DNA from: Squalus acanthias | Lineage: Eukaryota | Reading direction: 5' to 3' | Assembly: GCA_030390025.1 (NCBI GenBank) | Contig: CM059432.1 | Coordinates: 39,372,001-39,436,000, forward strand | Length of the DNA: 64,000 bases | In this document: piece by piece, positions 1-64,000 of the stretch | Position numbering within the stretch: the stretch's first letter is position 1 | How the letters are laid out: each line of letters begins with the position of its first letter | Notes under the pieces: generated by a model | What the model was told of the DNA's origin: nothing | Seen by the model: only the letters and a program-made list of their open reading frames with translations | The model's database searches: none | Position numbers and translations under genes: made by a program

Positions 1-1231
1 AAATCTACTTAGCGTATGAAGGAGAATGGTCATCTTTGCAAAGACTAGGCTCTTGCCAGTAGCCAGGATTAGTGCTTACTGCCAAAATTTTGAGGAAAAG
101 TAACTACAATAGTATTTACTAACAGACCATCCAGAATGTCTGAAACGAGGAAATCCAAGAGCAAAAGTGAAAACAGATCCTGGAAATAGGTTCCAGTTTT
201 GAGTTTGATCTATTTAGTAGTCGGAGGAATAATCAGTCAAGTGTAACTGCTGGTCAGTCCTGATTGGCTCTTTGTAACCCAGCCACTGTTTTCACAGTAG
301 AAAAAGCAATGACACTAATGACCATTAATCCAGCCGCAGGCACAAAGGCACCCACAGCTGTCAGGTAGCTTTAATAGAAGATAGCATTAAAGAATCAAAC
401 TTGCATTCATTCTACAAACATTTTAACGTGACTTCAATACAAACAAGTATTTTTATTAAGTTGAGAAACCAAGGTGAAAGGCCAGGACCCATAGTGCTGA
501 ACACCACCTAAGTTATAAAGACTAAACAAGAAGATAGGGTAATTCAGGAAGCAGTGGTTAGGTGACAATTATGAATCTACGACAGCAAGCTAAGGAAATC
601 ATACGCTATTTTACACAATATGCTAATTAGATAGAAGCAATTACTACATTATTTGCATACGTTGACATTGCCATTTAATACCAATAATTGGAGTAACCTT
701 AACAGTTACCCCGTGAACATAACCCAAGTCTTTTATAGGCTCTTGCATTACTGCATTGTAAACCTAAATGCAGTTCACTGCCCCAATATAAGAGCTAACA
801 GATCATCACACAGAATTTTAGTTACTGGTTTAGTACAAACTAGCCTATTCAGAATTTGTAACCAAGTTAAACTGCATTTTTTAAAATTTGCTTACATTTG
901 TGAAATATAGATATAGCTGATTGATTACTTATTATAAAGCTAAACCACATTTAATAAAATTAAAATGCACAAAAGCTTTCAAAATTCTTTTAGGATCAGT
1001 CTTTCAATCAATCTGTGTCCCTGTAGATTTAAAAAAAGACAAAAGAGAGACTAGTATTTTTGCTATGTTTATCTTGTCAGATTTACATTTATTCTTTAGT
1101 AGCTTACATATGTAATGGGTGATTTTATTGCACAGCTTTTTAAAAGAAATAAATGAAGTATGATTGTTTTTTTAAGTTAGGTGTCAGCATGTTTTCTTTC
1201 TGCAGAGGGTGATCGACCTTTGGAACACATT

Positions 1232-1800
1232 GGCCCAGAAATTGATCTCGCTCTGTTCCCGCGGGGGTAAGGCTTCCCCGCGATCTCTCACTCCGCGTGT
1301 GCTTTTTCAGATCCAGCTCGCACGAACTTGATGTTCCAGACATCAGCTGGGCAGTGCTTGCGTATCCCACCGGCGTAGTGAATTCGTGCGAGCTGTGGGA
1401 TCACGTGACTCAGTTAGAGCCAATGGCAGCACACCATCTTCCATTCATAAGTTTCACATACGTGCTGTGAAATCTATGAATCTTACACCCCCCCAAAATA
1501 ACAGCTAAACCTCAATTAAATTTAAAAAAAACATCACATTAATAAAATAAGTATAGTTAAATAAATTAACCATTTTAAATAAAAAATTAAATTTTTGAAA
1601 AAATTTAAAATCTTTTAAAAAGTTATAAAAATAAACTTACCTGTCTTTAAAGTCTCTAAAAAAGATATACCTGTTAAAAAAAATTCAAAAAAATACTTAA
1701 TTCACTACTTACCTTGTTAAAAGTGGGTCTTACTCCTCCTTTTTCCATTTCTAAAATCTTCCGTACTTACCTGCGCGTCCAAAGCACTAAGTGCACAGCA
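1232..1800 (-). mobile_element. Truncated Harbinger-type MITE, same family as 24097-24862 and 47422-48151, inside a decayed CR1 3' fragment
   Basis: Starts GGCCCAGAAATTG after ATT. Shares GGGATCACGTG...AGCCAAT and the AT-rich 'AAACATCACATT...AAATAAACTTACC' core with 47422-48151. Right end not resolved. Confidence 0.6.
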
Positions 1801-2442
1801 AGCATTCAAAAGGGAGCTGGACAGGTACCTGGCTATAGCTGGTATCACAGTGTACAAAAAGTATGTGGCATACTGGGCAATGTGTCTCATGGCCACTCTG
1901 GTCTCCTGAAACTGGTTTTGATCATCTTCAGGGGTCAGAGAGCAAATTTCCAGAATTGTTTTTTCCAGAAATGGCCTAGGGTTTTTTTGCCTCTCCTAGG
2001 AGATGACCTCGTGGATGGGAGCACTAGGACTCATGTTTAGTTGCAACATGACTAGATGGGACAGACTAGTTGGACCAGCTGGTATTTTCCCCGAGTGTCA
2101 TTTTCATATGTTTGTATTTTTGTGTATAAGCCCTGGCTATTATCACGTTACTGATTGAATTTCACTTAAAGAAATATCAAGAATTCTATCATTTCTGTCA
2201 TATTTGTTAGATTTTGGTTAAACAGGCACCATGTTGATATGTAAGTTTTAAACATTAGGCTGTCAACAGACCCAGAGAAATGACTGCTTCCAGGAATAGG
2301 ACAGTTTTGCAAGTTTACAACCCATGCACTATTGCGCTTAAATAAACAATAATTTATAGCAAAAAAACTAGTCCAATACCAAAGTAATTTTACAACAGTA
2401 ATATTAACTCTATAGAGCAGAATCAAACACTCAAAGCACAAT

Positions 2443-3327
2443 GGGGGAAAAATTCAGTTGGTTGCGCCTCCCGTTAGCGCCTTAAGAGGGCGCTAATGGG
2501 GCGCAAAGCATCTAGCGCCCAGGCGCGGCGAAGTTTGCGCCGCTCGCGAAATTAACTAGACATTTTGTGGCGGCGCTAAACACTAACGCCACGATCTCCT
2601 GCGCCGGCAGATTGTGACGTCAGTCAAGTGCGCAACGCCCCGGAGCGGAAATTGAGTGGCGCCCCCTGCCTTACCGCCTGACGCTAGCAACGACAGGTTG
2701 AGGGGAGCGTTCTGCAGTCATGAAGGGAAAGGGGGAGCGCTATTTAAAGGTGACCGCTTCCTGCCTTTTATTCTTTGTGCCATTTTTGAACTACGCATTC
2801 TGAGAGAGAGAGAGAGAGAGAGACTTCTGGAGAGATTCAACGTTGTGTGAAGGAGTTTTGGGTACTGAGCAGCACTTTGCAGGTTCATTTTGATCTGCCA
2901 TTCCTTGTATCGATTTAGAAGAGTCTGTGGGGGCTGCACTCTGAGCTCTTTGCCTGGTACTCTCCATTGTTCTTTCCAGCAGATTTGATGTGCAGGTCTC
3001 TCCAGGCCGAGATTCAAGGCTGCAATGAGCAGGATGTGGATGGAAAGCAAGATTAACCATCCCCTTTAAGAACTGGCCCGTGCCATTGTGTGTGTGTTCC
3101 ATTGCTGACTGACATTACATGAGCTTCGCCAGCGCTCTGAGGTAGCGCCTCGCTCCTCGGCCTTTGTGCCTTAAGACAGGTGTGAAGCGCCTGATATAGT
3201 GCTGCAATCACCTCCAGGGGCGATAAAAGTCAAGTTTGCAGTCGGTGGCGATAATTAGCGCCAGGCGCTAATCTTTTCGCACGGCCGATAATTGCGCCCC
3301 AAATGGGGCGATACTGAATTTCTCCCC
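2443..3327. mobile_element. Non-autonomous PIF/Harbinger-type MITE (~885 bp), TAGCGCC-rich family
   Basis: TIR GGGGGAAAAATTCAGT / ACTGAATTTCTCCCC(C); flanks AAT/CAT; many (T)AGCGCC/GGCGCT motifs near both ends; second copy at 5113-5948. Confidence 0.8.
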
Positions 3328-3772
3328 CATAATTAACTAAAAAAAATACTTTTTAATCTCCATGTAGTTTTTTCTCATTTTCTCTTGTTTCCTATTGTTG
3401 TCCTTGTTACAAATTCAGTTCTGCCAAAGATGTCTCCTCAGGTTCAGTGACATCAGTCACTCCTGTAAGTGGTCTGAGCATCTTACTTTTGTAGGAATTG
3501 AATATACAGCCCTATATTTGCTTGTACTATAGAGTGACCTGACCTGAACCATGTCTCTCACATGTGTACTTCTGCAATCTCTCCAAAGATGGTAAAGCCA
3601 ATTTGAATCATTAAGCTGTTTTATTTCACATTAAGATGAACTTAGAGAACAATTGTTATGGCCAAACAAATTTAATTCATTCCATACAATTTATCTGCGC
3701 TTAATAATACACAATAAAGAACATACCATTCTAGCACATATTTTTCCTACTAAATCTAACCTCTGTTACCTA

Positions 3773-4220
3773 GGTGTCAGTTGTGGCTCAGTGGTAGCAC
3801 TCGCACCTCTGAGTCAGAAGGTCATGGGTTCAAGCCCCACCCCATGAGACTTGAGCATATAATCCAGGCTGACGCTTCAATATGGTACTGAGGGAGTGGT
3901 GCTGTCTTTCTAGATGAAACATTAAATTGAGGTCCCAACTACCCTACTCAGATGGATGTAAACTATCACATGGCACTATTCAAAGAAGAGCAAGGGAGTT
4001 GTCACAGTGTCCTAGACAATATTTATCCCTCATTATTACACCAGATTATCTAGTCATTTATTTAATTGTTTTTTTGGAACCTTACTGTGCGCAAATTGGC
4101 TGCTGCATTTCCCTACATTACAACAGTGACTATACTTCAAAAGTACTTTATTGGCTGTAAAGCGCTTTGGGGCGCCCTGAGATTATGAAAGGCGCTATAG
4201 AAATGCAAATCCTTTCCTTT
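3773..4220 (+). mobile_element. tRNA-headed Deu-domain SINE (SacSINE1/AmnSINE1-like)
   Basis: A box TGGCTCAGTGG (3784-3794) and B box GGTTCAAGCCC (3827-3837); central block 'ATGGCACTATT..GAAGAGCA..CATTACAACAGTGACTA..CTTCAAAAGTACTT'; L2-like tail TGTAAAGCGCTTTGGG...GGCGCTATA. Confidence 0.8.
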
Positions 4221-4280
4221 ATGTTGTCTTTTTTTCAAACTGAATTTTGAAATCTTTCACTTACCTTGTTTCTTCTTCCT

Positions 4281-4724
4281 TGTGGCTCTTCCTCACCTCC
4301 GAGTCAGAAGGTTGTGGGTTCAAGTCCCACTCCAGAGACTTGAGCACAGAAATCTAGGCTGTCACTCTAGTGCAGTGCTGAGGGAGCGCTGCACTGTTGG
4401 ATGTGCCGCCTGTCGGATGAGACGTTAGGTGCTCTCTCGGGTGGACGTAAAAGATCCCGTGACACTATTTCGAAGAAGAGCAGGGGAGTTATCCCCAGTG
4501 TCCTGGCCAATATTTTATCCCTCAATCAACATCACTAAAACAGATTATCTGGTCATTATCACATTACTGTTTGTGGGAGCTTGCTGTGTGCAAATTGGCT
4601 GTCGCATTTCCCACATTACAACAGTAACTACACTTCAAAAAGTGCTTCATTGGCTGTAAAGTGCTTTGAGACGGTCAAGTAGCTGTGAAAGGCGCTATAT
4701 AAATGCAAGTCTTTCTTTCTTTTT
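4281..4724 (+). mobile_element. Deu-domain SINE, second copy in tandem
   Basis: Colinear with 3773-4220; B box GGTTCAAGTCC; ends TATAAATGCAAGTCTTTCTTTC. Confidence 0.8.
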
Positions 4725-4819
4725 TCCTCTTTGGAGGTGGAAGGACATTTTTTAAACTGGGTTTATGTTGGCTGAAAATTGTCTTTCTGAAGAGTTGTTT
4801 ATGATATAAATATCATCAA

Positions 4820-5080
4820 CACAACAACATACATTTATATAGCAACTTTGATGTAAGAGAAATGTCCCCAGTTACTTAAAGGATAGGTGTGAGGAAAACA
4901 GATGTCAAGCAAGCAAGGAGCAGATTATGAAGGGTGACTGAAATCTTGGCCAAAGAGAAAGGTTTTGAAAAAGGTCTTTAAAAGGGAGAGGTGGAGAGGC
5001 AGAGGGGTTTAGAGAGGGAATCAAAGGAGTAGGACTCAAGCGGCTGCAGGTTCTGCCACCAAATAGGCAGACTGAGAGGA
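4820..5080 (-). mobile_element. Decayed L2 LINE 3' fragment
   Basis: Reverse-strand similarity to the 3' end of the L2 at 38817-39843 (CAACAAC..ATTTATATAGCA; GGAGAGGCAGAGGGGTTTAG). Confidence 0.55.
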
Positions 5081-5112
5081 GCAAAATGTTATTTATACAG
5101 TAATATATACAT

Positions 5113-5948
5113 GGGGGGAAAAATTCAGTTGGTTAGCGCCTCCCATTAGCGCCTCCGGGGGGCGCTAATGGGATGCTAGGAACTTAGCGCCCGAGCATGG
5201 CAGTTTTAGCGCTGCTCGCAAAATTAACCAGTCGTTTTGCGGCGGCGCTACGATCTCCTGCGCCACAATCTCCTGCGCCCGCAGATTGTGACGTCAGTCG
5301 AGCGTGCAACGTCCTGGTAGCGCCCCGGACCGGATATTGAGTTGCGCTCCCTGCCTTAGCGCTAGGAACGACAGGCAGTGGGGAACGTTTTCAAGTCAGG
5401 AAGGGGCTAGGGGAGCACGATTTAAAGGCGGGCGCTTCCTGCCTTTTCTTGTCGGCAACATTTTTGGTACACGCAGGTTGAGAGGGAGAGAGACGTCTGG
5501 AGAGATTTAACGCTGTCCTAAGGAGTTTTGGCCCTCAGCACCACCTTTGAGGTTCCTAAGCGCCGAGCTCTTTCCCTGGGCCTATTCATTAGTGCTTCCA
5601 ACACATTTGCTTTAGAGGTCTCTCCAGGCCGAGATTCAAGGCTGCAATGAGTAGGGTGTGGCTGGCCAGCAAGATGGCCCCTCCCCCTTAAGAACTGGAC
5701 GGCGCCAATCTGTCTGGTTTCCATGGTTACTGACATCGCCTGAGCTTCGGTAGCGTTCTGAGGTAGCGCCTCGCTCCCCGACATTTCCGCCTTAATAGAG
5801 GTGTGTAGCGCCTGATTTAGTGCTCAAGTCACCTCCAGGGGCGATAGAGGCGAATTTAGCAGTCAGAGGTGATAATTAGCGCCGGGTGCTAAACTTTGCA
5901 CCCGGCTGATATTAGCGCCCCAAAATGGGTGATATCCAATTTTCCCCC
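5113..5948. mobile_element. Non-autonomous Harbinger-type MITE, second copy of the 2443-3327 family
   Basis: TIR GGGGGGAAAAATT / AATTTTCCCCC; TSD CAT/CAT; colinear with 2443-3327. Confidence 0.85.
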
Positions 5949-6099
5949 CATGGAATGTTATTTTCCTGCTTTCATTTTTGAAAAATAAAACTCAATGCCA
6001 ATTCACTGTAGGGACCATTGTGCAATAGCATTGTGGTCTGGAGGTCTGCTGTCCACTTGAAATGAAGCTTGTGTCATTTGCTTGCACTGCAACAGTAAC

Positions 6100-9000
6100 T
6101 AGAATCATAGAATCATAGAAAGTTACAGCATGGAAGGAGGCCATTTTGGCCCATCGTATCCGCGCCGGCCAACAAAGAGCTATCCAGCCTAATCCCACTT
6201 CCCAGCTCTTGGTCCGTAGCCCTACAGGTTAGAGCATCCCAAGTGCACATCCAAGTACTTTTTAAATGTGGTTAGGGTTCCTGCCTCTACCACCCTTTCA
6301 GGCAGTGAGTTCCAGACCCCCACAACCCTCTGGGTGAAGAAATTTCCCCTCAAATCCCCTCTAAACCTTCCACCAATTACTTTAAATCTGTGCCCCCTGG
6401 TTTTTGACACCTCTGCTAAGGGAAATAGGTCCTTTCTATTCACTTTATCTATGCCCCTCATAATTTTATACACCTCAGTAAGGTCTTCCCTCAGCCTCCT
6501 CTGTTCCAAGGAAAACAGACCCAGCCTATCCAGTCTTTCCTCATAGCTACGATTCTCTACTCCCGGCAACATCCTTGTAAATCTCCACTGTACCCTCTCT
6601 AGTGCAATCACATCTTTCCTGTAATGTGGTGACCAGAACTGCATGCAGTACTCTAGCTGAGGCCTAACTAGTGTTTTATACAGTTGAAGCATAACCCCCC
6701 TGCTCTTGTATTCTATGCCACGGCTAATAAAGGCAAGCATTCTGTATGCCTTCTTAACCACTTTATCTACCTGGCCTGCTACCTTCAGGGATCTGTGGAC
6801 ATGCACTCCAAGGTCCCTTTGTTCCTCTACACTACTCAGTGTCCTACCATTTAATGTGTATTCCCTTTCCTTGTTAGTCCTCCCCAAATGCATTACCTCA
6901 CACTTCTCCGGATTGAATTCCATTTGCCACTGTTCTGCCCACCTGACCAATTTATTGATATCTTCCTGCAGTCTACAGCTTCCTTCTTCAGTATCAACCA
7001 CACAGCCGATTTTAGTATCATCTGCAAACTTCTTAATCATACCCCCTATATTCAAGTCTAGATTGTTGATATATACACCACAAAAAGCAAGGGACCTTGT
7101 ACTGAGCCCTGCGGAACCCCACTGGAAATAGCCTTCCAGTCACAAGAACACCCATCAACCATTACCCTCTGCTTCCTGTCTCCGAGCCAGTTTTGAATCC
7201 AACTTGACACTTTGCCCTGGATCCCATGGGCTTTTAACTTCATGACCAGTCTGCCATGTGGAACCTTATCAAAAGCCTTGCTAAAGTCCATATACACTAC
7301 ATCAAACGCACTACCCTCATCTACCCTCCTTGTTACCTCCTCAAAAAATTCAATCAAGTTTGTCAGACGCGACCTTCCCTTAACAAATCCGTGCTGACTA
7401 TCCTTAATTAATCCGTGCCTTTCTAAATGAAGATTTATCCTGTCCTTCAGAATTCTTTCCAATAATTTTCCCACCACCGAGGTTAGGCTGACTGGCCTGT
7501 AATTACTCGATCTATCCTTTTCTCCCTTTTTAAACAAGGGTACCACATTAGCAGTCCTCTAGTCCTCCGGCACCACACCTGAAGCCAGAGAGGATTGAAA
7601 AATGATGGTCAGGGCCTCTGCAATTTCCTCTTTTGCTTCGCGTAACAGCCTGGGATACATTTCATCCGGGCCTGGGGATTTATCCACTTTTAAAGCTGCT
7701 AAACCCCTTAATACTTCCTCTCTCACTATATTTATTTCATCTAATATTTCACACTCCTCCCCCCGATAGCAATATCTGCTTCGCCCCTCTCCTTTGTGAA
7801 AACAGACGCAAAGTATTCATTAAGAACCCTACCGACGTCTCCCGCCTCCACACACAGATTGCCCTCATGATCTCTAATAGGCCCTATCCTTTCTTCAGTT
7901 ATCCTCTTACTCTTAATATATTTATAAAACATCTTTGGGTTTTCCTTGATTTTACTTGCCAAGAATTTTTCATGCTCTCTCTTTGCTTTCCTAATATCCT
8001 TTTTAATTGCACCCCTGCACTTTCTGTACTCCTCTAAAGATTCTGGAGTATTTAGCCCTTGGTATCTGTCATACGCCTCCCGTTTTTTCTTTATCCTACC
8101 CTGTATGTCTCTAGACATCCAGGGGGCTCTAGATTTGTTAGTCCCACCTTGTTTCTTTAAGGGCACATATTTGGTCTGAACCCTCCGGATCTCCTCCTTG
8201 AATGCCTCCCACTTCTCTGACACTGATTTACCTTCAAGTAGCTGTTTCCAGTCCACTATGGCTAAATCCCCTCTGAGCTTAGCAAAATTTGCTTTTCCCC
8301 AATTTAGAATTTTTATTCCTGGTCTATCCTTGTCCTTTTCCATATGGTCACTAGCACCAAAATGCTCTCCCCACTGATACGCCTTCTACCTGCCCAGCTT
8401 CATTCCCTAAAACTAAGTCCAGAACCGCCCCCTCCCTTGTTGGGCTTGCTACATACTGGCTAAAAAAGTTCTCCTGGATACATTTTAGGAATTCCGCACC
8501 CTCTATACCCTTCACGCTAATTTTATCCCTGTTAATATTGGGGTAGTTGAAATCCCCTACTATTATTGCCCTATAGTTTTTGCACTTCTCAGAAATTTGT
8601 CTACATATTTGTTCTTCTATATCCCTCTCACTGTTTGGGGGTCTGTAGTACACTCCCAGCAGTGTGATCGCCCCTTTTTTTGTTTTTCAATTCGACCCAT
8701 ATGGCCTCGTTTGATGATCCCTCCAACATATCATCCCTCCTCACAACTGTAATAGCTGAAAATCCTGTAACCAGGAATGTTGAGCTGCCATACCTGCCCC
8801 TCTTTCAGCCACGTCTCTGTAATAGCTATAATATCATAGTCCCAACTATCTACCTGTGCCCTCAGCTCATCTGCCTTGTTCGCTATACTCCTTGCATTGA
8901 AGTATATACCATTTAGTACAAGCAAACCTCCTTGTTGACTAATCTCTAGCCCTTGATTCCTCAGTCCTTCCAATTTACTTTCTACATTTTTGTTTTCCAA

Positions 9001-9902
9001 TTCCAGTTTTACTTCCCTCCCTATTGACTCTATACTTAAGTTCCCATCCCTCTGCCAAGCTAGTTTAAACGCTCCCCAACACCACTAGCAAACCCTCCCG
9101 CGAGGATATTGGTCCCGTTCCCGTTGAGGTGCAACCCGTCTGGCTTGTAGAGGTCCCACCTCCCCCAGAAACGGTTCCAATTCCTCAGGAATCTAAAGCC
9201 CTCCCTCCTACACCAACTCTCCAGCCATGCATTCATCTGCTCTATCTTCCTATTTCTGTACTCACTAGCACGTGGCACTGGTAGTAATCCGGAGATTACT
9301 ACCTTTGAGGTCCAGCTTTTTAACATCTTTCCTAGCTCCCTAAACCCTGCCTGCAGGACCTCATCCCTCTTCCTACCTATGCCATTGGTACCGATATGGA
9401 CCACGACCTCTGGCTGTTCACCCTCCCCCCTCAGAATGCCCTGCAGCCGTTCAGTGACATCCTTGACCCTGTAACCAGGGAGGCAACATACCATCCTTGA
9501 GTCACGTCTGCGGCCGCAGAAACGCCTGTCTGTTCCCCTAACTATTGAATCCCCTATCACTATTGCTCTCCCTCTCCTCTTCCCCCCCACTTGTGCAGCT
9601 GAGCCTTCCATGGTGCTGTGGACTTGGCTCTGGCTGCACTCCCCAGAGGTTGGTGAGCAAGATGGGCTCTGGGGACTCCTGCATTAGCTGCCTGGTCCTC
9701 CTCTTCTATCTGACGGTCACCAATTCCCTCTCTGCCTGCACACTCTTAAACTGCGGGGTGACCACCTCCCGAAACGTGCAATCCACGTAGCTCTCAGCTT
9801 CGCGGATGCACAGCAGTGACTGCAGCCGCCGCTCAAGCTCCGTAACCCGGTGTTCGAGCTGCTGTAGCTGGCGACACTTCCCGCACATGTGGTCGTCCAA
9901 CT
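6100..9902 (-). mobile_element. Near full-length CR1 LINE (ORF1 + ORF2 EN/RT), frameshifted
   Basis: 3' tail (ATTCTATG)n at ~6100-6120; RT motifs GVPQGSV and KFADD; EN motifs ITETW and VGDFNYP; ORF1 remnants. ORF2 is split over several frames with small deletions. Confidence 0.95.
9060..9611 (-). pseudogene. CR1 ORF1 SGNH/GDSL esterase domain
   Basis: Translation shows IVIGDSIVRG, CCLPG, VHIGTN and DGLHLN, the four SGNH blocks typical of CR1 ORF1p. Confidence 0.85.
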
Positions 9903-9979
9903 CATTGTGTGAAGAACTTTGAGATTTTTTGATGATATAAAGTCCCTGAAATTGCGGTCTCCCTGACGGCGTACTCTGA

Positions 9980-12764
9980 GGCCGGAATTTTGGAGGCGGG
10001 TCATAGGTTAAATTTGCAATGATTGACAGCGGGTTCCGAACCCGCCGTGATCCTGCCTCCACACATCTTTCCCAAGTGTCGGGTCTCCGATTTGCAAACG
10101 GACCCGACACCAAGCGGCGGGAAAGGGATTAAAGGCACTTAACTGCCTATTAAGTGGTACTTTAGAGCTTTTTTCACAGGGTTTTTAGATTTTCCAGTTT
10201 CTGGGTCGGGTTTCACGACGTTCCAACAACACGCCAGGTAAGTGAGGCGTGACCACCAGCGAGCTGGAGACTTCACAGCTGCAACTGCAGTGTAAAAGCT
10301 GCACTCTCAAATCATGTCATTTAGAAATCTGTGAGGTTGGTGATTGAATGATTTGGGGGGCATATTCTGTGTTTAGGCTGCAAGTATATGTTGTGCACAA
10401 TAGATCCACTGTAACCTGCATTGCTGGATTTTAAAGGTGCACTTACCCTAAACTGTGCCCCCTCAAATTGTCATCACACAGATGGCAATGATGCCAAACC
10501 TTCGTTCTACATCAATTTATTACAATATTGGCAAAGAACAGAAACTTTACAAATAAATCTATCATAACACCCAAGTGAGAACCCTTGTGATTAGTAACGT
10601 GTCATCTTCCTCTTACACGTGCTTCTACATTGTGACACCCCTGTGGCTTCAGCATATGTGGAGGCAGCCTGCTCACTTCCCTGCTGCTCCTGCTTAGACG
10701 CCTTTGGCGGCCGTCATCTGGTTTTGCGAGTCTTGGAGGGTCCCGCCAAAGTCTGCTCCTCCTGTGGCTGTGCAGGGGCGGACTCGGCCATCTCTGTTGG
10801 CTCAGGCAGATGGGGCTCTGACCGAGGGCTCAGCAGTGGCAAGGGAGTGTGAGCCCTTGGAGAGGAGCCCCCACTTCCTTGTGCTCGAACACCACCGTCC
10901 CTCTCATGAGTCACCCGCACTTCACAGCTAGCAAGTTGCTGGAGAGCACCTTGCTGCACATTGGTGGGGCCATGTGGACCCATCTCTGTACTGACAGTCC
11001 TCTTAACCGGGACGTCCATGTACCTCTGGTTCCTCTCCACGATAGATGGCTTTCTATCCTCCATAGCTGGCCATCTATCTAGAAGAGCCACCATGTTGGC
11101 TTGTGTCTGGCGAGTTAGGTCCTTCATGGAGGTTGCCATTCCTTCCATAGCGGCACCTAGATTGTCCATAGCGTTCACCATGGCATTGCTAATGTTTAAG
11201 ATGGACTCCTCCATTCTCTGCACACTCGCAGTTACCATGGAAGCAAACCCACTCAGAGCCTCCTGCACTTGTTCCTGAAGCTCCAGCACCGCTCTCTTTC
11301 TGGATGGCCCCAGAGGCTCAACATTTAAATGCAGCTGAGCAGAGCTGGAAGAGCCCTGCGTCCTCTGACGAGGACTCCACTGCTGTATCTGTTTCCAACA
11401 TCTGCTCCTGCTCGCGTGTGAGCTGTGATACACCAGGTGACAACACTACTCTATCTCGCAAAAAACCCACCGAGGTGTGCGTCTCTGCGCTGGTGCTGGG
11501 TGCGCTGAATGCTGGTGACGCTGCTCCCTCAGAGGCTGGTGGTTCCTCTGAGGAGTGCTCCTGCTCTTCCTCCTGGACAGTGGGGAGCAGGGCTCTCGAT
11601 GGTCCTGTGGGGGAGTAAAAGCATGAGTTAGACAAGTGAAATGTATGTTGCAGACACATCCCATTGTGCAGATGCTTAGCACTCAATCTCTATAAACATC
11701 ATCTCCCATATTAGTCACTCATGAATGCTAAATCAGAGGGTTGGAAATCAATTCTGTCACCAGCTTGCTCTTCTACGCCCGTCTCTCCATCCCCCACTTC
11801 CAGCTCCTCTGCACCTCCAACGATCTCCAGGCTGCCTCCTCAGCGCTCGTTAGGTGCGCCAGCGATGCTGGGCCTCCGCCTGTCCTCCCCCTCTCCCTTT
11901 TATTGTGAGCTCTCTTCTCCTGTAATGAGGGACACAAGTGGAGTTTGAGAGAGATTGATGGAGTGTGTGTAAAGAATGGATGACATAGATCTTTAGAGGG
12001 AGACTATGAAGGAGTGAGGTGCACAAACCAAGTTCCCTCCCTGTGCGTTGTTAGTTGTTGGCATTGCATAAGAGTGTGAGTGATGCATAGTAAGATGGTG
12101 ACATGATTCTGTACAGAGAAAGAGAGGGATGGGTGAGGGTGCAAGGGATGTTAGAGTGAGTTGGGATGTGCAGGGGAAGGATGCCAATGCAGAGTGATGG
12201 GGATGAGAAGAGATGGGAGGCAGATGGAAGGTAAGTGTGATGTTATACTCACTTTTGCTGATCGCAACAGATCATTAAACCTCTTACGACACTGCACCCA
12301 GGTGCATATGTAGACTGACCTCGAACTGACCTCCTCAGCAATTTGCAGCCAAGCTGCCTTGGTATGCTGAGGAGGCCTTCTCCTTCCGTCTCCAGGGAAG
12401 AGAACCTCCTTACGTCCTCTTACACCCTCCACAAGACCATGGAGGGAGTCCTCATCGAAGCGGGGAGCAGCCTTAGGTTTTTGCACTGCCATACCTGCAG
12501 CAGCCAGCACTTCAGGGAACAAAATGGAAATGAATCTGCAGAGGAGACATGGCCCCCTTAAATAATCAGTTCAACATCGCTTCATCAGACGCAAGCAGTA
12601 GACCCGCACCCAGCAATTGCCTTGAAGAACCTGCACATCGGCCTTAACGAGGCCAATCAACGCTAAATTTCAACAGAGCAGGGCGGGTCGAACCGGGAGC
12701 AGGTCCGGAACCCACCGACCAGTGGACCCGCCACCATCCCGCCTCCAGGCACAAAATCGCGGCC
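9980..12764 (-). mobile_element. Harbinger derivative carrying only the Myb/SANT gene
   Basis: TIR GGCCGGAATTTTG / CAAAATCGCGGCC; TSD TGA/TTA; GGAGGCGGG-type subterminal motifs; no transposase core recognisable. Confidence 0.85.
10714..12492 (-). pseudogene. Three-exon Harbinger Myb/SANT-like (MSANTD/trihelix) gene; exons ~12492-12253, 11919-11761, 11604-10714
   Basis: Exon 1 reads KAAPRFDEDSLHGLVEGV...AAWLQIAEEVSS...TWVQCRKRFNDL, with GT-AG junctions. Exon 2 begins EKRAHNKRER..TGGG. Exon 3 is acidic then coiled-coil-like. Frameshifts in exons 2 and 3. Confidence 0.8.
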
Positions 12765-13689
12765 TTACGCCATCGTAATTCATTTGGAAGGTCTCTCAAC
12801 ATCCGGGTTTCCACATGTGCTTGCGCATGCGCGAAATCCGGAACTTGCGATCTGTCAAGAAACACCTTGACAGATCATCCAAACTGCATGAAAACTGAGT
12901 ATTGCTGGCACAGAGTTGGGCTATTTGCCCAACAACTGCCCAGCAATTGCCCATGAAACTCTTATGGCTGGTAAAAGCAGGCATATGGGCCTGCTTTCAT
13001 CAGCGTAAGGGTATATATAAACCTTAAATTAAACATTTAAAAATCCAAAATTATGCGCATACACTTTAAATTAGTTTATGTAAATATTGGCCCGGATTAA
13101 GATGTTTAAAATTATTTATCAAAAAAATTACATTTTTAATTGAGGATGGTGCAATGAAGGGACTGATGAATAAAATTGCAATCCAGTACATTTATAATCA
13201 TTAGAATTCTGGAAATTGTAGAATTTTGGGGGATTCCACTGCATATCATTAGGGGATTTCCTTCGTAAATGATTGCAATGGAATCCTCCTTTTTCATTGG
13301 AGGACTGGGCCTACGTGATCTCAGGGACACTTCTGAACCGCCTGCGTTCCTGGGATCCGTGGGCCTTTACGCTGCCGCTCCAGAGATACGCCTCCGACCG
13401 CAATTCCTAGCCCAATGAGTTGCTATATAAATGCCAATATTTATTTTTATTTTATTGTAGTATATACTAATTTCTCTCACTCATAAAATAGTAATAAATC
13501 ACAACTGAAGAGGTGAGGAACTTAGCAATCAGCAATATAAAAAAATCCAATCATGAAGTTCAAAAAAATATGAATCAAAAATGGGCACTTAGTCACAGCT
13601 ACCAATTAAAAAACCATAATAATCAATTCTGTCAGAATATGTTTTAAAAATCCTTTTGGGTGCTGAGAAAATAACTACTGGATTTTCTG

Positions 13690-13880
13690 GGTTCTACGTG
13701 TTGATATGATCTGGAATGCACCACCTGAAAGGGTAGTGGAAGCAGATTCAATAGTAATTTTCAAAAGGGAGTTGGATAAATACTTGAAAAGGAGAAATTT
13801 GCCAGGGTATAGGGAGAGAGCAGGGGAGTGGGACCAATTGGATTGGCCCAATGGCCTCTTCCTGTGCTGTAAGATTCTAC
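13690..13880 (+). mobile_element. CR1 3' fragment
   Basis: Encodes IWNAPPERVVEADSIVIFKRELDKYL followed by CR1 3' UTR. Confidence 0.85.
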
Positions 13881-13919
13881 GATTTAACGCTAAGCTGAGC
13901 ACTTACAATTGGAAATAAG

Positions 13920-14023
13920 GGCCCTGAAATTCCACAGGGCTTCTCCTTGTTGTAATCCTGGCAGACCAGAGAAATCCCCAGTGAATCAGTGTAAAAGGAA
14001 AATCCCTGTAGAATTTCAGGATC
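13920..14023. mobile_element. 104-bp Harbinger-type mini-MITE
   Basis: 20-bp TIR GGCCCTGAAATTCCACAGGG / CCCTGTAGAATTTCAGGATC; TSD AAG/AAG. Confidence 0.75.
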
Positions 14024-17000
14024 AAGGGATTTTACCATAATAAAGATTTAAACATTACAAAATCTGAGGTAATGAAAGAGAGACCAGCCTACCAGTGACT
14101 AGGAATGAGTGCACAACTTAATTCTCAGGCCCTTGGAAGAGTTTCTCCATGTATTATAATTGTTGCCAGACACACAGAAGTGCTACTGGTACTGAAACAG
14201 CAATATGCCACTTCAAGGTATATCGATAGATGATACATATGACTAAATATATTACTGGAGATATTAAATAAGAGCTTAGGGAACACAGATTAATTAATGA
14301 GAGCAAAATGTTGGCAAAAAGACCATATAAAATGTGTGTGATTTATTCAATGTGATCAAGATGGCATTCAAAATGTCACATTTTAATTTTTTTTCACATT
14401 TAAAACTATTAAATATATTTAAAAATCAAAATGATCTTAATAAAAAAATTCATGTGAATATTTTAGGGCTGTAAGATAAAGGAAGCAAATTTATTTTTTT
14501 GCTGAGCAAAAGCAGTTCAACAAGATAAACAAAAGGGATGCTGCCGCTATGAATCTGCCACTCTAACTTTAAGTAACATTAAGTAACTGTTGTGTGATAC
14601 AGTGGGCTTTATACATATGTACGTATCATAGCCATTTAATATCACATCTGCTGTTCATTGAGCTTTTTCTAAATAATTTAGTCAAATCGTCAATTTTTTT
14701 AAATGAATCAATTATTGAGTGCAAATCTGGAAACCAAAGTAATTTTATTTTATTTTGCAAGTATTGAACAGGAATGACTATTTCTTTGTTTATGGGGTTT
14801 CTACCCGACTAAGATTTGTAATTGGTTTACATGATTTAGTGTCTTTATACTTTATACTTCCTGTGTGTTGTCAGGAGGTATGGCAATGATAAAATATTAT
14901 TATTTCTATAAAATTGCTTTCATCAAGCATCAAGAATTTCAACATAAATTTACCATGAGAGTTATTTCAAAGTCATGCCTGTGGTTTTTGTTAACTTCTA
15001 ATTAGAAATCTATCTTTTCTCACTAATACAAACCAGTGGCTGCGGATCGGTCGGAATCCGACTAATGTTAAAAAGAAAATCATTGAAAACTCGTAGAATG
15101 CTTCGATGATGTTTTCGTCCTCTATTGGAAATTGAAAAAAGTTATAAGTAAGAAAAAACAAATGAAAAGCAGAAAACAATTTTGCATTTATGTTTCAGTA
15201 ATTGACATAATTATCAGAGTTCTGACCTGCTCTACTGTTAAAAATTGGAACAATGTAAAGACATTTCTCAGAGTTTTATCTGTGAATTTGCACTCTTCAA
15301 GGTGAAAGTTGGAGAATGGACGCTTTCCATTTCGGGCAACCGGTGTCAGTGCTGACCAGTCCCATATCATGTATAGCATGGCTAGATACAAAGGTAAGCT
15401 CCCTCTGCTCTGGTTCAATGCTGTCTCTTAACTTCAAGTGTAGAAGAACAGCATCTAATGCACCAGGGTGACATTTTCCAGTTTACCACACTAGTCATCA
15501 ACTAGACTTTGAGTGATATACCCAACATAGTGCTAAATTAGTGGTAATCTTATGTTGACCATCAGCCTATTCTCAATGATCAACAAAGTAATGGAAAGTG
15601 CCGTCGACAATGCAATCAAATGGCACTTACTCACCAATAAACTGCTCAGTTTGGGTTCTGCCAGGACCACTCGGCTCCAGAGCTTATTACTGCCTTGGTC
15701 CAAACTTGGGCAAAAGAGCTGAATTCCAGGGTGAGTTGAGAGTGTCTGCCGTTGACGTCAAGGCAGCATTTGAACGAGTGTGGCACCAAGGAGCCCTTGT
15801 AAAACTGAAGTCAATGGAGATCAAGGGAAAACTTTCCACTGGCTGGAGTCATACCTAGCACAAAGGAAGATGGTTGTGGTTGTTGGCCAATCATCTCAGC
15901 CCCAGGACATCACTGTAGGAGTTCCTCAGGGCAGTGTCCTAGGCCCAACTATCTTCAGCTGGAGGAGCTCGAGCTCCAGGTTTTGGAGCTTGAGCAGCAG
16001 CTGGCGTCACTGCGGTGCATCCGTGAGACTGAGAGCTTCGTGGATAGCATGTTTCAGGAGGTGGTCACCCCACAGATAAAGAGTGTGCAGGCAGAAAGGG
16101 AATGGGTGACCACCAGACAGAAGAGGAGGACCAGGCAGGTAGTGCAGCAGTCCCCTGAGTGCATCTCGCTCTCCAACCAGTATTCAGTTCTGAGTACTGG
16201 TGAGGGCGATGGTTCCTCTGGGGAGTATAGTCTGCGGCACCATGGGTGGTTCAGCTGTACAGGGGGTGAGGAAGAAGAGTGGGGAAGCGATAGTGGTAGG
16301 GGATTCAATAGTGAGAGTAGCAGTCAGGCATTTCTGTGGCCGGGTTGATATGTTGCCTCCCTGGTGCCAGAGTCAAGGATGTCACCGAGCGGCTGCAGAA
16401 CACTCTGAGGGGGGAGGGTGAACAGCCAGAGGTCGTGGTCCATATCTGTACCAACGACATAGGTAGAAAGAGGGATGAGGTCTTGCAGGCAGATTTCAGG
16501 GAGCTAGGAAAGAGATTAAATAGCAGGACCTCAAAGGTAGTAATCTCCGGATTGCCCCCGGTGCCATGCGCTAGTGAATATAGAAATCAGAGGATAGTGC
16601 AGATGAATGCGTGGCTGGAGAGATGGTGCAGGAAGGAGGGCTTCAGATTCCTGGGGCAGCATTGGGACCGGTTCTGGGGGAGGTGGGACCTGTACAGGCC
16701 AGACGGGTTGCACCTCAACAGGGCCGGAACTCGCGGGGAGGTTTGCTAGTGCTGTTGGGGAGGGTTTAAACTAATTTTGCAGGGGATGTAACATTAGAAA
16801 GGGGAAATAAAGTGCTCAAAGGATTGGGAGAGGCAGAGAGCACTAAAGTAAGAAATAGTAAGGTATTAGAGGGGGTCAAACTAAGAGAATACAGGATGGT
16901 CTTAGATGTGTTTACAGTGTATGCATGTGAACGTACGAAGCGTAGTAAACAAGGTTGGTGAGCTGCAGGCACAAATAGCCACATGGGAATATGATGTTGT

Positions 17001-19250
17001 GGCAATAACGGAGACCTGGCTCAAAAAAGGGAGGATTGGGTATTAAATATTCCTGGTTATAAAGTGTTCAGGAAAGATAGGGAAGGAAAGATAGGAGGTG
17101 GTGTGGCAGTATTGGTCAAGGAGAATGTTACAGTGCTGGAGAGGGAGGATGTCCTGGAGGAGTCAAGGACAGAATCTATGTGGCTAGAGTTAAGAAATAA
17201 TAGAGGTGCCATTACACTACTAGGTGTATTCTATAGACCACCGAATAGTGGGAAAGATATGAAGGAGCAAATTTGCAGAGGAATTACAGAGAGGTGCAAG
17301 AACTATAGAGTAGTAATAATGGGAACTTCAACTATCGTAATATAGACTGGGATCATAATAATGTAAAGGGCAGAGAAGGGGAAGAATTTCTGAAGTGTGT
17401 TCAGGAGAACTTTCTTGATCAATATGAATCTGGCCTGACGAGGGAGAAGGCATTGCTGGATCTGGTTCTGGGAAATGAGATAGGTCAAGTGGAGCAAGTG
17501 TCAGTAGGTGAACATTAAGGAACAGTGATCATAATATCATAAGGTTCAGATTAGCTATGGAAAAGGACAGGGAGCAATCTAGAGCAAGAATGTTTAACTG
17601 GCGGAAGACCAATTTCAGTGGGATGAGAATGGATCTGGCCCGGTTAAACTGGAATCAAAGATTGGCAGGCAAAACTGTAATGGAACAATGGGCTGCCTTT
17701 AAAGAGGAAATAGTTCAGGTACAATTGAGGTACATTCCCACTAGGGGGAAAGGCAGGGCAACTAAAGTCAGGGCTCCCTGGATGCCGAAAGAGATAGAGA
17801 ATAAGATGAAACAGAAAAAGAGTGCATAAGACAGATGTCAGGTTGCAAATACATCTGAGAATCAGGCTATATATAGAAAGGTCAGATGAGAAGTGAAAAA
17901 GAAAGTAAGAGGGACAAAGAGAGGGTATGAGAATAGAATGGCAGCTAACATAAAAGGTAATCCAAAAGTCTTCTATAGGCATATAAATAGTAAGAGGGTA
18001 GTAAGAGGAGGGGCGGGGCCAATTAGGGACCAAAAAGGAGACCTACACATGGAGGCAGAGGGGATGACTGAAGTACTAAATGAGTACTTTGCATCTATCT
18101 TCACCGAGGAAGAGGATGCTGCCATAGACATAGTGAAGGAGGAGGTAGTGGAGATACTTGATAGGATAAAAATTGATAAAGAGGAGGTACTAGAAAGGCT
18201 GCCTGTACTTAAAGTAGATAAACACCAGGAGTGGATGGAATGCATCCTAGGATGCTGAGGGAGGAAATCACGGAGGTACTGCCCACAATATTCCAATCCT
18301 CCTTAGATATGGGGGTGGTGCCAGAGGACTGGAAAATTGCAAATGTTACACCATTGTTCAAAAAAGGGTGTAAAGATAAACTCAGCCACTACAGGCCAGT
18401 CAGTTTGACGTCGGTAGTGGGGAAGCTTTTAGAAACAGTACTCAGGGACAAAATTAACAGTCACTTGGACAAGTGTGGATTAATTAAGGAAAGCCAGCAC
18501 GGATTTGTTAAAGGCAAATCGTGTTTAACTAACTTGATTGAGTTCTTTGATGAGGTAACAGAGAGGGTTGATGAGGGTAATGCAGTTGACGTAGTGTACA
18601 TGGATTTCCAAAAGGCGTTCGACAAAGTGCCACATAATAGGCTTGCCAGCAAACTTGAAGCCCATGGAATAAAAGGGATAGTGGCAGCATGGATACGGAA
18701 TTGGCTAAGTGATAGGAAACAGAGAGTAGTGGTGAACGGTTGTTTTTCGGACTGGAGGAAGGTATACAGTGGTGTTCCCCAGGGGTCGGTTCTAGGACCA
18801 CTGCTTTTCTTGATATATATTAATGACTTGGACGTGGGTGTACAGGGCACAATTTCAAAATTTGCAGACGACACAAAACTTGGAAGTATAGTGAACAGTG
18901 AGGAGGAGAGTGATAGACTTCAGAAAGACCTTGGGTTTGATGTTAACCAGCCCTGAGGAGGCGGGTTTCGAGGCATGTCAGCTGGTAAAATCGGAAAAAA
19001 TGGCTTCAGACACCCAACCGCCTCCATCCCGCCCCCACGCGATTTTCCTGAGTGTTCGTTCAGCTGCTCCCAAACTGACCCGACTCCAACCGATGGGACA
19101 GGTAGTTAAGGCAGTTAAGTGCCTGTTAACTGCCTTGATAATCCTATTTTGACAGATATTTTCCATTTTCCTGCCTCTGGCTCCTGTTTCCCGTCTTGTC
19201 AGAAACAGTCCTACTGCAAGGAGATGAGTTGGTGGAGGACATGATCTGTA

Positions 19251-21755
19251 GACGGTGATTTTCCCACTGGAGGTGAGATGGAGGCGGGTTTCAATTTGGG
19301 TGGGTTTGAAACTCGCCTCCACTGATGGGAAAATCGCAAAATTTTGAAACCTATGATTGTCCACTTGATTTCAGAGGTGTGGGATGCCCTTGGTCAATTA
19401 GTGTTTTGGGACTGAAACTCGCCTCTGTTGACAACACTTTTCCAGTCTGATTTTATAGCTTCTTGCTCCCTTGGCTCACTCCACAGCATTTCTGCATCTC
19501 CTGCACCACCTCCAACATCTTTTGAGAAACCTATGTCCAATTCCAAGGCAAGGGCCTACCCGAGGCTCTCAGATGAGGCGCTGCAAATGTTGTTTGAGGG
19601 GGTGAGAGCTGGCATGGAGGTGCTCTTCCACTCATCTCAGAGGAAGAGGCCTGCCAAAGAAACCAAGGCTGTGAGGGTACAGCTGACAAGGGATAGAACC
19701 TCCAGATCTGTGTGCAGATTGGGAGACTGTTTCTGTGTATTGATGAAATGCCACCCCTGTTGGAAAGCATTAAAATGATTTGAAGCCAAAATGTTGGCGT
19801 TATGCCATCTGTTCTTTCGCCTTAGGAAGCTCCACATTGCGGGCACCGCCACACTTGCGTTGTCTGGTTGGTGGCCTGAGTGAAAGGAGGCCAGAGAGTC
19901 ATGTCCATTGTCAATGAAGTCCTAGGATGGAGCCAAGGACATGTGCAAACTTGGGCAACCTATGCAAATCTGGCCATGATAAGTTCATCCCTTGCATCCC
20001 TGGCAGCCATGTGCTCGCGTGCTGCCACTGCCGCTGGTCGATACACCGGCGCTCTGACCTCCTCCTGCTCCTCCTCCTCCTGCTCCTCCTCCTCCTCCAG
20101 CTCCTCCTCCTCAGCCTCCTCCTCTTCATCTGAGGAGGGCTGGAACTGAGCCGTTTGCTCATCAGGAAGCTGCAAGCCACGACGCTGTGCGATGTTATGC
20201 AGTGTACAGCAGACCACGACCATTCTGGAGACCCTGTATGGTGTATACTGCAGGGCTCCACCTGATTGGTCAAGGCAACGGAAGCGCATCTTCAACAACC
20301 CAATGGTCTGCTCTATGATGGACCTGGTCGAAGTGTGGCTGGCGTTGTAGCGCTCTTGAGCCTCGTTAGCTGACCTCCTGATCGGCGTCATTAGCCACTT
20401 CTTCAGGGGATAGCCTTTGTCATCAAGGAGCCATCCATTAAGTTGGTTTGGTGGATTGAAAAGCGGAGGAACATTAGAGTGCCGCAGGATGAAAGAGTCA
20501 TGGCAATTTCCACAGAACTTGGCGCAAACACAAGAACTCCTTCTTGTGGTTACACACCAGCTGAACGTTGAGGGAGTGGAAGCCCTTTCGGTTGACAAAG
20601 AAAGCTGGGTTGTGATGGGGTGCCCTAAGGGCCACATGTGTGCAATCTATGACGCCCTGCACCATTGGCATGCCTGCCATATATGCGAATCCAACCGAAC
20701 GGGCGGTTATACTTGCTTGATCCCTTGTGAACTGGATGTAATTGTGGGCCTTAGCAAAAGGGGCATCGGTAACCTGGGTGATGCAACTGTGGGTGTCTGA
20801 CTGGGAGATGCCGCTGATGTCTGCTGATGATCCCTGGAAGGAGCCTGAGGCAAAGAAGTTGAGTGCGGTGGTGACTTTGACAGCCACTGGTAAGGGGTGT
20901 CCATCCGTTCCTCTGGGCACCAGGTCTTGCTGCAGCAGGCCGCAGATCTCTCGGACAACCTCTCGCGAAAGTCTCAACCTCCTTTGGCACTGCTGCTCAC
21001 TCATGTTGAGGTAGCTCATCCTTTGTCTGTAAACCCTCTGTGGGGGTTATCTCCTGCGGCGAGGTGCCTCGATGCGCTGGTGCCTTCTGCCCTGTGCACA
21101 TCAGGTAGCTGAGCAGGAGGTTGGGGCTACTGCTGATGTTGCTGCTGAGCTGCCTGGTTCTGCTGCTGCCCTGGATGGTCCTCATCCTCATCTGAGGTCC
21201 ATGGTGAAAGAAAATGAATGGTTCCCATGCTGCTTGTAGATGCCTCCTTTGGGGAAGCGCTCATTGCAAGCGGGGAGAGGGTCTTCCAAGGAGGTCCCAC
21301 AGTTGATGGAGTCAAGCTGCAGCACCTCCGACTTCCGAAGGCCTTCTAAAAGTGCTCAGAGACCTTTTAAAGCCAAGGTCTGGCACCTGCAAGTAATCCT
21401 TGCTGCAATAAACGATGTCTTGTTAGACCTGCAGCAGTGAGGAGGCCACCCACGAGTCAACCCGCCAGGTTTACCTGGCGTGGTTCAGGAGGTGCGTGGA
21501 GCATGCCGAAATGCTGGGAAATTCACGAGGGCCTCTCAAAATAGGTTTAGAGAGGCCCTTAACAAGCATTTAAGGTAGTTAATTAGCGCAATGGCCAGCT
21601 GGAGGCGGGAGCGTTTCCCGATCTCCAAAACCGTCACCGGCAAAATCCCATGGAGGCGGGTTGGAGGCAGGGTCCGAACCCGACCTCTTTGAATCTAATT
21701 TTACCGCCTTTCCCGCCTCCAAACCCGCCTCCTCCGACGTCAGAAAATTGCCCCC
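19251..21755 (-). mobile_element. Inner Harbinger transposon with full-length but disrupted transposase and a truncated convergent Myb gene
   Basis: Termini GACGGTGATTTTC / GAAAATTGCCCCC; flanks GTA/ATA; GGAGGCGGGTTT subterminal repeats; Myb start MSNSKARAYPRLSDEALQML at ~19533 (+). Confidence 0.75.
19960..21228 (-). pseudogene. PIF/Harbinger (HARBI1-like) DDE transposase pseudogene
   Basis: Motifs [70 protein letters not shown]; stop at ~21127 and a frameshift near 20530. Confidence 0.92.
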
Positions 21756-21983
21756 ATAGTCATTATTGGTGCAGAACTTTAAAAGCGCTCCTTTAAAATG
21801 GCTGGCATTCAAATGCAACAATTTTGTTGTTGGAGGTTTGGGATAAGATTTTGAAAATCTACTGACCTTGTAACTGGTCAAGCTGACACACATCTGCTGG
21901 TTGAACTGATTGGGAATAATTTCAGGCCACTTTGAGTGTGCGCTTGCAAGCTTCTTGCCTCAACTGAAATCTATAACAAAGGG

Positions 21984-22247
21984 ATGGGAACCATTTACAT
22001 TCTCTCATCCTGGACGCCAGATTCGGAGGAAGAGCAGCGCGGCTTAGTGCTGCCGGATGAACAAGTGGCTCAACACACAGCCTCCTTGGAGGAAGATGAA
22101 GAGGACGAGGAAGAGGACGAGGAGGAGGACGAGGAGGAGGATGGGGAGTGATGCCTTGCAGGGCCGGATGTGGCCAATCCAGCAGCAGGCGACCACATTG
22201 CTGGCCGTCAGGCAAGGAATGCACTCATCCATGCCAGATTCGCGTAA
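21984..22247 (+). pseudogene. Harbinger transposase with the whole catalytic core deleted (N-terminus fused in frame to C-terminus)
   Basis: MGTIYILSSWTPDSEEEQ matches the start, and RGLVLPDEQ..EEE..HIAGRQARNALIHARFA* matches the end, of the 19960-21228 transposase; one internal TGA at 22149. Confidence 0.85.
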
Positions 22248-22429
22248 GCTTACGCTTCAACCACAGGTGGCTGGCACATGGAGATGAATATAAGTCCGAC
22301 ATTCTCAAAACCCCAGGCATCATCTGTCCAATAAATGGTGGTTTGCGCTCAGTGTCACCACCAACATTGTACATGGAAATCACCCTGAGCCCTCACTCTT
22401 GAACTTCCATTTCCCAGAACACAGAGGCC

Positions 22430-22673
22430 ACACTTTAGGTGATCTCAGTAGATCATTAAACCTTTTTCCACACTGAACCCATGTGTGTCTGCACACAGAC
22501 CTCGAGCTCACCTCCTCAGCAATTTGCAGCCAAGCTGCCTTGGTTTGTTGAGGAGGCATCCTCCTTCCATTTCCAGGGAAGAGGAGCTCCTGACGTCCTC
22601 TAACTCCCTCAACAAGAGCATGGAGGGAGCCCTCATTGAACCTGGGTGCATCCTTAGTTTTTGGGGCTGCCAT
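22430..22673 (-). pseudogene. Harbinger Myb/SANT exon 1 remnant
   Basis: MAAPKTKDAPRFNEGSLHALVEGV...WVQCGKRFNDLLRSPK, closely similar to 12253-12492. Confidence 0.85.
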
Positions 22674-24096
22674 TCCTGCAGCTCCCAGCACCTGTAAGAG
22701 AAAAAAGCATTAATATCACTAAGCCAATGATTGGAATAAATCTGACATCTTTTTCATTTCATAGTCAGGTTATAAATTGATATATACAAAAAATCATTAA
22801 AATCTTTCTGGAAAAATATGACCAGCAATTTCATTCATTAAATTTTGTTCAGAACAGACGCTGTCGACTCCCCTTTCTATATGTTGCAGCACCAATCCAT
22901 TCCATTGACATTATTCCCAAAGGGGACATGGCCCCTTTAAATTTTCTTTCAAACAACGTGTCATCAGACGTGAGAAATTGACAGCCTCCAAGCAATTGCC
23001 TGGAGGGACCCGCACATCGGCCGTAACGAGGCCAATCAACAGAAATTCGTAAGTTCTGGGAGGCGGCTGCCGGGAGCGGGTCGGAAAGCCTCTGAGCAGC
23101 GGACCCGCACTTAGGCCGCCTCCATTAGTAAAATCGCGGCCCTAGACAGGCTGGTGAAATGGGCAGACACGTGGCAGATGAAATTTAGCGCAGAAAAGTG
23201 TGACGTGATACATTTTGGTAGAAAGAATGAGAAGAAGACATATAAACTAAATGCTACAATCCTGAAGGGAACAGAACAGAAAGACCTGGGGGTATGTGTG
23301 CACAAATCGTTGAAGGTGGAGGGCAGGTTGAGAAAGCAGTTAAAAAGGCTTACGGGACCCTGGGCTTCATAAATAGAGGTATAGAATACAAAAGCAAGGA
23401 AGTTACAATGAACCTTTATAAAACACTGGCTCGGCCCCAACTGGAGTACTGTGTCCAATTCTGGGCACCACACTTTAGGAAGGATGTGAAGGCCTTAGAG
23501 AAGGTGCAGAAAAGATTTACAAGAATGATTCCAGGAATGAGGGACTTCAGTTACATTGATAGACTGGAGAAGCTGGGGTTGTTCTCCTTGGAGGAGAGAA
23601 GATTGAGAGGAGATTTGATTGAGGTATTCAAAATCATGAGGGGTCTGGACAGAGTAGAAAGAGAGAAGCTGTTCCCATTGGCGGGAAGGGTCGAGAACCA
23701 GAGGACACAGATTTAAAGTGATTGGCAAAAGAACCAAAGGCGATGTAAGAAAAACTTTTTTTACGCAACGAGTGGTTATGATCTGGAATGCACTGCCTGA
23801 AAGGGTGGTGGAGGCAGATTCAATCATGGCTTTCAAAAGGGAGTTGGATAAATATCTGAAGGAAAGAAATTTGCAGGGCTACGGGGAAAGGGCAGGGGAG
23901 TGGGACTAGCTGAAGTGCTCTTGCAGAGAGCCGGCACAGGCTCGACGGGCTGAATAGCCTTCTTCCATGCTGTAACCATTCTATGATTCTATGATTCTAC
24001 TTCATCAATGACCTTCCCTCCATCATAAGGTCAGAAGTGGGGCTATTTGCTGATAATTTCACAGTGTTCGGTTCCTTTCACAATTCCTAAGATAAT

Positions 24097-24862
24097 GGGC
24101 CAGAAATTAGGCACTTGCCGGGTGAGTACGCGCTGTGTACTCACCCGTAAGGCCTCCTGAAGTGCCGGTTTCCTGCATGCACTGCGCATGCGTGGGAAAC
24201 CGGAACTTCTGGTCTCGTGAAGGGAGAGGTTCAGAGATGAACCGCGTGCGCGGGAGAGGCTGCGCGCACGCAGCGAACTTAGGTTTTTTTTCAGGTTTCT
24301 ACGGGAAGGTAAGTATGGAAGAAGCTGCGCTTTTAAAAAGGAGGCGCAAGACCTGTTTTTAACAAGGTAAGTGGTTAATTAATTACAATTAAAAAAATTT
24401 TTCAACAGGTTTATCTTTTTTAGATACTTTAAAGAAAGGTAAGTTTATTTTTAGCACTGTTAAAAAGTATTTTAATTTTTTCAAAAATTAAAATTTTTGT
24501 TTAAAGTAGTTAATTTATTTAACTTACAGTTATTTTTAAAATGTGATGGTTTTTTAAAAAATGTATTTGAAGTTTAGGTGTTGTTTTGGGACCGATTTCA
24601 ATTCATAGATTTGACAGGTCTTCATGTCAAATCTATGAATGAAAGATGGTCTGCTGCCATTGGCTCTCCATGGCCCACGTGATCCCAGGGGACGCATCGC
24701 ACTAACTACGCCCCTGGAACACACAAGCACTGCGTGCCGGCAGCTGCAGGAGGCCCAGGACCCGAAGTCCCCGTGGACCCAGAGGTCAACGGCAGGCACG
24801 GTAGGTAGGTGCGCGCGGGATCCTTGCACCCGCGGGAAGCCAGGGAGCCTAATTTCTGGGCC
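24097..24862 (+). mobile_element. 766-bp Harbinger-type MITE
   Basis: TIR GGGCCAGAAATTAGGC / GCCTAATTTCTGGGCC; perfect TSD AAT; empty site CAGATAATGAAGCA present in the sister LINE (~51631-51644, minus strand). Confidence 0.92.
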
Positions 24863-26332
24863 AATGAAGCAGTCCGTGCCTGCATGCAGCAAGACCTGAC
24901 AACATCCAGGCTTGGGCTGATAAGATGTTAGTAACATTCGTGCCACACAAGTGCCAGGTAATGACCATCTCCAACAAGAGAGAGTCTAACCACCTTTGCA
25001 TGACATTCAATGGCATTACCATCATCAAATTCCCCACCATCAACATTCTGGGGACCAGCCACATAAATACAGTAGCTACAAGAGCAGGTCAGAGGCTTGG
25101 TATACTGTATGGTAAGTGACTCACCTCCTGACTCCTCAAAGCCTTTCCACCACCTACAAGGCACAAGTCAGGAATGTGATGGAATACTCTCCACTTGCCT
25201 GGATGAGTGCAGCTCCAACAACACTCAAGAAGCTCAACACCATCCAGGACAAAGCAGCCTGCTTGATTGGCAACCCATCCACCACCTTAAGCAGTCACTC
25301 CCTCTACCACCGGCGCACTGTGGCATCTACAAGATGCACTGCAGCAACTCGCCAAGGCTTCTTCAACAGCAGCTCCCAAAATCTATGACTTCTACCACTT
25401 AGAAGGACAAGGGCAGCAGGCGCAATGGAACACCACCACCTCCAAGTTCCCCTCCAAGTCACACACCATTCTGACTTGGAAAGATATCGTTGTTCCTTCA
25501 TCGTCGCTGGGTTAAAATCCTGGAACTCTCTCCCTAACAGCACCGTGGGAGTACCTTCACCTCACAGACTGCAGCGGTTCAAGAAGGCAGCTCACCAGCA
25601 CCTTCTCAAGGGCAACTAGGAATGTGCATTAAATGCTGGCCTGTGAATGAATAAATAAAAAAATAATTTAAAAAAAACACTAGGAAATTGAGACTGCCTA
25701 AACTCATTTCATGTAGGACACTTATTATTAGCAGTTAGAGAAGACCATGGGGTTCATTTTAAACTTCACCCCATGGGCAGTAATCACTCACCCATTATAG
25801 AACTCACCTTATTTTCATTCCATTGATTCTGAACTGGATATAAGGTGAAGTCCCAGAAGTGAAAAGGCTAATCCTTCCATTAGACATTTTTGGTTGATTT
25901 ATGTTACGAGATAAATTCTTTTCAGACTATGAGACAAGATGAGTGTCTCTTCATAGAATCCAAAGATTTACTTTCTTCTCGTTGTTATAGTAATGCTTTG
26001 ATGCATATTCAACAAAAACACTTGCTGTATAGAGCCTGTAGAAAGCAAAATATACAAAATAGAGAGCAATGGGTTGTACCAACACATGATGCCACAGAGC
26101 AGTAGGTTCACAGCTGCTATTCCCACATATTGCTGAGTTTCTGAGCTGTGTTACTGTTGGGAGGTGAGATGATTTTTTTCCCCTTGCATTATCAGCCTGC
26201 ATTATGGGCCTAGGCACCAAGGTTGAACTGTGGAAAGCAAGGAAGTGAAGGAAGAGAGGAAAGGTAAATAGCATTAAAAAATCTAATAAGTACAAAATTC
26301 AATGAAACTCAACCTTGCCTCTATGTAGTTGT

Positions 26333-28766
26333 TAAGAACATAAGAACATAAGAAATAGGAGCAGGAATAGGCCATTTGACCCTTCGAGCCTGCTTCGCCA
26401 TTCAATAAGATCATGGCTGATCTTCGAACTCAACTCCACTTTCCTGTACTATCCCCATATCCCTTGAATCCCTTAATATCCAAAAATCTATCGATCTCTG
26501 TCTTGAATATACTCAACGACTGAGCCTTCACAGCCCTCTGGGATTCCAAAGATTCACCACCCTCTAAGTGAAGAAATTTCTCCTCATCTCAGTCCTAAAT
26601 GGCTGACCCCTTATTCTGAGACTGTGACCCCTGGTTCTAGACTCCCCAGCCAGGGGAAACATCCTCCCTGCCTCAACCCTGTCAAGCCCTATAAGAATTT
26701 TGTATGTTTCAATGAGATAACCTCTCATACTTCAAAACTCTAGGGAATATAGGCCTCAATCTCTCCTCGTACGACATCCCAGGAATCAGTCTGGTGAACC
26801 TGAAGGGATATTTACTAGTCCTAGCCCCTTTGGGGTTATCCCGGATCAGGCGTATTTCTCAGACGTTCACTTTCAACTAAAGTTTGAGGTAGCCGAATCC
26901 TAAAGATGCTTAATTGGGTCTAAAGGTCTGGGTTATCTCTCCATAAAGGAAAGGAACAACCCGAGAATGTTACCGTCCTCCTGATAGCGCTTTTAATAAG
27001 TTTAGCTAGACTGTAACGTCCCGGATATTATGAGGGTCCGGAGAACTCCTTCAGAATTCTGTAACTCTTCACCAAAGAGTGTACAGAGATAGAGTCCGTG
27101 AGTTATTGATACAGAAGACTTATGTGAGACAATTCTAAAAATATATAGAGATTTATTAAAGAACCGACATGCAATTTACAGTTGGTGAATCAGTCAATCG
27201 CAATGTTAACTGTTCTAAAAAGAGAAAAAATATGATCTTATTACCAGAGAATCTTACTTTTAATACTTAACTTCGCTACAGTATTACAGTTCTTGAAGTT
27301 TTCTATACAGGATATCCATCAATATCAAATACCTTTGATCCCCGAGGTACAAAGAGTGGTAGACCACAGAGCCGCCTCTGTAGCCGAGAATCGCTTTGCC
27401 CGATTAAAGCGACTCTGATATCCTATTTGAAACTTCAATATTTATACCCTTTTTCAGTTGTATTTCATTTAAAGTTTCTGCTGACCCAAGTTAATTATCC
27501 CTATTCATCTTTCTGCTGACCTCCGCAATTCTTTACTGCTATATCAGCTTGTAATATTCCAGAATCTTGTCTTTCTCCAGGTGTTCTGGGTTAACCATAT
27601 AAAATGGTGTGAAGGGCAGGTGTCCCTTATTTTATGTCATCTTTACGAGGGCAGATGTTCCTTATCTTATGTGTCATCTTTATGAAGTTTAAATTAAAAC
27701 ACCTTATCCAGGGTGAACCATTGTTTTTGTTCCCAAAAGTCAGCCTGTCGGAGCCATGCACCTTCTGTTTCAATAAGATTATTTATTCAGGGTCAACAAC
27801 TGTCTTATCTCAATAGCCAGAATTCTTTCATAGGATAGTGTATTTTTCTAAATAGGTTATATGGCTTATTCCTTCACAAACCTTCTCTCTATGGCAAGTA
27901 TATCCTTCCTTAGGTAAAGAGACCAAAACTGTACACAATACTCCAGGTGTGGTCTCACCAGGGCCCTATATAATTGCAGTAACTCATCTTTACTCTTATA
28001 CTCTAATCCTTTTGTAATAAAGGCCAACATACCATTTGCTTTCCTAATTGCTTGCTGTACCTGCATATTAACTTTCAGTGATTCGTGTACAAGGACACCC
28101 AGGTCCCCCTGAACACCAACATTTCCCAATCTTTCACCATTTAAAAAATACACTGATTTTCTATTTTTCCTACCAAAGTGGATAACCTCACATTTCTCCA
28201 CATTTATATTCCATTTGCCATGTTCTTCCCCACTCACTTAGACTGTCTATATCCCCTTGAAGCCTCCTTGCATCCTCCTTACATTCCCACCCAGCTTTAT
28301 ATCATCAGCAAACTTGGATATATTACATTTGGTCCCCTCATCCAAATCATTGACATAGATTGTGAATAGCTGAGGCCCAAGCACTGATCCTTGTGGTACC
28401 CCATTAGTTACAGCCTGCCAACCTGAAAATGACCCGTTTATTCCTGCTCTCTGTTTTCTGTCTATTAACCAATCCTCAATCCATGCTAGTGTATTACCCC
28501 CAATCCCATGCGCCCTAATTTTGTTTAATAACCTTTTGTGTGGCACCTTATCAAATGCCTTCTGAAAATCCAAATACACCACATCCACTGGATCCCCCTT
28601 ATCAATTCTGCTAGTTACAACCTCAAAAATCTCTGACAGATTTGTCAAACACGATTTCCCTTTCATAAATCCGTGTTGACTCTGCCCAATCCAATTATGA
28701 TTTTATAAGTGCCCTGTTACCACATCCTTAATAATAGATTCTAGCATTTTCCCTACTATTGATGTT
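26333..28766 (-). mobile_element. CR1 LINE 3' part interrupted by a solo LTR
   Basis: Tail (GTTCTTAT)n; RT motifs [10 protein letters not shown] and KFADD; sequence resumes after the duplicated AACC. Confidence 0.9.
26801..27878 (-). mobile_element. Solo LTR, 1078 bp (ERV or Gypsy type)
   Basis: Ends TGAAGGGATA...TATTCCTTCACA; 4-bp TSD AACC; minus-strand TATAAA (27441-27446) upstream of AATAAA (27152-27157); splits the CR1 cleanly. Confidence 0.8.
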
Positions 28767-29220
28767 TACTTATATCTCAAGCCAGGTGACTGAAACCCTA
28801 CATTCACTAAGATTAAGTAGCACTACGTGCCATTACTGATCATCATGCAATCTTCAGTAAACTAATTAAACAATGATTCAATTTATGATCCTTGAAAAAA
28901 AGAGTAATGTGTTACAACCTATCAAAAGGCCAATGAGTATGACGAAGAAGACAGTTTGATAAATCTCATGGTCTAGTTAGGTTGTAAACCAATCATAATA
29001 TATTGATTAGTGTAACTGCTATGTGACTCACTTGCCGACATCCATTATTGTTAGAGGAAGTGATATTAAACTATTATAAAATGACAATAAAATAAAGTAC
29101 TTAGGAAATAACTACCCTCAGAGTTCTTTTCTACTTGGTAATACAGCAGGTGATAAGTTACACAGCAGCAAGGACAGTTATCCAACTTACCTCTGTGATC
29201 CCCATGCTAGCTGACATTAT

Positions 29221-30970
29221 GGGCAGTATTTTCCCTGCGGAGGCGGGATGGTGGCGGTAGAGCTGGTTGACGGGTTCCGGTCCTGCTCCCGTCTGCAGCC
29301 ACTCTCTGAAAATGAATTTCCGTAGATTGGCCTTGTTAAGCCCGCCCTGCGGGGTTCCCGGCCAATTAATAGAAAGCGGGTCTGATGACATCATTTGACG
29401 ACGCGTCATCAGCCGGTTTCCTTAAAGGGACCACGGCCACATTGATTCTGACAGTTCTGTTGTCAGTGTTCTGCAGCATTGAGGTGTTGCAAACAGTGAC
29501 AAGCACTGCACAAAGGTGCACGGCTGCACCCAGGCTCTCGCATTACTCCCTCCGTATGCTTATGGAGGTTCTCTTCCCTTCCAATGGGCAGAAGAGACCT
29601 CCCCAGGAGACCAACGCAGCCTGGTTGCACATTGCACAGGAGGGCAAAAGCAGGGATGTCGTCAGGAGGACCAGGCTGCAGTGGCGCAAACTTTTCAATG
29701 ATCTCAGTAGATCACGAAACGTTACTGCAAAGCCACACTCAACCTCATCCTGCTGTGCCACTCATCACATACCCATCACTTTGCCTTCCCTACCCTTCTC
29801 CTGCGCATCCTTATTCACCCCAACTTACCTTGCACCTCCACCCATCTCTCTCTATCTACATTATCACTTCCCCATCTTACTAGCCACCCCTCACACTCAC
29901 CCTCATCCTAGTCCAATCATACAAACTAACAATACACAAGGGTAGGCACTTGGATGTGTTATGTAATGTTCATGTAAATTTTCTGTTAATGTGGTGTCAA
30001 ACATTGAAACTTTATTTTCAACACTTTGTCTTATTGTACAGATCTGTGTGCACCTTTGGAAGTGTCTTTGTGAGTTGCAGTGAATGGTGAGACATAACAG
30101 TATCCCCTGCAATGATGATGAGTGTGAAAGGAATGGCTTGGTCATTGTCGGAATGTGTTATGGTGCTGGTGTGGGGTGGTGTTAACCTGGCGCATCATGT
30201 GGCAGCCAGGGTGTACAGCGTCAAGTGAGTAAATCTGGCCATGGTGATACCATCGCTGGCCTCCCGGGCAGCAATGTGGTTGGGTGATGAGGCCTTATGT
30301 CCTGTGCAACATCAGGTGATTGCAGAGAAGGTAGGTGTTGTTGTTGGTGCTGTTGGTGTGCCTGATGATGCTGGTGTTGGGGCTGATCGTGGTGGGATTC
30401 TGAGGACCAAGGTGAGATTTTTTCAAGGGCACTTTCTGGAATAGATGGCAGCTGAAGTTGAGATGGCAGAAGCGATCTGTCAATGGTGAGAGAGTGTGCT
30501 CCAAGGAGGTGGCAGTGCATATAGAATTCACAACACACACTTACAACCTCAATACAGCTCAAATGTGTCTTCCAAATCATGAAATCAGCAACTCTGGCAT
30601 TTGAAAGTGAACTGATGTGAGAGGTTAGGTTTTATGCTGCAGTTGCAGCTGTGAAGTATTCAGCTCATTGGAAGACTCGACACACTCAGCTGCTGTGTTT
30701 GCCGAACGATGTGAAACTTGTTGAAAATGTGTGAAAATAGAAAAAGCCTAGCAAAATAGCATTTAACAAGGAGTTAACAAGCTGTTAACTACCTTAAATG
30801 TCTCTCCCGCCACTTGGTGTCAGGTCTGTTCTGAAGTGGCAGACCCGACACTTTGGAAACTGGTGTGGAGGCGGGTTTGCGGCGGGTTCCCAACCTGCCA
30901 TCAATCATTTTGAATTTAACAGCTGACCCGCCTCCGAACCCGCACTCTGAGCACGGGCAAAATCGCGGCC
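29221..30970 (+). mobile_element. Harbinger deletion derivative with Myb exon 1 (+) and core-deleted transposase (-)
   Basis: TIR GGGCAGTATTTT / AAAATCGCGGCC; TSD TAT/TAT; Myb AAPRLS..AAWLHIAQE..LQWRKLFNDL; minus strand has a Q/H-rich N-terminus next to HIAAREASDGITMARF. Confidence 0.85.
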
Positions 30971-30994
30971 TATAAATGGGCTCATTTTTCATGC

Positions 30995-31230
30995 ACTGTC
31001 CCCATTCCTTTCAAAACTGCTGCCATCAAATCCCTCCTCAGAAAACCCACTCCTGACCCCTCTGTTCTTGCAAACTACTACCCCATCTCCGGCCTCCCTT
31101 CCTCTCCAAATCCTTGAATGTGTTGCCTCCTAGATTAGTGTCCATCTCTTCTGCAACTCCCTGTTTGAATCCCTCCAATCAGATTTCTATCCCTCTGACA
31201 GCACCAATATAGCTGTAACCAAAGTCATGA
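30995..31230 (+). mobile_element. Decayed L2 RT fragment
   Basis: Resembles the L2 FKTA..PLL.KPT.DPSVLANY.PIS.LP...ESLQS.F region. Confidence 0.6.
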
Positions 31231-32591
31231 GGAGACAAGTGTCCCATACTGGGACTTTTTCCACTGGAGCAGAGAAGGCTAGGAGAAGAGATGATGACAG
31301 GTTTTTGAAATTACGAATGACATTGTTAGGGTGATTAGGGGAAGACTATTTACTCTGGCTGTGGAGTCAGCATCACAGGACCATAGACCTTGATTTTTAA
31401 CCCCCATGGGCATGAGAGCATCGGAGTGGGGGGGTTAAAATATCGGGATCGATCCCATTCCCAGCTGTTTAAATTTTAACAAACTGAAATCAGGCAATCA
31501 AAGAGGTTCCCGCAAAAAGAAGGCGAGGGGTCTAATTAATATTCCAGTGCCTGATGACATAATCGGCGCCGTGGCTTAAATTTAACTATGAGTGAGGGGG
31601 AGGCCTGTGGGATTCCCAACAGCAGATCCAAGGCTAGAGGTGTCGACTGGCCAAAGTGAGTGCTAAAGATCAGCTCCTTTTAGCACTCCTTATGGGCCAG
31701 GAGGAGCAGGGGTGCACCCCCAGTCCTCACAACGAAACCTTCAGCCGCTCTCAAACCCGATCACGGCCTTGAGCCTTCTGCTCCTCCCCCACTCCCGATC
31801 ACAGTCAAGAGCCTTCTGTTCCTACACCGTGGCCCCGATCACAGGTCCAATGACAGCCCCACCCTCCCCTCCCGACGGTAGCCTGAAGCTGCTTGTACCT
31901 TCTAATTGCTCCCATGGAAAAAGACTTCAACTGAAGTCAATAGGTGAGCATAAAGCAGGGAAACTGATTTTATGGTGGAAGGTAATAAGGAGGATCATGA
32001 CTTATTCCAATAGGAATGTGCCCAACCTATTCACTAGAAATGTGGCATTTGTAGTGGCCAGCAAGACAAGCAAAGGTGAGACAGCTGGGATATTAGCTCC
32101 AAAGCTTTTGTGAATCCAGCAAAATGAGTTTACAATCTGCTTTTATAATAAGCAAAATAACATGACAGGTATCTGGTCATCAATCAATGAACAACTATGG
32201 GACAATTAAGAAGCAGGCTGGATGAGTTATCTCAGTGTACTATCTGTTTGGTTGAACTGCAGAAAGACATAATAGTGAATATTACTTAAGGCAGCAGAGT
32301 AAATCATTGTCACTATGTAAACCTCTCTACAAATTCTGCACCTTGATTTCCTTCTTCCAAAACTCTTTTTTTAGTGTCAATAATAGATCAGACCAGACCT
32401 GGACCATCAGTAGAAATCTAGCTACATCTTCAGAACAAAAGAATATTCACAAGCATCCAGAAAAGCCAAGAACAAGAAAAATACTGGGACCTTATAGAAA
32501 TATATATATACATTATAGTAATGTAAAAATAAGATTGAAATAAAAATGTTTTTGCCATATGGTTTCATACCATTAAGGTAATTGGCAATAT

Positions 32592-32868
32592 TTAAGGTAA
32601 TTGCTAAAAGAACCAGAGGCAAGATGAGGAGAAATATTTTTACGCAATGAGTTGTTATGATCTGAAATGCACTGCCTGAAAGGGTGGTGGAAGTAGATTC
32701 AATAATAACTTTCAGAAGGAAATTGGATAAATATTTGAAGGGGAAAAATTTGCAGGCCTGTTGGAAAAGGGCAGGGGAGTGGGACTAATTGGATAGCTCT
32801 TTCACAGGCACGATGGGCTGAATGGCCTCCTTCTGTGCTGTATCGTTCTATGATTCTATGATTCTATG
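32592..32868 (+). mobile_element. CR1 3' fragment
   Basis: Homologous to 23712-23999; tail TTCTATGATTCTATGATTCTATGA. Confidence 0.9.
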
Positions 32869-33736
32869 AAATAACCAAGAGCACCAATATGATTTTAGCA
32901 TTTAGCAAAATGAATGTGCATATTCAAATATATTTTGGTTTCTGGTTCATCTTCCTTCTTTATCTTTCACTGTCCTACCTATGGAACACATGAAAAGAAG
33001 GTTCTACAATTTTCTCCACAGTTTGATATTGCATGTCCAAATATAATTTGTATATATGTAAAACCTGATTGAAGCCGTTTTTTGTTAATTGCTTAAATGA
33101 TGTTCATGAAATTGGAAGAGACCTTGCATGAATTGTGCTGGATACAATTTTAATTGAAAGCATACTCCCACATAGGCTTTACAATGGCATTATCCTAAAG
33201 TTCATCTGTAAAATACAATGCTAAGTTCTCCATGAAGTGGCTGGTCTCCCATTCAGGGCTGCAATGTTTACAACAGTTCTATGTTTCAGACAAAAAAAAA
33301 ATAACGTTCCATCACTAACCCTAGGCTTCTACTTCTTTTCCTGTCCATTCCATTCAATGAGCAGAGGGGGATGCCAGGAAATAAAATTTTGCAACAGAAC
33401 ATTATGTTTTCACTCCTGAGTCTTGAATGTGGAGTGAGGGTAGCAGCACTAGGTGAGAGATCAGCCACCATTCAGAGAGTTTTACATTTATTTTTAAAAG
33501 TGATATTTTGGCATGTACATTACAGATGAATCTTCAAGATGGAGCAAAAGTTCTGATAGTTTGGTAGTGTGCAGGGGGGCGGGGGGAAGGGGAGGGCGGA
33601 ATTTGGCAAGGATCTGCCATATTATGCCCCATTTAAATTCTGCCCTAAAGTCCACCAGAGCGGAGAGGGTATGTGCCCGCTCTAGCCAAGGAGCTGTCAT
33701 GCAAATGATGGATGTAGGCCAAGTTGACATCATTCG

Positions 33737-34937
33737 TACATCAATGATTTGGTTGAGGGGACCAAAAGTAATATATCCAAGTTTGCTGATGATGCAAAGC
33801 TGGGTGGGAATGTAAGTTGTGAGGAGGATGCAAGGAAGCTTCAAGGGGATATAGACAGGCTAAGTGAGTGGGCAAGAACATGGCAAATGGAATATAATGT
33901 GGAGAAATGTGAACTTTGGTAGGAAAAATAGAAAAACAGAGTTTTTTTTAAATGGTGAGAGATTGGGAAATGATGGTGTTCAAAGGGACCTGGGTGCCCT
34001 TGTACAAGAATCACTGAAAGTTAACATGCAGGTACTTTTGTAAGAAAACTACTAGGCACTTGGTCTAAGCTGTTAAACAAAGCTTTAATCAACTGTTTTA
34101 CAACATAGAGGTCTAGTTGTGTCCTTCACTAGTTCCTGTTAAGAATGTCCTGCGCAAGCTGGGCCTGTGCCCGAGTATTTATACTCTCCCTGGACAGCGC
34201 CACCAGCAGGCCGCCCAGTATTATTTCATAAGTCATTTCCACATGAATGACAAGTTTCATGTCAGGTACAGAAAGCAATTAGGAAAGCAAATGGTATGTT
34301 GGCCTTTATTACAAGAGGATTTGAGTATAAGAGTAAAGACGTCTTACTGCAATTATATAGGGCCCTGATCAGACCACACCTGGAGTATTGTGTACAGTTT
34401 TGGTCTCCTTACCTAAGGAAGGATATACTTGCCATAGAGGGAGTGCAATGAAGGTTCACCAGGCTGGTTCCTGGGATGGGGGGATTGTCCTATGAGGAGA
34501 GATTGAGTAGACTAGGCCTATATTCTCTAGAGTTTAGAAGAATGAGATGTGATCTCATTGAAACATACAAAATTCTTACAGGGCTTGACAGGGTAGATGC
34601 AGGGAGGATGTATCCCCTGGCTGAGGAGTCTAGAACCAGGGGTCAGAGTCTCAGAATAAGGGGTCGGCCATTTAGGACTAAGATGAGGAGAAATTTCTTC
34701 ACTCAGAGGGTGGTGAATCTTTGGAATTCTCTACCCCAGAGGGTTGTGGAGGCTCAGTCATTGAGTATATTCAAGACAGAGAGCGATAGATTTTTGAATA
34801 TCAAGGGATATGAGATAGTGCAGTATAGTGGAGATGAGGTAGAAGATCAGCCATGATCTTATTGAATGGCGGAGCAGGCTCGAAGGGCCAAATAGTCTAC
34901 TCCTGCTCCTATTCCTTATGTTCTTATGTTCTTATGT
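33737..34937 (+). mobile_element. CR1 3' part with a 227-bp insertion
   Basis: KFADD region through C-terminus; tail (GTTCTTAT)n; same subfamily as 26333-28766. Confidence 0.9.
34036..34262. mobile_element. Unclassified 227-bp insertion flanked by a CAGGTAC duplication
   Basis: CAGGTAC at 34029-34035 and 34263-34269; the CR1 is continuous once the insert is removed (compare 28040-28075, minus strand). Confidence 0.7.
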
Positions 34938-35322
34938 AAATTCCCGCATTTTCACCCAGGATCTGCCAATCTAACTTACGCCGCTATAAAACAGTGGAAA
35001 CTTAGAACAGCAGGTGAAGAAGACTCATACTAGAATCTAAAAGGTGAATTACTATGTTTCATTGTGCTACTAGATAGAGGCCTGGACTTTGCTGGGCCCA
35101 TAGAAGAAATAGCAGAGCACGATTTCCAGCTGTCCACGTGATCCTGCTGGCACCCAACTGCATTTCCCTTGCGGGGTGGTTGGGTATAGTAAAGTTTGAA
35201 GGTTCGGTTTAGAGCTCTTGACTGGTTTTCTGCGGCTGGAAGGAAGGGAAATCAGGTTTACACCATCTCGGCAGCATCTTTCTTGCTTCCAGCTTCTGTG
35301 ACGATAACAATGAAAATATAAC

Positions 35323-36298
35323 GGCCCTGAAATTGTGAGTCCTGCAATTTGCCAGCAGCTACACAATGCTAAAATTGTTGGGCTGAGCTAATTTTAATAT
35401 TGTGAGTTATGCTAAGGAGGCCCAGGAAACACCAGGGGCGGGGGTGCAGCGAAAACACTTAAGGACCCAGCTGCAGCATTTAAAGCTGGACTGTTTTTAA
35501 AGAAGATGACCTGGCTCAAATAGGAACCGGTAAGAAGAGAGCTTCAAACTTCTCAGTGAGTGTCATAAATATTCTTCTAACCGGAATTAGGCACGCAGGG
35601 TTGCAATAGGAAATGGGTGGCAAGAGAACTAGTTATCACAGCACCTAGTACCATGTGGAAGGAAGTGGCACAGGTAATGAGTGACAACTGCATAACCTCC
35701 AGAACCCCTCTCCAATGCAGGATGAGCCACAAGGTCAGCAAAGGTAAATGTTAAGGGTGCAAGGAATCATTAATGTATGTTTGAAATATTTCAGACAGTA
35801 GCTCGATATTTACCCTAAAAGTGTATTCACAAATCTAAGGGCTTCATCCTCTACATTAAATGAACTGTAATGACATCTATGCACGGAAGACTTCAATTAC
35901 CCTGCAATGCATGCATGTCTGTTAAAGCCTCACTATTTCTGTGGGAATTCCATACGAGAGGTGATGAGAATTCACAAATAGCTGTCAAATTAAGAAGTCT
36001 TTGATTGACAGTTACAAGCATACCTTCTGGTGCTGCCGCAGCAGTCCCAGGACAGCACTGCCTTGATTTTCCTGGGGTCACTGGCAAATGTAGAGTTGAT
36101 CCTTGGTTGTTATTCATTGAGGGAGGGGCGGGGGGGGGGGTAAAATTTCCACTTGTTGGCGGGGATCCAGCTGGGAGCCTGCCATGAATACCTGATGACC
36201 CATGAGCCAGAAAACTGGGCCATAGTCATGGCAGGGACAGGATGGCAGGCGGAAGTCCTGTTCCAACCCCCTCAAAATGGATAAAGCAATTTCCGGCC
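35323..36298 (+). mobile_element. Old Harbinger-related segment with a decayed Myb/SANT exon (~35510-35745)
   Basis: Starts GGCCCTGAAATTG; remnant KKRASNFS..ILL..MWKEVAQVMS...RTPLQCR; possible right end CAATTTCCGGCC, which may belong to a separate small MITE. Confidence 0.5.
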
Positions 36299-36843
36299 AT
36301 CGTAACTGTATATACTGGGGAGGAAGATTTATCTGGCTGCTATGTTTTAGCGACCTTGTAAACATAACAGAAAGATTTCCTATGTTCGCTATTTCTAACA
36401 AAATTGTAAAAGATTCCAAAAGACATGTTTGTGGTTTCACTAGAAATAACAATTAGAGGGAATATTACCCCCCAGATGACTAAAAACCAAGGATCAGCTC
36501 TACATTTAGATGTATGCTGTAGAACAAGAATCATTGGCCAAATATATGCATACAGGACATCTGATTTCTTTCGGTTAGAAACATTCTGCTCAACAAGTTA
36601 GACATCTTTAACATCTGCATGTCTTTAATGTCTACAAGGATCAACTCTACACTTAGATGTATGCTTTATATATATAAACATCACATAAAGTGGTTAAAAT
36701 GCACTCTGTATTTGCTATGTCTGTGGGTTATGTACACAAAGGCATTGAAGATGTCTAATAATTTATGTTATAATTGCAAAATAATTTGATGGCAAATGTT
36801 AACTAAACTTGAGTTAGGGCCATATTGGTGAGTGACAACATCC

Positions 36844-36887
36844 TCAGTGAAGGATTAATGATTGTTCAGTGAAGGATTAATGATTGT
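36844..36887. repeat. Perfect 22-bp tandem duplication
   Basis: TCAGTGAAGGATTAATGATTGT x2. Confidence 0.9.
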
Positions 36888-37338
36888 CATGTCACCACTG
36901 AAAGTTTACTTATTTCTCAATTAATTAGTGGGAAATTCAATACACATTAGTTTACGCAACATTTCCTGACCATAATATTTCTCAATAACACTAATATTCA
37001 ATAATTAAGGAATGAGGATCAGCCTTGACCCAGTGGTAGCATTCTCGTCTCTGGGTCAGAGGAACTTGAGTTCTAGCCCCACTATGATAGTGTTAGATTG
37101 GGAATTCCAGGATAAAGAATAGTGATGTAGGTTCAACCCAGGACAATATGTAATGTGGAGAAGAATTTGGAGGTAATGGTGTTCTCAAATTATTGCTGCT
37201 CTTGCCTTTCTTAGTGGCAGAGGCTGGGAGGTGCTGTCGTAGCAAGCTTGAGTGAGTAAGATTAGTATGCCTTCTGGTGGACCTCTGCAACATAAAGACA
37301 AACCTGCTAACTTTATTATGGGTAATGTAAGACATACT

Positions 37339-37813
37339 GGCCGGGACTTTCCCGTTTCCCACCCACCCTGAGCGGGGGCCCCCGGTAGAACGCGGGAAAC
37401 CCGGAAGTTAAAACTCCACAGCGTGCGCGTGGCGTAATGGGCGGGTTCCCTGCCTGGAGTCCAGCCTGGACTGCTGGTGGGTGAGCTTGGGGAGCTGGGA
37501 GGAAGCACTCCTGGTCCTCCCGGCCCACAAGGATTGCTCCCGAAGGCTGTTCTTGCCTCGCTGCAGCTACCAGGAATCCCGAGCCCTGGGATCCTGGCCG
37601 CCTGCAGGTTAAAGCGAAGGCTTCAGGCCTCATTATAATATTTAAAATGCCAACCCACCTCCTGGCAATAGGTTGGCTGCCCGCCTCCCCGTCCCGCCTG
37701 AGTAAAAGGTGAAAGTGGGCGGGTTGGATGCGGGTTGGGGTCGGGTTTTAGATTTTTACAACTTTAACTCCCCCCACTCCACCCCACCTATTTTTCATGT
37801 GAAAATTCCCCCC
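37339..37813. mobile_element. 475-bp Harbinger-type MITE
   Basis: Termini GGCCGGGACTTTC / GAAAATTCCCCCC; TSD ACT/ACT; GGCGGGTT-type motifs. Confidence 0.7.
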
Positions 37814-39540
37814 ACTGAAATTCTGCACAATAACAGTGAGAGTGCAGTTATACTAACACTTTTGCATCAATATAAATTGGTTTTGGGTGTGCATCCGTGT
37901 AAAAATGGCACCTTAACCCCACTTTTCTGAAGCTCCAAACGTTACATAGAACCTTGCTGGCTGCAGATATGGGTTAGAAGATTGGATCTCGGACTTCATG
38001 TGCCCAATTTGCAGTGTGCCCAATTTCTAACTTTTGGACGGAATAAACAGGTTTGTTTCAGGCATGCACAACCCACATTACCCTGTAGTGGTTATGAAAG
38101 TTGGGTTAGACATTATATTTCCCAACTTTGGACAAGGCTCTGTCCACAGTACACACCTTATCCATGTACAATGAGTATGTCAGGGATCATTGGGCCTGGT
38201 CTGCTCCAGTAGACTTTTTAAAATAGGTTAATGTTGCACAGTTGTTATGAAAAGGGTTTATTTGTTTTCTGTTAAATTGTGCTGCATTTTACTCCATGCA
38301 TTAATTGGCGTCCCCACCATTTTTGTTTTTCTTCCCCTGTCACTACTATTCATCATTGTTCTCAGTTGCTGCTGATATTTAAATAGTACCATAGAAAATG
38401 GTGAGGATGGGAATTCTTTTGGGGGTTCCAACAACGTTGCATCTTTCAAATGAGGAAGGTGAGTTCTTAAGAGGACAATAAATGAAGGATCAACGATATC
38501 TGCGGCGTTCTGTCCGCATCCGTCACTACCCCAGGATCCATACATAGCAAACCTATCACACCTGGACATGTCAGAGAGAACTTGTATTTGCTGCCTTCAC
38601 TTCACAAGAGCAGCTGCCAGAGTTGTATCATTGGTTACAGGATGACCTGCACAAAGGGAATGTTACCATAACATGAATCTTTCATGCTACCGGATCCTTC
38701 TATTCCATTGCAGGAGACATCTGGCACATCTGACAATGCAGTGCACACTTGTATCAGACTAATGGCAAATGCTAAGATTGCAAGAGGCAGCACCTTCATA
38801 ATTTTCCATGTGGAAATTGTTCGCAAACTTGGTGTTGTATTTGAACCCAAAATTAGCTTCCGACCACATATCCACATCATCACTAAGACCGCCTATTTCC
38901 ACCTCCGGAACATCGCCTGACTCCACTCCTGCCTCAGCTCATCTGCTGCTGCAAACCTCATTCATGCCTTTGCTACCTCTAGACTTGAGTATTCCAACGC
39001 ACTCCTGGCTGGCCTCCCACGTTCTACGCTTCGTAAACTTGAGGTCATCCAAAACTCGACTGCCCATGTCCTAATTCGCACCAAGTCCCGATCATTCATC
39101 CACCCTGTGCTCGCTGGCCTACATTGGCTCCCGGTTAAGCAACACCTCGATTTTAAAATTCGCATCCTTGCTTTCAAATCCCTCCAAGGCCTCACCCCTC
39201 CCTATCTCTGTAATCTCCTCCAGCCTCACAACCCACCGAGATGTCTGCACTCCTTTAATTCTGGCCTCTTGAGCATCCCCAATTTCAATCGCTCCACCAT
39301 TGGTGGCCGTGCCTTCCGCGGCCAAGGCCCTAAGCCCTGGAATTCCCTCCCTAAACCTCTCCGCCTCTCTACCACTATTTCCTCCTTTAAGATGCTCCTT
39401 AAAACCTACCTATTTGACCAAGCTTTTGGTCATCTGCCCTAATAGCTCCTTATGTGGCTCGGTGTCAAATTTTGTTTTAAAACACTTCTGTGAAGCACCT
39501 TGGGACGTTTTACTACGTTAAAGGTGCTATATAAATACAA

Positions 39541-39813
39541 TAGTGGTCATGATGCGGAGATGCCGGTGTTGGACTGGAGTGGACAAAAATGAGAAGTCGC
39601 ACAACACCAGGTTATAGTCCAACAGTTTTATTTAAAATTACGAGCTTTCGGAGCGCTGCTCCTTCGTCAGGTACAAGTACAGTGAGGGAATACAAATACT
39701 GCTGATTTGTATTCCCTCACTGTACTTGTACCTGAAGAAGGAGCAGCGCTCCGAAAGCTCGTAATTTTAAATAAAACTGTTGGACTATAACCTGGTGTTG
39801 TGCGACTTCTCAT
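39541..39813. mobile_element. Penelope-like element pseudo-LTR foldback
   Basis: 109-bp inverted arms (39589-39697 / 39705-39813, one mismatch, 7-nt loop); TSD ATAAATACAA (39531-39540 / 39814-39823); CTGAnGA..GAAA core followed by AATAAA. Confidence 0.85.
39729..39763 (+). ncRNA. Minimal hammerhead ribozyme motif (mirror copy on the minus strand at ~39639-39673)
   Basis: TAC-CTGAAGA-A-GGAGC-AGC-GCTCC-GAAAGCTC-GTA: CUGANGA box, stem II, GAAA box, palindromic AGCU stem III, 3-bp stem I. Confidence 0.65.
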
Positions 39814-41139
39814 ATAAATACAAGTTGTTGTTGTTGTTGTTGCTGTGGAAAAGATATATCAGCTGACCAAGGTGTAGCTCTTTCACTGGGTGGCAGGGTT
39901 TCCTTTGGTGTAGAGCATTGTAGCTGGCACCCCACATGTGGGCATCAAGGCTTTTCATAGCAATGGTCCACATGAATGAAAAGGGTTTGCACTTAATTAA
40001 TGTTCAGTTGGTATCTGTCACTATGCATGAGCAGCCATCATCCAGGCATGATGCCTTTACTGTGCAGCTGTCCACAGTACCTGCATTATTTGAAGGAGAA
40101 GAAACGTGGGGTGGTTGTGTTTTAGGGGAAAAGGGCTTTCTTCTGCATCCATGGCTGTTAACCCCACCAAGAAATCCATTAACAGCAGAGGAGCACCCAG
40201 CATATGCATCTGCACCTGTGCCTTTGCTGTCAGCTCCACTTTCATGCAGTTTTGGCACAATGAAAGAGTACGTGCAAAAATGGAACGGTTGTGTACAATA
40301 TTTCGGATAGTACCTCCCGAGGTGCTGTCATTCCCAATTTAGGTTTGAGCCGTAGAAAATTGAGCAAAATTTGCTTGTGCAATTTTCTTTGGTTTCCTCC
40401 TGAAACGTAATTTGGAGCCAACTACAAGGGACTTGAGGTGACTCTGCCAGAGATTTCTCACAGTATAGTTGCCATTTGTGCTTTTACTGAAGGGTAACCT
40501 TCAGCTCAAATAGGGCCACCCTCCTTGGTGTACCTCCCACAGCAAGATTTCCAAACCTTCAGCGTTTAACATACAAGTGCTACCTACTGACTCCATTGCA
40601 CCATTGTGAAGAAATAATCAACTTATCTGTCACTGCTACAACTTCTCTTTTTAGTACAAGTAGCAGCCCTTTAAGAATGGCTACCTTGCCAGATTGTACA
40701 TCCTGTAGCCAAGTGTGGCACAGGGTAAGCACTCTGAGCAAGAGTTTCATGTACTGATAGCCTATCAAATTAGGGGAAGGATAACCCAATAGAGAATTCA
40801 GCTGGGTCTTTTTTCTGAACTGCCAGCGCAGATTAAGACTGTGCCATGAGCCAGCTCAAGCCCACTTTCAGAAAATTAGGGCCTATAACTCAAAAGACTA
40901 CCAAATGCGCTAAAATCATGAAGTGTGAGACTCTCACCACAGTAAATTTCACTTTGAAAATATCATGAATTGACTTGTTTCCTTTGAAGCTAAGTTGGTG
41001 ACCATGCATTTGGTTGTGATTGAGGTATTGCGTGTCGTCTTATTTACTGTGGTTTCTATGAGCTTCAGTACGACTGACAGTAAGTATATAGGTCTGCAAA
41101 AATCAAAGTTATTTTTAATCTTTTTTTGTGGACAAGCAA

Positions 41140-41279
41140 GGGAATCAAGGGATAAGGGGATAGTGCGGGAAGGTGGAGTTGAGGTAGAAGATCAGCCATG
41201 ATCTTATTGAATGGCGGCGAAGGCTTGAAGGGCCAAATGGCTTACTCCTGCTCCTATTTCTTATGTTCTTATGTTCTTA
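41140..41279 (+). mobile_element. CR1 3' UTR fragment
   Basis: Matches 34800-34937; tail TTCTTATGTTCTTATGTTCTTA. Confidence 0.85.
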
Positions 41280-41579
41280 AATGCTTTTTGCTTTTTGCTC
41301 AGAACACACAGCAACAACGGTTGACAGATGTGCTAAATAGATTACCTTGGGGAGCAGCTAGTTCCTCAGAATGGATTTTGAAAACCTGGTTTCCCATACC
41401 ATCTTGGCCAATAGTTTTTCAAGGACCAAGCTTAATGAGGTCAACTCTTACATCAGGAGTGCATTAGATAATTGACATTAATCCTTGAATAGAGGGGTAT
41501 ATTTTGTAACCTGTAAATATGACAAAGTAGCTACCAAATGAAAGGATTATTGGCTGTTTACAGTGATATGTAGCTATTA

Positions 41580-42033
41580 TAAAGAAAGAAGAGAAAGACT
41601 TGTATTTATATAGTGCCTTTCACAACCTCAGGATGTCCCAAAGTGCTTTACAACTAATCATAGAATCATATAGCATAGAAGGAGGCCATTTCGCCCTTCA
41701 TGCCTGTACTATCAATTAGTCCCATGCCCCTGCTCTTTCCCCACAGCCCTGAAAATTCTTCCTAATGAAATACTTTTGAACTGTAGTCACTGTTGTAATG
41801 TAGGGAGTGCAGCACAGCAAGGGCTCACAAACAGCAATGAAATAAATGACCAGATCATTAGTTTTAAGCATTGGTTAAGGGATAAATATTGGCCAGGACA
41901 CCGGGGAGAACTCCCGTGCTCTTATTCAAATAGTGCCATGGGATATTTAACGTCCATTGAGAAGGCAGATGGGGCCTTGATTTAACGTCTTACCCAAAAG
42001 ACGGCACCTCTGGCAGTTCAGCACTCCATCAGT
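41580..42033 (-). mobile_element. Deu-domain SINE interrupted by a short CR1 3' tail (~41657-41760)
   Basis: Reverse complement matches the body and tail of 4281-4724. Confidence 0.75.
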
Positions 42034-42046
42034 ACATGTGTATATT

Positions 42047-44904
42047 TAGAGTCATAGAGTCATAGAGTTATACAGCACGGATAGAGGCCCTTCGGCCCAT
42101 CGTGTCCGCGCCGGCCATCAAGCCCTGTCTAATCTAATCCCATATTCTAGCATTTGGTCCGTAGCCTTGTATGCTATGGCATTTCAAGTGCTCATCCAAA
42201 TGCTTCTTGAATGTTGTGAGGGTTCCTGCCTCCACAACCCTTCAGGCAGTGAGTTCCAGACTCCAACCACCCTCTGGGTGAAAAAGTTCTTTCTCAAATC
42301 CCTTCTAAACCTCCCGCCCTTTACCTTGAATCTATGCCCCCTTGTTACAGACCCCTCTACTAAGGGAAAAAGCTCCTTAGTATCCATCCTATCTATGCCC
42401 CTCATAATTTTGTACACCTCAATCATGTCCCCCCTCAGCCTCCTCTGCTCTAAGGAAAACAAACCCAATCTGCCCAGTCTCTCTTCATAGCTGAAGCACT
42501 CCAGCCCGGGTAACATTCTGGTGAATCTCCTCTGCACCCTCTCCAAAGCGATCACATCCTTCCTGTAGTGTGGCGACCAGAACTGCACACAGTATTGCAG
42601 ATGTGGCCTAACCAGTGTTTTATACAGCTCCATCATAACCTCCTTGCTCTTATATTCTATGCCTCGGCTAATGAATGCAAGTATCCCATATGCCTTTTTT
42701 ACCACCTTATCCACCTGTTCCGCCACCTTCAGGGATCTGTGTACTTGCACACCAAGATCCCTCTGACCCTCCGTCTTGCCTAGGGTCTTACCATTCATTG
42801 TATATTCCCTTGCCTTGTTAGTCCCTCCAAAGTGCATCACCTCGCACTTTTCCGGATTAAATTCCATTTGCCACTGTTCCGCCCATCTGACCAACCCATC
42901 TATATCGTCCTGCAGACTGAGGCTACCCTCCTCGCTATTTACCACCCTACCAATTTTTGTATCATCCGCGAACTTACTGATCATACCTTTTACATTCATA
43001 TCCAAGTCGTTAATGTAGACCACAAACAGCAAGGGACCCAGCACCGATCCCTGTGGTACCCCACTGGCCACAGGCTTCCAGTCACAAAAACAACCTTCGA
43101 CCATCACCCTCTGCCTTCTGCCACTGAGCCAGTTTTGTATCCAATGTGCCAAGGCACCCTGGATTCCATGGGCTCTTACCTTCTTGACCAGTCTCCTGTG
43201 CGGGACTTTATCGAAGGCCTTACTGAAATCCATGTATACCACATCCACTGCGTTACCCTCATCCACACACCTAGTTACCCCCTCAAAAAATTCAATCAAA
43301 TTAGTCAGACATGATCTTCCCTTGACAAAGCCATGTTGGCTAACTCTGATTAATCCTTGCCTCTCCAAGTGGAGACTGATTTTGTCCCTCAGAATTTTTT
43401 CCAATAATTTTCCTACCACTGATGTTAGGCTCACTGGCCTGTAGTTCCCCGGTTTTTCCCTACTCCCTTTCTTGAATAATGGTACTACATTAGCGATTCT
43501 CCAGTCCTCTGGCACATCCCCTGTGGCCAGAGAGGTTCTGAATATATGTGTTAGAGCCCCCGCAATCTCCTCCTTTGCCTCACACAGCAGCCTGGGATAC
43601 ATTTCGTCTGGACCTGGGGATTTATCCATTTTTAGACCTGCTAAAACCGCCAATACCTCCTCCCTCTCGATGTTAAAATGTTCGAGTATATCACAGTCCC
43701 CCTGCCCTAATTTTATGTCTGCATCGTCCTTCTCCATAGTGAAAACAGATGCAAAAAATTCATTTAGAACCCCACCTACATCTTCCGGCTCCACACACAG
43801 ATTGCCACTTTTGTCCCTAATGGGCCCTATTTTTTCCCTAGTTATCCTCTTACCCTTAATATACTTATAAAACATCTTAGGATTTTCCTTTATTTTGCTC
43901 GCCAGTGTTATTTCATGGCCCCTCTTTGATCTCCTAATTTCTTTTTTAAGTATCCCCCTGCACTTTTTGTACTCCTCTAGTGCTTCCTCCGTCTTTAGCA
44001 TTTTGTATCTGCCAAAAGCCCTCCTTTTTTTCCTGATCCATTCTCGTATATCCCCTGACATCCAAGGTTCCCTGCGGTTTTTGGAACCACCCTTGACCTT
44101 TACGGGAACATGCTGCCATTGTATGATCTCAATCTCTCTTCTGAAAGAATCCCATTGCTCCGATGCGGATTTTCCTACAAGCAGCTGATCCCAGTCCCTT
44201 TTGGCCAGATCCTGCCTTATCCTATTAAAATCGGCCTTCCCCTAATTTAGAACCTTTATTTCCGGCCCATCCCTGTCCTTTTCCATGACCACCTTAAATC
44301 TCACCGTATTATGGTCACTGTCACCAAAGTGCTCACCTACTAGCACTTCTTCCACTTGGCCGGCCACATTCCCTAGAATTAGGTCCAGTACCGCCCCCTC
44401 TCTTGTAGGACTTTCTACATGCTGGCTCAAAAAGCTCTCCTGGATGCACTTTAAGAATGTTGAACCCTCTAAGCCTTTCACACTCTGACTATCCCAGTTA
44501 ATATTGGGGAAGTTGAAATCCCCCATTATTATTACCCTATTATTTGCACATTTCTCTGAGATTTGCCTACATATCTGTTCCTCTATCTCCCCCTGACTGT
44601 TTGGGGGCCTATAGTACGCTCCCAGCAAAGTGCTTGCCCCCTTTTTGTTTTTAACCTCCACCCATATAGCCTCATTGGAGGAACCTGCTAATATATCATC
44701 CCTCCTTATGGCAGTAATTGATTCCTTAATTAATATTGCGACACCCCCTCCTCTTATACCTCCCCCTCTGCCTCGCCTGAAGATTCTGTACCCCGGAATA
44801 TTGAGCTGCCAGTCTTGCCCTTCCCTCAATCATGTCTCCGTGATAGCAACAATATCATACTCCCATGTGTTTATCAACACCTTCAGTTCATCCACCTTAT
44901 TTAC
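42047..44904 (-). mobile_element. Young 5'-truncated CR1 with nearly intact ORF2
   Basis: The 195-aa EN ORF and 625-aa RT ORF are in one frame, separated by a single TGG>TAG at 44242-44244; tail (GACTCTAT)n. Confidence 0.95.
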
Positions 44905-45780
44905 TTAACAAATCTGCCATCATTCAGTAACCAAGGATGTAAAGCACTCACAATAATTAAAAAACACTTACACACTCTTTTTGTCTTATCGTTTTACCAA
45001 GAAATGCAGAAAAAGATTAAAGTACACATACCTATGTCATGCGAATATGATTATTGAGATCACACGCCCAAAGACGTGTCTATTACTCATTTTTTATTTA
45101 CAATTCAGAAATAGGATTAGCTACATCTGGGTTCCCAATTAGCACCATGTAGATAGTGGCTAACCAATTGGACAACTCTACACTAGACTAGTATGTCATC
45201 AATCCATTAAATATAAGCTTGATCCCAGCAGCATTCTCCTGAGTATTTGAATGGTTTCACAATTTGAAACTCTGGTTATTCATGGAGACACAATCCTGTA
45301 ATATGTGTTAGAATAGTGTAAAAACTCATATATGTTGCCACCTTGAAATATAACCATTATAAGTCTATCATAAAATTTATTTTAATGTTCCTATTAAATG
45401 ACCATTTTTGAAATACACAGATGATTATGATCTTGAGTTTTTTTCATAAATGTGATTGGTAGAAAGTAAGCTGTACTGAAATAAATAGGTACAAGGATTT
45501 TTGCCTTTGTTCTTCTACCTTACAATGGTCTAACCATTAGTAGAAGAGACCTACCCTGTATTCAAACATTACACAGCTACTGTCCCATAACTTCTGCCTA
45601 GATATTCTGCTGCACTCTTCCATTTTTAATTATCAGTCATTACTTTCGTGTTCAAACTCATATTGTTATTCTTTTCATTTTTTTATTTACGCTAAGGCTA
45701 TCAGATTTTTTGCTACATTTCAGCTCATTATACAATATCTGTGATTAAAGAACCAATAAAATATATGTACATGCATGTAG

Positions 45781-45801
45781 GTGTGTGTGTGTGTGTGTGT
45801 G
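45781..45801. repeat. (GT)n microsatellite
   Basis: About ten GT units. Confidence 0.9.
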
Positions 45802-47421
45802 CAAGAAGCTGATTTATAATGATCAGGTTATAAAGTATGCTGCAATTAAAAATGTTAAATGTAAATTCATACGGTGATGCATTGTACTGATGAAATCCTT
45901 TTACATGCAACAGAATTAACATCAGATTTATTGGGGGCAATTGATTACAAGGGAAGAAAGTGGAATAATATAAATAAGTATAATACAGTACTGAAATACC
46001 ATTACATTTCTTGCCTGAGATCAGGAGTTCCTGATGCCAGAAAGCTCTCTACTGGCAGAGAATGTCATAGTATTCAGTCAGCGGTAATTTTTCCAGGATA
46101 ATGTGGCTTCAGGTTGACTTGCAAACTGTTCCAGAGTTCTAGACCCATATGAAATGATTGCCACTACTGTGAGACATATGAAATTCCTCCCCATAATCGG
46201 TGCTCACAGAGTTCCTTTTGAGGCAAGGAAAACTTAAATGGCAGATCTCGTGTTGGGCAAAAATAGTGAAGTTATGCATAGATTTATATCTTTTCAGATA
46301 CAGATGAACACCAAATATTCCCCCAGGCTTTTCTTCCTCTGTTAGTGTCAGTGATGGGACTAAAGATTAAAAAAATAGAACAAAACATAGTATGTTGAAT
46401 AAGAATTCCTGGTAGCTGATGCTGTTTGTTTTAACATGGGTGGTTTCAATTAAGAACAAACAGTGCCCTCTATAGTTTCAAATGTACTGCAATGCTGCTT
46501 TCACTTCCACTGTATGTTTTAAAGTAATAGCTAAGAAGCATAGAAATTGTGCTGTTTTGTTCAATCACTTAGTTTGACAAAAATCCCCAACCATTTTAAA
46601 ACGCTTAGCTGAGGAATGCAGATTACAAGTAGGCAAACAGAGGATAATCCATGGTTAGCTGTGGAATCCTATTCTGAGTAATGAGTCACAAAAAAGTCTA
46701 GTAAGTGTATTGGAAATCTTATCCCAAACCATGGATGTATGTATGGTTTACATATGTTAAGCCCTAAATCCAAAGTATGAAAACACAGATATGTGAGCAT
46801 TCATTTTCTACATTTTTGGATTAGGGCTCAGGGTTTAGTTTAAGGCATATATTGTCTCTTGAGTGCTCAGTTCACAGCCAATTCATACATTGAGATGTGG
46901 AACTTGACAGAGACGGTTTTAAGAAGCAATATAGCAAACTGACTATGAATAATTTGACGCAATTAATTTATTGATGGCCAATTCATAAAATGTCATATTG
47001 TTAAATATTTTAATAATCAGTACTTCTGATTTTAAAACAGTTTCTTCAATACATTATTTACTATTAGCTATGTAGCTCGATCACAATCATAGTTCTATGT
47101 TTAAACGCTTCGCATTTATAGCACATAATTTCATTAAATAATTCTGAACACAATGGCCTAGAAATTGGACTGTGACACAAAAGTTGCCGGTGTCACCGTG
47201 GCCTCGGGATAACGGCCGCTGAAAATGGTCGCGTCAGTAGGAAAGAAAAATTCACGCTGGGGTCTAAAGATTTTTAGCCCAGCGCTAAACTCACCGTGTA
47301 ACGCCCTCCTGGTGGCGTTAGTGCAGGCATCAGTAGCGAAGTTGGCATCCAGAAGCGGCGTTCCATCTTTCAACAGCCTCTGGAAGCGAGGCAGTGAGTT
47401 CGCTAGACGTTGTGGGACATT

Positions 47422-48151
47422 GGGACCGTATTTTCCGATCGGAGGCTTCCCGCGTGCGGAGGCCTCCAATCTGGAAAAAATCTACGCACTTACCTGAGGG
47501 CTCCCGAGGTACATATAGTTCCGATCCTGGGCCTCTCCAACTCCAATAGCGCAGGGCCTACGTATCCCAGAGGCGCACGCAGTTCGCAAGCGTCCCTGGG
47601 ATCACGTGGGCCATGGGGAGCCAATCAAAGAAGGGAATCTCCCTTCATACACTTGACAGATAGACCTGTCAAATATATGAATGGAGATCGCCCCAAAAAC
47701 ACTTCAAAACATTAAATAAATTTTAAAAAAACATCACATTTTTAAAATTAGTTGAAATTGCAATAAATTAAATATTTTAAACAAAAATTAAATTTTTTGA
47801 AAAAAATAATTAAAGTTTTCTACAGGGCTAAAAATAAACTTACCTTTTTAAAAGTATTTTTAAATGATAAATGAATGAAAAAAAATATTTTTTTTACTTT
47901 TTTCAAATCTTTTACCAGGTGTAAGATTTCTAAGGGTTTTCTGCGGGCGGAGGTTCTCCAGAAAGCGGAACTATCTGCCCGCGGAGGCCCTTCTCTAGGG
48001 CAGGCGTCCGATCTGTCAAGAGCATTCTTGACAGATCGGAAATGCCGGTTTTCAGCGCATGCGCTTGGCACGCCTGAAATCGGCATTTCCGATGTCTCTA
48101 TGGGTGTGTACACAGCGCGTACACACCTGTAGGGATCGGAATATCCAGCCC
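47422..48151 (-). mobile_element. Nested Harbinger-type MITE (24097-24862 family, reverse orientation)
   Basis: Termini GGGACCGTATTTTCCGATC / GATCGGAATATCCAGCCC; TSD ATT/ATT. Confidence 0.85.
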
Positions 48152-49444
48152 ATTAAAAGGGCAATGCATTAAAAGTGCCTTCTGAACTGATAATATAAAA
48201 ATGCCTTATGAAAAAAAAATTAACATTAAAAAGAATTCCCAAGTGGGAGTCTTCAGCTCTTAAAGCTGAATTCCCTTCCGCACCTCAAAAAATGGGAGAA
48301 ATGTATCAGCACTATCACAAATGGCTCAGCAAGCCAGGGAAGGGGCACCCAGGGTCTCGTACGCAGCACTCCAGCGTTGTGCAGGTGGTCAACACTGCAA
48401 GAGAGGTCCTCTACCCACAGGGGCCAGGAGGCCCTCGAGAAAAAATGACCACATCAGTGTTGCCCCCCCCCCCCACCATCTGGCTTCAGTGCCCAAAGAA
48501 GCTTCATGACCTCAGACCACTGGTCAGGGTCAGTGAATGCAACTTCAAAAGCCGTCTCCTACCAACTGAATCACTAGCCTCGCACACTTCTCAATGCATG
48601 ACTCCCCCTGCCAATCACTCACCTAACAACAATCTGTACCAATCACAAGGCACACCTCCCATTCCTAGCTTCACCTCACCCTCTTGGAGGAGACGGTGCT
48701 GGCCATTCTTGGCAGGGGTATGGCTGAGCCATTGGCCAGCGGCGGGGCAGAATGGATACAAGATGCTGCTATCCTCATACGTTATCCTGCTTCTAGCATA
48801 CACCTCTTGCTTTCCCGCCCTCCCCGCACCACAACTCCACCTTTGTGCCTTCCTCATTTCACACACTCAAGAAATGCAGCCTGCCCAGCCAGTGGTTCAC
48901 CAAGAAGAGGGAGAGGAGAGTGAAGAAGAAGAGACATCGTCACTCAATTTCACACTCCCAACCACCAGCTCCTAAAGATCGACCAACAAGGCCATTTGCA
49001 GTGTCCCCACTGAAAGTCTTCCACCAGCCATGCCGCAGCCACTGGGGTAGCACTGCGTGACATCAGTAGGATAGGCAAAGGCACACACAAGACAGCCACT
49101 AAGAGAATGCACAAGCGTGATTAGTTTATTTCTTGATGTCATATTGGATGGATAGATATATAAAGTTGGATTGGAAAGTTTGTTTTGCAGTGGTTTTTAT
49201 TTCAGCATCGTGGCCAAGAGGACGCTGTGATGGTCAGTAACAGAGGGAAGGTAAGGTGTGGGGAAAATGTTGAAAGGACAATTGAGGTTTTGGTCACTGG
49301 TAGTGCAGACAGATGATTCCATCCCGGATATCCCTGCCAGAAAGGGGTTGTCTGGGTTGCATCCTTCCTTCTGCTTCCTCCTCTTTGGCTTCTTCCTCTT
49401 CTGTGTCTTCCTCTTCCCTCTGCGAATGGATGCTGTAAATCTGA

Positions 49445-49567
49445 AACAAAAGCATAAAATGCTGGAAATACTCAGCAGGTCAGGTAATATCTTGACCTGA
49501 GACGTGGACTCTGTTTCTCTCTCCACGGATGTTGCCTGACCTGCTGAGTATTTGCAGCATTTTCTGT
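49445..49567. mobile_element. Short foldback insertion, probably Penelope-derived
   Basis: Inverted arms AAAATGCTGGAAATACTCAGCAGGTCAGG / CCTGACCTGCTGAGTATTTGCAGCATTTT; absent from sister Harbinger copies. Confidence 0.6.
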
Positions 49568-50169
49568 CATCTCAGAGGCCTTCCTTTACTATCCAAGGCC
49601 TTGTAAATATCCATCAGCACTACCTGCACACTTAAAAAAACTTTTAGCATGTATTGCAGCAAGCCACTACTTCAATAAAATCAAAAAAATCTTGCCCAAA
49701 AGCTTAAATACATACTTAACTGAAAGATATGTGTGTCCTTTTAAGAGGTGCTGACAACGCCTCTGTGAGTCTGCTGAACGCTGGATTTTCATGGCGAGCT
49801 TAAGGCCCAGCGCTGAACTCAGTGCTAGGGTCCATGTTCGCCGAGCTGCCGGACCTCAGAAAATGGCGGAAGCCGCGGGACCTGCCACCAGCTGCCGAAA
49901 GAGCAGCGGTCACCCTCTTTTCACTACAGTTTGCCGGTAACGGATGGTTTAAAGCACCCGAATTTTTAGTCCAATATTTCTATTGAAGGCTGTAACTCAA
50001 TGTTCAGTCTATTGACCTATACCATTCAGTGTAGTTTTTCAATTTTTTCTTATTTTAAACTATTAAGTGAAATCCCATTTTTTTAATACAGGTGCGTTAT
50101 ATTGTAATGTTTCAGCTTATTTGCTTCAGATTAGGCAGTAGAATGTCATATAGCAACCTGTTTAATTAA

Positions 50170-50545
50170 TTAAAGCAAGGAAGAGATCTGGGAGTTTTGG
50201 TGGATTGGTTGTTTAACCTATCTGTTCAACATTTGCAGGTGGTCAAAAAGGAAATAAAATAGGATGTATAGACAGTGGTATGACTTATATGTTAAGGAGG
50301 TGATGTTGAAGTTGTATCTGGTCTTGATAAAGCCAGACTGTGTTCAGTTTTGGTCTACAGAAATTGTAGTTACTGGAGGGAATCCAAGGAACAGCCACAG
50401 AACTGATTCCTGAACTCAGAGGGCTAAGGTACAAGGAAAGATTGTTCACCCTGGGACTTTATTCTCTGGAGAGGAGGAGAATGAGTAGGGAACTTGATAG
50501 CAGTCTTCAAGATTTTCATGGGTATGGAGGAGTTGAATCCAGGAG
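50170..50545 (+). mobile_element. Highly decayed CR1 RT fragment
   Basis: Remnants RDLGVLVD, VQFWS, LGLYSLERRR. Confidence 0.65.
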
Positions 50546-50577
50546 GTGTCAGCCTTTGTACAATGGCCAGAATTTGC

Positions 50578-50850
50578 AGGGTTCAAGCCCTGCTCCAGAG
50601 AGTTGAATACATAATCTCAGCAGACCCTTCAGTGCAGGAGTGATGCACCGTCAGAGGTGCCGTCTTTTCGATGCAATGTCAAACCAAGGTCTCGTCTGCC
50701 CTCTAAATTGGATGTAAAAGATCCTATGGTACGCTATGAAAAAGAGTAGCGAAGTTCTCCCAGAATTCTGGACATCATTTATTCCTCAACTAACTTTGGT
50801 CATTTATCGTTTTTGGAACTTTGCTGTGCGCAAATTAGCTGTTGCATTTT
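50578..50850 (+). mobile_element. Partial Deu-domain SINE
   Basis: B box GGTTCAAGCCC; GATGTAAAAGATCC; TTGCTGTGCGCAAATT. Confidence 0.7.
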
Positions 50851-51890
50851 CTTTTTATTCGCTTATGGGATCTGGGCGTCACTGGCAAGGCCAGCATTTA
50901 TTGCCCATCCCTAGTTGCCTTTGAGAAGGTAGTGGTGAGCCGCCTTCTTGAACCTCTGCAGTACTCCCACAATGCTGTTAGGTAGGGAGTTCCAGGATTT
51001 TGACCCAGCGACGATGAAGGATCGGCGATATACTTCTAAGTCAGGATGGTGTGTGACTTGGAGGGGGTGGTGTTCCCGTGCGCCTGCTGCCCTTGTCCTT
51101 CTAGGTGGAAGAGGTTGCGGGATTGGGAGGTGCTGCCAAAGAAGCCTTGGCGAGTTGCTGCAGTGCATCTTGTACACACTGCAGCCACGGTACGCTGGAG
51201 GGAGTGAATGTTTAAGGTGGTGGATGGGGTGCTAATCAAGCAGGCTGCTTTGTCCTGGATGGTGTCGAGCTTCTTGAGTGTTGGAGCGGCACTCCAGGCA
51301 AGTTGAGAGTATTCCATCACACTCCTTACTTGTGCCTTATGGAAAGGCTTTGGGGAGTCAGGAGGTGAGACACTCGCCGCAGAATACCCAGCCTCTGACC
51401 TGCTTTCGTTGCCACTGTATTTATGCAGCTGGTCCAGTTATGTTTCTGGTTAATGGTGACCCCCAGGATGTTGATGGGGGATTCGGCACTGGTAATGCCA
51501 AGGGGAGGTGGTTAGACTCTCACTTGTTGGAGATAGTCATTGCCTGGCACTTCTGTGGCGCAAATGTTACCTGCCACTTATCAGCCCAAGCCTGAACTTC
51601 ATCTGGGTCTTGTTGCATGCAGGCATGGACTGCTTCATTATCTGAGGAGTTGTGAATGGCACTGAACACTGTGCAGTCATCAGCGAACATCCCCATTTCT
51701 GACCTTATGTTGGAGGGACGGTAATTGATGAAGCAGCTGAAGATGGTTGGGCCTAGGACACTGCCCTGAGGAACTCCCTGCAGCTGTGATGATTGACCTT
51801 CAACCACCACAACCATCTTCCTTTGTGCTAGGTGTGACTCCAGCCAGTGGAGCATTTACCCCCTGACTTCAGTTTTCCTTGATGCCAGAC
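50850..51890 (-). mobile_element. CR1/L2-group LINE 3' part, sister of 15559-25662
   Basis: [24 protein letters not shown]-terminus FKKAAHHYLLKGN. Confidence 0.88.
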
Positions 51891-52199
51891 TTGAAAAGGG
51901 GAAACTGAACTAATAGTACCAGAAACACAGTATGAAGTTTGGGAAAGATAGGCTAGATGGACCAATCGTCTTCTTCTGTCCAAGACATTACTGTTTATGT
52001 TACTATATTACTGTTGTCCCTCATCATACTGAAGGTCCTTGTCCAGCACTGGCCCATGTGTTGTCCCTGTTACAAAGCAAATTTATGCAACATACCGCAA
52101 ACCACTATCCTATGGGACACTGTGGGCCGTATTGCAGGATGCCACCAGACCTGTCCAGGCAGCAAAATCATTGCATGAAGGCTACTTAATGAGGGCTCT

Positions 52200-52980
52200 A
52201 GTGGAGCCAAAGACTTGATCGTAGCACAGTTCAGCCGCCGAGTATGAGTTCCTGAGAGGAGTCACGATCCAAGTGTACAGGTGATAGCCCTTGTCCCCAC
52301 GTAGCCAGCCTCTTACTTGCTGTGCAGGGGCAGAGAGTGAGAGATGAGGATTGGTACAAGATAAAACCGTTATGGCAGATGGCTAGAAAGCAGGTATGAT
52401 ATGCTGCTGCTAATCACACACCAATTGTACAATCATGGAGTGATGGAGTGGAAGCCCTTACGATTCATGAAGGCAGTGGGTTACTCTGAAGGATCCCACA
52501 GGTCAATGTGGGTGCAGTCAATGAGGCCCTGGACTTGCAGGAATCCTGCAATGTGTGCTAACTTCAGAACCCTATTCTGCTGCTTCTGGAGGTCCATGCA
52601 GAAAGTAATGAAAGTGTTGCTTTAGCAAACATGACATCAGTCACCTGTTTAATGTAAGCCTGGATTGCAGACTGACTGATGTTGATGACATTCCCTGTGA
52701 CAGCCTGGAAGTTGCCTAAGGCAAAGAAGTTCAGGGCTGCCTTGTTGCCGGAGGAGACACAGCTGTGCGACGGCCTCCCTAGAGAAGCACAGCCTTCTTA
52801 TGCACTGCTCATCTGAGAAGTGCAGGTATGTTATCCTAGGCCTATACACCTAGATTCCTGCAAGCAAGCCTCCTTCTATTTTTTTCTCCCTGGAGCTGCA
52901 GCTCTGTGTGTTCCTTCCTCCTGAGACTCTTCCTCCTCCTCTTCCACTAGCCAGAGTGGAATTCCCAGAAGGATTAACCT
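52200..52980 (-). pseudogene. Ancient Harbinger transposase remnant
   Basis: YRPRITYLHFSDEQCIRRLCFSREAV; ALNFFA; QGLIDCTH; FMNRKGFHS; multiple stops and frameshifts. Confidence 0.8.
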
Positions 52981-53365
52981 GATGAAAAAAGGGCTTCACC
53001 AGAAGCTCCTTAATAGTTCAGAGTATTCTACAGTCACTACAAGCACTTTTAAATAGGCTAATTGGCCAAAAACCACATTGTGATAAAAACAAAATGTCTC
53101 CCAAAACTCCCATCATTTTACCTGACAGCCGCTGCGGATCCATTTAAATATCACTGACAATGGCCGTCTTCCGATTTGTACCACGTGTGGTTGGTGAGCG
53201 GTTTGGGGAACTGGCAATTGCAATGTGAGTGGAGACCAAAAAGGTGTCTGGGTCCTAATTGTGTCTTAATACCCTAATTTAAATATATTCATTAGGCTTC
53301 CACCTCTTTCCAGCATGGGCGCTGGCTGCTTAAATTAAAGCGTACTCGAATATCGTACAGGGCCT

Positions 53366-56300
53366 GGCCGGGAAATTCGATAAGGCCCGAAAACAGGCGG
53401 GGCCGCCGCGGGGCGAGATTTGTTCCCGCCCGTTTAGAAAGTGCAGGCAGCGCGTTAATTTGGTGCTGCCTGCTAATTTAAATGATTTTAGCGGACAGCC
53501 CAGCAACTTTGGTGCTGCTTCAGGCTGTGCGTTCAGCAGGAGGCCCAAGGTCACGTCGTTGTAGCAAGCTGCATTTTCTTAAAGCAAGGCTGTCAGTTTT
53601 GAAAGCAGTCTTGAGCCCTCAAAGGTGAACTGCCTTCTGAAAAAAAATAAAACATTGAATCAAATCAAAAATAGACAGTCTGCTGCTCTTAAAGCAGAAC
53701 TGCCTTCTGCATGTAAAAAAAAATGGTAAAAGTGCTTCAGCACTAATATAAATGGCTCAACAGGCCAGGGAAAGAGCACCCAGCGTCTCAAATGTAGCAC
53801 TCAAGCTTTGTGCAGGGGGTCAATACTGGAAGAGAGGTCCTCTACACACAGGGGGCCAGGAGGCCCTCCAGGAAAAAGGATGCTGGACCAGATCGCCGAG
53901 GCCGTCACTGCTAGCAGGACTTAGCTCCAGTGCCCAAAAAAGTTTCATGACCTCAGATGAGTAGTTAAGGTCAGTGAATGCATCTTCAAAAGCTGTCTCC
54001 TACCAACTGCACCACTAGCCTCACAGACTGCTCAATGCACGACACCCCCCATCACTCACCTACCAAATCTCTACCAAACACGAAGCACACCTCCCATTCC
54101 TAGCTTCACCCCAGCCCTTGGAGCAGATGGTGCTGGCCATTCTTGGCAGGGGCATGGCTGAACCCTTGGCCAGCGGCAGGGCTGAACGAATACAAGATGC
54201 CGGTATCCTCATACATTATCCTCCTTCTCACATCCCACTTCCCCTTCATCCCACAATATGTGCTGATTTACAATCTGATCATGGTGTAAGCATGCACTTC
54301 TTGCTTCCCCTCCTCCCCTCACCACAACCCTACCCTTGTGCCGTCCTCATTTCAGACACGCAAGAAATCCAGCCTGCCCAGCCAGTGGTTGACCAAGATA
54401 AGGGAGAGGAGATTGAAGAAGAAGAAGAAACACCGTCACTCGATTTGACACTCCCAGCCACCAGCTCCTCGAGGTAGGCCTGCAAGGCCATCTGCAGTAT
54501 CCCCCACTGAAGGTCAGCAGCCTTCCACCAGCCATGCTGCAGCTATTGGGGTAGCACTGTGTAGGAGCACTAGGATAGACAATGGCAGATGCAAGACAGT
54601 CACTAAGAGAATGCACAAGGCTGATTAGTTGATTTTTTGATATAATATTGGATAAAGTTGCTTTGTGTGGCTTTTATTTCATCATTGTGGCCAAGAGGGC
54701 GCTGCGATTGTCTGTAACAGAGGGAAGGCAAGGTGTGGGACAAATGCTAAAAGGTTGTGTACACTAGTACTGCTGCCAGATGATACGATCTTGGATATCC
54801 CAGCCAGAAAGGGGCTGTCTGGGTTGCCTCCAGCCTTCCACTTCCTCCCAAGGGGGACTGCATCTAGAGCCATAGAGTCATAGAGTTATACAGCACAGAA
54901 AGAGGCCCTTTGGCCCATCGTGTCCGCGCCGGCCATCAAGCCCTGTCTATTCTAATCCCATTTTCCAGCACTTGGTCTGTAGCCTTGTATGCTATGGTGT
55001 TTCAAGTGCTCATCTAAATGCTTCTTGAATGTTGTGAGGGTTCATGCCTCTACCACCCTTTCAGGCAGTGAGTTCCAGATTCTAACCACCCTCTGGGTGA
55101 AAAAGTTTTTCCTCAAATCCCCTCTAAACTTCCTGCCCCTTACCTTGAAACTATGCCCCCTGGTTATTGACCCCTCTACTAAGGGGAAAAGTTCCTTTCT
55201 ATCTACCCTATCTATGCTCCTCATAATTTTGTACACCTCAATCAGGTCCCCCTTCAGCCTTCTCTGCTCTAAGGAAAACAATCCCAGCCTGTCCAGTCTC
55301 TCTTCATAGCTGAAGCGCTCCAGCCCAGAAAACATCCTGGTGAATCTCCTCTGCACCCTCTCCAATGCAATCACATCCCTCCTATAATGTGGTGACCAGA
55401 ACTGCACACAGTATTCCAGCTGTGGCCTAACTAGCGTTTTGTACAGCTCCATCATAATCTCCCTGCTCTTATATTCTATGCCTCGGCTAATGAAGGCAAG
55501 TATCCCATATGCCTTTTTAACCATCTTATCTACCTGTCCAGCTGCCTTCAGGGATCTATGTACATGCACACCAAGGTCACTCTGATCCTCTGTCCTTCCT
55601 AGGATCCTACCATTCATTGTGTATTCCCTTGCCTTGTTTGTCCTCCCAAAATGCATCACCTCACACTTTTCAGGGTTAAATTCCATTTGCCACTGTTCTG
55701 CCAATCTAACCATCCCGTCTATATCGTCCTGTAGCCTGAGGCTTCCCTCCTCGCTATTTACCACTCCACCAATTTTCGTGTCATCTGCGAACTTACTGAT
55801 CATACCTCCTACATTCATATCTAAATCATTAATGTACACTACAAACAGCAAAGGACCCAGCACCGATCCCTGCGGTACACCACTGGACATAGGCTTCCAG
55901 TCACAAAAACAACCTTCGACCATCACCCTCTGCCTCCTGCCACTAAGCCAATTTTGGATCCAATGTGCCAAATTGCCCTGGATCCCATGGGCTCTTACCT
56001 TCTTGACCAGTCTCCCATGTGGGACTTTGTCAAAAGCCTTACTGAAGTCCATGTAGACTACATCAACTGCACTACCCTCATCCACACACCTAGTCACCCA
56101 CTCGAAAAATTCAATCAAATTGGTCAGACATGATCTCCCCCTGAAAAAGCCATGCTGACTATCCCTGATTAATCCCTGCCTCTCCAAGTGGAGACTAATT
56201 CTGTCCCTCAGAATTTTTTCCAATAATTTCCCTACCACTGATGTTAGGCTCACTGGCCTGTAATTCCCTGGTTTATTCCTACTACCCTTCTTGAACAATG

Positions 56301-56933
56301 GTACTACGTTAGCTGTTCTCCAGTCCTCTGGCACATCCCCTGTGGCCAGAGAGGTTCTGAAAATTTGTGTCAGAGCCCCTGCAATCTCCTCCCTTGCCTC
56401 ACACAGCAGCCTGGGATACATCCCATCAGGACTGTGTGCAAGTGATCTTCTCAGAGGCCTTTCTTTAACATCCAAAGCCTTGCAAGCATCCAGCAGCACT
56501 CCCTGCACACTTTAATATAATTTCAAATGTATTGCACTAAGCCACTACTCCAATAAAATGAAAAAAAAAACTCCAAAAGCTGAAATCGAAACTTACCTGA
56601 AAGATGTGTGTGTCCCTTTAAGAAGCGTTGACAGCGGCTCTGTACAACTGCTGCGTACACGGTTCTTCCGTGCGTGGTTAGGAGAGGGCGATATGGAGAG
56701 TGGCGACGTCCAAAATCGCAGTCATGCGTCAATTCAGGCGTTGCACGCCGATTGACATCACAATATACATATTTACATGGGAGAGGCGAGCGCAGGCAAT
56801 GGCAGCGCTGTCGACTTATCCAAAATGGCAGCCGCCATGTTTTGTGCTGGAAGTGCGCGGAAGCAAGGCGTCCACCACTTTTTCAACAAAACCAGCCTTA
56901 ACGGCTGGCGCTACAACCCCGAATCTTACGGCC
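53366..56933 (+). mobile_element. Harbinger deletion derivative, family 2, interrupted by a CR1
   Basis: TIR GGCCGGGAAATTCG / CGAATCTTACGGCC; TSD CCT/CCT; Myb remnants 53752-54477. Confidence 0.88.
54871..56428 (-). mobile_element. Young 5'-truncated CR1 (RT domain open)
   Basis: About 460 codons of uninterrupted RT-containing frame, with a premature stop at 55042; tail (GACTCTAT)n; very similar to 42047-44904. Confidence 0.95.
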
Positions 56934-58705
56934 CCTATTTCTGCTGGGTCATGAATTGGCCCAGTTACTACTGCCAGCACATCAACGTCTGCACTAGTTA
57001 CCTGCTGCTGTCTCTCTTGCAGTCCTCTGAGGGGGCCGACTGGGAGGGACCGATGGGTCATTGGTAAAGTCCTATCCATCTTTCCTCTTGCCATATTCTA
57101 GCTATTTTCTATGTTTTGTGGTTGATCAGAGAGCTATTTGAGGACAGACCCTTGGCTGCCACTAAATAGTGTGAAGCCTGTCATTGAGATTCTCTCAAGT
57201 GCTCCCTTAGCTTCTGTAGACCACAAATTAGGACCTCCAGTAAGTTGAATCCCAAGGTCCCAATAGCAACTGACACAGTAATGGTGAGAAAAACTGCTCT
57301 GGAATTGCGATTCACTCCATGGTGTTCTGCAGGTTATCGAAACCCTCTGACATGTCTACACAGATGTCGGGCCAGTACTGGTGTGTGTTCTCCAACACTC
57401 TGTGCGGGGAGCTCTAAAGACTATCATAGGACAGCATCAAGAGCTTCTGTTGGTTTATGAGTGTAGCTCAGTATGTAGCTCTTGTAAGTTGCAAATCCAT
57501 GGGCCCCACAGCAGCTACCTGTCTGCTGCTCTTCTGCTGCTATCTCCATTTGCTCGTTTTCACTGGTGCTCAGTGCCTCACCCAGTGCATCTGGTGCACC
57601 CTCCTGATTCTCTCTATCTAAGTCCCCTTGCAGTGGATATATTTGGGCTGTTGCTGTGGGGGTCTGGAACGCTTGACAGGTGCTGAGGTGATGGGGTTGC
57701 TTTCTGCTCTGGCGCCAACTTCCTCATTTTCAGAGACCTCTACATAAGGAAAAGGGGAATTTGTGTTTAGCATAGGGTATGCAGCCAATTCAGCGCACAC
57801 AGTAGCAACTCCACTACGGTGCCTTGCAGCAGAGGGGCAGATGCTGACTGCCTGTTAATCACTGAATGAGTGTTAGGTACTAGCAAGAAGAGGAATGTAA
57901 ATTAAGCTTCACAACAGGGCTGCTTGTGGGTGGGAAAAACACACAGGGAGTCTGTTTAAGTTATGTCTGGGATTTTTCCAGTGCCAAATATGTCACTTGT
58001 TGCAACTGGCATACATCCTGTAGATGTTTAATCTATATGTTTATGCCTTCCCCCAACATTACTGCCACAAACATGTGGATTATTAATCTGTCTTTACAAT
58101 GAATTAATCCTGATGAATGAGTTTCAGTAAAAGTTAAGGTCAGGTGGCTTTTTAACTCATTTTGGCTTTATCCGCAGTTTATGAGGTCATCAGAATGATT
58201 CAATTCAGCCCTGGCCTTGTAACTCACTCATCACCGTCTATTACCTTGTCTATTGATCTTATATCTGTGACTCTTACATCAGATTCTTCTGACTGAGTCA
58301 TTCATTGCAGGTGCACCGAGTAGTGTTACAGTGTCACAATGTGCCATAAACGTTTTGCATATCAGCCTCATTTTACTTAGTCATGTATTATGGTGCAAAG
58401 CTTCCCCCTTTTATTTCAAAATTTAGTGACAACAATAAATGAGTTATCTTCCACGTGGGTCATTAAAACACTCACTTTTATTGTGTGTCTAAAGGTTACT
58501 TCCAGCGGAGAAGGAAGAAGTCATATAAAATTTAATTCTGACATACCTTGGCAACCGTTGCCTTTCAGCGGTGTCCTGTCAGACGTATAGAGGTAGATTA
58601 AGTTATAGTGTGGTTTAGCCATTCAGAAATTCCACTTATTAACTGATATTTTATTTTATACAAACTAAGCTTTTGGGTTTTAGTCTTACCTTTAGGTATA
58701 AAATT

Positions 58706-61052
58706 GGCTGTGAAATTCGGCCCCTTAACGCCGGCTGTTAAGGCCGGTTGTGTCAAAAAATGGCGGCCACTTTGCTTCCGTCCACTTCTGGCGGGGCCGT
58801 GGCAGCCGCCATTCTGGGCAGGTCGGTAGCGCGGCCGTTGCCTGCATTTACCAGAAGAATGGTAATGAGGCAGATTGTGACTCAATCAGCGTGCAACGAT
58901 GGACTCCCCGCCAGCGCTACTTAAAGGGACACATGCAACTTTGAGGTAAGTTGCTTTTTGCTTTTGTACTGGTTCCTATACAGTTTTTGAGTAGCGGCTT
59001 GGTGTAAGACATTTTAAAAGTTTTTAGAGTGTGCAGTGAGTGCTGCTGAACATTTGCACGGCTTTGGCTCTTAAAGGCCTCCGAGAGCACAACTTGCTTG
59101 AGTGCCTGGGGGCTCTAGTTGCAGGCCCTCTTGAGCGACAGCATGACATGGAGATGGAGCAGAGGCAGCAATGGGAACAATTTGTTCGCAGAAGGAGGAG
59201 GAGAAGGAAGAGGAGGAGGAGAAAGAGGAAGAGGCAGAAGAAGAGGAAGCAGAGAGGAGGAAGTAGAAGAGGTGGAAGTGGAAGTGGAAGAGGAGAAAGT
59301 GGAAGGGAAGGAAGCGGAACAGAAGAAGGAGGAAGCAGAAGGAAGGATGCAACCCAGACAGCCCCTTTCTGGCCAGAATATCCGAGATTGAATCATCTGC
59401 CTGCGGTACCAGTGAACACAACCCCAATTCCCCTTTCAACATTTGTCCCACACCTTACCTTCCCTCTGTTACTGACCATCACAGCGTCCTCTTGGCCACA
59501 ATGCTGAAATAAAAGCCACCACAAAGCAAACGTTCCAATGCAACTTTATCCATATATGCATCCAATATTATATCAAAAAATCAACTAATCACCCTTGTGC
59601 ATTCTCTTAGTGACTGTCTTGCATCTGCCTTTGCCTATCCTAGAGCTCTTACGCAGTGCTACCCTAGTAGCTGCAGCATGGCTGGTGGAAGGCTGCTGGC
59701 TTTCAGTGGGAGAGAATGCAGATGGCCTTGCAGGCCAACCTCAAGGAGCTCTGGGCCGGAATTTGGACTGCACCACTCGGCAGGGGCGGTAGCAGTCTGG
59801 GCTGGCTGCCTGGGGGTGTGAAATTGAATGATATTGTTTCTTCTTCTTCTTCACTCTCCTCTCCTTCTTCTTGTTGACCCACTGGCTGGGCAGGCTGGAT
59901 TTCTTGGGTGTCTGAAATGAGAAAGGCACAAGGGTAGGGTTATGGTGAGGGGAGGGGGGGAAAGCAAGAGATGCATGCTTATACCATGTGCAGATTGTAA
60001 ATCAGAAGAGATTGTGGGATGAGGGGGAAGTGGGATGTGAGAAGAAGGATAACATATGAAGATACCAGCATCTTGTATTCCTTCAGCCCCACCACTGGCC
60101 ACGGGCTCAGCTATGCCGCTGCCAAGAATGGCCAGCACCGTCTCCTCCAAGGGGGTTAGGTGATGCAGGCATCGGTTAAGGTCTGCTGGCGCCGGTTATG
60201 CGCCACCTTTTCCTGCAAGAGAAAGAGAAGTGTGTCAGTGAGTGTGGTGTAATGTGTTTGGGTGATGTGGCTGACATGGCTGAATAACTGACAGTGCTCA
60301 AGCTGTGAGATGTGGGTGTGAGGCTTGCAACAGTGTAAGTGTGTGAGGGTGAGGTGAAGTTAGGAATGTGAGGTGTGCCTCCTGTTCGGTAGAGATTGTT
60401 GGTAGGTGAGTGATGGGGGTGTGTTGAATTGAGCAGCGAGTGAGGTTAGTGGTGCAGTTGGTAGGAGATGGCTTTTGAAGATGCATTCATTGACCTTGAC
60501 CACTCATCTGAGGTCATGAAACTTTTTTGGGCACTGGAGCCATGTCCTGGGGGGGCGACACTGCTTGCAGTGATGGCCTCGGTGATCTGGTCCCACATCC
60601 TTTTTACAGTGTTTCTGGAGGGCCTCCTGAACCCCTGTGGGTAGAGGACCTCTCTTTGAGTGTTCACCCTCTGCACAAAGGCCTCGAGTGCTGTGTCTGA
60701 GACCTTGGGTGCCCATTCCCTGGCTTGTTGAGTCATTTTAGTTTGTGCTGAAGCAGTTTTAAAATTTTTGATCACCAGAAGGCAGTTCACCTTTAAGAGA
60801 CACAGACTGCCTTTAAGAGGTGCAGGCTCACTTTAAGTAAAGCTAGCCTTGCGCAAACATCGTGAACTTCGGCCCCCTGCTGAGCGCACAGCCAGTCCGC
60901 AGCTCATTCAACGCTGGGCTGTGTGCTACAATCATGCAAAGTAGCAGGCAGCACAAATTTTACGTGCTGCCTGAACTCCTTTCAATGGGTGTGGGCAGAT
61001 CGTGCATTGCGATCCCTGTGCCCATTTTCAGGCCGAATCAAATTTCACCCCC
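58706..61052 (-). mobile_element. Harbinger deletion derivative, family 2, inverted relative to 53366-56933
   Basis: TIR GGCTGTGAAATT / AATTTCACCCCC (flanks ATT/AAC do not match); three-exon Myb on minus (60736-60495, 60212-60066, from 59911); core-deleted transposase on plus (~59090-59430). Confidence 0.85.
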
Positions 61053-61312
61053 AACATTTCTCAAACAAAACAGGAAGTTAGTAATCTTTTCTCGTCTTGG
61101 AGTATGGATATGCGGAACAGAATCCCAGCACAAACAGCTGAGTCTGAAATGATGAAATCCATCAAAAGGTGTTAGATATATATCAACTTCTGAATGATAC
61201 AGAAAGCTATAGGGATAATTAAAAACTGAGATGGTTAAATATTTCACAGGATTTGATAACTTAGATTTTGCTCTCTTGGCACAGTTTAAATCCGGATGGC
61301 TATCAGCATAAC

Positions 61313-62969
61313 TGTAAGGGATTCTGACCCTGCGTGTCTCGCAGCCTGTGAGATTCACGCGGCTCTGTGCAGCCTGTATGTCAGTGCGGGTCTAGGCCTT
61401 ATTGCCTGTTCTGGTCTCCAGCCAGTCTGGGAACACTAGACACACCTGTGAGTGGTTCGAATCACTCGCCCTTACGGTTCTAGACACTGGACTTAGATGC
61501 GAGAGCAGTAATGGAGATGAAACTCATGTAGACTCGGTTGAATGGTACGAAATGGAAAATCTTTATTGCATGATACTTAAGATTATGAAATACATGTCAT
61601 AAGCACAGTTTAATGACAGTACAATCTTACAAGCAGTTATATAGTCGATCTTAGGGAAACGAGGAACGAACGGCACACCGTAAATAGGGGCACACATTAC
61701 AAATATCCTTAATCCTTAAACCCTCCCCTATCAATATCTATCCTAACTAGATTCGTAGGATTTCGAGACTCATGCTCACCACTCGTGATAACTCGGAGAA
61801 ATTCCGAATAGCTGATCGGATGTTTTTCACCGCAGCACCCACGTGTCGGTCAGGAGATCTCCTGGTCCCACTTGTTTACTTGCTTCTGCTGCTCCGGCTA
61901 GCAGGCTGGACAGTCTGCTGTGATGAAGACCTGTGTTGGTTGGTTTAACAGGTACTTTTCCGAGCACAGTTCAGTTAATATCATCGATGTGATATGTTCT
62001 TTGCAAGTTCGAAGAAGTCTTCCTGGCAAGGAAAACTTGGCTGTTCGACCTACAGGCGCGGTCGGGATTTACTGACCGTGGCGATGAATATGGTCTTCCT
62101 CTCTTCTCATCTCATCTCATCTCATCTCATCTCGGGCCTTTGGTTCCGCTGCCAGTTACCAACATAGGTCTTCGTTACGCGACACGAGGTAGATCCGAAC
62201 GGATCAGAAAGTTCAACAGTCCTTTTCAAAGAGTCAACAGGCAAGCAGGAGCCCGACTACGAGTACACAGGAGCAGCCACGAGGTTACGAAACAAGAGCA
62301 CAGGATAAGAGCACAGGAGCAGCCACGATGATAAGAGAAAGATGGACGGTTTGGAGCCTGCAATTATAGTGCAAAATCTTCCGTTTCCCGCCCAACCTTA
62401 ATGTCCATTCTTTTGTTTAGGGTCTGGCGCTCAAATGTCTTGTATGGGTGATCTCCGTTCTTAATGGGTTTCGGGGCTACTCGTAAATGTCTGAGTACCT
62501 GTTAATATTTCTCCCATTGTTAAATCGGTCGGTGTTCTCCCTGGAGGGGTTGTGGGGCTTCCAAGTGTTTTGTATAACTACCTGCTAACGGCTCTCTCAT
62601 CGTAGAGTCGTTGGGATTTTACATATTAATGTCTTTTGGATGGGCCCTTGATTACTCGGTACAATAGCTTTCATTCGTACCTGGGAGACCGATTTCAGTA
62701 TTTATGTGTATACTGCAAACCCACAATGTCTCGTGTATTATCTTCACTGTGCTGAATCTTAATCGATCTTGCACAAATGTTTATTGGAACGCCATCTTGT
62801 CTGCCTGTTGAAAAGTCTAGAATGTTCTGTCACGAGGTGCGGCGGCCATTTTACAGGCTGCTTGTGTCCACTTTAAACCTGGCAGCATTCTGCTGAAATA
62901 AAAGCTGTTTGAACGAAACTCTGTGTTTTCTCCTTATTAATAAAATCGCGATATATTGCGAATTCTACA
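61313..62969 (-). mobile_element. Solo LTR, 1657 bp (ERV or Gypsy type)
   Basis: TGTAAG...TCTACA ends; perfect 4-bp TSD TAAC (61309-61312 / 62970-62973); minus-strand AATAAA at 61562-61567; no coding capacity; CpG visibly retained. Confidence 0.8.
62107..62133. repeat. (CTCAT)n pentanucleotide repeat inside the LTR
   Basis: Five CTCAT units. Confidence 0.85.
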
Positions 62970-64000
62970 TAACTTTAGGTATAGATTTGGATAGGTGTAT
63001 GGAGGGTTCTAGTGGTGGAAGTGGAAAACTGCTTGTAAGTGAAATTTAAAGGGATGTGGACAACAAAAGGAGACTGTCACAATTTGGTGGCAAAAATTCT
63101 GAAAGCCTTTGGAGAGCCTCAGAAAGCATCTCAACCAATTAACAGCCTTTGCAGAGGTGTCCTTCAGCAGATAGCACAGCACTGCATCTACATCTGGCTC
63201 TTTGATGACCTGGACCTTGAGCAGACAATTCCCTACAGTTAGTGCCAGATAGATATGCCAGGGCCTATGGAAATGACTGTTGGCATCTTGCCAGATGTGG
63301 AGAACCAGGCTAAACTGGCTGTTGATTATCCTCTTTCATGCAGTGTCACTGAAAGCAGGACAGACTGTGAATAGGGTGCTTCCAATTGCTAGAGCATTCA
63401 CATATCTTAGTGGTACCATCGGGTCCATTGTTCCTTTGAGAAGATAGTTCTTATGCGACGGGGTAGGGAGGAATGTTTGGAGGCAGGGTGGCAGCATTGA
63501 ATAGTGGAGCAATGAGAATGGATAAATATTCTGGATTTTCTGTAATTTTGCTGATCAAGGAATATTTACGCAGAATTTTTTTCTCATCAAGTTAAATGGG
63601 TGAAATAGACTATACATTATAGTTTGTATGTGGCTTGTAGTTGGAGCACGTTTGGTGGGCCAAATGGTCTTTTCTGGTTCCATGATTCCTTGGTGGGGAT
63701 TCCTCTCTGTGATCCTGCCCAAAATTGAGTGGGATCACGGTGAGGAATGATGGTAAATGTGGGCTGTGAGGCCTACCACTGCTTCATAGCCCCAAGATTT
63801 CCCTCCTTCAGCCTCGCCGCTGGCCACATTTTTCCCATCTGCCAAATGCAAAAAATGGAGCTCGGCTCGGCTCCCCAGTGGATTTCCTTCTTGTCCGCCC
63901 CACTTACCGCCCCTTTCTGGAGCCACCATGGGGTAGGCGGCAGGAGGGCCAGGAAAGAGCCACTAACGACCAAAGCAGGGACCATGTCATTTTTTTGCTC

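Follow-up and report, generated by a model that had tools for sequence, protein, structure and literature searches.

Background

In teleost Harbinger transposons such as Harbinger3_DR, a DDE_Tnp_4 transposase is accompanied by a Myb-like protein, which is described as binding the element ends and importing the transposase (PMC9179366, PMC9710019). An expansion of Myb-only Harbinger copies has already been published for Caenorhabditis inopinata, where 19 MADF-only, 5 DDE-only and a single copy with both are reported among 258, 14 of the 19 MADF loci being given as intact, several as expressed and one as having moved in the laboratory (PMC13668399). A Myb/SANT domain of Harbinger origin is also reported for NAIF1 and MSANTD1-4 (PMC9392472). 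Among cartilaginous fish, Harbinger is described as not found in the elephant shark, in an account that urges a check of the others (PMC9179366). Among the open-access papers listed, titles and abstracts name neither a vertebrate Myb-only Harbinger subfamily nor an elasmobranch Harbinger-derived Myb gene.

The locus analysed here, a 64,000-nucleotide stretch of Squalus acanthias DNA (the window), resembles Harbinger3_DR and other teleost Harbingers in combining a DDE_Tnp_4 transposase with a Myb-like protein, the host being an elasmobranch instead of zebrafish or another teleost. As in the published description of Harbinger-1M_cIno and Harbinger-2M_cIno (PMC13668399), internal deletion has produced Myb-bearing, DDE-bearing and gene-less derivatives, with the Myb type outnumbering the DDE type. 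Unlike Harbinger-1M_cIno, none of the six principal copies is intact, the copies are 10-30% diverged and the two-gene families appear abundant; the window is closer to the eroded state described for Harbinger-2M_cIno. Intact ends, 3-bp target site duplications (TSDs), internal deletions and post-deletion amplification are likewise shared with the PIF/Harbinger derivatives and Tourist-like MITEs of the mPing type treated in the same report, whereas the window copies are longer than such MITEs (1.7-2.8 kb minus nested inserts) and carry recognisable coding remnants. The Myb/SANT domain is of the kind found in NAIF1 and MSANTD1-4; in contrast to these, no window copy is a gene.

Results and discussion

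Six Harbinger derivatives without a DDE core

Six elements, termed E1 to E6, have mutually related terminal inverted repeats (TIRs) starting with GG at both ends. Family A comprises E1 (9980..12764, minus strand; TSD TGA/TTA), the outer element of E2 (18933..23141, no strand assigned, within a CR1 LINE; CTT/CTA) and E3 (29221..30970, plus; TAT/TAT), and family B comprises E4 (47155..49972, plus; AAT/AAT), E5 (53366..56933, plus; CCT/CCT) and E6 (58706..61052, minus; AAT/AAC, which requires the left end to be moved by one base). The 3-bp TSDs are thus exact in three of the elements and carry one mismatch in the other three. In profile and tblastn scans of the window, DDE sequence is confined to 19966-21034, 38529-40301 and 52052-52849, and the DDE core is absent from all six elements, five of which retain N- or C-terminal transposase remnants. 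The Myb/SANT second ORF (PF13873) was matched by Pfam in E1 and the outer E2 and was detected by profile or tblastn in the other four, and the DDE_Tnp_4 family (PF13359) is present in a nested element, with shark 'HARBI1-like' models as the best matches. The TIRs, the TSDs and the two protein families identify the six elements as real Harbinger derivatives that lack the DDE core.

The first-pass annotation had claimed six TIR-bounded elements from at least two families, all damaged and without the DDE core, and each of these points was borne out, an intact Myb ORF being found in none of the six. Its statement that Myb coding sequence is kept is accurate in so far as some remains in every copy; the whole gene survives only in E1, and the other five hold 17%, 16%, 39%, 41% and 50% of the 1407-nt ORF, with retained coordinates set by eye.

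The outer E2 retains a transposase C-tail (plus, 22032-22247) and Myb exon 1 (minus, 22673-22434), exons 2-3 being gone. The inner E2 nested within it (19249..21755, minus; PF13359, E 5.5e-23) has a near-complete DDE transposase gene at about 21200-19963, with frameshifts, and merely a 62-codon remnant of Myb exon 1 (plus, 19533-19718), and is a counter-example to the pattern of Myb kept and DDE lost. E3 holds exon 1 (29496-29720) with a 7-codon deletion and has likewise lost exons 2-3; its transposase N-terminus is joined to the C-terminus at about 30290 (minus strand), a fusion also present, identically spaced, at a locus in a sawshark. The sequence P0002 was rejected as an orthologue of this locus, its core matching the nested element and not the relic downstream of E3.

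The sample of six is selective, as it omits three DDE-bearing relics, one of them nested in the outer E2 and another hosting E5, and a seventh Myb remnant. The latter is a short piece of exon 1 (35620-35721; 16.8 bits, best reversed control 10.5) in a TIR-bounded relic (35323..36298, plus). In the DDE relic at 38529..40301 (plus; profile and tblastn scans), a palindromic repeat and a piece of LINE interrupt the sequence, and no Myb signal lies near it. The relic at 52052..52960 (minus; same scans), with an element end at about 56962, hosts E5, and the stretch from 49973 to 53365 is devoid of Myb signal. The window also has many MITEs that carry no gene and end in similar sequence, such as 2443-3330 and 5114-5951, which are 73% alike.

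Position as a probable explanation for retention of the Myb domain

Over ten coding relics, a small sample from a single window, 28% of the Myb and 31% of the transposase coding DNA is left, a transposase total that may be inflated by two DDE-only relics without a located Myb-side end, which are possible truncations. Counted by domain, the Myb domain persists in eight of the ten and the DDE core in three. Relics with only the Myb domain outnumber those with only the DDE core by 7:2 (binomial p 0.18), or 5:2 (p 0.45) when family B is collapsed. Loss of Myb as often as of transposase, an outcome that the first-pass annotation had named as counting against its hypothesis, is therefore found in bases (28% vs 31%) and not in the domain count. 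The excess by count is of the kind that the geometry of the element predicts: the transposase gene and the three-exon Myb gene are convergent, the first exon of the latter encodes the Myb domain and lies 270-510 bp in from one end, and the DDE core lies deeper within the other half. In a model of random internal deletion that spreads breakpoints evenly and borrows its element lengths from these very copies, the expected ratio of Myb-domain-only to DDE-only relics is 3.9-6.9 : 1, against the observed 7:2.

These copies are probably (at a probability of about 0.68) derivatives of abundant shark Harbinger families that became non-autonomous through deletion, and in which the Myb domain outlasts the DDE core because of its nearness to a protected end and not from a need for the protein. 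The copies bear one or more internal deletions, some common between copies. Such deletions would stem from slippage or from the repair of gaps, in many cases with a short direct repeat on either side, and a derivative with intact ends could then be mobilised in trans by full-length elements, amplifying whatever it happens to encode. Most of the Myb remnants could not yield a full-length protein.

At least part of exon 1 is kept in all eight Myb-bearing relics, whatever else went, as would be expected if exon 1 and its upstream region were retained as DNA, supplying for mobilisation the motifs bound in cis by the Myb protein, or the right spacing. This is very improbable, as gene-less MITEs with related ends have amplified in the same window, the Myb-side end of E4 differs from those of E5 and E6, and exon 1 is itself full of deletions.

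Family B was probably amplified after its Myb gene was broken

The Myb gene is broken in E4 (about 48320-49100) and E5 (about 53750-54610), and its exons in E6 (60736-60495, 60212-60056 and 59911-59603) carry frameshifts and stops. E4 and E5 have three Myb-breaking deletions in common: one of 8 nt that shifts the frame of exon 1, one of 194 nt that removes the exon-2 acceptor, and one of 54 nt in exon 3. A short exon 3 is common to all three copies; that of E6 is short by about 250 codons, E6 reading 218 aa vs 465-466 aa in relatives. A Pro is also common to the three, at a position where relatives have Arg in 26 of 30 motif instances (27 of the 64 relatives) and Pro in none. E6 lacks a segment of 73 nt that E4 and E5 both have; this was discarded as a shared derived character, as direct repeats flank the segment and E6 may simply have lost it.

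The alternative that each copy inserted at full length and decayed separately, the common gaps being due to gene conversion at a later time or to deletions that recurred where short repeats occur, draws on the short direct repeats flanking two of the three deletions common to E4 and E5, on an E4-E5 distance no smaller than that of either to E6, and on the unlike ends of E4 and E5. Three coincident deletions together with the common Pro substitution, and the recurrence of the E3 fusion, identically spaced, at a second locus, make it highly improbable. Amplification after deletion, as proposed by the first-pass annotation, is thus upheld by the breakpoints shared in family B and by E3, all in copies whose Myb gene is broken.

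In E6, the transposase N-terminus is joined to the acidic tail within a purine tract (plus, about 59097-59417). Recombination in such tracts could account for E6 but does not explain E3, and was rejected as the general route by which the DDE core is lost. Inserts overlie the transposase junction in E4 and E5, hiding any breakpoint common with E6: E4 has a hairpin repeat at about 49420-49570 in the former transposase position, besides a nested MITE (47423-48151), and in E5 a CR1 fragment (54864-56430) occupies that of the former transposase ORF.

Non-synonymous divergence in family B (dN 0.13-0.16) is comparable with intron divergence (0.11-0.15 raw, 0.12-0.17 corrected), and private changes (27 synonymous vs 63 non-synonymous) are near the neutral share. 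Intervals of pairwise omega include 1 in two of the three comparisons; the E4-E5 value lies below 1 (exon 1 0.36, CI 0.15-0.78; all codons 0.54, CI 0.33-0.90), which stems from raised dS, the off-frame control giving 0.53-0.86. As their amino-acid sites diverge at the intron rate, the family B copies are probably ordinary non-autonomous passengers and not helpers. The helper or repressor role suggested for Myb-only copies finds no support in five of the six, family B sharing Myb-breaking lesions and intron-like divergence and two family A copies having no exons 2-3. In family A, an omega of 0.20 (0.10-0.36) for exon 1 of E1 and E2 shows that the Myb domain was under selection, a signal that can be placed only in the time preceding the deletions, which differ between the two.

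E1 and a possible Myb-only subfamily

E1 sits inside a MITE (about 9943-13413), and its empty site is shown by a contig skipping from 9980 to 12773. The entire transposase ORF is lost, the 5' region being joined to the 3' UTR near 10423, and a complete three-exon Myb gene of about 468 codons is retained with two frameshifts and one stop. Exon 1 (12253..12492, minus; 80 codons, open) encodes the Myb/SANT domain (PF13873, E 3.4e-7); exon 2 (11762..11919, minus) has a one-base frameshift near 11830, where related contigs carry one extra base; and exon 3 (10591..11604, minus) has a frameshift near 11372 and a premature stop at 10716-10714. A sense codon occupies the stop position in nearly all related contigs (in X1, 75 contigs and 43754/43969 of the depth), indicating that the stop is private to E1.

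E1 is the sole listed copy still compatible with a split two-component system and could descend from a helper-type lineage; its source element may have been intact. It is possible, if doubtful, that E1 is a member of a genuine Myb-only subfamily whose Myb gene was still intact when its copies multiplied, acting as a helper in trans or as a repressor occupying the ends, roles also proposed for Harbinger-1M of C. inopinata. The helper would be the likelier of the two, since a full-length Myb protein binds the ends and also carries the transposase into the nucleus. The exact loss of the transposase ORF with the whole Myb gene kept and three lesions only, the end-to-end alignment to a Heptranchias protein that is intact at 465 aa (39% across 479 columns), the private stop, the exon-2 frame restored in some contigs and the Harbinger-1M precedent reported for C. 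inopinata (PMC13668399) all argue for it. Contigs unlike E1 reach the junction region from both sides in four of four runs, with summed depth alike on either side (X1 3685/3749/4239), such depth not being a copy number, and these hints suggest that E1 may represent a multi-copy subfamily with an open reading frame. Against this, the closest contig (10277-10453) extends 30 letters beyond 10423, and no contig listed passes the 31-letter bridging rule; contigs reading through the lesions may derive from full-length two-gene copies; and trans-acting genes, as public goods, would be under weak selection in a non-autonomous copy. RNA status was guessed for five runs (shares 0.04-0.08). No splice joint in the E1 Myb gene is among the contig joints listed (15 of 24), which says nothing on expression, and two contigs of guessed RNA origin traverse intron 2. 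Summed contig depth is much higher over exons 2-3 than over the ends of E1; depth cannot rank parts of the element and was hence unused.

Related proteins

A protein profile search returned 64 matches related to the E1 Myb protein. Word-based protein searches gave no matches for either exon 3 or exon 1 of E1, which is weak evidence, and a scan with the Myb alignment found no relatives among 208 pattern matches in metagenomes; no solved structure was found for P0043. Nested among these Myb proteins is a clade from sharks and rays (P0041, P0054, P0046, P0055, P0053 and P0045; support 100/99), with identities of 94-98.5% among four rays, 95% between whale and zebra shark and 55-63% between ray and shark. 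In this tree, which does not include NAIF1 or MSANTD sequences, the clade has the appearance of a gene domesticated at a later time out of the same Harbinger Myb lineage. The idea of a reservoir of new Myb genes is supported at the level of the lineage, by the conserved clade; the window copies, all with TIRs and lesions, lack the intact ORF and the freedom from TIRs that mark a domesticated MSANTD-like gene.

A wider scenario is unlikely on the present evidence: E1 would be a decayed vertebrate Myb-only Harbinger copy with a clean transposase loss, present in many copies in several sharks, its full Myb ORF selected as a trans helper, and such lineages would have seeded the undescribed shark-and-ray Myb clade.

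Conclusion

Harbingers are abundant in sharks, for which the reports found so far give only an absence from the elephant shark. Read as ordinary derivatives, these copies show that Myb sequence left in Harbinger relics has to be compared with a positional null before it is put down to selection, a caution that extends to the published case in nematodes. In vertebrates, domesticated Myb genes outnumber domesticated transposases. Should the subfamily of E1 have kept its Myb gene intact and under selection, it would provide a vertebrate case of a transposon split between two proteins and a plausible step on the path to domesticated Myb genes.

Organisation of the Harbinger derivatives

The window is densely packed with CR1-type LINEs, SINEs and Harbinger relics. 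Six elements bounded by terminal inverted repeats (TIRs) were assigned to family A (E1, 9980-12764; outer E2, 18933-23141; E3, 29221-30970) and family B (E4, 47155-49972; E5, 53366-56933; E6, 58706-61052). Their TIRs are related throughout, and their 3-bp duplications are exact in three elements and carry one mismatch in the other three. The transposase and Myb genes are convergent in all six, the Myb domain being exon 1, about 270-510 bp inside one element end. Outer E2 interrupts a CR1 ORF, and an E1 empty site in a MITE is seen in one contig that skips from 9980 to 12773. The top transposase matches are shark gene models annotated 'putative nuclease HARBI1'; of 30 Myb relatives checked for organism, 25 come from sharks or rays. 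Both lines point to an elasmobranch host. A search for DDE (catalytic core) sequence across the window found none in the six elements. The six are genuine, as the first-pass annotation had listed them; Myb is kept very unequally among them, and the DDE relics of the window had been omitted.

Harbinger-type elements are nested repeatedly: E1 in a MITE (9943-13413), inner in outer E2 (18933-23141), a MITE in E4 (47423-48151) and E5 about 30 bp inside the end of another element (53366-56962), with nesting also in CR1. Two gene-less elements of about 850-890 bp (2443-3330 and 5114-5951; 73% identical, G-run TIRs) retain, by eye, the first few Myb-like codons alone. Additional MITE-like elements, whose ends are related and whose cores are AT-rich, lie at 1232-1778, 24097-24866, 37339-37813 and 47423-48151. 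A CR1 ORF2 is open over 685 aa at 42184-44241 and is 89% identical to the CR1 fragment within E5, and about 1.7 kb of repeat-like sequence (61290-62990) differs from the remainder of the window.

Retention of Myb and transposase sequence

The Myb gene of E1 keeps each of its three exons, reads as 468 residues with X placed at breaks, and carries two frameshifts and one stop; aligned with an intact Heptranchias protein of 465 aa, it is 39% identical across 479 columns. Outer E2 and E3 retain exon 1 only, and exon 3 is short by about 250 codons in E4-E6. Absent from the earlier list are a near-complete DDE relic nested in outer E2 with just 62 Myb codons (19966-21034), a second DDE relic (38529-40301) that contains a near-perfect 225-bp palindrome (39589-39813; arms 99%), a third whose element end hosts E5 (52052-52849) and a seventh Myb remnant (35620-35721).

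Counting by domain favours Myb, with seven Myb-only and two DDE-only among the ten relics (p 0.18), but surviving coding DNA does not, at 28% for Myb and 31% for transposase over all relics that retain some coding sequence (gene-less MITEs excluded, spans curated by eye, the two DDE-only spans containing small gaps and having no located Myb-side end); the six listed elements give 44% and 13%. A crude simulation set against a small sample, in which elements undergo one or two internal deletions at random while the outermost 100-200 bp on either side are protected, predicts a Myb-only to DDE-only ratio of 3.9-6.9 to 1, and position therefore suffices to explain the observed 7:2.

Shared deletions and amplification

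E4 and E5 have in common an 8-nt exon-1 frameshift, a 194-nt deletion taking the exon-2 acceptor and a 54-nt exon-3 deletion; short repeats flank two of the three common deletions. A shortened exon 3 is common to E4, E5 and E6, as is a Pro within the QC-x-KK motif, at a position that is Arg in 26 of 30 instances (from 27 of 64 relatives) and Pro in none. In E3 the transposase N-terminus is joined to the C-terminus at about 30290, and residues 12-63 of the Pristiophorus gene model P0002 align through this point in the antisense frame (64%, same spacing), which places the same DDE-less form at another locus. These common breakpoints indicate that deleted forms amplified, as had been proposed, although family B did so once its Myb gene was already broken.

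Within a single purine tract at 59170-59330 in E6, the transposase passes directly from its N-terminal Arg run into its C-terminal acidic run, which suggests deletion between two similar tracts. The E4 interior is 80-88% like E5/E6, while its Myb-side end (47155-47420) is unlike 53366-53640 and 60780-61052; E4 is possibly a mosaic of two subfamilies.

The reading favoured here, at a probability of roughly two in three, is that internal deletion, probably during gap repair, produces non-autonomous copies that retain the element ends, would be mobilised in trans and then decay neutrally, Myb exon 1 persisting as a passenger presumably owing to its place near the element end. The anatomy, the shared deletions and the neutral amino-acid divergence of family B are direct observations.

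Both PMC9179366 and PMC9710019 state, with reference to Sinzelle 2008, that Harbinger mobility needs both proteins, Myb binding the ends and importing the transposase. E1-type elements might instead have been helpers with an intact Myb gene. E1 is partly present in at least 20 sequencing runs (8 studies, several organism labels). Contigs from four of 21 listed runs (14157, 3553, 407 and 739 contigs) cover all 30 bins of E1; nearly all contig depth has a sense codon at the E1 stop, and some contigs carry an extra base at the exon-2 frameshift, so that both lesions are private to this copy. At the E1 junction, where 5' homology to E3 stops near 10423, contigs differing from E1 arrive from both sides (10277-10453, 10285-10443, 10415-10587, 10420-10604), the best extending 30 letters past it, one fewer than the bridging threshold. 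These contigs hint at a multi-copy Myb-only subfamily; however, those with an open frame may derive from two-gene copies, and the helper role is judged unlikely. Slightly less likely still is the fuller proposal that E1 is a decayed copy of a vertebrate Myb-only Harbinger subfamily amplified in several sharks, its Myb ORF selected as a trans helper, with lineages of this kind having seeded a shark-and-ray Myb clade.

Selection on the Myb sequence

Pairwise omega in family B (about 170-180 codons) is 0.68 (0.42-1.18), 0.76 (0.45-1.31) and 0.54 (0.33-0.90), with off-frame controls of 0.53-0.86 and 1.16-1.36. As dN (0.13-0.16) equals intron divergence, values below 1 most likely reflect raised dS rather than constraint. 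The strongest result against this reading is E4-E5 exon 1 (0.36; 0.15-0.78). Exon 1 compared between E1 and E2 shows real constraint (0.20; 0.10-0.36), but what one of them lost complements what the other lost. The ancestor they share therefore carried both genes, and this constraint may date from autonomous life. The original observation is confirmed in part and its interpretation supported in part.

Related elements and proteins

In PMC13668399, an expansion of elements bearing only MADF, the Myb-type domain of C. inopinata Harbingers, is already reported alongside a single intact DDE gene, with trans supply termed hypothetical by its authors. No vertebrate Myb-only Harbinger subfamily was listed in the literature searched, though Repbase and supplements could contain such families.

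A profile built from five window Myb exons matched 64 proteins. Tandem Myb units, two or three per protein, occur among the shark gene models P0037, P0038 and P0057, which lie outside the window; one model joins a Harbinger Myb exon to a KLF10-like zinc-finger protein. These architectures may be annotation artefacts. A tree was built from 25 rows, comprising E1 and 24 selected relatives and cluster members but neither the remaining matches nor NAIF1/MSANTD. In it, 12 ray and shark rows (P0041, P0103, P0104, P0109, P0054, P0112, P0046, P0055, P0053, P0045, P0111 and P0051) group as one clade with 100/99 support, which sits within transposon-type Myb proteins. Identities are 94-98.5% within a set of four rays, 95% for whale shark against zebra shark and 55-63% when rays are compared with sharks. 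The suggestion that such elements are a reservoir of new Myb genes is thus favoured by a conserved clade within the same Myb lineage, though none of its members is a window copy; on sequence grounds, the clade looks like a probable elasmobranch domestication from this Harbinger Myb lineage, perhaps with paralogues.
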